A stretch of DNA of 64,000 bases from Chiloscyllium plagiosum (Eukaryota). Position numbers and translations under genes: made by a program. Under the pieces are notes generated by a model that was not told the DNA's origin, ran no database searches, and was given only the letters and a program-made list of their open reading frames with translations. The stretch is from positions 15,079,585-15,143,584 of the forward strand of contig NC_057752.1 in assembly GCF_004010195.1 (NCBI RefSeq). Reading direction: 5' to 3'. Of the stretch, positions 1-64,000 are shown in pieces; the stretch's first letter is position 1; each line of letters starts with the position of its first letter.

Positions 1-894
1 CATCAGGGGAAGAACAACAGGGGAATTCTCTTTGTACTAATGAGCATTGTTCTGTCAACCAATATCACCAATTCAAATTATATCTGGTTATTTTTCTCCC
101 GACTATAAGACTTTGTAATTGTGACAATATTTCAGAAGTACTTGATTGTAAAGCATCCTGAGGTTCTGAACAATTACTGCAAGTCTGCTCTTTCCCTCTT
201 CGTTTCCGTCCTTGTATTGAGAGAAAAGGATCAGGAAGGGAAGGGCAGAGAAATAAGTTACCCATGAGGTTAAATGTCTCATGCTGTTTAAATAAGTGAG
301 CACTAAGAACTCCTGTGAGGGAAATATCGGGGAAAACAAATTCTGCAAAGGTCGTCAGTCACAGTCTACCTCACCTTCTAGGAAAAACTAGATTCTCAAG
401 TTTGGTTGACCAGGAACAGAAGTGAACATTTGGGACTAATATCAAACTGTGAAAAGTACTCAGTGAAGTGAATCATAGTTGCAAAACAATCCAGGTAAAT
501 TGCAGCATGACCTGATGTGCATCTGTCAGAATTACAAGATGAAACATGTAGATCTCCTTGAGGTTATTGTAGTGTTTTAATGAGATTGCCTCATCTCTGC
601 TGTGTGCCAGGAACCTGCACAGTATGTTGAACTCTTTTGCAGCAGTTGTTGTTGTGACAAGGCTTTCGTGCTGGATGGAACGGAAGTGAGAAATCTGTTC
701 CCACCCATGCTGCATCTAACTGGGTTTATAATTGTTTTCTGCTCGTTTCCATAGTGATTAGGGAAATATTTACATACGCACAGCAGCTGGATGTGGGCAG
801 ATGGATGTATGTACAGTGTATACAGATGAAGTCCTGGCTAGATATTTCGTTCACGAGTCCATAAAAGAATTCCAATGCGGGATTGCAGTAACAT

Positions 895-1270
895 CGAAAA
901 TAGAAGCCAAGGGAGGCCATTCAGCCCTTTGAGCCTGCTCCATGATTCAATATGATCATGGCTGATAATCTAACTCACTCCCCTGTTCCCACTTTCTCCC
1001 TATGCTGGCTGATCCATTTAGCTTTAAAAACTGTAGGTATCTCTCTCTTGTAAACATTCAATGTTTTGGCCTCAACTGCTTTCTTGCAGAGATTTCCATA
1101 GGCTCACCACTCTTTAAGTGAAGACATTTCTCCACATCTCAGTCCAAAATGGCTTTGTCTGTCCAAACATCCAACGAGTTAGGAGTAAGCCATTTGGCCC
1201 CATGAATTTGCTCCACCACCCAGGATATCATGGCTGATCTGATTATAACTTCAACACCACTACGAGAGCT
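895..1270 (-). mobile_element. Decayed CR1 LINE 3' fragments
   Basis: Reverse complement resembles the CR1 RT C-terminus and 3' UTR (GGCCATTCAGCCC...CTGCTCC...CATGGCTGAT motif) repeated throughout the window. Confidence 0.7.
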
Positions 1271-1604
1271 AATTTTCAAGGTTAGAGTGAAAAATCTGGA
1301 GCTTGGGCCTGAGTTGGGTAGTTTTATGGAAAGGCTCAGTATAGACTCAATAGGCTAGGTGTTATCCTATGCTGTTAAATTAGATGATGTGGAGGTGCCG
1401 GTAATTTGAGACTTAGACTTGGTTGCAAGTTGATGGATACGTAGAGACAGCAAGACAGCACAGGAAGAGATTTAAAAGAGCCTTTATTTAGAAAAACATT
1501 TCAAAGGCAGTTTACAGGATGTAATCAGTCACAACTACACCACAGTAAACACAGCATTATGACAGGTGACCTAAAACTTGGTGTACGAAATGGATTATCA
1601 TAAA

Positions 1605-2465
1605 ATAGAATCCCTCCCATGTGGAAAGAGGCCATTCAGTCCATAGAGTCTGCACTGACTCTCTAAAGAGCATCCGCAAGAAATTGCAGAGATTTGTGAA
1701 CGTGGCCCAGTCTATCGCAAAAACAGCCTTCCTTCCATTGACTCTGTCTACACTACCCGCTGCTTTGGAAGAGCAGCCAACATAATGAAAGACCCCCTCC
1801 AACCCCAGTTATACACTCTTCCATTGGGCAGATAATACAAAAGTTTGAAAACACAGACCAACAGATTTCAGAACAACTTCTTCCCTGCTGTTATCAGACT
1901 TAGAAACCGACCTCTCTCACATTAGAATTGATCTTTTCCTGCACCTTCTTTGTAGCTGAAACACTATATTCTGCATTCTGCTCTATTACCCTAATGTACT
2001 TATGTAAGATATGATTTGTCTGGTTAATATGCTAAACAATACTTTTCACGAGCTTGGTACATGTGACATTAATACACCAAATCAAATCAAATCACCCTAT
2101 CTCCATAACCCCGTATTTCCCAAGACTAATCCACCTAGACTGCACATCCCTGGACACTATGGGACAATTTAGCATAGCCAGTCCTCCTAACCTGCACATA
2201 TTTGGACTGTGGGAGGAAACCAAAGCAGCTGGAGGAAACCCATGCAGATGGGGAGGATTTGCAAACTCCACACAGTCACCCAAGGGTGAAATCAAACCTC
2301 CCTTTTTAAGGGCCACCACACCTCAGGTGAGGGAAGAGGTTGAGCAGGCCAAAGCAGCTGGAGGAAACCCATGCAGATGGGGAGGATTTGCAAACTCCAC
2401 ACAGTCACCCAAGGGTGAAATCAAACCTCTGGTGCTGTGAGGCAGTAGTGCTAACCACTGTACCA
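1605..2465 (-). mobile_element. HE1-type V-SINE split by a Rex1/Babar insertion and carrying an internal duplication
   Basis: 3' tail at about 1605-1675 and V-domain/tRNA head at about 2095-2465 (GGACTGTGGGAGGAAACC...CAAACTCCACACAG...GCTAACCACTG). Confidence 0.8.
1680..2093 (+). mobile_element. Rex1/Babar-like LINE 3' end
   Basis: Degenerate KLQRFVNVAQSI...IMKDP...TNRFQNNFFPAVIRL coding remnant, 3' UTR CTTTTCAC..CTTGGTACATGTGAC and (CAAAT)n tail. Confidence 0.7.
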
Positions 2466-2620
2466 CCCTTTTTAAGGGCCACCACACCTCAGGTGAGGGA
2501 AGAGGTTGAGCAGGTTTCCCTCCCTGGTAACCCCAGTTGAGGCAGGAGTTGAGGCAGGAGTTGAACCCGTGCTGTTGACATTAGTCTGCATCACAAGCCA
2601 GGTGTCCAACCAACTGAACC
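2465..2620 (-). mobile_element. tRNA-derived SINE, second family (partial)
   Basis: Reverse complement has a tRNA-like head (GGTTCAGTTGG...CACGGGTTCAACTCC) and body (CTCAACCTC...TGGTG.CCCT) matching the copy at 36040-36257. Confidence 0.7.
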
Positions 2621-3074
2621 ATGAAAGAGCAAAACACATGGATTCAAATAGAGTTGTCATTCAGGGATCTAGGAGCAAACGTAGGTCAACAAGAGTTTAA
2701 GTGAGTGGGTCTGGAATGAGATATGAGCTTACTTTCTTTCCTTCCTCTGTGCTCTAATGTAAGTTGGAAGGTCAGCAGTTAATTGGGACTGTGGCAAAGC
2801 TTGGAGGAGGCATTACTCAAGAAACTGGAGGGCAAGGACAGGAGGAAATCTTGATGTGAGTGGGGGAGAAAGCTATGATTGACAATCCCAAAAGTTGATC
2901 AAATTTTCTGAAGTTTTCTGTGTCTTTCGGAGAGCTTTACAGTTTGGGAATGAATGGTGTATATGGAGAGAGAAGATTTAGTCAGAACTGATGGCAAAGG
3001 GAGAAGCAGAGAAGGCAGATGGAGAAATTAAGAAAGACACTGAAGAAAAGGAAAGTGGAGTAATTGACAAAGTA

Positions 3075-3180
3075 TTTTTGTTCAATGTAAGCTTAAGCAC
3101 CAACACCTTGTCTTTCAGTTAGGCACTGCACAGCCTTCCAGCCGAAATGTTGAGTTCAATAAGTTCCGATCATAACTTCT
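3075..3180 (+). mobile_element. Old PLE fragment (GIY-YIG C-terminal part)
   Basis: Reads QCKLKHQHLVFQLGTAQPSSRNVEFNKF, similar to RRLEEERLIFRRGTLQPQGMNKDF in the PLE at 31698-32161. Confidence 0.5.
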
Positions 3181-4171
3181 GCCCTCCTTTTCGAATAACA
3201 ACTGAGGATAATAGAGTCATACAGCATGGAAACAGACTCTTCAGTCCAACTCGTCCGTGCCGACCCAGTCTCCTCATTTGAACTAGTCTCATTTACCTGC
3301 ATTTGGCCCGTATCCCTCTGTACCTTTCCTATCCATGTGCCTGTCCAAATGTCTTTTAAATGTTGTAATTGCAGTCACTTCTCAGCTTCCTCTGGCAGCT
3401 TGTTCCATACACATACCACATTCTGTATGAAAACGTTGCCCTCTAGCTCCCTTTTAAATCTTTTCCCTCTCACCTTGAACTTGTGCCCTCCAGTTTTCGA
3501 CTCCCTTACACTGGAGAAAGGACCTTGGCTATTCACCTTATCCTTCCTCTAGCAGGGCAACCAGAATTGTACACAGTACTCCAAATGTGCCCTTACTAAT
3601 GTCTTGTACAACCATAACATGACATGCCAACTACTGTACTCAGTGCTCTGACCAATGACGGCAAACATACAAAATGTCTTCTTCACCACCCTGTCTACCT
3701 GTGATGCCACTTTCAAGTAACTACCTGCACCCCTAGGTCTTGTTGTTCGACAACACTCCCCAGGGCCCTACCATTAACTGTGTAAGTACTGCCTTGGTTT
3801 GTCTTGCCAAAATGCAACACCTTGCATTTATCCAAATATATGTATTTATCTAAATTTATTCATCTGCCAGTCCTTGATCCACTGGCCCAGTTGATCAAGA
3901 GCCCATTGTACTCTTAGATAATTTCCTTTACTTTCCACTATACCACCAATTTTGGTGTCATCTGCAAGCTTATTAACCATGGCTCCTATATTCTCATTCA
4001 CATTGTTTATATAAATGACAAACAGTGGATCCAGCATTGATCCATGCAGCAAACCACTGGTTGCAAGCCTCCAGTCTGAAAAATCACCCTCCGTCTCCTA
4101 CCATCAAACCAATTTTGTAACCAGTTGGCTAGCTCTCCCTGGATCCTACGTGATCTAACCTTACTAACCAG

Positions 4172-4411
4172 AGTTTAGATCAGAGTGGTGCTGGAAAAGC
4201 ACAGCAGGTCAGGTAGCATCCGAGGAGCAGGAAAATCGACGTTTCGGGCAAAAGCCCTTTATTAAGAATAGATCAGGAATATTCCTGATGAAGGGCTTTT
4301 GTCAGAAACGTCGATTTTCCTGCTCCTCTAATGCTGTCTGACCTGTGCTTTTCCAGCACCACTCTGATCTAAACTCTGGTTTCCAGCATCTGCAGTCCTC
4401 ACTTTTGCCTT
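4172..4411. mobile_element. PLE family A fold-back mini-element (inverted terminal-repeat arms, no ORF)
   Basis: About 100-bp inverted arms (4168-4266 vs about 4283-4380); 14-bp TSD ACCTTACTAACCAG at 4158-4171 and 4412-4425; 3' end matches the GIY-YIG-bearing copy at 31698-32161. Confidence 0.85.
4285..4312 (+). ncRNA. Minimal hammerhead ribozyme motif (stem II closing pair mutated)
   Basis: CTGATGA-A-GGGC TTTT GTCA-GAAA-CG-TC; the sister arm shows the intact stem GGGC TTTT GCCC. Confidence 0.6.
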
Positions 4412-5304
4412 ACCTTACTAACCAGTCAACAATGTCGAAGGCCTTGCTAAAGCCCATGTAGACAACTCTACTCAATCTTTATTGCTCTGCCTTTATCTAT
4501 CTTCTTGGTCACCTCTTCAAAAAACTCAATCAAGTTTATAACAGGCTATTTCCCTCACACAAAGCTGCGCTGACTATCCCTTATCAGTCCTTGCCTTTCC
4601 ATATGCATGTAGATCCTGTCTTTCAGAATTCCCTTCAACAACTTACCCACTACTGATGTCACGCTCACCGGTCTCTAGTTCCCTGGCCTATCCTTGCAAC
4701 CTAAATAACAGTACAACATTAGCCATCCTGCAGTCTTCTGGCACCTCATATGTGGCTATCGATGATACAGATATCTCTGCTAGGGACCCCGCAATTTCTT
4801 CACTAGCTTCCCGCAATCTCCTGGGATACACTTAACACTACTGTTTGCATTTTGCTCCCACATCACCCTTGCTTCATTTGCACATCTCTTTAAATCTGTG
4901 CCCTCTCGATCTTGTTTCTTTTACAAGCAGAAATGGCTTCATACTATCTGTCCTGCCTGCCCATGAGTTTGAAAACCTCAGATCTCCTCTGTGTTGTTCT
5001 CTCCAGGGAGAACAGTCCTAACTTCTTCAAGCGATTTTGCAAGGCATGGCTGGGAATATTTGTCTACGTATGCTCCATTATTCAAGAAATAGTTCATTTC
5101 ATAAGTTACACTTAACATTGTAAAACTGGAGATTTTCCTGACTGACTGCTGGTCATCTTTTTTTTGTTGTGGTGTCAAATTAATCTCCATTGGCATCAGC
5201 TAATTAAAGTGCATTGTTTCTACTGATGTCATAATACAGTTAAAGGTTTATAGACCTCTCATACGTTATCCTTACATAATTCAGTCTCCATTTGTACGTT
5301 CACA

Positions 5305-6845
5305 GAATCATACAGTATAGCAGAAGCCCTTCGGCCCATTGAATTTGTACCACCAAAAATGCACTACTAGTTCCACTTCTCTGCGCAAGGCCCATTGCCT
5401 TGAATGTGATGACATTTCAAGGGCTCATCCAAGTACTTTTAAAGGTTTCCCGCCTCGACTATCCTCCCATGCAGTGGGTTCTAGATCCCCACCACACTCT
5501 GGCTGAACAGACTTTTCCTCAAATCCCCACTAAGCCTCCTGCCTTTTGCTTTAAAATTATGTCTCTTGTTACTGACTCTTTGACTAGTGGGCACAGTTGC
5601 TTTCTATTCACCCTGTCCATGCACGTCATAAATTTATACACCTCTTTCGGGTCCCCCACAACTTTCTTTCCTCCAAAGAAAACCACTTGAGCTTATCCAG
5701 CCTCTCTTCATCACTGAAATGGTCCATCCCAGACAACGTCCTGGTGAATCTCCTGTGCACCCTCTCCAGTGCAATCACATCATTCGTGTAGTGTGGTAAC
5801 CAGATGTGCACAAAGTACCCCAGCTGTGGCCTAACAAAAGTTCTGCACAATTTCAACATAACTTTCCTATTCTTATAAGCTATGCCAAAACTGTTAAATG
5901 CAAGTGTACCATATGCCTTAACTACCCTATTAACCTGTCTGCCACCTTCAGGGATTTGTGGACAAGCACCCCAAGGTCACTCTGTTCCTCTGAGCTTATT
6001 AGAGTCCTGCCATTCATTGAGGAACCCTTGTCTTGTGTCTTCTTCCAAAGTGCATCATCACACATTTATCAGGGTTAAATTTCATCTGTGACTGGTCTAC
6101 CCAATGTAACCCAACCATTTGTATTCCCTTGTAACCTAACATCATCATCACAATCAACCACCTGGCCAATCTTTCGCTAATCCGCAAACTAACTTATCAT
6201 GCTGCCATCCACATTCTCATGTCCGTCATTTATGAATATAGGAATAATAAGGAATCCATCATTGATTCTATTGCTAACTGGGCTCCAGTCTCACAAACAC
6301 CTTTTTACCATCACCCTCTGTCTCCTGTCCCAAAGCCAATTTTGGATAGTCATGATGTCATACAGCATGGAAACAGACCCTTTGGTCCAACTAATCCAAG
6401 TTGACAGTGTTCCCAAACTAAACTAGTCCTACTTGCCTGTGTTTAGCCCATATTCCTCCAAACCTTTCCTATTCATTCACTTATCAAATGACTTTTAAAT
6501 GTAACTACCTGTATCCACCACTTCCTCTGACAGTCCATTCCACACACTAACTACTCTCTGTGTAAAAAAGTTGCTCCTCATGTCCGTTTTCAAACCTTCT
6601 CCTCTCACCTCAAAAATATTCCCCCTAGTTTTGAACTCCCTCACCCCAAGGAAAAAGACCTTTGCTATTCTCCTTATCTATGCCCCTCATGATTTTATAA
6701 ACCTCTATGAGGTCACCCCATAAACTCCTACACTCCAGTGAAAAACATCTCAGCCTCTTTTTATAACTCAAACTCTGTGTTCCCAGTAACATCCTGGTAA
6801 GGTATTTTTTCTGAACCCTCTCCAATTTAGTAATATCCTTCCTAT
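5305..6845 (-). mobile_element. Nested CR1 LINE RT/3' fragments
   Basis: LKLCRTFVRPQLGYFVHIWLPHY..DVIALERVHRRFTRTL and MERVQKK..RSLWGDLIEVYKIMRGID remnants. Confidence 0.9.
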
Positions 6846-7526
6846 GAATGTAGGTTTGCTCGCTGAGCTGGAAGGTTTGTTTTCGGACATTTCATCACCA
6901 TACTAGGTAACATCTTCAGTGAGCCTCCAGATGAAGCACTGGTGGTAGGGCCTGCTTTCTATTTATATGTTTAGCTAAAACAGCAGCTAATGAACGTGAA
7001 AGACCTCATACAGACAACAAGCAAAACAAATGTCATTTATGAAATACTGTGCAAGAACTGTAACAAACACTACATTGGACAAACAGGCAGAAAACTAGCC
7101 ACCAGGATACATGAACATCAACTCACCACAAAAAGACATGACTCTCTCTCACTAGTATCCTCATACAGATGAGGAAGGGCACCAATTCGACTGGGACAAC
7201 ACATCCATCCGAGTACGAGCCAAACAGAGAGACACACATGAGAATTCCTAGAAGCATGGCATTCCAACCGGAACTCTATCAACAAACACATCGAGTTAGA
7301 CCCCACCTACCACCCTCTGAGAAAAGGAACAGGAAATGACATCACCAACCCATGGAACCCCAAACATATAAATAGAAAGCAGACTACACCACCAATGCTT
7401 CATCCGAAGGCTCGCTGAACATGTTACCTAATGGGAGATGTATTGTCTGAAAACGAACCTTTCAGCTCAGCGAGAAAACCTACATCCAGAAACTCAACCT
7501 GAGCTACAAATCTTCTCAGAACTCGC
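6846..7526 (+). mobile_element. PLE family C, 5'-truncated, GIY-YIG endonuclease plus 3' terminal repeat, with an inverted repeat copy at the 5' end
   Basis: NVIYEILCKNCNKHYIGQTGRKLATRIHEHQ (GIY-YIG); 6846-6972 is an inverted copy of about 7362-7487; 15-bp TSD TAATATCCTTCCTAT at 6831-6845 and 7527-7541. Confidence 0.9.
6886..6919 (-). ncRNA. Minimal hammerhead ribozyme motif, PLE family C
   Basis: Minus strand reads CTGAAGA-T-GTTACC TAGTAT GGTGAT-GAAA-TG-TC; 6-bp stem II with wobble pairs. Confidence 0.6.
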
Positions 7527-8905
7527 TAATATCCTTCCTATAGCAGGGCAACCGGAACTGAACACAGTAATCCAGGAAAAGGTCTGACTAACGTACTGTA
7601 CAACCTCAACATAACATCCCAACTTCGATACTCAAAAGGTCTGAGCATTGAAGACAAACGTGTAAGATGATGCCTTAACCACCCTGTCTACCTGTGATGC
7701 AAATTTCAAAGAATTATGTACTTGAACTCCTATGTCTCTGTTCCACAACACTAACCAGGACCCTACCATTGTTTGTATAGGTCCTGCCTTTATGGTTTAC
7801 CAAAATGTAATACTTCACATTTATCCAAATTAAACTCCATCTGCCACTCTTCAGCCCATTCAACCATTTAGCCATAGAGTCACAGAGATGTACAGAACGG
7901 AAACAGTCTGTCCAGTCCATGCTGAACAGATATCCTAAATTAACCTAGTCCTAGCATTTTGCCTATATCCCCCTCAACCCTTCCTATTCTTGTACCCATC
8001 CAGAAACCTTTTTAAATATTGTAATTGTACCAGCGTCCACCAGCAGCTCATTCCATACATGCACCACCCTCTGCATGAAACTTTTGCCCCTTAGGTGTCT
8101 TTTTAAATCTTTCTCCTCTCACCTTAAACCAACTATATGTTAGATTGGTTAGCAAGGTTAGATCACAAAGAATACAAGGAGAGCTAGCTATTTGGAGACA
8201 AAATTGGCTGGACGGTAGGAGACACAGGGCGGTGGTGGTGAATGGATCATGGATAGAGCATGGATCAGTACTTGGGGCTACGATGTTGTGGCCATAATGG
8301 AGATGTGGGTTTTACAGGGGCCATATAGTTCTGGACTCTCCTACCCCGGGAAAAAGATCTTTGCTGTTCACCGTATCCATTGCCCCTCATGATTTTATAA
8401 ACCTCTATAAAGTCACTCCTCACCCTCCAATGCTCCAGGGAAAACAGCCCCAGCCTATTCAGCCTCTCCCTATAACTCAAACCCTCCAACCCTGGCAACA
8501 TCCTTGTAAATCTTTTGTGAACCCTTTCAAGTTTCACAACATCTTTCCTATAGCAGGGAAACCAGAATGCAACTCCGTATTCGAAGGGTGGCCAAACCAA
8601 TGTTCTGTACAGCAACAACATGACCTCCCAACTCCTATACCCAATGCACTGCCCAATAAAAGGGCATGTGTACCAAGCGCCACCTTCGCTACACTGTCTA
8701 CCCATAAATCCACTTTCAAGGAACTATGAAATAAGAGACCACGGTCTTTTTGTTTAGCAGCTCTCTCAAGGACCTTACTATTAAGTGTATAAGTCCTACT
8801 GTGATTTGCCTTTGAAAAAATGCAGCACCTCATGTTTATTTAAATTAAACTCCATCTGCCACTCCTCAGCCCAATGGCCCATCTGATCAAGGACCTGCTG
8901 TACTC
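7527..8905 (-). mobile_element. CR1 LINE fragments (RT C-terminus) with an embedded inverted duplicate
   Basis: LYRTLVWPPFEYGVAFWFPCYRKDVVKLERVHKRFTRMLPGLEGLSYRERLNRLGLFSLE. Confidence 0.9.
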
Positions 8906-8907
8906 CG

Positions 8908-9542
8908 TGAGTCCGTGGTTAAGAAAGCAAGTGTAATGTTGTCGTTTATCTCAAGAGGGTTGGAATGTAAAAGCAGCAATGTGCTACTGAGACTTTATGA
9001 AGCTCTAGTTAGGCCCCATTTAGAATACTTTGTCCAATTTTGGGCCCCACACCTCAGGAAGGACACACTGGCACTAGCAAATGATCCCTGGAATGGTAGG
9101 CCTAACATACAATGCTGAGGATCCTTGGATTGTATTCATTAGAGTTTAGACGGTTGAGGAGAAATCTAAAAGAAACTTGCAAGATAATGCATGGCTTAGA
9201 AAGGGTGGACACTGGGAATTTGTTTCTCTCAGGCGGGGATACTAGGACCCATGGGCACAGCCTTAGAATTACTCGCAGTCAATTTAGAACAGAACTGAGG
9301 AGACATTTCTTCACCCAGAGAGCAGTGGACCTGCGGAATTCATTGCCACGGAGCGCAGTGAAGGCCGGGGCGTTAAATGTCTTCAAGGCAGAGATTGAAA
9401 CATTCTTGATCTCTCAAGAAATTAAGGGCTAAGGGGAGAGTACGGCTAAGTGGCGTTGAAATGCCCATCAGCCATGATTAAATGGCAGAGTGGACTCAAT
9501 GGGCTGAATGGCCTTACTTCCACTCCTCTGTCTTATGGTCTT
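8908..9542 (+). mobile_element. 5'-truncated CR1 LINE with TCTTATGGTCTTA tail
   Basis: [31 protein letters not shown]..; same subfamily as 11476-13440 in the opposite orientation; TACTC occurs at both flanks. Confidence 0.9.
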
Positions 9543-10770
9543 ACTCTGATATAACCTTTTTTTGCTGCCCAATACACCGCCAATTTTGGTGTTATCTGCA
9601 AACTTACTAACCTTACCTCCTGTGTTCGCATCCAAATCATTTATATAAATGACAAAAAGCAGTGGACCCAGCACTGATCCTCTAGCTTTGGACTCTCCTA
9701 TCCATTGCCCCTCATGATTTTATACAGCCTCCAACGCTCCAGGGAAACCTGCCCCCAGCCTATTCAGCCTCACACTGCTGGTCACAGGTCTGCAGACCAA
9801 AACGTCCTCAACAATCTTAGTTTTTGTAGCTGTGATGCACTCTCTGATTAGCAATGCTCCACTCCTCCCTCCTCTTTATCCACCCTCCCTGTTCTTTTTA
9901 AACATTCGAAACCCTGCAACATCAAGCAACCATTCCTGCCCCTGTGAAACCCACAACTCCATTATGGCCACAACATCGTAGCCCCAAGTACTGATCCATG
10001 CTCTATCCATGATCCATTCACCACCACCGCCCTGTGTCTCCTACCGTCCAGCCAATTTTGTCTCCAAATAGCTAGCTCTCCTTGTATTCTTTGTGATCTA
10101 ACCTTGCTAACCAATCTACCATATAGAACCGTGTCGAACACCTTACTGAAGTCTGTATAGACAAGGTCCACTGTTCTGCCTTCATCAATTTATCAAAATC
10201 TCTTTGTAACATTAGATAATCTTCTTCACACAGCTTTAAATTGAGGGGTGATAGAGATAGGACAGATGTCAGAGGTAGGTTCTTTACTCAGAGAGTTGTA
10301 GGGGCTTGGAACACACTGCCTGCAACAGTAGTAGGCTCGCCAACTTTAAGGGCATTTGATAAACAAATGGATGACAATGGAATAGTGGACGATAGATGGG
10401 CTTCAGATTGGTTCCACAGATCGGCAGAACATCGAGGGCTGAAGGGCCTGTACTACGCTGTAATATTCAATGTCACTGTCATTACACCACCAATTTTAGT
10501 GTCATCCGCAAACTTACTAACCATGCCTCCTAAATTCTCATTCAAATCGTTTAAGTGACAAACAAAATTGGACCCAGTATCAATCCATATGGAACACTGC
10601 TGGTCACAGGCCTCCAGTCTGCACAACAAGCCTCCACCATCACCCTTTGTCTCCTACTGTCAAGCCAATTTTGTATCCAGGTGGCAAGCTCACCTTGAAT
10701 CCCACAATGATCGAACTTTACTAATTAGTCTACCATGCAGAACCTTGTCAAAGGCTTTACTGAAGTCTAC
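9543..10770 (-). mobile_element. Rearranged CR1 fragments (RT and APE pieces; + strand 3' end at about 10230-10470)
   Basis: LGPLLFVIYINDLD..KFADNTKIGG, DLVYTDFSKVFDTV and RGRFFTQRVVGAWN remnants. Confidence 0.85.
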
Positions 10771-10771
10771 A

Positions 10772-11475
10772 TAGTTAGAGAGTTAGGTTGGAAGCGGAAG
10801 AGCAGGACGAGTAGAGTAGTGATCTCAGGTTTGCTACCGGTGCCACGAGATAGTGAGATGAGGAACAGTCAGCGAATGCAGCTTAACATGTGGCTGCGAG
10901 GCTGGTGCAGGAGGGAGGGCTTCAGATACCTAGACCATTGGGATACATTCTGGGGAAAGTGGGGCCTGTACATGAAGGACGGGTTGCACCTGAACTGAAG
11001 GGGCACAAATGTCCTGGGTGGGAGATTTGATCGTGTGATTCGGGAGGGTTTAAACTAGTTTGGCAGTGGGTTGGGAATCAGAGCCACATGTCTGAGAGGG
11101 GGTCAGTTGCAGAGGGACAGTGACAGGATATGTTGAATCTATCAGGAAGATTTCTCACGCAATTAAACAAAGGGATCGGTTAAAGTGTGTCTGCTTTAAT
11201 GCAAGGAGTGTCCAAAATAAGAGTGACGAACTTAAAGCATGGATCAATACTTGGGGTTACGATGTTGTGGCCATAATGGAGATGTGGGTTTTACAGGGGC
11301 AGGAATGGTTGCTTGATGTTCCAGGGTTTCGAATGTTTAAAAAGAACAGGGAGGGTGGATAAAGAGGAGGGAGGGGTGGAGCATTGCTAACCAGAGAGTG
11401 CATCAAAGCTACAAAAACTAAGGTTGTTGAGGAAAGTTTGTCTACTGAGTCAGTATGGGTGGAAGTTAGGAACAC
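10772..11475 (+). mobile_element. CR1 LINE ORF1 (SGNH/GDSL esterase-like) end and ORF2 APE endonuclease start
   Basis: VVISGLLPVPR..LNMWLRGWCRREGFRYLDHW..KDGLHLN, then KCVCFNARSVQNKSDEL..YDVVAI. Confidence 0.9.
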
Positions 11476-13440
11476 CGCCATTTAATCATGGCTGATGGGT
11501 ATTTCAATGCCACTTACCCACACTCTCCCCACAGCCCTTAATTCGTTGCGAGATCAAGAATTTATCAATCTCTGCCTTGAAGACATTTAACGTCCCGGCC
11601 TCCACTGTGCTCTGTGGCAATGAATTCCACAGGTCTACCACACTTTGGCTGAAGAAATGTCTCCTCGTTTCCGTTCTAAATTGACCCCTTCTAATTCTAA
11701 GGCTGTGCCCATGGGTCTTAGTCTCCCCGCCTAATAGAAACAAATTCCCAGTGTCCACCCTGTCTAAGCCATACATTATCTTGTAAGTTTCTATTAGATC
11801 TCCCCTCAACCTTATAAACTCTAATGAATATGATCCCAGGATCCTCAGCCGTTCATAGTATGTTAGGCCTACCATTCCAGGGATCATCTGTGTGAATATC
11901 CGCTGGACACGCTCCAGTGCCAGTATGTCCTTCCTGACGTGTGGGGCCTAAAATTAGATACAGTATTCTAAATGGGGCCTATCTAGAGCTTTATAAAGTC
12001 TCAGAAACACATCGCTGCTTTTACATTCCAACCCTCTTGAGATAGATGACAACATTACATTTGCTTTCTTAACCACGGACTCAACCTGCAAGTCAACCTT
12101 TAGAGAATATTCGACTAGCACTCCCAGATCCCTTTGTACTTTGGCTTTATGAATTTTCTCACTGTTTAGAAAATAGTCCATGCCTGTATTCTTTTTTCCA
12201 AAGTGCAAGATCTCACATTTGCTCACGTTGAATTTCATCAGGCATTTCTTGTACCATGCTCCGAAACACTCTAAATCTTTCTGCAGCCTCCCCACCACCT
12301 CAGTACTACCTGCCTGTCCACCTAACTTTGTATCATCAGTGAACTTCGCCAGAATGCCCCCTAGATCGTTAAGATATAAAGTGAACAACTGCAGCCCCAA
12401 CACTGAACCCTGCGGGATGCCACTTGTCATTCCGAAAAGAACCTTTTATCCCAACTCTCTGCCTTCTGTCAGACAGCCAATCCACAATCCATGCCAGTAG
12501 CTCACCTCAAACACCATGGGCCCTCACCTTACTCAGCAGCCTCCTGTGAGGCACCTTATCAAAGGCCTTTTGGAAGTCTAGGTAGATAACATCCACTGGG
12601 TTTCCCTGGTCTAACCTACTTGTTACCTCTTCAAAGAATTCTAACAGGTTTGTCAGGCACGATCTCCCCTTACTAAGTCCATGCTGTCTTGTTATAATCC
12701 AACCCTGCACTTCCAAGAATTTAACAATCTCATCCTTAATGATGGATTCTAGAATTTTACCTACAACCAAGGTTAGGCTAATGGGTCTATAATTTTCCAT
12801 CTTTTGTCTTAATCCTTTCTTGATCAAGGGGGTTCCAACTGTGGCTTTGCAATCATCTGGGACTTTCCCTGATTCCAGTGATTTTTTGAAAGATCACAAC
12901 TAACACTATTTCCTCAGCCACCTCTCTCAGAACTCTAGGATGTAGCCCATCGGGGCCAAGAGATTTATCAAATTTTAGACCTTTTAGCTTTTCTAGCACT
13001 TTCTCTTTTGTAGTGGCTACCATACTCTACTCTGCCCCCTGACTCTCCTTAATTGTTGGGATATTACTCACTGTGCAGACTGATGCAAAGTACTTATTAA
13101 GTTCTTCAGCTATTTCCATATCTCCCATCACTCGCCTTCCTGCATCAATTTGGAGTGGCCCAATTTGTACTTTTGCCTCTCGTTTGTTTCTTATGTAGTG
13201 AAATAAACTGTATTTCCCCACCCCCACCCCCACCCCCGCCGGAAAAGCTTCCTTTTCTTTGGGATGAACCTCTGTACTGTCCTCAAGTACACCCAGAAAC
13301 ACCTGCCATTGTTGCTGTACTGTCTTCCCCACTAGGCTCTACTTCCAGTAGATTTTCATCAGTTCCTCTCTTATGTGTCCCTGTAATTACCTCAATTTAA
13401 CTGTAACACCATTATATCTGGTTTTGCCTTCTCTCTTTAA
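11476..13440 (-). mobile_element. CR1 LINE ORF2 (RT), relatively young but disrupted
   Basis: NYRPISLT..QHG..GRSCLTNLLEFFE..DVIYLDFQKAFDKVPH, SGIPQGSVLG..FTDDTKLGG, RLRGDLIETYKI. Confidence 0.95.
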
Positions 13441-14680
13441 ACTTATGATTGCTAGTCCCAAATTGTTCCTTACCAATGCCTCAGTCACTTGCCATGCTTT
13501 ATTTCTCAAGAGAAGGTCAAGTATTGTTTCTTCTCGATTAGGTATATTTGCATATTAATAAAGAAAGTCTTCTTGAGCACATTAAACAAATTCCTTACCA
13601 TCCAAGCTTGTAACACAATGGCAGTCACAGTCAATGTTTGGAAAATTAAAATCATGTACTGTTACAACCTTATTATTCTTGCATATATCTGAGATTTGTC
13701 TACATACTTCTTCCTCAATTTACCTCTGGTTATTGCAGGTTCGATAGTACAAACCCATCAAGGTGATCATCCCTTTCTTTTCTCAAATTTCTGCCCATAT
13801 TGTTTTACTGGATGATCCCTCAGAAATATTCTCTCTAATTACAGTATTAATGTTTTCCTTAATCAAAAACATTACTCTCCTTCTTATCTTGCCTCCCTTC
13901 CAACCTTACAGCATTTTGCCAAGCTACCCCTGGGTCTTATGAGCATTTACCTTCCTTATCAGTTTCCCATGTGGGTCCTTGTCAAAGGCCTTGCTGAAAT
14001 CCATATGCACTATATTGATCACCCTACCCTCATCCAAACGCTTGGTAATCTCCTTGAAATATTGTGTCAAATTCATTAGGCATGAATTCCCTCTGATAAA
14101 GCCATGCTGACCATTCTTGCTCAAACCTTGCTTCTCGAAATTGAAATGAACTTTCTCCTTCAGAAATTTCTCCAATGGTTTGCCTTACACTGATGTGAGA
14201 CTCTCTGGTCTATAATTCTTTGGTTTATCTTTACCACTCTTCTTGAAAGGTGGAACCACATTAGCTCTCCTCCAGTCCAATGGCACCTCTCCTGTGGCCA
14301 GAGACTATTTAAAAATTTGGGTCAGGGCCCCTATCTTTGTCTTCCACAGCATCCTGGGATACGACTCATCCAGACCTGTGGATTAACTACTTTCAAATCT
14401 GCCAAAACCTCCAATACCACCTCACTTCTTTTTTTTTCAATTTGCTCAAGAACTTCACGGTCCATTTTCTTGAACTCCATACTTTTGCATCCTCCTTCTT
14501 CCGAGTAAAGACAGATATGAAGTGCTTAGTTGACACTCTATCAATGTGCTCTGGCTCCTTGCACAAATTGCTCCCTTGGTCCCTAATATGCCCTGCCTTT
14601 TCTGTGGTTATTCTCTTACCCTTGAAATACTTGTACAATATCTTGGGGTTCTCCTCAATTTTACTCATCAGCGTTGTCTC
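13440..14680 (-). mobile_element. Older CR1 ORF2 fragments
   Basis: QHGFIRGNSCLMNL..MDFSKAFDKDPH; KIEENPKILYKYFKGKR. Confidence 0.85.
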
Positions 14681-14689
14681 AAACTGACA

Positions 14690-16915
14690 AAAAATCATTC
14701 TCCTGACTACTTGTGGGAGCCTGACTTTCAGCATCATAAAGAGTTTAACCTACCCTGCAACCCCGGAGTCCTTTGACAAATTGAGGACCAACGTGACCCC
14801 AAGTCATCTGGCACATTGCAGTGTTACTGGTTTAACACAGCAAATAGACTTCCTGGGGAAACCAGTTACTGAATTCCTGATGGGACCATGAAAATTAGTA
14901 GAACACTATGAGTACAGGTCAGCATTTCGGGACATGTTAAGGGATTGCTTAGTTTGTGGAATAAATAATATTGTGACCCAAAGAAAGCGACTGACTGAAA
15001 TAGATCTGGATCTCAAGAATGTAATAAAACTGGCCCTTTCCCATGGAAAAAGGAGCTCTGGAATGTCGGGGTCCCAGAGACAATACCATCCCCCACCTTG
15101 GGTGACCCACACATTGCATTGAAAACTCAACGCCTCCCATGTATTACCAAGGAAGTGCGATTGGAGTCAAATGCTGCAAGGTTCCAGAACCGGATGAGAA
15201 GTTTCTCCACAAAACAGTGAGGAGCAAGAACATGCATGCCGCATTTGTGGTCATTGGGTCCACCCCAGGCAAAGTAACTGAAACCGGCGACACACATACT
15301 GCACATGTCAAATGGCAAAGCCAACTCCAGGCAGGGCTTTGCATGTACAGAAGAACCTCAATTATCCGGCATTCAATTAATCGAATTTTGGATTATCCGG
15401 ACAAGATCACAAGGTCCCAATGCTTGGTTAGCAATGTTATCCAGCATTCGATTAATCGAACAAAATACTGCCCGCTCACGTCCTTCAGATAATCAAAGTT
15501 TCTCTATTAATCAGCCGAAGGATGAGGAATTGATACAGCTAAATTGTATCATTGCTCCCAAAGTGGCTCCAGTTAAGATAAAACTTCAGGTACATGGCCA
15601 CCCCCTTTTATGGAGGTAGATCCAGGTACATGAATAGGAAGGGATATGGGCCAGGTGCTGGCAGGTGGGACAAGATTGGGTTGGGATATCTTGTCGACAT
15701 GGACGGGTTGGACCGAAGGGTCTGTTTCCATGCTGTACATCACGATGACTATGACTGTATCTGTATCTGTTGTTGAGGAGAAAACCTTTGGGGAGCTCTT
15801 ATGTCTTACTGGGGCCACTGTAACCCCAGTTACACATGGGCGACAGACAGTCCAACTTCCCTTAATGGTGGTTCAAGGGTAAGGTCCCATGGAAAGGGAC
15901 TGACTACAGAAAAGTAGTTCCAGTTTTAAGACCTGACAAGTCAGTCTGTCTCTGTGGGAATTAAAATTATTATATAAATTGACATTCACCAGAGCTTCCC
16001 GCTTAGGCAGATATCCTATGCACACATAGGAGACTTGTATGTAGAGCTGGCTGGGGGCTCACATTTTTCCAAGTTCTTTATGAGCTATGCTACCTCTAAC
16101 TGGAGATTCAGGTATCATCCCGAATGTATGTTACCATAAATACACTCAAAGGACTGTATGAGTGCACTTGCTTGCCTTTTGAGGTGTCTTTGGCTTGCAC
16201 AATCTTTCAAAGGGTCGTGGCAAACATCATCCAAAGAGGGCCCAGAGTTGCAAATTGTTGGATGATGTTTTAATCTCAGGAGCTACTGCAAAGGAACATT
16301 TGGAAAGTTTGGAGCAAGTTTTTTGGCATTTCTGTTCACTCTGAGAGCTGGCTCTGAGGGAGCTGTGCTAAAATCAAGGACTTTACATATGTAAATAAAG
16401 TGTGATTTGGTGACAGGATACTGGCCTTTGTATCATACGTGATAAATCCCGGTAGAAGACCCCAAAAAAACACATTGACCACCTCTGTCAGCAAGAACCC
16501 TCCACAGAAATGAACATTTCAACGGACATGCCAAGATCAGAATCCTGTAGATGGGAAACTCCACCCACTGAAAGCTCAAGAGCCAGCCTGAGGACTACAA
16601 GGACTTGGAGATGGAGTCAGAGGCTCCGGAAGCTCACTCAGAGGTTGCTACCAAGGGCAAGCCCCCCCAATGGCACTTCAGTGGTCTTCACAGAAGTTTC
16701 TTATACACCCCTGACCAGACCTGGAAAGCAACAGGAATGGAGCCATAGGCAAAGTGACACATCGTCACAAGAGCAAAGAGGAACCCTTGGACTTGGAGGG
16801 GGAGAGGTGATAACCTCTACTAGGCCTGTGGGGAATCACTAATTAACCTCCTGCTGGAGCTTGTTGAGTATGAGTTCCCTTGGTTGCAGGCAATGGCTGC
16901 CAAGCTGGAACTCAT
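14690..16915 (+). mobile_element. Gypsy-type LTR retrotransposon relic (gag, protease, RT pieces, polypurine tract and LTR pieces)
   Basis: gag-like ILLTTCGSLTFSIIKSL and MLRDCLVCGINNIVTQRKRLTEIDLDLKNVIKLA; protease-like VKIKLQVHGHP..LPLMVVQG; RT-like YVTINTLKGLYECTCLPFEVSLACTIFQRVV..LDDVLISG; purine tract GGAGGGGGAGAGG then TGATAAC at about 16795-16815; AATAAA-containing LTR-like piece at about 16335-16430. Confidence 0.8.
15348..15506. mobile_element. Tigger/pogo-like MITE inserted in the Gypsy relic
   Basis: Imperfect terminal inverted repeats (TA|CAGAAGAACCTCAATTATCCG vs CAGATAATCAAAGTTTCTCTA) and an internal repeat TTATCC.GCATTC.ATTAATCGAA. Confidence 0.6.
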
Positions 16916-17040
16916 CATCTGAGCCCTTGTGGTGCAGTGGTAGAATCCTTACCTTTGAGTCAGGAGGCCTAGCTTCAAGTCCCACTTGTTCCAGAGGTAT
17001 GTAATAACTTCGCTGAACAGATTGATTTTAAAATAAAACA

Positions 17041-17147
17041 CTGATGAACATTAGCTTGCTTTCTCTCCATGGCTGCTGCCTGACCCACTGTGATCCCCAT
17101 GTTTTGATTTCAGTACAGGTTCCAGCACCTACAGTAATTTGCTCCTA
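17041..17147 (+). mobile_element. PLE 3' terminal fragment
   Basis: GCTGCCTGACC...TCCAGCACCTACAGT resembles PLE family A 3' ends; begins with CTGATGA but has no stem II. Confidence 0.5.
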
Positions 17148-17430
17148 TAAAGCAGACCCATATGGTGGTGGGCAAGTTGTGTGCAAAAGCACTTTTGGAT
17201 ATATAAAATAGGGAAAAAAAAGCAGATCCAGATAGAGACCTTGTGGCACAGTGATAGTGCCCTACCTCTAGCCCAAAGGCCTAGATTCAAATCTCACCTG
17301 CACCAGAGGTGTGCCATAATATCTCTGAACAGGTTGATTTTTAAAAAATGCGACCCAGTTCTGTAAAAGAAAAAGCAGACTAAGGGGCTCATGTGGTGCA
17401 AGAATAGTGTTGTTACCTCTGGACCAGAAG

Positions 17431-17520
17431 CCGAGAGTGCGGAGGCACTGGAAAAGCACAGCAGGTCAGGCAGCATCTGAGGAGCAGGAGAATCAACGTT
17501 TCGGGCATAAGCTGACTGAT
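17431..17520 (-). mobile_element. PLE family A terminal fragment inserted in the third short SINE
   Basis: CTGGAAAAGCACAGCAGGTCAGGCAGCATC..AATCAACGTTTCGGGCATAAGC, flanked by CCAGAAG on both sides. Confidence 0.75.
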
Positions 17521-17605
17521 CCAGAAGGCTTGGGTTCAAGTTCCTTCTGCTTTTGAGCTGTGTCAACTGAACAGGTTGATTCAAAACAAAAATAAAGCAG
17601 ACCCA

Positions 17606-17755
17606 GAGGGAAGGTAGTCTGCCATCCTTACTGGGACCTGCAAGTGATTCCAGACTCTCAACAATACGTAGTTGACTCTTAACTGCCCACTGGGCGATTA
17701 GGGGCAAGCAATAAATGCTAGCCCGTGATGACTACCTCCCTAAAACAGAAAAAAG
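17606..17755 (+). mobile_element. Deu-domain-type SINE (SacSINE1-like) 3' part
   Basis: AGGGAAGG..TCTGCCATCCTTAC..GTGATTCCAGAC..GTTGACTCTTAACTGCCC..CAATAAATGCT, recognised from memory of the shark DeuSINE body and tail. Confidence 0.55.
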
Positions 17756-18083
17756 CCGACCAGGGAATTGCTGCACAACTGTCTGCCTCAGGCTGGGACT
17801 AGCCCATGTATGCCACAAGTCATGGCTCTGTTTTGGTGTTCAACCAGAAATGCTGTTCCTTTCCAGTCAGCTTTCCTGAGTTACACAGGACCCTATTATT
17901 ATTTTTACACACCTCAGTAAATTGCCTACATATCTGATTGTCAATTGCCTGATGACTTTTTGGGGGCCGACAATACACTTCTAACAGTGATCTGGAGGCG
18001 CTGGTGTTGGACTCAGGTAGGCAAAATTAAACATTTCACAACACCAGGTTATAGTCCAAATGGTTTATTTGGAAGTACAGTAC

Positions 18084-18112
18084 AAGCTTTCAAAGCGCTG
18101 CTCCTTCGTCAG
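18084..18112 (-). ncRNA. Minimal hammerhead ribozyme motif, PLE family B (core intact)
   Basis: Minus strand CTGACGA-A-GGAGC AGC GCTTT-GAAA-GC-TT; palindromic AAGCTT replaces stem III. Confidence 0.7.
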
Positions 18113-18518
18113 ATTGCTAGTGGGGCAGGATCGTAGGACACAGAATTTACAATAAAGGATCAAAGTGTCATACAACTGATGCAATGTACTGAGCAAACCT
18201 AGGTTGCTGGCAAGTCTTTAATCACTTAGAATGGAGTTGCAGGTTTGGATTCATTAATGTGTAAATACCTGAACTTCATTAGGAATTGATAAAATGTCAC
18301 TTGACTGCCTACAGAGCATGTGCTTTTTGATCAAACTAGAATGTAGTTGCAAATGCAAATTCACCCCATAGACCTATTTGTGTATACGTGCACGAGAGTG
18401 ACGGAGTATATGCATGTGAGAGGGTGAGTGTGGGTCTATGTGTCTGAGACAGGGTCTGTGTGTGTGTGTGTATATATAAATAATATATATATATTCCGGT
18501 TGACGTCATCCTCATCAG

Positions 18519-18698
18519 ATTACGTTACAGTGTGGAAACAGGCCCTTCGGCCCAACAAGTCCACACCGACCCGCCGAAGCGCAACCCACCCATACCCCTA
18601 CATTTACCCACACAGTCAGTCGCCTGAGGCAGGAATTGAACACTGGTCTCTGGCGCTGTGAGGCAACAGTGCTAACCACTGTGCCACCATGCCGCCCA
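18519..18698 (-). mobile_element. HE1 SINE with internal deletion, inserted in PLE family B
   Basis: Head and 3' tail joined at about 18610 with the V-domain missing; CTCATCAG at 18511-18518 and 18699-18706. Confidence 0.85.
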
Positions 18699-19737
18699 CT
18701 CATCAGTATCGAACTTCGCTGTCAGCCTGTGCTCGGCAACTCTGCATTGTTGTGTATCCAAAAGTCCACTTGGATGGTCACCCGAACATCTGAGGCCAAG
18801 TGTTCCTGACCGCTGAAGTGTTCCCCGATTGGAGGGAACATCCCTGTCTGGCAAATGTTGCATGATTCATCTGTTGTAGCATCTGCTTGGTCTCTCCAAT
18901 ATGCCAAGTCTTGGGGTATCCTTGCCTGCACCATATGAAATGGACAATGTTGACCGAGTCACATGAGTACCTTCCGTGCATGTGGTGGATGCTGTCCCCA
19001 CGTGTAATAGTGGTATCCGTGTCGACATTCTGACATGTCTTGCAATGGTTGCCATGACAGAATTGTATGATGTTGTGGTCAATGTTGTCCTAAAGGCCAG
19101 GCAGTTTGCTGTGAACAATGATCTGTTTGAGGTTTGGTGGTTGTTTAAAGGTGAGAAGTGGAGGCTTAGAAAAGGGCTTGGCAAAGTGCTCATCCTCATT
19201 GATAATGTGTTGCAGGCTGCGAAGAACATGGCGCAGTTTCTCCGCTCCCAGGAAGTACTGGACAACAAAGGGTGCCCTGTCAGTCGTATCCCATGACTGT
19301 CCCCTGAAGAGGTCATTACAGTTTCTCATTGTGGCACGTCAGAACTGGTGATTAATGTGTTGAGCATCGTATCCTGTTCTTATGAGGGCGTTCTTCAGCA
19401 CCTTCAGGTGTCTGTCGCGTTCCTCCTAATCTGAACAGATCCTGTGTATGCGTAGGAGATGGCTTTTTTCATATGTTTAGGGTGGAAGCTAGAGAAGTGT
19501 AGCATCGTGAGGTAGAATGAGATGCTGAGGTGCCCATCCTTGATGGAGATTCGTGTGTCCAAGAATGAGACTGATTCTAAAGAGTTGTGCGTATCAATAA
19601 ATCGAAACCTGCAACCCCATTCTAAGTGATTAAAGACTTAACAACAATCTAGGTTTGTTCAATATATCGCAACAGTTGTATGACACTTTGATTTTCACTA
19701 TAAATTCTGTGTCCTATGATCCTGTCCCACTAGATAC

Positions 19738-19766
19738 CTGATGAAGGAGCAGTGCTACGAAAGATT
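19738..19766 (+). ncRNA. Minimal hammerhead motif, PLE family B inverted arm (mutated)
   Basis: CTGATGA-A-GGAGC AGT GCTAC-GAAA-GATT; one stem II mismatch and a broken AGCT palindrome. Confidence 0.55.
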
Positions 19767-20969
19767 GTACTTCCAAATAAACCTGTTGGACTGTAACCTG
19801 GTGTTGTGTGATTTTTAACTTTAACAGTGTGACTGTTATCAGTGTATGATGTTTGCTTGCTTCAGTGGTAATGAAGATTGTTCAAGCTTCTCTGCAGTGA
19901 ATGTGTTCCATCAATGTGAGAAATGTTATTGCTGGGAAAGCGATCATTGTTGAACTTATTTTCACTTTTAGAACTCTTTTAGGTGCTCCCAACTCAAGTA
20001 TAGTACGGTTTAATAGTGGGTCCACTTTAATTTACCAATGTGCTCTTAATCCCATTTCAGCAAAATACAACCCATTGTCTCTATCAGATTGACATTGCGC
20101 CCACAAGCCACTCATACAATTTCTCAATGGATAATTCTGAGCACCTTTGTAGTGCTGGTTTGTGATTGGATTTTGTCAAGGTCAGGATGAGCCAAATGAA
20201 TTTTACTTGACATTCTTACAACTAGTAGAAGTACAAATGTGTTCATTGAACTGGATTTAGAAACTGAGAGAACAGTATCAAAATGTCCTAATAACACCAA
20301 ATTGGACAATATGTAAATTGTGATGAGGATCGTGAGAAGGACATTGGGACATCCTATAGAATTCATTGCAGAAAAATTCAATGTAATGGATTTTGAAAGT
20401 ATGTTAAATTAAAATACAGAAAAAACGGAGATGAGGAGAAAAGTAATCAAAGGTATAAACTTGTGCAGATAAAGACCTTTTATAGATAAAAAAGCAAACA
20501 AAATACTGGGGTTCATATCTGTAATTAGTTAATATAAAAGCTAAAACATAATGAATAATCTTTTGATTGTAGGTTGAGTATTATACTAGCTAAGATCTGA
20601 TGATTTTCTCCATATTATAGCACTGTTGATAGAAAAAAGGTGCAGGGAGGTTGTCAGGAATCAGTATTATTGTCTGAGTTCAGAAGAGAAGCCAGAGACA
20701 TTGCAGCATTTTTCACTGGAACTGAATTCTGGAATGAGCCAATTCTGAACATTTACTGTAAAGATAGTCGTGAGATTACCTCAGCTGATCAACAAAAGAA
20801 TGGACAAAAATCCCAAGTCATCACAAAAAAATCTAGGCCAGGGCGAAAATGCTATTTGCATGTAGTCTGGTTAGAATGTGGGATTGTCTGCCAAAACCCA
20901 CAGTTGCAGAGCAGTTCATTAGTATTATCAGAGGGAATTAGAGTTACTGGAAACAGGGGTAGAAAAGGA

Positions 20970-21195
20970 TACAGAGAGTGAGGGAGGAGAGTGAAATCAG
21001 ACTAGGTGGGATAATAAGGTGTGTGGGGAGTTAGGGGAAGAGTGACATTAGACTGGGTAGGATATTAAAAGGTGAAGGGGAGGAGAGTGAGGTTAGACTT
21101 AGTGGGATATTAAAGGATATTGGGAATGGGATTATACTGGGTGCAAAATTAAAGGATGTGGGATGCGAGGGTAAAGGTGGGATTAGACAGGCTGA
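20970..21195 (+). repeat. Degenerate tandem repeat (about 35-50 bp units, ATTAGACT..G.GGGATATTAAAGG)
   Basis: Four to five imperfect units immediately after a decayed CR1 3' end. Confidence 0.6.
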
Positions 21196-21939
21196 CTGTC
21201 TGTAGCTTTCTGTCCTCACTTGTTCATACTAAAGCCCATATGCCATAAATCTGTGTATCTCCTTTCCTCTCTCTGCCCCACTCTCCCTTCTTCTCCCTGT
21301 CTTTCTTCCCTTATTCTCTCTTTCCCCTATCTCACATTTCAGCTAGAGAGATGCAAAAAAGGTGTGCTGAAAAGGCACATATCTATGAGGAACAATTAAA
21401 CAAGTGGGCATTTCTTTCTCTAGAAAAGAGGAGACTGATTGAAGTCCTCAACACTATGAAATGGCGGAATAGAGGAGATGTAGAGATGATGTTCCAACTG
21501 GGTGGTGAAACCAGAACACAGGAAGAATAAGATAATAATTCCAATTAAGAACTGAGGAGAAACCTCTTTGTCTAGAGAGTAGAATGTGAAACATGCTTCC
21601 ACAAGCTGTTGAGTTGAATTGTATTGATGCATGCAAAGGGAAAATCAGTAAACAGCACAGAGGGGGAAAGGAATCAATGGATATGTTAATGGACTTCAGT
21701 GAAGAGAAGTGGGAGAAGGCTCATGTGGAGCATACATAGCAAAATGGACTAGTTGGGTTGAATAACCTGTTTTTATGCTGTCAATACTTTATAACCAATG
21801 CTTGTTTGTCTGAATGATTAGAAATACGTATAGATTCAATATAAACCAGTTACAGATGTATACAAACCAGAAGAACGATGTGCACATCTGGGTAGCCCTG
21901 CATGCAACCAAGGATTAGGTAAGAGTATGGCAGGTCGAA

Positions 21940-22160
21940 AATGTGGTACTGGAAAAGCACAGCAGGTGAGGCAACATTTGAGGAGCAGGAAAATCGGTGT
22001 TTCGGGGCAAAAACCCTTCAAAGGGAAGCCCTTCTTGATGAAGGGATTTTGTCCGAAACATTGATTTTCCTGCTCCTCAGATGCTGCCTGACTGGCTGTG
22101 CTTTTCCAGCACCATGCTCTAGACTCTGATCTCCAGCATCTGCAGTCCTCGTTTTCGCCA
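21940..22160. mobile_element. PLE family A fold-back mini-element
   Basis: Inverted arms (CTGGAAAAGCACAGC...CCCTTCA / TGAAGGG...GCTTTTCCAG) and 3' end TCTCCAGCATCTGCAGTCCTC; degenerate hammerhead TTGATGA..GAAACATT at 22035-22062. Confidence 0.8.
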
Positions 22161-22659
22161 GCTTATTAGCAGGTGTCAACAGGGAAGCAAGAAAGGAGAA
22201 GGGTGTGTAAGACTTTTGGATTTCAGTGCTCTTGGAAGTTGAGTAGGTGATCAAGAGAGTTCAGGCAGCTGCCCAAGACCACCTAGCTATTGTGGACTGT
22301 GCTTCAGAATAGTACAGCTGAGAGCTTTTATTTAATGGACCTGACATATGCCAAGTTCCGCATTAAGAATCTGTGAACCACAAAGTCTTTCCATTAACTG
22401 ATGGCAGCTTTCCATAATTTCCAACCTCGTCTTGTGAACTCTGCCAAAGGTTCCAAGGCAAGTCGAGAAAGAAGAGGCTCCAGTTGCATCTAAGCTGATA
22501 AAATTTAGGATGTCAAAGGTGTCAGTTTCTTTTTGCACCAAAGTCCTTAAATCCAACAAATTGACCGAAAAGTTTTCCTCTTCCCATGCCCACACCCACA
22601 GTGGGGAACCAGCCAGGAAACATTGGGAAGGAAAGGGGTTGGTTGCAATCTACCACCGG

Positions 22660-22921
22660 GGACCTCTACCATCAGGAAGAAGATACCTGAACACATACAC
22701 CAACCATTTTTGTAACAGTTTCTACCCTACTGTTGTTGGAATACTGAATGGACTGACAAACTTCTTAATATTTGCCTGCATCTGTGTATTTGTTTTTGCC
22801 ACTGTTTACCTATTATTTACTTATCTATGCTACTTAACTCTGTGATCTGCCTGTATTGCTCGCAAGGCAAAGCTTTTCACTGTGCCTCGGTACACGTGAC
22901 AATAAATTCATTTCAATTCAA
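22660..22921 (+). mobile_element. Rex1/Babar-like LINE 3' end
   Basis: LPSGRRYL..TNHFCNSFYPTVVGILN, 3' UTR GCTTTTCACTGTGCCTCGGTACACGTGACAATAAA and (TTCAA)n tail. Confidence 0.75.
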
Positions 22922-23009
22922 TGTACTGGACAAAATCTCCATGTGGGTCAATTCAGCTTCAACGCATATTTTATTATGACATGAAACAAGCTGGAGGTGA
23001 AGAGCTTGA

Positions 23010-23840
23010 AATAAAACAATTTGCATTTGCACAGCATATTTAGAGTAGCAAAGCATCCCAAGGCATTTTACACAAGTGCAATCAGACAAAATTCCAAAGG
23101 AGGACGTATTAGGATGGAGTGGCCAAAAGCTTAGTCAAAGAAATAGGTTTGCTGCAGCTTCTTAACAAAGAAGTGTGAGGTTTGAGGAGAAACCTCTAGA
23201 GCCTAGGCACTGAGACTAGTTACGTAAGTGAGAATGTGTGAGGCCAGAGTTGGTGGCTTGCAGAATCTTCAGAGGGTTGAGTTAGCAGAGGTTACAAGGA
23301 TTGCAAGAGGTTTGAACACAAGGACAAGAAGTTTAAAATTGAGATAATGCCATATTGGAAGTCAATGTAGATAAGCAAATACAAGGATAATGATGAGAGT
23401 TCTTGTTGCGAGGTTAAGAAACGAGGCAACAACGTTTTGGATTAGCTCAAGATTTTGGAGGGCACAAATTGGAGAGGCAACAACAGCACTGCTGAGGATT
23501 TTAGCAGCAGGTTTGTTAGGACTAGGTGGAGAGGTGGTCTTTGTGTTGGAAGGCATGTGGAATTAGAGGCTAAGCTTGGGGACAGTTAGGATGTAGCATT
23601 TGAAAGCAGCCTGAAAGAATTGTTAAGTACGAAGATGGAATTGGTGGCTAGCCCTCAGAACCTGGATGTAAGATTACGGCTTTGGGAGTTATGATGCTTA
23701 GTTGGAGGACACTTTCGCTCATACAGTACTGGATGATGGGCAAATTGTGTTACAAAGCAACTGGCAGTGGTGTGTTCAAGAGCAATGTTAAAAGGTAAAG
23801 GTTGGATGTCACCAGCATTCATCATGAAACCTGATGGTTT
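23010..23840 (-). mobile_element. Ancient L2-like LINE remnant
   Basis: Minus-strand LQNLELIQNVVASFL..IIILVFAYLH(W)LP and a typical L2 3' end (CATCCCAAGGCATTTTACA on +). Confidence 0.55.
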
Positions 23841-24014
23841 CAGAGAGTCATATAGGTCCACAGCATGGAAATAGGCCCTTTGGCCCAACTTGCCCATGTT
23901 GCCCAGTTTTCACAATTAAAATAGTCCTATTTCCCATATCACTCCATACCTATCCCATCCTGAGGAGCAGCACGTGGATAAGAAATACCTTGGACCAAGG
24001 ATATATTCTCTGAG

Positions 24015-25235
24015 GACACGAAAATTGGAGGTGTAGTGAACAAAGAAGATGGTTACCTCAGAGTACACCAGGATTTTGATCAGATGGGCCAATGGGCTGA
24101 GGAGTGGCAGATGAAGTTTAATTTAGATAAATGTGAGGTGCTGTGTTTTGGAAAGACAAATCAGAGCAGGACTTATACACTTAATGGTAAGATCCTAGGG
24201 AGTATTGCTGAACAAAGAGACCTTGGAGTACAGGTTCATTGTTCCTTGAAAATTGAGTCATAGGTAGGTAGGATAGTGAAGAAGGCGTTTGGTATGTGTT
24301 CCTTTATTGGTCAGAGTATTGAGTACAGGAGTTGGGAGGTCATGTTGCAGGACATTGGTTTGGCCACTTTTGGAAAACTGTGCAATTCTGGTCTCCCTCC
24401 TATCGGAAGGATATTGTGAAACGTAAAATGGTTCAGAAAAGATTGACAAGGATTTGAGCTATAGGGAGAGGTTGAATAGGCTGGGGCTGTTTTCCCTGGA
24501 GCATCAGAGGTTGAGGGGATGACCTTATAGAGGTTTATAAAATCACAAGGGGCATGGATAGAGTAAATAGACAATGTCTACTCCCTGGGGTGAGGTGGGG
24601 GAGTTCAGACCGAGAGGGCATAAGTTTAGGGTGAGAGGGGAAAAATTTCAAAGGGACCTAAGGGGCAATATGTTCACGCAGAGGATGATACATGTATGGA
24701 ATGAGCTGCCAGAGGAAGTGGTGGAAGCTGGTAGAATTACAACATTTAAAAGACATCTGAATGGGTATATGAATAGAAAAGGTTTTTAGATTAGATTCCC
24801 TACAGTGTGGAAACGGGCCCTTCGGCCCAACAAGTCCATACCGACCCTCCGAAGAGCAACCCATCCAGACTCATTTCCCTACATTTATCCCTGACTAATA
24901 CACCTAACACTATGGGCAATTTAGCATGGCCAATTCACCTGACCTGCACATCTTCGGACTGTGGGAGGAAACCGGGGCACCCAGAGGAAACCCATGCAGA
25001 CACGGGGAGAATGTGCAAACTCCACACAGACAGTCGCCCAAGGCTGGAATTGAACCTGGGTCTCTGGCGCTGTGAAGCAGCAGTGCTAACCACTGAACCA
25101 CTGTGCTGCCCCAGGGTTTTGAGGGATATGGACCGAGTGCTGGCAAATGGGACTAGATTAGGTTGGGATATCTGGTCAGCATGGACGAGTTGGACCTAAA
25201 TGTCTGTTTCCATGCTGTACTTCTGTATGACTCTG
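24015..25235 (+). mobile_element. CR1 LINE RT/3' end, host of an antisense HE1
   Basis: DTKIGGV..WAEEWQMKFNLDKCEV, RGNMFTQRMIHVWNELPEEVVEAG, TATGACTCT tail. Confidence 0.9.
24787..25110 (-). mobile_element. HE1 V-SINE, full length
   Basis: tRNA head, V-domain, CR1-like 3' end and (AATCT)n tail. Confidence 0.9.
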
Positions 25236-25634
25236 TGACCTGAGAGGTAACATTTGGGACATATACAGATAGTCCAGGAGATGATATGGTCAACCATATC
25301 AAAGACTGAAGATAATTTATTACTGTCATAAACTTCATTTGTGACTTTGACTACAACCATTTCAAAACTATAACAGAATAAAAATTGACTGGAGAATGTG
25401 AAGTTGCAGGAAACATTGAGCAGAAATTTGAGAGGCGACATTTAGAAAGAAAGGGGAAATTGGAGGCAGAGTGGTCACTTACAAGGATAGAATTGAATAT
25501 CTTTTTTTAGGTACAGCTATTGCTGACTCAGACCAAGGTCCTAGAACTGACCAGGCGAGACTAAGTTCCACAATAAAGTCAGCATTTTACTGACATTTGC
25601 ATATATGCAAATCCTCCAACAAGGCCCTTTGATA

Positions 25635-26365
25635 TTGCCCTACCATTCAATAAGATCATGACTGATCTGATTTTAACCTCAGCTCCACATTCCTGCATAC
25701 CTCTAGATAATCTTTCATTCCCTTGGTCATCAAGAATCTGTCTACCTCTGTCTTAAAAATATTTAAAGATTCTGCATTCACTGCCTTTTGAGGACAGGAA
25801 TTTAGATGAGGAGAGAATAATTTTTCCTCATCCCTGTCTTAAATTAACAATCCCTTATTTTTAAATTATGGTCCTCAGTTCTACATTCTCTCTCAAAATG
25901 GAATATACTTTTGTCATCAAGTCAGGATCTTTAATCTCTCAATTAAGTTATCTCTCACTCTTCTAAACTCCCAATCTATTAACATCTTTCTGTAAGTACA
26001 GTGACCAGCATAACCTCCCTACTCTTGCATTCAATTCCCCTCTCAATAAACCACAACATTCTATTGGCTATTCTGATTACTTGCTGTACCTGCATACTAA
26101 TCTTCATTACTTCAACTCCCCATCTCACTGCACCTCAAAGCTCTGCAATCTCTCGCCATTTAGATAATTTTCTTTTTAAGTCTTTCTGCCAAAATGGACA
26201 ATTTCACACTTTTCTGCATTGTACCCATTTGCCAGATATACCCTGTCATTTCACCTATCTATATCCCTTTCTAGGCTCCTCATATCCTTTTTACAACTTA
26301 CTTTCCTACCTAACTTTATGTCATCAGCAGACATAGCTACCATGCCTTTGATTCCTTCTTCTAAA
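25635..26365 (-). mobile_element. Old CR1 fragment (continues at about 28530-28790)
   Basis: Degenerate RT C-terminus/3' UTR on the minus strand. Confidence 0.65.
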
Positions 26366-26366
26366 T

Positions 26367-28525
26367 GAGTATTTTGCATCAGTGTTTACTGTGGCGAAGG
26401 ATGTGGCAGATAGCGAACTTGGAGAAATAAATAGTGATCTCTTGAAAAGAGGAGGTGGTGCTGGACGTCTTAAAATGCATAAAGATGGATAAATCCCTGG
26501 GACCTGATCATGTGTGTCCCAGAACTTTGTGGGAAGCTAGGGAAGTAATTGCTGGAGGTATTTATATCATTGATAGCCATGGGTGAGATGCCGGAAGACT
26601 GGAGGATGGCTAGTGTGGTGCCATTATTCAAGAAAGGTGGTAATGAAAAGTCAGAGAAGTGTAAACCGGTGAGCCTGACTTCAGTGGTAGGTAAGTTGTT
26701 GGAGGGGATTCTGAGGGACACAATTTACACATATTTGGAGATGCAAGGATTGATTATGGATAGTCAATCCATAATCAATGTGTGTGGGAAATGTGTGTGG
26801 GAAATCTCGTCTCTCTAACTTGATGGAGTTATTTTGAAGAAGTGACAACGAAGACTGATGGAAGATAGAACGGTGAACGTCATTTATCTGGACTTTAGCA
26901 AGACATTCAACAAGGTTCCGCATGGTAGACTGGTTAGCAAGGATAATGGGAGCAGAGTAGGATGCCCCAGCCAGTGCTCCTCCATTCCACCCATTCTTTT
27001 CCTTTTTTCTTTTTTTCCTCTCCCTCTCTCCTCCCTTCTCTCAGCCTCTGACACCTGGCCCCGGCCTGCATCACAGTGTCAATGGTCAATGAAGATGCCA
27101 GTGGCCACAGCAGGGACGTGAGCGTGGTGGCAATGCCCCAGTATGGGAGTGTGGCGGCAGCTAGCGGCCAGACCAGATGGAGGCCTTCGCATTGGGTCTG
27201 CTACAGAGAGGCTTTGGAGAGAGACGATGATGTTTGTCTTTCTAACTTTGCTTTTTGTTTTTCTGATCTATGGTCGTATTGTGTATGACTGTAATGTAAG
27301 TTTCCTTCATTTCTCTATTCTGTAACAAAGGATTGTACCGAGGTACCTTTGAACCTAAGATGGCGCTGAAGTGGTGACCTATAGACTTTTCAGTGTACTC
27401 ACTTGAGGACGTGCCAACAAAGCTAATTCAATTCAATCACATTGAATCCAGGGAGAGCTAGCCCTTTGGATACAAAATTGCCTTGAAGGTAGGAGGCAGA
27501 GAGTGATGTTGAAGTGTTGTTTTTCTGACTTGGGGCCTGTGTCCAGCAGTGTGCCACAAAGATCAATGCTGGGTCCACCAATGCTTTTTGTCATTTATAT
27601 AAATAATTTGGATGTGAATATAGGAGGAATGGCTAGTAAGTTTGCAGATGGCACCAAAATTGATGGTGTAGTAGACAGTGAAGAAGGTTATCTCTGAGTA
27701 CAACAGGACCTTGATCAGATGGGCCATTTGGGTGAGGAGTGGCAGATGGAGTTTAACTTAGATAAAAGTGAGGTGTTGCGTTTTCATACGGCAAATCAGG
27801 CAGGACTTATACACTTAATGGTAGGGTCCTGGGAGTGTTGTCAAAGAGACCCTGGGATGCATGTTCATATTTCCTTGAAAATGGAGTCACAGATAGACAG
27901 GGTAGTGAAGAAGTCATTTGATATGTTTGCCTTCATTAGTCGGTGCATTGAGTATAGGAGTTGGGATGTCATGTTGCGGATGTACAGGACATTGGTTAGG
28001 CCACTTTTGGAATACTGCATTCAATTTTCCCTGCTATAGGAAAGTTGTTCAGTTTGAAAGGGTTCAGAAAAAATTGACAAAGAACTTGCTAGGTTTGAAC
28101 AGTTTGTGCTACAGGGAAAAACTGAATAGGCTGAGGCTTTCTTCCTTGTAGCACAGGAGGCTGTGGGGTGACCTTACAGAAGTCTATAAAATCAGGGTCA
28201 TGGATGGGGTTAACGACCAAGGTTTTTTCCCAGGGTAGTGGCGACCAAAACTAGAGGTTTAGGGTGAGAGGGGAAAGATTTAAAAGGGACCTAAGGGGTA
28301 ACCTTTTCACGCAGAGGGTGGTACGTATATGGAATGAGCTGCCAGAGGAAGTGGTGGAAGCTGGTACAATTACAGCATTTAAAAGGCATTTGGATGGGTA
28401 TATGAATAGGAAGGATTTAGAGGGATATGGGCCAAATCCTGACAAATTAGACTTGATTAATTTAGGATACCTGGTCGGCATGGACGAGTCGGACCAAAGG
28501 GTCTGTTTCCGTGCTGTATGACTCA
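26367..28525 (+). mobile_element. CR1 LINE ORF2 (RT) to 3' end
   Basis: GEMPEDWRMASVVPLFKKG..KPVSLTSVVGKLLE, VIYLDFSKTFNKVPH, FADGTKI, RGNLFTQRVVRIWNELP. Confidence 0.92.
26945..27437 (+). mobile_element. Unclassified non-autonomous retroposon with a Rex1/Babar-like 3' tail, inserted in CR1
   Basis: Interrupts the CR1 RT; GC-richer non-coding body ending ACTTTTCAGTGTAC...AATTCAATTCAA, like the tails at about 2040-2093 and 22870-22921. Confidence 0.5.
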
Positions 28526-30459
28526 GTAATTTTTGTAAATTGTGAAGAGTTGAGATCTCAGCACTGGTCCCTGTGGCACACCAGTCATGACATCCTGCCA
28601 GCCTGAAAAAGACCCATTTATTCCTACTTTCTGCTTCATGTTAGCCAGTCAATGTTCCGTCCATGCTATTTTGTTACTCCATGCATCATGAGCTTTTGTT
28701 TCCCATAATAACCTTTGATGTGTCAACCTATCAGATGCCTTGTGGAAATCTAAATACATTATGTCCACTGGTTCCCCTTTATCTCCAGCTCAAGCTACTT
28801 CTTGGGAATAGAGAGCGAGAACAGATGAACACGTGGCTGCAGGGCTGGTGTAGGAGAGAAGGCTTCAGATATGTGGATCATTGGGATACCTTCTTGGGGA
28901 AGGTAGGACCTGTACAAGAAGGATGGGTTGCACCTGAACTGAAGGGACACCAATATTCTGGCTGGGAGGTTTGCTAGAGCTCTTCAGGAGGGTTTAAACT
29001 AGATTGGCAGGGGTCTGGGAATCTGAGCTACGGATCAGATGATGGAGTAGCCAGATACAGTGTGCAGAGAGTCTGTGAGGAGGGATAGGAACTTGATGGG
29101 GCAAAGATACAGTCAGTGTGATGGCTTGAAGTGTGTCTATTTTAATGCAAGAAGTATAAGGAATAAGGGGGACAAAGTCAGAGCATGGATCAGTACTTGG
29201 AACTATGATGTTGTGGCCATTACAGCGATTTGGATATTAGAGGGACAGGAGTGTTTGTTGGATGTTCCAGGGTTTTAGATGTTTCAAAAGGCATACTGGG
29301 GTAGATAAAAGGGGTGGAGGAGTGGCATTGCTAATCAGGGATAATATAACAGCTGCAGAAAGGGAGATAGTCGAGAAGGGTTTGTCTACAGAGTCAGTGT
29401 GGATGAAAGTCAGAAACAGGAAAGGAGCAGTCACTTTATTGGGAGTTTTCTATAGCCCCGCCCAATAGCAACAGTGACACAGAAGAGCAGATTGAGAGGC
29501 AGATTTCTAAAGATGCAGAAGTAACAGGGCAATTGTCATGGGTGACTTTAACTTCCCGAATATTGATTGGAACCTACTGAGTTCAACTAGTTTGACTGGA
29601 GCATTTTTGGCAGGTGTGTACAGAAAGTGTTTGTGACGCAATATATAGATAGGCCGACTAGAGGGGACACCATATTGGATTTGGTACTTGGCAACGAACC
29701 ATGCCAGGTGTCAGATCTCTCAGTAGGAGAGCATTTCGGTGATAGTGATCACAAGTCCAGGGACTTTACTATAGTCATGGGAGAGGGATAGAAGCAGATG
29801 GTATAGGAAAGCATTTATTTGGGGAGGGGAATTACAATGCTATTAGGCAAGAACTGGGGTACCTAAATTGGGAGCAGATGTTCTCAGGGAAATACACGAC
29901 AGAAATGTGGAGTTCGTTTAGGAAGCACTTGCTGATAGTGCTGAATAGGTTTGTCTTGCTGAGGCAAGGAAGAGATAGTAGGTTGAAAGAACCTTGGGTG
30001 ACAAGGGATGTGGAACATCTAGTCAAGAGAAAAAAGGAAGTTTACTTAAGTTTGAGGATGCAAGGATCAGACAGGGCCTTAGAGGGTTACTAGGTAGCCA
30101 AGAAGGAACTGAATAATGGACTTAAGAGGGCTGGAAGGGGGCATGAAAAGCCTTGACGGATTGAATGAAGGAAAACCCCAAGGCATCCTACACTTGTGAG
30201 GAACAACAGGATGGCCAGAGTAAAGGTTGGGCTGATCAGGGATAGTGGAGGGAACTTGCCCCTGGAGTCGGAGGAAGTAGGGGAGGTCCTTAATGAATAC
30301 TTTACTTCAGTATGCACTAGTGAGAGGGACCTTGACATTTCTGAGAACAGCGCGAAACAGACTGATATGCTTGAACAGGTTGATTGTTAGGAAGGAGGAT
30401 GTGCTGAAAATTTTGAAAAGCATTAATCCCCTGGGCCAGATGGGATATACCCTAGGTTA

Positions 30460-30652
30460 GAGCTGAAAATGTGTTGCTAGAAAAGCGCAGCAGGTCAGGC
30501 AGCATCCAAGGCGCAGGAGAATCGACATTTCGGGCATGAGCCCTTCCTGAAACATCGATTCTCCTGTTCCCTGGATGCTGCCTGACCTGCGCTTTTCCAG
30601 CAACACATTTTCAGCTCTGATCTCCAGCATCTGCAGTCCTCACTTTCTCCTA
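30460..30652. mobile_element. PLE family A fold-back mini-element
   Basis: Inverted arms of about 70 bp meeting within the hammerhead region; 13-bp TSD ATACCCTAGGTTA at 30447-30459 and 30653-30665. Confidence 0.88.
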
Positions 30653-31697
30653 ATACCCTAGGTTACTACAGGAAGCAAGGGGCGAGATTGCTGCTCCTTT
30701 GGCAATGATCTTTGCATCCTCACTGTCCACTGGAGTAGTGCCAGATGATTGGAGGGTGGCAAATGTTATCCCTTTTGTTCATAAAAGGGAGTAGGGATAA
30801 TCCTGGGAATTACAGACCAGTCAGCCTTAAGTTAATAGTGAACAAAGTTTTGGAAAGTGTGATGAGAGACAGGATTTTTGATTTCTTGGAAATGCAGTTT
30901 GATTAGAGAATATCGGCATGGCTTTGTGAGGGGCAGGTCATGCCTCAAGCCTTATTGAATTCTTTGAGGATGTGACAAAACACAAGGATGAAGGCAAAGC
31001 AGTGGATGTGGTGGACATGGATTTTAGCAAGGTGTTCCCCGTGGTAGGCTCATTCAGAAAATAAGGAGGCATGGGATACAGGGACATCTGGCTGCCTGGA
31101 TACTGAATTGGCTTGCCCATAGAAGACAGAGGGTGGTAGTAGATGGAAAGTATTCAACCTGGAGTTCTGTTACCAGTGGTGTTCCGCAGGGATCTGTTCA
31201 GGGACCTCTGCTCTTGTGATTTTTATAAATGACTTGGATGAGGAAGTGGAAGGGCAGGTTAGTAAGTATGTAGATGACAGAAAGGTCGATGGTGTTGTGG
31301 ATATTGTGGAGGGCTGTTGTAGGTTGCAACAGGACATTGGCAGGATGTGGGAGCTGGGCTGAGACATGGCAAATGGAGTTCACCCTGGAAAAGTGTGAAG
31401 TGATTCATTTTGTAAGGTCAAATTTGAATGCAGAATACAGGGTTAAAGGCAGGATTCTTAGCAGTGTGGAGGAACAGAGGGATCTTCGGGTCCATGTCCA
31501 TAGATCCCTCAAAGTTGCCACCCAGGTTGATAGGGTTGTTAAGAAGGCATACAGTGTGTTGGTTTTCATTAGCGGGGGATTGAGTTTACCAGCTCTATAA
31601 AGCCCTAGTTAGACCACATTTAGAATATTGTGTTTGGTTCTGGCCGCCTCATTATAGGGAAGGTGTGGAAGGTTTAGAGAGGGTGCAGAGGAGATTT

Positions 31698-32161
31698 GAG
31701 GAGAAAGTGAGATCTGCAGATGCTGGAGATTAGAGCTGAAAATGTGTTGCTGGAAAAGCGCAGCAGGTCAGGCAGCAAGACAAGGTGGGGGGATGGGAAA
31801 TGAGGAAACTGGTGAAATCCTTGTTCATCCCTTGTGGTTGGAGGGTTCCTCGGCGGAAGATGAGGCGCTCTTCCTCCAACCGTCGTTTTGTTGTGGTCTG
31901 GCGATGGAGGAGTCCAAGGACCTGCATATCCTTGGTGGAGTGGGAGGGGGAGTTGAAGTGTTGAGCCACAGGGTGGTTGGGTTGGTTGGTCCGGGTGTCC
32001 CAGAGGTGTTCTCTGAAACGCTCCGCAAGTAGGCTATGTTGACTCTGCCAGATGATGTGTGTGGAGGTGCAGGTGAATTTGTGGCGGATATGGAAGTTTC
32101 CTTTGGGACCTTGGAGAGAGGTGAGGGGGGAGGTGTGGGCGCAAGTCTTGCACCTCCTGCG
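31698..32161 (-). mobile_element. PLE family A, 5'-truncated with GIY-YIG region and internal deletions
   Basis: RRRCKTCAHT..FHIRHKFTCTSTHII..LAERFREHL..PVAQHFNSPSHS..RRLEEERLIF.GTLQPQGMN; TSD GAGGAGATTT at 31688-31697 and 32162-32171. Confidence 0.9.
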
Positions 32162-32599
32162 GAGGAGATTTACCAGGTTGTTGCCTGGACTGAAGGGCAT
32201 GTCTTATGAAGAAAGGTTGTGAGAAAGCTAGGGCTTTTCTAATTGGAGTGAAGGATAAGAGGTAACTTGATAGAGGTGTACGAGATGCTGAGAGGGATAG
32301 ATAGAGTGGATAGCCAGAGACCTTTTTCCCATGGCAGAAATGTCTATCATGAGGGGGCGTTTTATGGTAATTGGACAAAGGTTTCGGGGAGATGTCAGGG
32401 ATAGGTTCTTTACACAGAGTGGTGGGTGTGTGGAATGCACTGCCAGCAGTGGTAGTAGAGTCAGATACAGGAGGGCCATGGACTCGGCACATGGACGATA
32501 GAACAATGAAGGGTATGTAGGGTCTGACCTTAGAGTAGGATAAAAGGCTGGTACAACGTCGAGAGCCGTAGGGCCAGTAGTGTGCTGTACTGTTCTATG

Positions 32600-34960
32600 T
32601 TCGTCAAATAGTTCTGATAAATTGGTTAAACATGATTTCCATTTCACATAACTATGTTGACTCTGCCAGATTACTTTCAACTTATCGAGGCGTCCTGTTA
32701 TAATGTCTTTAATAATAGCTTCTAACATTTTCCCTATGACAGATGTTAAGCTAACTGGTCTGAAGCTTCTTGCTTTCTGCCTTCTCCCTTTTTGAATAGA
32801 GGGGTTACGTTAGCTGTTTTCCAATCAAAAAGAACCTTCCCCAAATCTAATGAGATTCAGAAAATTAAAGTCAACACCTCAATACATCACTGGCACCTCT
32901 TTTGACTCCATCAGCTGAAATCCATCAAGACCCAGGGACTTTCACCAGTTTACTAGGTACTACTTCCCTGGTAATTATAATTTTCTTAAGTTCCTTCCCC
33001 TTTTCAATTCCTGATTTACAGCTATTTCTGCAATGCTACTTGTATCCTGTCTAGTGAAGATCGATGCAAAATATCTGTTCAATTCCTCTGTCAGCTTTTA
33101 CCTTCCATTACTAATTTCCCAAATTCATTTTTTTATCGGATCAACACTTCCAGTAGTTCTTTCCTGTGCTTCCTGAAATATCCCGTTAAATGTTTGTAAA
33201 TCCATCTTAACTGATCTGTCCATTAATATAAATTGCCCGTTCACTTTCACATGCCGTTGTAATTGCCCTTATTTAAATTAAAAATGGTAGACTTAGACAC
33301 ACACTTCTCACCCTTAAACTGTATGCAAAATTCAATCATATTATGGTTTCTGCTGCACAGAGGTGTTTTCACTGTGAAGTCAGCAGTTAATCGTATCTCA
33401 TTGGTGAAAACCGGATCTCGTAAGCCTGCTGTCCAGGTGGTGCCATAGCATGCTGCTCTAAGAAATTGTCTCAAAAACATTCAATTAATTCCTCATGTAG
33501 ACTACCTTTTCCTCATGTGTTTTTTCCTGTCTATATGTAGCTTAAAACTCCCTGCTGATAATTGCTATGTCCTACCATGTGGTTACTGGAAGGGGACCTC
33601 TACACAACACCTACAAGTGACCTGTTGCCTTTATCATTCCTCATCTCTACTCAGACTGCTTCTAAATCCTGGGTTCCAGAATTGAGGTCGAATTTCTCTA
33701 TTATGCTAATATCGTCTGCAATTAACAGAGTCTTTCCTTCATCATTTCTGAACATTCTGTTCTTCCTATGTGTTACATATCCTTCAATGTTCAGGTCCCA
33801 ATTTCAGTCGTCCTGCAGCCATGTCTCAGTTATGACCACTAGATTGGACTTCTTTGTTTCAATTTATTATACAGGTTTATCTATTTTGTTTTGAATACGA
33901 TGTGCATTCAAGTGTACCTTACGTTTTGGCCTATTTGTTATTTTTGTACCACTTGTCTTATACATTTATCTCTTGGATCTGCCTTCTCTGTCCCTTTCTG
34001 TCATTATCTGTTTATCATTTCCAATATTAATTCCTCTGTTCACCATAACTTGCCAAATTTTTTACACTTGTCTCTATTATTTAGTTTATGTCTCTAGTTA
34101 TGCAGTTTACAAGACCACCACTTACAGTACGGTTCAAGTGCAGACTGGTACAGATTTCACTTTTCTCAGCATTGGCACCAGTGTCAGAACCTACTTCTCC
34201 CACACCAGTCTTTCAGCCACTCATTCACTTTTCTTACCTTGTTTACCCTATGTCAGTTTGCATGTGGCTCATGTAATCCAGAGATTAATACCTTTTGAGG
34301 TTCTCCTTCTTAATTTGGCATTTAGCTCCTCCTATTGGCTATGCAGAGCATCTTTCCTCATTCTGCATATGTCATTGGTACCTACGTGGACCATAACAAC
34401 TGGATCTTCCACCTTCCACAGCCCAGAGCAGAAATCCTAAACCCTGGCGCTGGACAGACAAGCTGTCTCGACTCATGCTCTTTGCTACAGAAAACTGTAT
34501 CATTCCCTCCCTCACTATGCTGAATAAACTATCACTACATTCCTCTCAGCTACCCCCGCCATCAACATCAAGGCTTCTTTTACCATGGTGCCATGGCCAT
34601 TTAGCTCAACTATTCCACAGCCCTTGCTCTCATCCAAACAAGCTGAGAGAACCTTAGACGTGTGGACAAGTGCAGAGATTGATAATCCTGCACTCCCGTC
34701 CTCTCAGTCCCCCTACCTTAAGGTCAAGTCCTCCACCCCGACCACTCTCTGCCTATATCAGAATACCCTGTCCTCAGAGGTGTAACTGCCTCCTGGTACA
34801 AAGAATCCAGATTACTTTCCCATTGCTTGATATGTTGCAGTGTTTGTAGCTCAGCCTCCGGCTTCTAAACTTTGAGCCGAAGGTGTTTGTCATGTTTGCA
34901 CCAGTGCTGTTTGCGCTCAGTCACAATGGTATCCATGAGTTCTCACATACTCCAGCTTTG
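32600..34960 (-). mobile_element. Old CR1 LINE (RT start, APE and ORF1 remnants)
   Basis: Minus-strand MLEAIIKDIITGRLDK..QHSYVKWKSCLTNL and PLCSRNHNMIEF remnants. Confidence 0.75.
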
Positions 34961-36039
34961 ATGCATCATCTATACTCCATTCCTAATGGGTTTTAATTAA
35001 TTATTTAGTTATATTATTCATTTATTATGCTTTTTATTTATTATGTTAACTTTACCACCAATGTGCATACCACACACAAACTTGAGAATAAAATAGACTT
35101 CAACCAATTAACAGATACTCACTCCTGATGAGGTGGCGTCTGTGTCAGATCTGATGTTTGGTTTGACCTTCCTATGTTCAAATCCACCTTTTCCAGTACC
35201 AGCCAATGAACGTTTGAGTTAATGTTTCCTCCTCTAAGATGACCATTCCTGGTCTGGAAAGACAGTGGCTCCATGCTAAGTATAAACTGTTAAGTTATTC
35301 AAAGGAGCTGAACTTAATTTTGAGCTGCAGCTATCCAAATTAATTAAGTTTTGTGACTGAAACTCAGAATTAGTTATGCCTGGGAAGTTTTGGAGGGGAA
35401 ATTGAAAACATCTTAGCTCCTGATTTGTACAGGAATGTTGGCATTTTCATTTTGTTTTTGTAAGATCGTATCAAAAACTTGTGCTGTTTGTTTTTTCTTT
35501 GAATTCCTTCATTTGGATTTATTTCTGCTGATTACTTTGCTCATATGGTGTCATTCTTTCCATGAGATACAGCACGTAGGTAAGATGTCAGTGGAAATGG
35601 GATACAAGACAAGTTTGCAAAACCTGGCTCAGTAAGTAAAAAGTCCCATTCTAGGATTAGAAAGAAAGCTGTGGGAATGTGAAGTCCAATAGAAAGCAGC
35701 TGTTTTGGAAAATGGCTAAATTGGAATTGTTAAAATGAGCATTAATCTGAAATTTGGTGTAAATCAGATATCCTTTTATCCAGCTTCTGTGGCTTGGCAG
35801 CTCTGGAAATATTTTCCATACTTCTGCAGTGACTTAGATAATTCATTTTGAAGTATTCTCCACTTTCCCAACGTTTACAAAATCGATTTTCTGATAGAAC
35901 GGCAGTGAGCATTGCTCAGTAGATAGATTTGCCACTAGATACAAAGTTCAAGGTTCAATCTCCGGTACAAGGACTGGGTCACATTTGACCGATGCCTGCA
36001 AGGATGAAGTGCACAGGGTACATTAGTACTGTGAAAGGG

Positions 36040-36257
36040 GTTGGTTAGCTGGATGGTTGATTTGCAATACAGAGTGATGCCAGCAGCACGGGTTCAATTT
36101 CCATACTGGCTGAGGTTAACATGAAAGTCACACCTTCTCAACCTCAGCCCATGCCTGTGCCATGGTGACCCTCAGGTTAAACCACCACCAGTCTCGTGAG
36201 AGAGAGAGAGCAGCCCATTGTCTGCTAGCATTATGACAACTTTACCTTTTACCTTTA
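36040..36257 (+). mobile_element. tRNA-derived SINE, second family
   Basis: B-box-like GGGTTCAATTTCC, body GGTGACCCTCAGGTTAAACCACCACCAGTC, (TTTACC)n tail; homologous to 2465-2620. Confidence 0.7.
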
Positions 36258-36269
36258 CGTGCATACATG

Positions 36270-37380
36270 TGTATTAGGAACTGAAGTTGGCCATTTGCTC
36301 CCACAAGCCTGTTCAACCATTCAGTAAGATTATAGCTTCCCTCTTTATTTCCAATTCCATACTTCTATGCATCCTGATAACCTTTAATTCCCCTACCTAA
36401 CACAAATCTAGCTCCACCTTGAACCTGTGCGGTACTTTAGCATTGTATGTCGCAGAAGGTGGCAAAAGTCAGGCAACCCTCTGTGAAAGAAGAAAAAAAA
36501 TTCCTCATCTCCATTCTAAAAGGGTCACCCTTAATTTTTAAACAGTGCCACCTAGTTCTGGATTCATCCACATCCATCCCCCTTTTCAAGACTGTAGTGG
36601 TTGTAATGAGGTCAGCCAGGTGGACCTCAGAATGTAAGCTCTGGATAGTGAGCAGAGAGGAGGGAAAGGGGCAGGTGTTGCACCTTCTGTGGTTACATGG
36701 GAAGATGCCTTTGGGGGTGGGGGTGTGGGTGTGGGTGGTGGGTGGTTAGTGGTCGATGAATGGACTAGGGTGTCTCGGAGGGAATGATCCTGAAATAACT
36801 GCACGCAGCATTCATGATATGGTCTCACTGAAGCTCTTTGTAACTGAAGAATAATTGAATCCTTAGTCCTGTTTTCAATTCTTCTTATACTCACGATGGC
36901 ATTCCAGTAGCTGCCTTAATTATTTGCTGGGTCATTCAAGGCTGGGATGGACAGACTGGAAAGTGAAGTTGAGGATTATCAGATCAGCTGTAATGTCATT
37001 GAATGACGAAGTAGACTTGATGTGCTGAAACGTCTACTTCTGCTCCTATGCCTGGTAACTGGAAGCTCACCTTTATCCATAATGCGTACTCCCTTGAATA
37101 GCTCTGATAAATTGATGAAACGTCATTTCCCTTTAATGAGGCCATGCAGACTCTTTCCTTATTTTTTTCTAAATGCCCAGCTATAACCACTTGTTGTTTT
37201 CAGCTTCCTCCCTTTTTTTACAGTTATTGTTGTATTTGATGATGTTTGCAGTCTGATGGGACCTTTCCAAAATCCAGTGAATTTTGGAGAATGAACATCA
37301 ATGCATCTGCAACCTTATGAGCTACCTCATTTAAGATCCTAGGGATAAAGTCCATCACAATCTGGAGACTTGTCCCCTAG
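36270..37380 (-). mobile_element. Old CR1 fragments with an embedded PLE piece at about 36620-36795
   Basis: CR1 remnants; embedded minus-strand DHSLRDTLVHS..GIFPCNHRRCNTCPF, the Cys-rich linker of a PLE ORF. Confidence 0.65.
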
Positions 37381-37619
37381 CAAGGACTTGACAGCGTAAA
37401 AAAAGGGGTAAAGAAATGAGGGTGTGACTGATGTGAATACTGACACTCTGTGGTATTGGCCACCTGTACTTCTTATTGCATTTTATTTGCATTATTTAGT
37501 CAACCTCACTGTGTTACCACGAGTGGGGAGATATCAAGTATTCCGTATCTTTTCAGAATTGAAAAGAAATCAGATGCTTTTTATTTATAGAACCAAATCT
37601 CTCTGACCTGTAGTTTATA

Positions 37620-40130
37620 GAATCAGTGAGTTTCTTGACACATTGTTTGCTCCAATTCAAGCTTGGGATGGCCAAGCTTGAGGGGCAGCTGGCATCATTA
37701 CAGAACACTAGGGATGTTCGGAATTTCCTTGGATCATACATTCTCTGAGCCAAACACCGTACAAGCAAGGAGGGGCCAGGATAACAGATGGGTGATCATT
37801 CAGTAGAGGAGGTAGTGCAGCTGTCTTTGGCATGTGCGCCACTCTCAAACAGATATTCAGTGTTGGAGTATGGGATGGCAATACCCAAAGGTGTGCAACC
37901 CAGACCATGGCATGAATGGACAAGAGACTGCACCGGACAGAAAAGCAAAAGACAGAATTGAAGTCATAATAGGAAATTCCATAGTCAGGAGGGCAGGTAG
38001 GTATTTATGTCTCCGTCATTGTGAATCCTGCATGATATATTGCTTCCCTGGTGTCAGGGTTAAAAAAAAAAAGTCATGGAGAGGTTGCAGAATATTCTAC
38101 AGGGTGAAAAGAGTAAGTCAGAAGTTATAATACATGATGATACCAAAGACATAATGAGGGCAGATATTGGGGTTGCAAGGGTGGGTTTTCTGGAGCTGTA
38201 GCGGGTGTTTAAAAAGTTGGACCTCAAGGTAATGCTAAGCACTGATCTTATGAAATTAGGAAAATAAGGAGGATTTGAAGCATTGTCCAGGAGGGAGGAC
38301 TTCAGAATCTAGAGCATTGTAAGTAGTTCTGTGACAGAAGGTACCTACTCAGAAGGGACGTGTTGCACCCCAACAGAACTGTCATTTCACCAATGACATG
38401 GCAGGGAGGTTCATTTGCCTGGTTGGGGAGAGTCTAAATTAAATTATCAGGAGGATAGCTGCCATCATTTAAAAGTATAAAAAAGGAATGAGGTACGCAT
38501 AATAAGAGTGTTGGACAACACTAGAGGAGGAGTGGATTATAAAGGACAATAAGGAATTTGAAGTCAGGATACAAACATATGGGTAAACATGTAGAATGTG
38601 AATAAGGTTGATGAGTTAAAAGACTAAATGGCAGTGTGTGAATATGATGTGGCAATAACAGTGTCTCAGAATTGTTAGAACACAAAAAGAGACCATTCAG
38701 CCCATCATGCTTGCATCCATTCCATTACCTACTGCCAAAGTCCTGCCTTTCCCCTTTAGCCCTGCACACTATTTCAATCCACCACATTTCCAGGCAGTGC
38801 ATTCCATACCCTAACGACTTGCTGTTTGAAAAAGTTTCTTTTGCGTATCACTTTACCTCCATGCCTTCTCATTCTTGTTCCTTTTATGAGTGGGAATGGC
38901 TTCTCCTGATCTACTCTATCCAGCATGCTCATGATTTTGAAAACTTCTGTCAAGCTTTTTCGCAGCCTTCTTCTCTCCAAGGAGAACAGTCCCAACTTCT
39001 TCAATCAGTCCTCATAACTGAGGTTTCTCATTCCTTGAACCATTCTTGTAAATCACTTTTTGCACTCTCTTCAGTGCATTCACATATCTTCTTTAATGTA
39101 TTGCCCCTAACTGTACACAGTACAGCAGCTGAGGTCTAATAAGTATCTTATACATGTTCTACATCATGTACTCTGTGTCCCTATTAATAAAGCTAAGGGC
39201 ACTGTATGCTTAACGTACTGCTCTCTCCACCTGTCTCGCCACCTTCACTGATCTGTTCTTGCAACCAATGTGTATCAGCTCACATTTATCTGCATGGAAC
39301 CTCATCTGCCACCTCCATCAACTTGGCAATGCCCTTTTGGAGTCTCTCACTGCCCTCCTCACAGTTTACAACTCTTCCAAATCTTGTTTCATCTGAAAAC
39401 TTTGAAATTGTCTCTTGCACACTGAGATCCAGATCATTGATATATATATCAGGAAAAGCAAGGCTCTTCAAAAAGGTGAATTTCTTAAATATAGTTTCCC
39501 CTTTAGAAGTCCGTACTGACCCTTCCTAATTGGCACATCATTTTCTAAGTGACGACTGATTCTATCCTGAATAATTGTTTCTAGAAGTTTTCCTACCATC
39601 AAATTAACACTGACTGATAATTGATGGGATGATCTTTTCAACCTTTCTTGAACATGGTTATAATATTTGCTATTCTTCAGTCTTCTGGCATCGCCCTAAT
39701 TTTGGGGAAGACTGAAAAATTTCAATTAGTACCTCCCCAATTTCTACCCTCGCCTCGCTGAAAATCCTTGGATGCATTCATTCTGGTGCTGATGCCTTGT
39801 CAACTTGTAAGTACCAACAATCTATCCAAAACCTGGTCCATATTAAGTCCTTATAAATATGCCTTAAAACAGTAAGTACGCAGCGCTTGTTGTAAAAGGA
39901 TAGAAAGTGGAATAGATAGGAAAGCAAAAAGGGAGATAGGCGGCATTGCTGATATGGGAAGTGTTAGAAAGAGGGCCTGTCTCTTGAGAGGGCAAAAGTT
40001 GAAAACAAAAAAGGTAAGATTACAGTCTACTTAGAGTATTTTGTAAGCCTGCAACTATTGAATGGGAGATTGAAGGAAAAAAAGTTGGTATAGAAATTAC
40101 CTGTTCAAGAAATGTACGGTGGTGATATAG
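37620..40130. mobile_element. Old + strand CR1 ORF1/APE remnants interrupted by - strand CR1 RT fragments (about 38670-39835)
   Basis: VIIGNSIVR..MIYCFPGVRV (esterase block) on +; KKLGLFSLERRRLRKSLTEVFKIM and IYINDLD..KFSDET on -. Confidence 0.75.
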
Positions 40131-42000
40131 AGACATAGCAAATAGGAACAGGAGTAGGTCATTGCAGCCCTAGAAGCCTGCTCTACGATTCAACATGATC
40201 ATGGCTAATCATACAACTCATAGAATCACAACATCCTTACAGTGTAGAAACAGGCCATTAGGCCCAACAAGTCCACACAGACCATTCCCCCTACCCTGTT
40301 ACTCTACATTTACTTCTGACTAATGCACCTACCCTGCACATCCCTGAATACTGTGGACAATATAGCGTGGCCAATTCACCTAACCTGCACGTCTTTGGAT
40401 TGCGGGTGGAAACTGGAGCACCCAGAGGAAACCCACGCAGACACGGGGAGAATGTGCACACTCCACACAGACAGACAGTCACCCAAGGCAGGAATCGAAC
40501 CCTGGACCCTGGTGCTATAAGGCAGCAGTGCTAACCACTGAGCCACCGTGCTGCCCTACTTTCAGTACCCTACTCCCGCTTTCTCCCCATACCCTTTCGT
40601 CCTAAGAATTGTATCTAACTGCTTCTTGAAAACCTTCAGTGTTTCGGCCAGAACCGCTTTTTGTGGCAGAGAATTCCACAGGCTCACCACTCTGGGTGAA
40701 GACATTTCCTCCTCATGGAAGTCTTAAATGGCCTACCCAGTATGCTGAAACTGTGACCCTGGCTCTGAACTGCCTGGACAGTGGTGACATCCTTCCACCA
40801 TTTGCCCTGACTAGTCCTTTTTGAAATTTGACCAATCCAGTCCCTCTTCTTAATCAATCCTACCACCCCAAGAATCAATCTGGTAAATCTTTGTTGCATC
40901 CCCTCCATATCCAAAACATCCTTCCTCAGGTAAGGAGACCAAAAGACACACAAGGTTTCAAGTCTGGTCTTACCAAGACCCAGGACCAATGCAGTAGGTT
41001 GTTAATCGCCTAAATTTGTCTGTTTGTCTAATAAATTGCATCAGTTGTATGACACTTTGATCTTTTACTTATAAATTCTGTGTCCTATGTATCCTGCTCT
41101 ACTAGTTGATTTTCAACTTTGTCCACCCCAGTCCAAAACCAGCACCTCCACATCAATTGCAGTGAGACATCCCTGCCCCTACATGCAAATTCCCTTGCTG
41201 TCAAGGCCAACATACCATTTGCCAAATTCACCGCCTGCTATACCTGCCTGCTTGCTTTCAGTGACTGGTGTACAAGGATACCTGGGTCTTGTTGCACCTC
41301 CCTCTTTCTGAATCTACTGCCATTTAGATAATAATCTGCCTTCCTGTTTTTGCTGCCACATTTTTCCACCATAATTTTCCACATTATGCTTCATTTGTCA
41401 TGTATTTGTCCACTCCCTCAGTTTATCCAAATCACACTAAAGCATCTCTGCATCTGCCACTCAGCCTTGTGCTTTCTGCAAACTTGGCAGTATGTGATTC
41501 TCTCATTGCAATCTTTAATAAATATAGTGTATATCTGGGGTTAAAGCACTGATCCTAGCGGTATCCCGCTAGTCACTGGCCTTCTGAAAGTCCAAGTAAG
41601 CCATATGTGCTCGCTCCCCCCTTATCAACTCTCTAGTTCCGTGGTGAAACATTTCAGTAGTCTTGTCAAGCAAATCACTTTCGTAAATCCATGCTGAGTC
41701 TGTCACTTGTTTTCCAAGTGCTCAGCTACTAAATCTTTTTATAATGGACTTTTGCATTTTCCTACTACCATGTCAAGCTAATCAGTTTGTTAATACCTAT
41801 TTTCTCCCTACTTCCTTTATTAAATATTGGGGTTACGATAGTTACCCTCCAATGCATAGAAACTGTTCGAGTCTAAAGAATCTTGAAAGATGACTACTAA
41901 CGCATCCATTGTTTCTATGGCCACTTCTATGGTACTCTAGGATGTAAATTATAAGGCCCAAGAGATTTATCAGCCTTTAATTCTGTCAATTTCCCCAACA
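40130..42000 (-). mobile_element. CR1 LINE RT/3' end, with a partial PLE family B terminal repeat at about 41015-41155
   Basis: FWSPYLRKDVLDMEGMQQRFTRLI; embedded CAGTTGTATGACACTTTGAT..ATAAATTCTGTGTCCTATG matches 19672-19720. Confidence 0.8.
40220..40557 (-). mobile_element. HE1 V-SINE
   Basis: Complete head, V-domain and tail. Confidence 0.9.
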
Positions 42001-42239
42001 TGTTTGTGTATATGGAAGGAAAGCACATTGGTTGGCCATCTATTTGGTGCTAATTATGATTTCCCCTGTTTCTGACTGTAACGGACTTACATTTGTCTTA
42101 AGTAATTGTTTTCTCTTCACATCCCTATAAAAGCTGTTGCAATCAATTTGTGTGTTTCCTGTAATCAGTCAATTTGGTTGTAATATTCAAGTAGTGATAT
42201 TATCCCAATCAATATTTGAGAAATTAACATTGATTAGAA

Positions 42240-44650
42240 TGCAGGAGAGACATGTTCTTGTGAGAATGAAGGATAGAAATGGCACAATTAGGGAACCATG
42301 AATGGCAGGTGAAATCGTGAGGTGAGCTAAGAGGAAAAAGGAAGCATAGTTTAAGGTCTCAGCGACTGTAGACAGATGAAGCTTTGGAAGAATATTAGGA
42401 ACGCAGGACCAATCTGAAACAAGGAATTAAGAGGGCTAAAAGGGGTCATGAAATATCTTTAGCAAACAGGGTTAAGGAAAATCTCAAAGCCTTTTATTCA
42501 TATATACGGAGCAAGAAAGTAACTTGGGAAAGGGTTGGCCCACTCAAGGACAAAGGAGGAAAGTTATGCCTGGAGTCAGAGAAAATGGGTGAGATCCTTG
42601 CATCGGTATTCACCGAGGAGAAAAACATGATGTTAGGGATAGATGTTTGATTACTCTAGGTCAAGTCGACAAAAGGAGGGAGGAAGTGTTGGGTATTCTA
42701 AAAAGCATTAAGGTGGACAAGTCCCCAGGTCCAGATGGAATCTATCCCAGGTTACTGAGGAAAGCGAAAGAGGAAATAGCTGGGGCCTTAACAGATATCT
42801 TTGCAGCATCCTTGAACACGGGTGAGGTCCCGGAGGACTGGTGAATTGCTAATGTTGTCCCCTTGTGTAAGAAGGATAGCAAAGATAATCCAGGTAATTA
42901 TAGACCGGTGAGCCTGACGTCAGTGGTAGGGAAGCTTTGATTTGATTAGATTAGATTAGATTAGATTACAGTGTGGAAACAGGCCCTTCGGCCCAACAAG
43001 TCCACACCGACCCGCCGAAGCGCAACCCACCCATACCCCTACATTTACCCCTTACCTAACACTACGGGCAATTTAGCATGGCCAATTCACCTGACCTGCA
43101 CATCTTTGGACTGTGGGAGGAAACCGGAGCACCCGGAGGAAACCCACGTAGACACGGGGAGAACGTGCAAACTCCACACAGTCACTCGCCTGAGGCGGGA
43201 ATTGAACCCAGTCTCTGGTGCTGTGAGGCAGCAGTGCTAACCACTGGGCCACCGTGCCGCCCACAAAGCTGCTGGAGAAGATACTGAGGGAAAGGATCTC
43301 TTCCCGTTTGGAAGAGAATGGGCTTATCAGTAATATTGTGCCCACCTCTACCATCTCCATGGTGGCGAGTGCCAGTGGAGATGGTAGAGGTGGGCACAAT
43401 AGTGCCATTTAAGATGCATGATAGACAGATACATGAATAGGCAGGGAGCAGAAGGTCATGTCTTATCAACATAATAGAATTCTTTGAGGAAGTGACAAAG
43501 TTGATTGGTGAGGGAAGGGCTGTAGATGTCATATACATGGACTTCAGTAAGGCGTTTGACAGGGTTCACCATGATCGGCTGATGGAGCAAGTGAAGTTAC
43601 ATGGGGTCCAGGGTGTACTAGCTAGATGGATGAAGAAGTGGCTGGACAACAGGCGACAGAGAGTAGTAGTGGAAGGGAGTTTCTCAAAATTCAGACTTGT
43701 GACCAGGGATCTGTGCTGGGGACTATGGTTGTTTTTGATGTACATAAATGTTCTGGAGGAAGGTATAGGTGGTCTGATTAGCAAGTTTGCAGCTGACACC
43801 AAGATTGGTGGAGTAGCAGACAGTGAAGGGGACTGTCTGAGAATGCAACAAAATATAGATAGATTGGAGAGTTGGCACAGAATGGCAGATGGAGTTCAAT
43901 CCGGACAAATGCGAGGTGATGCATTTTGGAAGATCCAATTCAAGAGCGAACTATACAGTATGTGGAAAAGCCCTGAGGATAATTCGGAGAGATCTGGGTG
44001 TTCACGTCCATTGTACCCTGAAGGTGGCAATGCAGGTCAGTAGAGTGGTAAAAAAGACATGCAGCTCTTGAGTAGAAGAGTTGGTAGGTCATGTTACAGT
44101 TGTATAAGACTTTGGTTTTGCCACATTTAGAATACTGCATACAGTTCTGGTCGCCACATAACCAAAAGGGTGTAGATGCTTTGGAGAGAGTGCAGGGGAG
44201 GTTCACCAGGATGTTGCCTAATATGAAGAGGGGTTGAGTAGATTAGGATTATTTTCATTAGAAAGACAGCGGTTGAGGAGGGAACCTGATTGAGGTCTAC
44301 AAAATCATGAGAGGTATAGACAGAGTGGATAGCAAGAAACTTTTTCCCCCAGAGTGGGGGACTCACTTACTAGGGGTCACGAGTTCAAGGTGAGAGGGGA
44401 AAAGTTGAAGGGAGATATGTGTGGGAAGTGCTTTATGCAGAGGGTGGCAGGTGCCTGGAACACATTGCCAGTGGAGATGGTGGAGGTGGGCACAATAGCG
44501 CCATTTAAGATGCATCTAGACAGATACATGAATGGGCAGGGAGCAGAGGGATACAGATCCTTAGAAAATAGGCGACAGGTTTAGATAGAAGATCTGGATC
44601 AGCGCAGGCTTGGAGGGCCGAAGGGCTTGTACCTGTGCTGGAATGTTCTT
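42240..44650 (+). mobile_element. CR1 LINE ORF2 to 3' end
   Basis: KSPGPDGIYPRLL, DVIYMDFSKAFDRVHH, SKFAADTKIGG, TRGHEFKVRG. Confidence 0.95.
42937..43263 (-). mobile_element. HE1 V-SINE, young full-length copy
   Basis: Reverse complement GGCGGCACGGTGGCCCAGTGGTTAGCACTGCTGCCTCACAGC..GGGTTCAATTCCCGCC, V-domain and long (AATCT)n tail; AAGCT at both flanks. Confidence 0.95.
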
Positions 44651-45434
44651 TATTCTTTGTTTGTTCTTAATTTTAGAGAACAGGGGAGGAAATTTCTGAA
44701 AAGTGTTCCAGTGAACTGGAAGTCCTTGTCCACTGAGGTTGCACAAGTGTCAGGTTGGGGACCTTGCTGTTTGTGGTTTATATAAATGATTTAGACTTGA
44801 ATGGAGGATTGATCAGTATGTTTGCGGATAATACAAATGTTGTTGGAGTGGTAAATAGTGGATAGTCCAGATTACAGGACATACAGACAGTGGTAAATGG
44901 AATTCAATCCAGATAAACATGAGGTGATGAACGTGAGCAGAACAAACAAGGCAAGGGAATACCTGGTGAATGGAGAAAAGAAGGCTTAGGGGTGACTTGA
45001 TAGAGGTGTACAAGATGATTAGGGGTTTAGATAGGGTTGACCGTGAGAACCTTTTTCCACGTATGGAGTCAGCTATTACGAGGGGGCATAGCTTTAAATT
45101 AAGGGGGGGTAGGTATAGGCCAGATGTTAGGGGTAGGTTCTTTACTCAGCGAGTTGTGAGTTCATGGAATGCCCTGCCAGTAGCAGTGGTGGACTCTCCC
45201 TCTTTATGGGCATTTAAACGGGCATTGGATAGGCATATGGAGGATAGTGGGCTAGTGTAGGTTAGGTGGGCTTGGATCGGCGCAACATTGAGGGCCGAAG
45301 GGCCTGTACTGCGCAGTATTCTTCTATGTTCTATGACCCTGGGAAACACTGAGGATCAGAGAGAACTTGGTGTGCATGTACACCAGTCCCTTCAGGCTTC
45401 AGGACGGTGCATAAATTGGTTGAGAAGGAATATG

Positions 45435-45560
45435 AGGAGGAAGTGAGGGCTGCAGATGCTGGAGATCAGAGCTGAAAATGTGTTGCTGGAAAAGCGCAGC
45501 AGGTCAGGCAGCATCCAGGGAACAGGAGAATTGACGTTTCGGGCATAAGCCCTTCTTCAG
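45435..45560 (-). mobile_element. PLE family A single-arm mini-insertion
   Basis: 12-bp TSD AGAAGGAATATG at 45423-45434 and 45559-45570; consists only of the hammerhead plus 3' terminus. Confidence 0.88.
45533..45560 (-). ncRNA. Minimal hammerhead ribozyme motif, PLE family A (core and stem II intact)
   Basis: Minus strand CTGAAGA-A-GGGC TTAT GCCC-GAAA-CG-TC. Confidence 0.75.
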
Positions 45561-46094
45561 AAGGAATATGGTATATTTGTCTTTATTAGTCAAGGCATGG
45601 AGTTTAAAAGCAGGGAGGTTACGCTGGAACTGTATAAAGTGTTGGTTAGGCCACAGCTGCAGTATTGTGTGCAGTCCTTGTAATGCATCCACATTACAAG
45701 GAGGGATGTGATTTCACTGGAGAGGATGCAAAGGAGATCTACCAGGGGCTGGAAAATTTTAGTTATGCAGAGAGACTGGGGTTGTTTTCCTTGGAGCAAA
45801 AAAGACAAAGTGAGGGCATGATTGAAATATATAAAATTACACATAAATAGGGTTGACAGGCAGGAACGTTTTCCCCTTGATGAAGGGATCAATGACCACA
45901 AGACATAGATTTAAGGCAAGTGGCAGGAGGTTTAAAGGAGACATAAGGAAAGTTTTTTCACCCAGAGGATGGTGGAAATGTGGAACTCACTGCCGTAAGA
46001 AGCCCTCAACTTTTAAAAAGTATTTAAATGTACACATGCAATGCAGGTGTGCAGGGCTATGGGCCAAATGCTGGAAAATGGGATGAGAATACTT

Positions 46095-46217
46095 AGGAGA
46101 AAGTGAGGATTGCTGATGCTGGAGATCAGAGTCGAAGGGTGTGGTGCCGGAAAACAGCATCCGAGGAGCAGGAGAATCAAGAGAATCAACGTTTCAGGCA
46201 AAAGCCCTCCATTAGGA
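46095..46217 (-). mobile_element. PLE family A terminal fragment
   Basis: AGGAGAAAGTGAGGA..GATGCTGGAGATCAGAG..AACGTTTCAGGCAAAAGCCCT; hammerhead core decayed (CTAATGG). Confidence 0.75.
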
Positions 46218-46569
46218 ACAGTTAGGGGTTGTTTTCGACTTGTGCAGACTCTGATCTGAATGATCTTTTTAAGTCCTGTAGACTTCTGAGTTCCTTCATC
46301 AGTACATTCTCCATACAGCTGGAAGGTGATGTTCCGTTCTGTGACCTTGATGTGAATGTTATCCTTATCTGTGTCAGATCAATTAAAGTTAACATCTCCA
46401 GCAATAGAACAATGATCTGTGAGCATAATGGGCAGACAAGTGGCAGATGGAGTTTAATGCATAGAAGTGGCAAAAAGGATGGGGAAAGGCAACATGGTCT
46501 GACTGGCAGAGTTCCAAAGTGTGCAGGGACAGAGGGACTTGGTGGTGCATGTACAGAGATGTTTGAACA

Positions 46570-47830
46570 TGGATATTGAGGGATGTGGACGTAGATGGTG
46601 AGGTGCTGGTTGAGGGATGTGGGATAAGGTGGATGTTGGGAGATGTGGATAGGTGGACATTGGGGAATGTGGAAGGTGGATAGGTGCGGGTTGAGGGATG
46701 TGGGAGCAGGTGGATATTGAGGAATGTGGGAGTAGGTGGATATTGGGGGATATGGGATATGTGTGTAGGTAGATATTGAGGTAAGTGGGAGGAGGTGGAT
46801 ATGTGCGGGTGAGGGATGTGGGAGTATGTTGATAGGTGCGGGTTGAGGGATGTGGGAGCACATTGGTAGGTGGATATTGAGGGATGTTGGAGTGCATTGG
46901 TAGGTGGATATTGAGGCATATGGGAGTAGGTGGATATTGAGGGATATGGGGATAGGTGGATATGTGCGGGTGAGGGATGTGGGAGTANNNNNNNNNNNNN
47001 NNNNNNNNNNNNNNNNNNNNNNNNNNNNNNNNNNNNNNNNNNNNNNNNNNNNNNNNNNNNNNNNNNNNNNNNNNNNNNNNNNNNNNNNNNNNNNNNNNNN
47101 NNNNNNNNNNNNNNNNNNNNNNNNNNNNNNNNNNNNNNNNNNNNNNNNNNNNNNNNNNNNNNNNNNNNNNNNNNNNNNNNNNNNNNNNNNNNNNNNNNNN
47201 NNNNNNNNNNNNNNNNNNNNNNNNNNNNNNNNNNNNNNNNNNNNNNNNNNNNNNNNNNNNNNNNNNNNNNNNNNNNNNNNNNNNNNNNNNNNNNNNNNNN
47301 NNNNNNNNNNNNNNNNNNNNNNNNNNNNNNNNNNNNNNNNNNNNNNNNNNNNNNNNNNNNNNNNNNNNNNNNNNNNNNNNNNNNNNNNNNNNNNNNNNNN
47401 NNNNNNNNNNNNNNNNNNNNNNNNNNNNNNNNNNNNNNNNNNNNNNNNNNNNNNNNNNNNNNNNNNNNNNNNNNNNNNNNNNNNNNNNNNNNNNNNNNNN
47501 NNNNNNNNNNNNNNNNNNNNNNNNNNNNNNNNNNNNNNNNNNNNNNNNNNNNNNNNNNNNNNNNNNNNNNNNNNNNNNNNNNNNNNNNNNNNNNNNNNNN
47601 NGGGTAGGTGCGGGTGAGGGATGTGAAAGTAGGTGGGTAGGTGCGGGTGAGGGATGCGGGAGATGGAGGGTAGGTGCGGGTGAGGGATGTGAAAGTAGGT
47701 GGGTAGGTGCGGGTGAGGGATGCGGAAGTAGGTGGGTAGGTGCGGGTGAGGGATGCGGAAGTAGGTGGTGAGATGCGGGTGAGGGATGCGGGAGCTGGTG
47801 GGGAGGTGCGGGGGACGGATGCGGGAGCTG
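46570..47830 (+). repeat. G-rich minisatellite (about 33-bp unit GGGTAGGTGCGGGTGAGGGATGYG.AAGTAGGT and variants) spanning an assembly gap
   Basis: Related units on both sides of the N run 46988-47601. Confidence 0.9.
46988..47601. other. Assembly gap (614 N)
   Basis: N run. Confidence 1.
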
Positions 47831-47959
47831 TTAGGTTGATCTGTATAAATGGAATGAATTAGTTTAGCTAAGTTGCTTAGAATGCATGGTAAGAATATGA
47901 ATCGGAATAATGCACATAGCACCAGTGAAATCATGGTAAAAGTGCTAATATCCAAATGT

Positions 47960-48430
47960 TCATGTTTGGCAATGCCAGTGTATGTTATGAGATGATTCTC
48001 ATGTATAAATGAACGAAGGCTGATGTATATATTGGGACAGTTATGTATGTTATGTAGTGCTGCCAGTGCGCAATGGTAAATATATAACAGAATGTAACAG
48101 TATGTAATGCCACAGCGCCAATGAATGATACAGCTGCACCACTGCGCAAAGGTATATTTAGTGTGTGTACCAATCCATGTGAGGTAATGATGTCAATGTG
48201 AAAAGTTGTGTGCATACCAGTGCCAATACATGTTATGTAGTGCGGCAAATGTATATATATAAAATGGTGCCAGTGTATGTAAGGCCACAGCACCAATGGA
48301 TGTGATACAGCACCCACTGTGCAACAATGTATATATAACGATGCTAATCGATTTGATGTAATGATGCCAATATGAAAAGGTGTCTGCATCGTGGCTCCAG
48401 TGTGTATAATGTTTGTAATGCATTTGTGAG
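47960..48430 (+). repeat. Degenerate tandem repeat of about 175 bp
   Basis: 48101-48240 aligns by eye with 48277-48420 (TATGTAA.GCCACAGC.CCAATG.ATG..ATACAGC..GTAATGATG.CAAT.TGAAAAG). Confidence 0.6.
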
Positions 48431-49206
48431 TGCGCAAAGATTTACATGTAACAGTGCCAATGCATGTAATTTAATTACGCTAATGCGCAAAAGTTTAATT
48501 ATCATGGTACCTGTCAACGTCATGGGAAGGTGTCCAAAGGTGTATATACGATCATGCTTCTATGTATAACATATAGCATCACTGTGTATAATAGAGTGGA
48601 ATCAATTCAGATTTATAACTGAGAACCATTCACACACAAATATCAAGTTGCCAGTGTGTGTAACTTTGCGAGTGTGCATCTGGAACTGTGTGTTATTGTG
48701 ACATTGCAGGAGGCTGGTTTGGTGCGAATGTCAGTGAGATACCACCTGGGTTGAGGAGCAAGTGTCTGCCTATGTATGATTGACAGAACCAGTGTACATG
48801 TGCAGGATGAGTGACACGGATGTTTTGCTGAACTTGCTTGTGCATGTCTGTCTGTCACCTTACCGGTATCTCCACATGTAACTGTTGCCTTGTTTGTGTG
48901 TGCACGTTTGTTGCCTTGCCTGAATCTGCACACATGCCTCTGTGTGTGTTACCTCACCTGCATGTGTGTGCATCTGTTACCTTTCCTGTGTGTGTGTTGC
49001 CTTGGCTGCACATGTGTATCTATTGCCTCGGCCGTACATGTCTATTGCCTCAGCTATGTTTGTGTGTCTGGTGCCTTGCCTGCATGTGCATATGCCATTT
49101 GCCTCTGCTGTATGTACTGAGTGTAGTTGAGGTGCATTTGTTTTAATGCGAGAAGTGTAGTAGTTAAGGCAGATGAACTAAGAGCTTGTATTAGTACCTG
49201 GGAGTA

Positions 49207-49529
49207 TGATTAGATTAGATTAGATTCCCTACAGTGTGGAAACAGGCCCTTCGGCCCAACCAGTCCACTCCGACCCTGCGAAGAGTAACCCACCCAGACC
49301 CATTTCCCTCCCACTATTGCACCTGACACGATGGCAATTTAGCATGGCCAATTCACCTGACTTGTACATCTTTGGACTGTGGAAGGAAGCTGGAGCACCC
49401 GGATGAAACCCACGCAGACACGGGGAGATTGTGCAAACTCCACACAGACAGTTGCCCGAGGCTGGAATCGAACCTGGGACCCTACTGCTGAGCGGCAGCA
49501 GTGCTAACCACTGAGCCACCGTGCCATCC
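49207..49529 (-). mobile_element. HE1 V-SINE
   Basis: Complete head, V-domain and (AATCT)n tail. Confidence 0.92.
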
Positions 49530-50057
49530 CCAATTGCTATTACTGAGACTTGGTTGAGGGAAGGGCATGATCGGCAACTAAATATCCCAGGATATCGATG
49601 CTTCAGGCTGAATAGAGAGAGAGGTAAAAAGGGTGGAGGAGTTGCATGACTGGTCAGAGAGGATATCACAGCTGTGCTGAAAGAGGGCACTATGGAGGAC
49701 TCGAGCAGTGAGGCAATATGGGCAGAGCTCAGAAATAAGAAGGGTGCGGTAACGATGTTCGAGCTGTACTACAGGCCTCCTGACCGTGAGCTTGAGATAG
49801 TGGTACAAAAATGTAAACAGTTTATGGAAAGATATAGGAGCAACAGGGTGGTGGTGATGGGAAATTTTAATTTTCCCAACATTGACTGGGACTCATTTAA
49901 TGTTAGAGGTCTGGATGGAGCAGAATTTGTGAGCAAAATTTGTAAGCAGCATCCAGGAGGGTTTTATAGAGCAGTATGTAAATTGTCCAACTCAGGAAAG
50001 GGCCTGGTGTTGGGGAATGAGCCCAGCCAGGTGGTTGAAGTTTCTTTTTTTTATATA

Positions 50058-50410
50058 TAGAATCTCTACAGAATGGTAACAGGCCCTTCGGCCCAACAAT
50101 TCCACACTGCACCTCCAAAAAGTAACCCACCCAGACCCATTCTCCTACCCTATTACAGGTACTCTATATTTGCTCTTGAGTAATGCACCTAACCTACACA
50201 TCCCTGTACACTGTGGACAAATTTAGCATGATCAGTTCACCTAATCTGCACATCTTTGGATTGTAGGAGGAAACCAGAGCACCCAGAACAAACCCGTGCA
50301 GATACTGGGAGAATGTGCAAACTCCACACAGTCGCCCGAGGCAGGAATTGAACTCAGGTCCCTGGTGCTGTGATGCAGCAGTGCTAATCACTGAGCCACT
50401 GTGACACCCC
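50058..50410 (-). mobile_element. HE1 V-SINE
   Basis: Complete head, V-domain and tail. Confidence 0.9.
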
Positions 50411-52084
50411 AAAGTAGGGGAGTTTCAGTAGGGGATTACTTTGGGAGTAGTATTCACAATTCCATAAGTTTTAGAATATTTATGGACAAAGACGAGAGTG
50501 GTCCTAGAGGAAGAGTGCTAAACTGGGGGAAGACCAACTATTGCTAATGTTTGTCCCCTTGTTTAAGAAGGGTAGCAAAGATAATCCAGGTAATTATAGA
50601 CCGGTGAGCCTGACGTCAGTGGTAGGGAAGCTGCTGGAGAAGATACTGAGGGATAAGATCTCTTTACATTTGGAAGAAAATGGGCTTATCAGTGTTAGGC
50701 AGCATGGTTTTGTGCAGGGAAGGTCATGTCTTACCAACTTAATAGAATTATTTGACGAAGTGACAAAGTTGATTGAGGGAAGGGCTGTAAATGTCATACC
50801 AAACGCCTTACTGAAGTCCATGTATAACCATGAAAGTTGGAGAAAGTGATGTCACATGGGGACAAGGGTGTACTACCTAGATGGATAGAGAATTGGCTGG
50901 GCAACAGGAGACAGAGAGTAGTAGTGGAAGGGAGTTTCTCAAAATGGAGAACTGTGACCAGTGATGTTCGGCAGGTATTCATGTTGGGACCATTAGAAAG
51001 ATGGGGATTGAGGTCTACAAAATTATGAGAGGTATAGACAGGGTGGATAGCAAGGAACTTTTTCCCCAGAGTGGGGGACTCAGTTACTCGGGGTCACGAG
51101 TTCAAGGTGAGAGGGGAAAGGTTTAGGGGAGATATATGTGGAAAGTTCTTTATGCAGAGGGTGGTGGGTGTCTGGAACGTGTTGCCAGCGGAGGTGGTAG
51201 AGGTGGGCACGCTAGCATCATTTAAGATGTATCTGGACAGATACATGAATGGGCAGAGAGCAGAGTCATAGAGATATACAGCACGAAAACAGACCCTTCG
51301 GTCCAACTCGTCCATGCCAACCAGATATCCCGACCCAATCTAGTCCCACCTGCCAACACCTGGCCCATATCCCTCTAAAACCTTCCTATTCATGTACCCA
51401 TCCCAGATGCCTTTTAAATGTTGTAATTGTACCAGCCTCCACCACTTCCCCTGGCAGCTCATTCCATACACGTAACACCCTCTGCGTGAAAAGGTTGCCC
51501 GTTAGATCTCTCTTAAATCTATCCTCTCTCACCCTAAACCTATGCTGTCTAGTTCTGGACTCCCCCACCCCATGGATACAGATCCTTAGAAAATAGGTGA
51601 CAGGTTTAGATAGAGGATCTGGATTGGCACAGGCTTGGAGGTCCGAAGGGCCTGTTCCTGTGCTGTAATTTTCTTCATTCTTCTTTGATTCGGCTGTGTG
51701 TGTGTGTCTGCATGTGCCTTTTGCCTCGGCTGCATTTCTGTGTGTGTGTGCTGTCTCAGTTGTGTTGATGTGTCTGGTGCCTTGTTTATGTGTGTATATA
51801 TTTCTGTTGCCTCAGCTGTGTGTGGGCGCCCGCATGCACGTCTGGTGCCGGGTCCGTTGAGTGTTGGGGAGGTGGTGGCGGTGGTGTCTGTTTTGCGCTG
51901 GCTCCTTGCTAGAACTGTAAGAGCTAGTTGCCTATCTCTGGTTTTTATTCTGTTACTTGCTAAGCTCTTAGCTCTGAAGGACTTGTCCAAATCCATCTTC
52001 AAATTTAATCTGCTTGCACCACCTTCTCATAGCAAAGTTTCCAAATCCTGATAACTGTGAGTGAAAAATAAAAATATTTCTCTT

Positions 52085-52338
52085 CATTCAATTCCTGCCT
52101 CAGGCGACTGTCTGTGTGGAGTTTGCACATTCTCCCTGTGTCTGCGTGGGTTTCCTCCCACAGTCCAAAGATGTGCAGGTCAGGTGAATTGGCCATGCTC
52201 AATTGCCCGTAGTGTTAGGTGTATTAGTCAGGGGTAAATATAAGGGGATGGGTTTCTCTTCGGAGGGTTGGTGTGGACTTGTTGGGCCGAAGGGCCTGTT
52301 TCCACACTGGAGGGAATCTAATCTAAAGTCTAATCTAA
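52085..52338 (+). mobile_element. HE1 V-SINE, 5'-truncated
   Basis: TTCAATTCCTGCCTCAGGCGACTG..GTGTGGAGTTTGCAC..GGGCCTGTTTCCACACTG..(AATCT)n. Confidence 0.9.
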
Positions 52339-52339
52339 A

Positions 52340-53411
52340 TCTCTGCTTGAAACATTAGCCAATAATTTTGAATCTATGATATCTAGTTGTTGGCTCACTC
52401 ACCAGAGGCAGCACTGTTTCTCGATCGACTCTATCAAAGCCTTTCATTATCTTAAAATCTCTGTTAGGTTATCGCTGTCCTTCTCTATAGTAAGGACAGC
52501 AGTTCTAACTTTTGCAACTTTGCTTCATAACTGGAATTCTCTATCCTTGGTATCCCTTCCTATGACCTTTATTTCTTTGCTGAAGTGTGCTGGTCAGGTG
52601 AAATCTGGGGTCTAACCAGTGATTTATAAAGTTCTGGCATAATCTCTTGGCCTTTATTTTGAATTCCTCTATTAATAAACCTGAATAACCTATACACTTT
52701 ATTGATCACTTAATCAACATGGATTGCCAACTTTAAGGATTTATATATGTAGAAATGAAATCCGAAACCGTCTGCAGTTTTCAAAGTCACATTATTTGTA
52801 GGCCAATAATGTGCCTTTTCATAGTAGTTTCCCCCAAAGTACGTCACTTGATACATCTCCATACTAAACTCATCTTCCATGTTCCTGACGCTTTCATAAT
52901 CCACTCTTATAGAGTCACAAAGCACAGAAAGAGGCCCTTCGACACATCGAGCCTACACCGAACTATCTATTATTCCCACCTTCCAGCACGAGGCCCGTAG
53001 TCTTGAATGTTATGACATGTCAGGTGCTCACCCACATACCTTTTTTAAGGTTGTGTGGTTTTGTTCCTCAACTTACCAGTCCAGGCAGTGCACTCTAGTG
53101 CACTCCCCGGGGTGAAAACATTTTCCCTGAAATCTCTTCTAAACCTCTGCCTTTCATCTTAAAATTATACCCGTTATTATTGACCTGTCAACCAGGAGAA
53201 CATCTGCTTTTTGTTCACCCTGTTCATGCCCCTCATAATCTTATACACCTCTATCGGGTCCCCTTTCAGTCATCTGTACTCCAAAGAAAACAACCTGAGC
53301 TTATCAGCCTGCCTTCATGGTAGAATTGCTCTATCCCAGACAACATCCTAGTGAACCTCCTGTAGACCCCTCCAGTCCAATCGCATCTTTCTGATAGTGT
53401 GGTGACCAGAA
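52340..53411 (-). mobile_element. Old CR1 fragments
   Basis: RRFTRMLSGIEQF remnant and 3' UTR motifs on the minus strand. Confidence 0.7.
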
Positions 53412-53911
53412 NNNNNNNNNNNNNNNNNNNNNNNNNNNNNNNNNNNNNNNNNNNNNNNNNNNNNNNNNNNNNNNNNNNNNNNNNNNNNNNNNNNNNNNNN
53501 NNNNNNNNNNNNNNNNNNNNNNNNNNNNNNNNNNNNNNNNNNNNNNNNNNNNNNNNNNNNNNNNNNNNNNNNNNNNNNNNNNNNNNNNNNNNNNNNNNNN
53601 NNNNNNNNNNNNNNNNNNNNNNNNNNNNNNNNNNNNNNNNNNNNNNNNNNNNNNNNNNNNNNNNNNNNNNNNNNNNNNNNNNNNNNNNNNNNNNNNNNNN
53701 NNNNNNNNNNNNNNNNNNNNNNNNNNNNNNNNNNNNNNNNNNNNNNNNNNNNNNNNNNNNNNNNNNNNNNNNNNNNNNNNNNNNNNNNNNNNNNNNNNNN
53801 NNNNNNNNNNNNNNNNNNNNNNNNNNNNNNNNNNNNNNNNNNNNNNNNNNNNNNNNNNNNNNNNNNNNNNNNNNNNNNNNNNNNNNNNNNNNNNNNNNNN
53901 NNNNNNNNNNN
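53412..53911. other. Assembly gap (exactly 500 N, probably a placeholder size)
   Basis: N run. Confidence 1.
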
Positions 53912-54714
53912 TTATCAGGCATTATTTGACACCAAACCAAAGGATATGCTGGCACCAAAAGCCTGGTCAGAAGGAACCTCCAGACTGATGATCTTGGCAG
54001 CTGAAGGCACTGACATCACTGGTGAAGGCATGACATTTGGGAATCCTCAAGAAGTGCAGAGATTTTCAAGTGTTGTAGAGTTGGAAGAGATTTCACAGAT
54101 CGGGAAGGGTGAGGGCATGAGCTATTTGAAAATAAGGATGAGCATTTTATAATTTGAGACATACAGAAGTGACGGATGAATGGGATTTGATGAGAGTTAG
54201 AGTTCTGGATGGGCTCTTGTTTCTAAAGGTTACTAGATAGAAGGTTGACCAAGAGTTTATCAGAAAAGGTGAATCCAGCAATAATAGACATGAATGTGAG
54301 TCATGTTTTCTGTGCATGAGAGGTATATTATCACTCCTCCTTTTAGATGCTCCTTATAGACAGCTACTTTGACAAAGCTTTCACCCCCCACCCCCATCCA
54401 AATATCTCCTTATGTAGCTTAGTGTCAAATTTTGTCTGATAACATTCCTGTGAAGCATCATGGAGTGTTCTACTTCATCAAAAATACTTTGTAAACCTGA
54501 GTTGTTCTTGTAACACATGGAAGTCCAAGTGTCATTACAGAAGGGGTCTGCTATTTAGCCTATCAGGTTCATGCTGGTTCTTAGTCAAGCAAGGCAGTCA
54601 ATCCCATTCCCATGCTCTGTCCCCTTAAATGTATTTGCCAGTGTTTGGTTGTACCCAAATGTGAGTGTGATAGAGAAAGTATATATGTGTGTGTGCGCGT
54701 CCGGCATTATCAGC

Positions 54715-54912
54715 TTCTGTGTAGTTCCTTTGCCTGGGTGAGAGGAAGACAAGCTAAGGATTTGTGTCTCTGTGTGTACCTGTGCCTGGCTGTGAGAAGG
54801 AGAGAAAGACAGGATTGATATCTGAGTGTGAGAGGGTAAAAAAGATCAGATTGGTTTCTCTGTGTATACCTGTGCCTGGGTATGACAGGGAGAGAAAGAC
54901 TGGATTGGTGTC
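54715..54912 (+). repeat. Degenerate tandem repeat just upstream of the SPRYD3 acceptor
   Basis: TCTCTGTGT.TACCTGTGCCTGG..GAGAGAAAGAC.GGATTG at about 54767 and 54857, plus weaker units. Confidence 0.65.
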
Positions 54913-54953
54913 CGTGTGTGTGTGTTACTAAATTCTCTGATTTCTTTTCTCAG

Positions 54954-55073
54954 ATGATGGCAAGCTTTTCCAAGGAAGTGGAGTGGGAGATCCTTTTGGC
55001 CCTCGCTGTTACAAGGGCGATATCATGGGTTGTGGTATCATGTTTCCTCGAGATTATATTTTAGACAGTGATG
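54954..55073 (+). CDS. SPRYD3: Internal coding exon of SPRY domain-containing protein 3 (second SPRY domain)
   Basis: Acceptor TTTCTTTTCTCAG ends at 54953 and donor G|GTAAG starts at 55074; 120 nt, phase 1-1. Translates (D)DGKLFQGSGVGDPFGPRCYKGDIMGCGIMFPRDYILDSD(G), nearly identical to the vertebrate SPRYD3 segment as I recall it (DDGKIFHGSGVGDPFGPRCYKGDIMGCGIMFPRDYILDSEG). Confidence 0.93.
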
Positions 55074-56044
55074 GTAAGAATGTTGTTAGTGTGGTATATT
55101 ACTTATATGGAAATTGGATTTGGTGGCTTCTGAATTCGAATGGAATACTGAGCAGGCAGATTTGCAGCATCGTATATTTTTGCTTCTTAAGAATTTTACA
55201 GCGCAGAAGGAGCTCAATTAGTCCATTGCTGTTATGTTCTCTCACTGGTGGAGCGATTGTATTGGTCACATGACTTTCCCCATTTGGTCACCACGTGCCT
55301 TCCTTCCCTCTTGCCCTTTCACCATATCAACCTGCCACACCTGTGCCTTGTCTCTCAAAGAGCAAACCTCTTTGACCAAAAACTCAATGTGATCAGCTAC
55401 ATAAATACCTTAACTACAGGAGGAGATCAGAGGCTGGGTATTCGACACTAAGTGACTCACCTCATGGAACTTATTTTCTAATAGCATTGTGGGAATTCCT
55501 TCACAACATACACTCCAACTGTTCAAAAAAAAAAGTCACAGCCACCTTCTGAGGGTTAACCAAGGATGGGAATTAAATGCTGGCCCTTGCAGTGATGCCG
55601 ATGTGGCCAGAATAATTTTGTTTTAAGTTTCATTGCCCTGAATGTCTCCGATTTCCTCCAGTATTCTATTAAAATTCTCAGTCCCATTCTCCTGTTCTTT
55701 CTCCATTTTCCCATCTACTCTGTGCACTGGTTCCGAAAGAGCTTTCGAACAAGAGTTCGAAAAACATGTTTAACCTGGAGATTCCACACAAGTGTACACA
55801 CGTGCATGCATGTGCACATATGTACACTTACGTATGTGCACACAGTTATACGCTAACGTTCACACACCTGGTCATAAACTGTTTTGCATCCTGGTTCTCC
55901 GATCACACCTGTACACCACTTACCTGTTATCTTCAAGCCATATAGCAACATCCCCCTTTTTTTTTCTCCGAAGATAGACATTGTATACAGCAAAAGTAAA
56001 CATAAGTAACAACGTAAGGTGGTTGCTGACACTATTACACAAAA

Positions 56045-56372
56045 GGTGGTTACCACTGCTGCCTCACAGTGCCAGGGGTCTGGGTTTGATTCCAGCCTTA
56101 GGCGACTGTCTATGTGGAGTTTGCACATCCTTCCCATGTCTGCATGGGTTTCCTCCGGGTGCTCCAGTTTCCTCCCACAATCCAAAGATGTGAATTGGCC
56201 ATGCTAGATTGCCCATAGTGTTCAGGGATGTGTAGGTTAGGTGCATTGGTCAGGGTGTATGTAGAGTAATAGGGTAGGGGAATGGGTCTGGGTGGGTTAC
56301 ACTTCGGAGGGTCAGTGTAGACTTGTTGGGCCTAATGGCTTGTTTCCACATTGTAGGGATTCTATGATTCTA
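56045..56372 (+). mobile_element. HE1 V-SINE
   Basis: GTGGTTACCACTGCTGCCTCACAG..V-domain..GGATTCTATGATTCTAT tail. Confidence 0.9.
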
Positions 56373-56374
56373 TT

Positions 56375-58070
56375 AAAAGGCCCTTCGGCCCATTGAGTCT
56401 GTGCTAATCCCAATTTCCCAATATCCTTGAATGTTATGATATTTCAAGTGCTCATCCAAATTTTTTTTAAAGGTTGTAAAGTTTCCATCCTCTGCAACGT
56501 TCCCAGGCAGCGCATTGCGGAATTCCACCACCCTCTGAGTGAAAAAGTGTTTTCTCAAATCGCCTCTGCTGTCCTGCCCCTTACCCTAAAACTACGTTCC
56601 CCTCGTGATTAACTCCTCAAACAAGTGGAACAGTTGCTCCCTACTCACCCTGTCCATATCCTTCATAATCTTACGTACTTCCATCATATACCCCCTCAGC
56701 CTATCCAGCCTCTCCTTCTAACTTAAACCCTCCATCCCCGACAACATCCTGGTTAGTCTTTTCTGAACCCTCTCCAGCTTAATAATATCCTTCCTATAAC
56801 AGGGTGATCAGAACTGGGTACAGTACTCCAGAAGAAGCCTCACTAGTGTTCTGTAAAGCCTCAAGATGATGTCCCTACTCTATATTGAAAGTCTGAACAA
56901 TTAAGGCAAGCATGAAGGCTAAACGCCTTGTTAACCACCCTGCGACATAAACTTCAAAGAATTACGTATCTAAACCCCGAGATCTCTTTATGCTACAGCA
57001 CGAGCTGCATTTAATTGTATAATATCTGCCCTTGTTTGTTTTACCAACATGCAATATCTCCCACTTATCCAAGTAAACTCCATCTGCCATTCCTCCAGCC
57101 CATTCATCCAACTGATCAAGATTTATTTGTAATCTTAAGTAATAGAATCATAGAATGCCTACAGTGCAGAAGCAGGCCATTCGGCCCATTGAGTCCACAC
57201 TGACCCTCCAAAGAGCATCCCACCCCGACCTACCCCTCTACCCTGTCACAGTAACCCTGCAATTCCCATGGCTAATCCACCTTGCATGCATGGCCCTGGA
57301 CTCCATGGGTGATTTAGCATGGCTAATCCACCTCACCTGCACAATCTTTGGACTGTGGGAGGAAACTGGAGCACCTGGAAGAAACCGACACAGACACAGT
57401 AGAATGTACAAACTATACACACAACCACCTGAGGCTGGAATCAGGCCCTGGTCCCTGGCGCTGTGAGGCAGCAAGGTGAACCACTGAACCACCATGCTGC
57501 CTCTGAATCTCCTTCACCATTCACTATACCATCAATATTGGTGTCATCCACAAACCTACTAACTGTGCCTTCTAAATTCTCATCTAAGTAATTTATATAA
57601 ATGACAAACAAAAGTGGACCCAGCACTGATCCTTGTGGAACACCACTGGTCACAGACCTCCAGTCCAAATAAAATGCCCTCCACTATTACTCTCTGCCTC
57701 CTGCTCTTAAGCCAGTTTTGTATCTAATTTGCTAGCTTACTCTGAATTCCATGTGACCTGACTTGACTAATTCATCTACCATGCAGAACCTTTTCAAATG
57801 CTTTTCTAAAGTCCAAGTAAATGATGTCTATTGCTCTGCCCTCATCAATCTTCTTGGTTACTTGCTCAAAAAGCTCAATCAAGTTTGTGAGACATGATTT
57901 CCACCACACAAAACCATGCTGACTATCCCTGATCATTCCTTGCTTCTCCAATTGCATATAAATCCTATCTTTCAGAATCACCTCCAACAACATACCTACT
58001 ACCGAAGTTAGACTCCCAGATCTATAGTTCCCAGGCTTCTCCTTACACCCCTTTCTAAACCATGGCACAA
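56375..58070 (-). mobile_element. CR1 LINE RT fragments
   Basis: VTSGVPQGSVLGPLLFVIYIN..FVDDT, QHGFV..KSCLTNLIE..IYLDFRKAFEKV. Confidence 0.92.
57143..57500 (-). mobile_element. HE1 V-SINE
   Basis: Head, V-domain and TTCTATGATTCTA tail. Confidence 0.88.
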
Positions 58071-60645
58071 TAGTACAAAGGGAATTGGGCAGGAACTGTA
58101 GACCATAAATTGGGAGCAGATATTCTCAGGAAATACATCACAAAAATGTGGAGGTCATTTAGGGAGCACTTGCTGATATTGCTGGACAGGTTTGTCCTAC
58201 TGAGGCAAGGATGGAATGGTAAGGTGAAGGAACCATGGATGACAAGGGATGTGGAAGAGGAAGAAGGAAGCTTCCTTAAGTTTGAGGAAACAAGGATCAG
58301 GCAGGGCTTTCGAGGGTTACAGTGTAGCCAGGAAGGAACTGAATAATGGACTTGGGAGAGCTGCAAAGGGGCACAAAAAAACCTTGACAGATAGGATTAA
58401 GAAAAACCCCAAAGGGTTCTACACTTAAAGTGAGAAACAAGAGGATGGCCAGAGTGAGGGTAGGGCTGCTCAGGGATCGTGGAGGGAACTTGTGCTTGGA
58501 GTCAGAGGAGGTAGGAGAGGGTCCTTGATGAATATTTTGCTTCAGTGTTCACTAGTAAGAAGGACCTAGACATTTCTAAGGACAGCATGAAACAGGCTGA
58601 TACGCTTGAACAGGTTAATGTTAAGAAGGACGATGTGCTGGAAATTTTTTAAAACATAAGGATTGATAAGTCCCCTGGGCCAGGCAGGATACACCCAAGG
58701 TTACTACAGGAAGCAAAGGAAGAGATCGCTGCGCCTTTGGCGATGATCTTTGCATCCTCACTGTCCACTGGTGACAAACCAGATGATTGGAGAGTGGTAA
58801 ATGTTATTCCCTTTTCAAGAAAGGAAATAGGGAAGACCCTGGAAATTACAAACCAGTCAGTCTTACATCAGTGGTGGGCAAATTATTGGAGAGGATTCTG
58901 AGGGACAGGATTTATGATTATTTGGAAAAGCACAGCTTGATTAGAGATAGTCAGCATGGCCTTGTGAGGGGCAGGTCATGCCTCACAAGCCTTATTGAAT
59001 TCTTTGAGGGTGTGACAAAACACATTGATGAAGGTAGGGCATTGGATGCGTTGTATACGGATTTTACCAAAACGTTTGATAAGCTTCCCTATGGCAGGTT
59101 CACTTACAAAGTAAGGAGAAGGCATGGGATACAGGAAAAATTGGCTGGCCCATAGAAAACAGAGGATGGTAGCAGATGAACGGTATTCAGCCTGGAGATT
59201 AGATTAGATTTAGATTAGATTAGATTACAGTGTGGAAACAGGCCCTTCGGCCCAACAAGTCCACACCGACCCGCCGAAGCGAAACCCTCCATACCCCTAC
59301 ATTTACCCCTTACCCAGAGGATGGTAGCAGATGAACGGTATTCAGCCTGGAGCTCGATGACCAGTGGTGTTCTGCATGGATCTGTTCAGGGACCTCTGCT
59401 CTTTGTGATTATTATAAATGACTTGGATGAGGAAGTGGAAGGGTGAGTTAGTAAATTTGCTGATGACATAAAGGTTGGTGGAGTCGTGGATAATATGCAG
59501 GGCTGTTGCAAGTTGCAATGGGACATTGACAGGATGCAGAACTGTGCTGAGAGTGACAGATGGAGTTAAGCCTGGTAAAGTGTGAAGTGATTCACTTTGG
59601 AAGGTGGAATTTGAATGGAGATTACAGGGTTAAAGGCAGGATTCTTGGCAGTGTGGAGGAACAGCAGGATCTTGGGGTCCGCATCCATAGATCCCTCAAA
59701 GTTGCCACCCAGGTTGATAGGGTTATTAAGAAGGCGTGTGGTGTGTTGGCTTTCATGAGCGGGGGATTGAGTTTAAGAGCCGCGAGGTTATGCTGCAGCT
59801 CTATAGAGCACTGGTTAGACCATACTTGGAATATTGTGCTCAGTTTTGGTCGCCTCATTATTAGAAGGATGTGGAAGAGGGTGCAGAGGAGATTTACCAG
59901 GATGCTGCCTGGACTGGAGGGCTTGTCTTATGTAGAAAAGTTGAGAGACCTTGGGCTTTTCTCACTGGAGAGAAGAAGGGTGAGAGGTGACTTGATAGAG
60001 GTGTACAAGGTGACTGAGAGTGGCTAATAGAACATAGAACAGCACAGCACAGTATTGTTTGGCCTTCGATGTTGGGCTGACCTTTTATCTTACTCTAAGA
60101 TCAGATAGAGGCATAGGTAGAGTGGATAGCCAGAGACTTTTTCCCAGGATGGAAATGGCTATCATGAGGGTTCATAATTTTAAAGAGGAGATTTACCAGG
60201 ATGCTGCCTGGACTGGAGGGCTTGTCTTATGTAGAAAAGTTGAGAGACCTTGGGCTTTTCTCACTGGAGAGAAGAAGGGTGAGAGGTTACTTGATAGAGG
60301 TGTACAAGGTAATAAGAGGCATAGGTAGAGTGGATAGCCAGAGACTTTTTCCCAGGATGGAAATAGCTATCATGAGGGTTCATAATTTTAAGGTGATTGG
60401 CAGAAGAGTTTGGGAAGATGTTAGAGGTAGGTTCTTTACACAGAGAGTGGTGGGTGCGTAGAATGCACTGCCAGCAGTGGGAGTAGTGTCAGGTACATGA
60501 GGGACATATTAAGCAAGTCTTGGAAAGGCACATGGATGATAGTAAAATGTAGGGTATGTAGGTTAGTCTGATCTTAGAGTAGGATAAAAGGTCAGCCCAA
60601 CATCGAAGGCCAAACAATACTGTGCTGTGCTGTTCTATGTTCTAT
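58070..60645 (+). mobile_element. CR1 LINE ORF2 to 3' end with internal rearrangements; same subfamily as 28790-32600
   Basis: NYKPVSLTSVVGKLLE..GRSCLTSLIEFFE, FADD, RRFTRMLPGLEGLSY (twice), TTCTATG tail. Confidence 0.95.
59198..59314 (-). mobile_element. HE1 3' fragment
   Basis: Nearly identical to 42950-43057; flanked by a 38-bp direct repeat. Confidence 0.9.
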
Positions 60646-60659
60646 TAGCCACTCTCAGT

Positions 60660-62310
60660 CATCTGACACCCCACCTCTAGTTATAGATAATACAAATATT
60701 TCTGCAAGGGGCCTGCAATTTCATCCCTCACTTCACACAACATCCTGGGATACACTAGATCATGTTCCAGAGATTTATTCACTTCTCTATTTTAGGGTTA
60801 CAGGGATAGGGTAGAGGGCTGGGTCTGGATGGGATGCTCTTTGGAGGTTCGGTGTGGACTTCCACATGGTAGGGGGTTATGATTCTATGAAGAGATTCAT
60901 TTGATCCCAGTTGTCTATATCTAATGTATGATTTTTTTTATTCTTGACTAGAGCTTCAATATCTTTATTCACCCATTGTTCCTTCATCGTACCATCCATA
61001 CCTTTCACTCTAACAGGAGTGAGATTCTGAACTCTCGTTATCACACTTTTGAAAGCCTCCCACTTATCAGACATCCCTTTACCTGTCAACAATCTATGCC
61101 GATCAACTTTTGAAAGCTCTTATCTCATAAGAAAGGTTTGGAGGGATATGAACCAAATGCAGACAAATGGGAAACTTAGTTTGAGAAACCTGGTCAGCAT
61201 GGCCGAGTTGGACCAAAAGATCTATTTTCATGCTCTATGACCAACCCATTTATATCTTTAGTGGGCGGCACGGTGGCACAGTGGTTAGCACTGCTGCCTC
61301 GCAGCGCCAGAGACCCGATCTTCCTAAAACCATCTTCTTCATTATTAGCCACTCTATCATTATTAACCAATCTTGGTGTCATTTGCAATCTTGCTTTAAA
61401 TTCCCCTGCATTTTCATCTATATCACTTATGTATATAACAAACAATAAGGGTCTCAGTACTGATACTTGTGAACACTGGCCTCCATCACTCAGATAGCCT
61501 TCTACCGCTACCCTTTGTGTCCTATTATTAAGCCAATTTCTGATCCATCTCGCCAAGTTTCCCAGAATTCCATGTGCTTTAACCTTCTCAATCAGTGTCC
61601 CATGTGGCTCCTTGTCAAAAGCTTTGCTAAAATCCATATAAACTACATCAACTTCAATCCCTCATCCACATACTTGATCACATTTTTGCAAAATTCTAAC
61701 ATATTTGTTCGGCATGATGATCCCTAATTAACCCATGCCTTTCCAAGTGGATATTAATTCTTTCCTTGAGCATTTTCAGTAGTTTCCCTACCATGGGAGA
61801 GTGAGACTCACTGGTTTGTAATTTCCTGGTTCATCTCTACCACCTTTCTTGAAAAGTGGAACCACAGTAGCCATCCTCCAGTCCTCTGACATTTCCCCCA
61901 TGGCCAGAGAGGAATTATAAATTTGTGTTGGAAACCCTGCAATTTTCTGCCTTGCCTCCACATCAGCCTGGGATGCAATTCATCCAGGGGAGGGAATTTG
62001 TCCATTTTTGAGCCCAACAGAGCTTCCAATCCCTCCCCATTTCCTGTGTCCAACTATGTAAGTCCCTCACAGTCCTTTTTCCTGAATTCCATACCTAGGT
62101 TCTCCTAGACAGAAGAGAAGTATTCATTTAACACCCTTCCAATATCCTGCAGCGTCACACACAGATTGCCACCTTGGTTCCTAATGGGCCCTACCCATTC
62201 CCTGGTTAACCTCTTTCCTTTAATCTATGTATGCAATACGAGGGATCTTACGATTCCCCTTATTCCTGTTTGCACAAGTGCTTTTTCATGCTCCCTATTT
62301 GCTCTTCTTT
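60660..62310 (-). mobile_element. CR1 fragments with + strand HE1 pieces (about 60795-60890 and 61262-61320)
   Basis: MDFSKAFDKEPHG..LLFVIYISDID; HE1 head GGCGGCACGGTGGCACAGTGGTTAGCACTGCTGCC at 61263. Confidence 0.85.
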
Positions 62311-62683
62311 GTTAAGGTAAACATTTTCCAAGGTAAACATTTTCTCAGTATTACAAATGTCAACAGTTGGCTCTCACCATTGTGTCACACTTGAATTTCT
62401 CAATCTAACTTGGCAATCAGTGCAGCACTTCTAACTGTCCATTATCTAGTATAGTGACCAAAATATTTTAGGTAAGTTGAGCAATATTCACCACCTTCAG
62501 ACTTTTTTCCTTCATACGTTCAGCTCTGCTCTGACCTGACAACATCATCAAGTTTCAGATTTTGTCCAAAAGTCCTGCTGAGATGATCTTTCCTGTTGTT
62601 CCAACCTAGTTAGGGTGGGAGATGAATTCCTTTCCTTGCCCTCCCCCTCCACTGGCTACAATAAGTGTACTCACATCTATGCA

Positions 62684-62797
62684 ACGCGCGCGCGCACACA
62701 CATACATACACATTCGCTCTTACACACACGCACACTCTCTCGCTCTTACACATGCACATGTGCGCACACACATTGTCTCACATGCACGCACACACGT
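62684..62797 (+). repeat. (CG)n/(CA)n-rich microsatellite
   Basis: ACGCGCGCGCGCACACACATACATACACA and further imperfect CA runs. Confidence 0.85.
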
Positions 62798-63335
62798 TCT
62801 CTCTCTCTCTCTCTCTCTCTCTGCCCGCCCCACTCTCTCTGCCCGCCCCCCTCTCTACCCGCCTCTCTCTCTCCCTCTCTACCCGCCTCTCTCTCTCCCT
62901 CTCTACCCGCCTCTCTCTCTCCCTCTCTACCCGCCTCTCTCTCTCCCTCTCTACCCGCCTCTCTCTCTCCCTCTCTACCCGCCTCTCTCTCTCCCTCTCT
63001 ACCCGCCTCTCTCTCTCCCTCTCTACCCGCCTCTCTCTCTCCCTCTCTACCCGCCTCTCTCTCTCCCTCTCTACCCGCCTCTCTCTCTCCCTCTCTACCC
63101 GCCTCTCTCTCTCCCTCTCTACCCGCCTCTCTCTCTCCCTCTCTACCCGCCTCTCTCTCTCCCTCTCTACCCGCCTCTCTCTCTCCCTCTCTACCCGCCT
63201 CTCTCTCTCCCTCTCTACCCGCCTCTCTCTCTCCCTCGCTACCTAACTCTCTCTCTCCCTCGCTACCTAACTCTCTCTCTCTTGCTACCTCTCTCTCGCT
63301 ACCTCTCTCTCGCTATCTCTCTCTCTATCTCTTCC
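62798..63335 (+). repeat. Pyrimidine-rich tract with a perfect 24-bp minisatellite (CCCTCTCTACCCGCCTCTCTCTCT, about 16 copies, 62848-63235)
   Basis: Directly visible tandem units flanked by (CT)n. Confidence 0.97.
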
Positions 63336-64000
63336 AAATCTAAAAAAAAATGTAAAGAGTGTCTTCGTACATCGGCCAGATTGTCCACAGATTTGTGGAC
63401 ACAAAAAAAGAATTATTATGGATTCTTCAAATTCTGGTCTTCAGATAAAGTCAATTTTCACACAAGCTATTGGGATTTCCTCCTGGATCCGTAAAGGTTG
63501 GTTAAATCTCTTTTCCTGGAGACAGTGGTGTAGATTAAGACTTTTCCTTTAAGCTGCATTAAAGAGAGTTTCAGACGGGGCAGAAATTGTTGCCCCTGTG
63601 GCGGTTTCTCTCTGGTTGTGTTTAAGATTTTTTTTTGCACACACAAACTGTATGATGTGACCACTTTCTATCTGAAAGTGCTGGAGTGTCTGAAACTGTC
63701 TCCATCCAACCAGTCTGCTCTTTAGAAATGTAACATTGATACTGCCGTATACAATGAGATTTGCTTTGAACATTAGTATTTTCAAAGGTTCAAGATTCAT
63801 ATAAGATGTCCAGTCAATTATTATAAATTAATATTTTCGATGACACATCATCATAACACTGTTTATTTGAATAAAGTGTTTGGATGAAAAATGGAATGCA
63901 AAATTATTTGGAATGCAAAGCGAGTATCAGCAAACATTGTCAGAAAGCTGTTAGATCGGCATAAACTCACTGGTTTCCTAATGTCTTGGGGAAGGAAACA

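What the first reader, a model, noticed from the sequence alone, without database searches (positions are those of the whole stretch)
4158..46217. Three different Penelope-like families each carry a minimal hammerhead ribozyme
Seen: the terminal repeats of three PLE families with otherwise dissimilar sequence share CUGANGA, one extra nucleotide, stem II, GAAA-NN-UH. Family A has GGGC/GCCC (45533-45560 -, 4285-4312 +), family B GGAGC/GCTYY-like (18084-18112 -, 19738-19766 +) and family C GTTACC/GGTGAT (6886-6919 -). Stem II differs in sequence and length but still pairs. Stem III is replaced by a palindromic tetramer (ACGU or AGCU). Established: PLEs encode minimal type I hammerheads lacking a proper helix III, thought to act as dimers. 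Inference: these shark families were catalytically active; whether they have been characterised I cannot tell.
Basis: partly seen in the sequence, partly recalled or inferred. Interest (0 to 1): 0.7.

Follow-up and report, generated by a model that had tools for sequence, protein, structure and literature searches.

The report
Minimal hammerheads in three shark Penelopes
Three unrelated families of Penelope-type jumping genes in a likely shark genome each carry, in their end repeat, the tiny predicted self-cutting "hammerhead" RNA motif already known for this class, so the finding is real but ordinary; its one useful twist is that in one family the motif also holds the gene's stop codon and likely its start codon, which a cut would remove.

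Summary
Real, and of a known kind. The two core boxes are at all five stated places. Only three copies keep a stem II closed at its base (0.025 expected by chance), and the family C tetramer there is AUGU, not ACGU/AGCU. All three repeats are Penelope-like elements: GIY-YIG remnants, inverted pseudo-LTRs, a one-sided 30-40 nt tail, target duplications. A and B look Neptune-like; C is Poseidon-like and closest to fluke elements. Related sharks restore most of the decayed letters, so B and C meet the published minimal-hammerhead descriptor. Family A shows only a 2-bp helix I. No window copy is intact. In C the reading frame stops in the first core box and likely restarts at A9, as in the anole element. 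Nine of nine family A arms begin upstream of the cut site, so uncut RNA was likely the template. Cleavage was not tested. This scan noted the same thing before (770 notes, at least 36 genomes).

The parts
4172..4411 (.). Family A fold-back insertion A1 (two pseudo-LTR arms head to head; tail only on the right arm); 14-bp target duplication at 4158-4171 and 4412-4425
4285..4312 (+). Family A hammerhead core, boxes intact, stem II broken by two changes
4238..4265 (-). Family A hammerhead on the inverted arm, stem II intact, C3, G5 and G8 changed
21937..22159 (.). Family A fold-back insertion A2; decayed cores at 22035-22062(+) and from 22024(-)
30460..30652 (.). Family A fold-back insertion A3, inversion inside the hammerhead; 13-bp target duplication
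17448..17512 (-). Family A stub A4, begins inside stem II, lacks the first box
45435..45560 (-). Family A stub A5; best-preserved core 45533-45560; C3-U4 fall inside the 12-bp target duplication (45423-45434, 45559-45570)
46087..46218 (-). Family A stub A6; decayed core 46188-46215
31698..32161 (-). Family A copy A7: CxxC linker and GIY-YIG remnant (31829-32161) joined to the pseudo-LTR end by a deletion that removes the hammerhead; 10-bp target duplication
17990..19821 (-). Family B truncated element B1: RT end, Cx4CxxC linker, GIY-YIG remnant (about 18780-19600), 3' pseudo-LTR with tail, inverted 5' pseudo-LTR (19593-19821); 8-bp target duplication
18084..18112 (-). Family B hammerhead, 5-bp stem II with two wobbles; TATA-like site at 18151
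19738..19766 (+). Family B hammerhead on the inverted arm, decayed; TATAAA at 19699
41022..41149 (+). Family B copy B2, pseudo-LTR with the hammerhead deleted
6846..7526 (+). Family C truncated element C1: inverted pseudo-LTR (6846-6974), GIY-YIG remnant (6975-7340), 3' pseudo-LTR with 38-nt tail; 15-bp target duplication (6831-6845, 7527-7541)
6886..6919 (-). Family C hammerhead, 6-bp stem II; AUG at 6913-6911 (A9, extra U, G10.1); TATAAA at 6967
7415..7447 (+). Family C hammerhead of the 3' pseudo-LTR, strongly decayed; the GIY-YIG frame stops at U4-G5-A6 (7416-7418); TATAAA at 7367

Best explanation
These are decayed, truncated insertions of three Penelope-like retrotransposon families whose pseudo-LTRs each carry a minimal type I hammerhead motif, likely a weak self-cutting RNA that would need a partner copy or the element's own protein to fold. 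Shown: element anatomy, the motif, the paired stems in related sharks, and in family C the overlap with the reading frame. Inferred: a TATA-type promoter starts the RNA about 4-20 nt before C3, so the hammerhead is the front end of the messenger and appears again at its 3' end; reverse transcription starts 40-100 nt downstream of it at two sites (the tail) and copies uncut RNA; the cut, when it happens, would clip off the cap and, in family C, the start codon and nine codons. I rate the identity at about 0.95 and the reading 'a regulatory or processing cut that insertion does not need' at about 0.5.
For: Anatomy: target duplications of 14, 13, 12, 10, 8 and 15 bp at 6 of 10 loci tested (a 7-bp match at A4 is not counted); GIY-YIG Pfam match in C (25 bits, cut-off 22.6); A7 72% identical to a Chiloscyllium protein with GIY-YIG; B hit by that family at E 1.7e-9 and 43% identical to an 881-aa RT-linker-GIY-YIG protein. 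Stems: family B majority gives a perfect 5-bp stem II, triplet CUA and a 3-bp helix I; family C majority gives helix I UCA/UGA (6885 G>A in 95-98% of depth) and ACGU in 48-70%. The three families share no flank homology (best blastn piece with E under 0.05 is 10-11 nt around the TATA box). C frame: both arms match the N-terminus of fluke protein P0020 in register from Met1 (scores 37 and 41; 1 of 500 shuffles reached 41), and the shark C proteins group with P0016, P0018, P0020 at 100/99. Family A: 9 of 9 arms at 6 loci begin 4 nt before to about 18 nt after C3, none at the cut. TATAAA lies 39 nt (B) and 48 nt (C) before C3. Published parallel: anole Poseidon (PMC11167929).
Against: No cleavage, transcript start or cap was observed. 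Family A helix I is 2 contiguous bp and fails the 3-bp descriptor; its native upstream sequence was not obtained. The left-arm N-terminal score alone is not significant (best hit of 120 was an unrelated protein at 38; 7 of 500 shuffles reached it). At C position 11.1, C is only 37-46% of depth, so a G-U closing pair may be a real subfamily rather than decay. Core-versus-flank identity across families (11 of 16 against 5 of 60 columns) is partly circular because the core defined the search, and A5's upstream flank is target DNA. CpG decay inside the C core is like that outside it, so most genomic copies are under no visible constraint. The family B table hid 40 of 80 rows. The runs laid are related organisms, not shown to be the window's species.
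Confidence: 0.8

Rival explanations
1. Same motif, but the cut is an obligatory processing step: two hammerheads of a tandem transcript pair through the palindromic tetramer, release a unit-length RNA, perhaps circularised, which is the template (Cervera and De la Pena model).
For: Palindromic tetramers ACGU (A, about half of C) and AGCU (B); dimers cleave weakly in vitro (PMC4209133; review passage PMC6765202).
Against: 0 of 9 family A arms begin at the cut site; core mutants do not impair insertion in vitro in the anole element; the paired cores at each locus here lie on opposite strands, so one transcript carries only one sense copy.
Confidence: 0.3
2. The motif is a non-cutting relic or a protein-binding and coding-constrained element in these shark families.
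For: 2-bp helix I in family A; helix I absent from all five predicted folds; overlap with start and stop codons could hold some letters in C; two window copies, A7 and B2, lack the motif.
Against: Both boxes, the extra base, G10.1 and fully pairing stems of 4, 5 and 6 bp persist in three unrelated families, two of which have no long frame over the motif; among long relatives the second box is read in two different frames (ET[SL] in 30 and KR[LPQ] in 7 of 120 N-termini, many redundant), which coding alone does not explain.
Confidence: 0.15
3. Chance matches of short boxes in repetitive DNA.
For: The loose pattern has about 6 chance matches per window; no Rfam match.
Against: 3 strict matches against 0.025 expected, each in the same position of a Penelope pseudo-LTR; family C is 27 of 34 nt identical to a published fluke motif.
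Confidence: 0.01

Closest known systems
Minimal hammerheads (min-HHR) of metazoan PLE pseudo-LTRs, Cervera and De la Pena 2014 (PMC4209133; main text parts 1-2 of 4 and the whole supplementary PDF read)
   Same: Two boxes, extra base after A9, G10.1, stem II of 3-7 bp, short helix I, palindromic 15.2-16.2, second copy on the opposite strand of truncated elements.
   Different: Their alignment of 56 motifs from 40 species lists no cartilaginous fish. Family A helix I is 2 bp, below their descriptor but like their Drosophila, Culex and Oikopleura rows.
Clonorchis sinensis (1) min-HHR (row of Fig. S3, PMC4209133) and fluke PLE proteins P0016, P0020
   Same: 27 of 34 nt identical to the family C majority from C3 to H17; same AUG at A9 and same K-R-L frame across the second box; proteins 49-53% identical and one clade.
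   Different: Host phylum; helix I 4 bp in the fluke motif, 3 bp here.
Poseidon element PAc of Anolis carolinensis, Frangieh et al. 2024 (PMC11167929; parts 1-2 of 4 read)
   Same: [quoted passage not shown]
   Different: PAc was assayed (protein-assisted cleavage, dispensable for insertion); nothing here was. Families A and B are Neptune-like and show no long frame starting in the motif.
Non-LTR retrozymes (bioRxiv 10.64898/2026.07.22.740005; part 1 of 5 and passages read)
   Same: Type I hammerheads related to PLE pseudo-LTRs; reported in one chondrichthyan genome.
   Different: Retrozymes are head-to-tail tandem units; the copies here are solo or inverted stubs with coding remnants.

Membership tests
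PLE minimal type I hammerhead (descriptor Fig. S7, PMC4209133) | CUGANGA plus optional base; GAAANNUH | tested here: met
   no majority change in either box except N7 and 15.2 in C (complete table); B table partly hidden
PLE minimal type I hammerhead (descriptor Fig. S7, PMC4209133) | Stem II 3-7 bp, loop 3-10 nt | tested here: met
   A 4 bp/4 nt, B 5/3, C 6/6; broken in 2 of the 5 stated copies
PLE minimal type I hammerhead, families B and C | Helix I of 3-7 bp | tested here: met
   B UAC/GUG, C UCA/UGA in the majority of related runs; the window copies at 18084 and 6886 have 2 and 0 pairs
PLE minimal type I hammerhead, family A | Helix I of 3-7 bp | tested here: not met
   UC/GA, then U-U, then A-U; native upstream sequence not obtained; 2-bp helices occur among published PLE variants, so A is filed as a variant
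PLE minimal type I hammerhead | G10.1-C11.1 closing pair and palindromic tetramer | tested here: inconclusive
   met in A and B; in C split between G-C and G-U (C 37-46%) and between ACGU and AUGU
PLE minimal type I hammerhead | Self-cleavage at H17 as dimer or with protein | not testable with these tools
   needs a bench assay
Endonuclease-positive Penelope-like elements | RT followed by C-terminal GIY-YIG | tested here: met
   remnants in C1, A7, B1; relatives carry RVT_1 and GIY-YIG
Endonuclease-positive Penelope-like elements | Pseudo-LTR, inverted 5'-truncated copy, 30-40 nt tail at one end (PMC8557442 passages) | tested here: met
   A1, A2, A3, B1, C1
Neptune clade (A, B) and Penelope/Poseidon clade (C) | CX2-5CxxC linker present or absent; placement among named references | tested here: inconclusive
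   linker present in B, in A relatives and partly in A7, absent in C relatives; no labelled clade references were in the tree
Non-LTR retrozymes | Head-to-tail tandem units each with a hammerhead | tested here: not met
   copies are solo or inverted

The most novel reading that the evidence does not exclude
The Penelope hammerhead is a feedback switch at the front of the messenger: the element's protein binds its own RNA just downstream, lets the hammerhead fold, and the cut removes the cap and the start codon, shutting off translation while uncut RNA serves as template. Family C, with stop and start codons inside the core and the same layout kept between sharks and flukes, would be the test case.
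Probability: 0.25. Interest if true: 0.6.

Novelty: new member of a known kind. Interest (0 to 1): 0.25.

Why it matters
The motif class is established, so the finding extends its range to three shark families. What the ribozyme does for Penelope elements is still open. These families give natural test cases: a 2-bp helix I in a family with many copies (A), and a core that carries the frame's stop and likely start codon (C).

Tried and rejected
No whole genome is held, so no genome-wide consensus or count. Rfam at E up to 5: no hammerhead family; the mir-722 match at 4234-4318 is the A1 fold-back. Family A pattern: 0 matches in metagenome and viral contigs; P0010 found no related locus in metagenomes. 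No RNA holder listed for family C. One poly(A) single-cell run laid on B (624 reads, both strands, 98% running on unlike) showed no place where many molecules begin or end; that library cannot map such ends well, so it counts neither way. Pfam found nothing in the A7 and B remnants themselves. No compensatory change within a family could be shown: none among 8 family A arms; C has minor alleles at both sides of helix I pair 3 (12-19% and 5-8%) whose linkage the table cannot give. The long helix I that can be drawn at 4273-4321 comes from the inversion junction and was rejected (folds it as a local hairpin). The other 8 loose matches lack stem II. Horizontal transfer from flukes is not claimed: about 50% protein identity and thin sampling. 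Searches in print: searches found no paper on shark PLE hammerheads; Lunse et al. (dimers) is not held and was seen only as a citation; the closed supplement of the retrozyme preprint, and Repbase or Dfam, may already hold these families.
Full report
Observation. The loose pattern is barely above chance (13 matches, 5.96 expected). Requiring GAAA-NN-UH and a stem II of at least 4 bp closed at its base leaves 3 matches, one per family, against a mean of 0.025 in 200 shuffles. The copies at 4285 and 19738 have lost the closing pair. The family C tetramer is AUGU. Rfam has no match, and predicted folds form stem II in 3 of 5 copies and helix I in none. So every window copy is damaged.

What the repeats are. 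Self-comparison finds seven family A loci, two of B and one of C. Six of these ten have target duplications of 8-15 bp. A1, A2, A3, B1 and C1 are inverted structures; where both ends are kept, only one carries a further 30-40 nt, the tail described for Penelope-like elements (PMC8557442, passages). C1 holds a GIY-YIG domain whose best relatives are 67-87% identical carpet-shark proteins. A7 is 72% identical to a Chiloscyllium protein; a second one has a Cx4CxxC linker and GIY-YIG. B1 holds the RT end, a Cx4CxxC linker and GIY-YIG remnant, related to shark proteins and to an 881-aa RT-endonuclease protein. A and B therefore look Neptune-like and C Poseidon-like; the clade names rest on the linker motif, not on labelled references. 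The three pseudo-LTRs share no homology outside the boxes.

Family sequences. No genome is held, so I laid public runs of related organisms on B and C. For B (four runs; 40 of 80 variant rows shown) the majority restores stem II to five Watson-Crick pairs, the triplet is CUA, the tetramer AGCU, and helix I is UAC/GUG. For C (four runs; complete table of 22 rows) helix I is UCA/UGA, 15.2 is C in 48-70% of depth, and 11.1 is C in 37-46%; the last may be a real G-U subfamily, as in the published fluke motif. Both meet the descriptor of Cervera and De la Pena. For A, eight window arms give the consensus core, a 4-bp stem II and only UC/GA as contiguous helix I. That fails the 3-bp minimum but resembles published 2-bp variants. 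CpG sites inside the C core decay about as much as those outside: the bulk of copies are neutral fossils, and conservation is informative only between families. There, 11 of 16 box columns against 5 of 60 flank columns are identical, a partly circular test; the extra base, G10.1, paired stems of different sequence and the common position are the non-circular part.

Overlap with the reading frame in C. The frame from the AUG at A9 (6913) aligns without gaps from Met1 to the N-terminus of fluke protein P0020; the right arm continues in register. Scores were 37 (not the best of 120 N-termini, and 7 of 500 shuffles reached 38) and 41 (best; 1 of 500). Majority letters give V-T-K-R-L across the second box, as in P0018. 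In a tree of 41 selected proteins (of 134 then held) the four shark C proteins group with P0016, P0018 and P0020 at 100/99. The published Clonorchis (1) motif is 27 of 34 nt identical and has the same AUG. The cut would fall after nt 28 of the frame. At the other end the GIY-YIG frame runs 58 codons through the TATA box and stops at U4-G5-A6. A one-in-three chance applies to that stop. Shark proteins P0002 and P0004 show a sister subfamily, one base shorter upstream, whose frame runs on to loop II (inferred from peptides). The anole Poseidon element has the same start overlap (PMC11167929), so this is known in outline.

Copy ends and promoter. Nine arms at six family A loci begin at -4, -4, -3, -3, -3, about +1, +6, +11 and +18 relative to C3; none begins at the cut (+29). 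A7 was left out because a deletion spans the motif. A crude uniform model gives about 1e-4, with the interval chosen after the fact. TATAAA lies 39 nt before C3 in B and 48 nt in C (the C right-arm figure printed there as 50 used a C3 position 2 nt off). That would put starts about 9 and 20 nt before C3. The Drosophila Penelope promoter is described as TATA-less (PMC2377424, passages), so this is a prediction, not a known trait. The TATA idea and the stop-codon idea came from earlier notes of this scan; the clustering of ends was noted before I read them.

Mechanism. Shown: anatomy, motif, stems, frame overlap, copy ends. Taken from papers: no monomer and low dimer cleavage; protein-assisted cleavage, dispensable for insertion, and no RNA-seq ends at the cut in the anole. 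Inferred: the hammerhead is the front of the transcript, uncut RNA is copied, and the cut is a regulatory or processing side step that would remove cap and start codon. The rival, obligatory dimer processing to a unit-length or circular template, remains open; nine arms cannot exclude a few percent of cut-site ends.

Novelty. The class is in print since 2014 and was assayed in 2014 and 2024. Seven searches found no paper on shark PLE hammerheads, and the 2014 alignment lists no cartilaginous fish, but a 2026 preprint reports hammerhead retrozymes in one chondrichthyan (supplement closed). This scan holds 770 notes with the same words. Verdict: new members of a known kind, interest 0.25.

Noticed in passing
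window 31698-32161 and 41022-41149: Two copies (A7, B2) have internal deletions that remove the whole hammerhead yet keep the 3' end and tail; template jumps across the structure or later deletions.
   Followed up: no
window 6975-7340; proteins P0001-P0004, P0016, P0018, P0020: Shark family C groups with liver-fluke elements (100/99) ahead of tapeworm, snake and coral ones; about 50% identity, so old kinship or old host-parasite transfer.
   Followed up: partly
window 36590-36792 (-): A further Neptune-like linker fragment without pseudo-LTR or hammerhead.
   Followed up: partly
window 4270-4289: The A1 inversion junction holds a third 9-nt piece of the 5' end, making a perfect 16-bp palindrome; all three pieces begin at the same base, 4 nt before C3.
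   Followed up: partly
window 18514-18708: A dispersed SINE-like repeat (19 self-matches) and a (TG)/(TA) run are nested inside element B1.
   Followed up: no
window 43331-43404: Near-perfect 33-bp hairpin inside a LINE remnant; weak Rfam microRNA matches far below their cut-offs.
   Followed up: no
proteins P0002, P0005: Shark gene models absorb family C sequence: P0002 reads through the hammerhead, and a MAP3K7 isoform (P0005) ends in the endonuclease; probably annotation artefacts.
   Followed up: no
proteins P0070-P0103: Many coral-type Poseidon relatives begin MTSAQVVETSV, which would encode the second hammerhead box in another frame; their DNA was not seen.
   Followed up: partly
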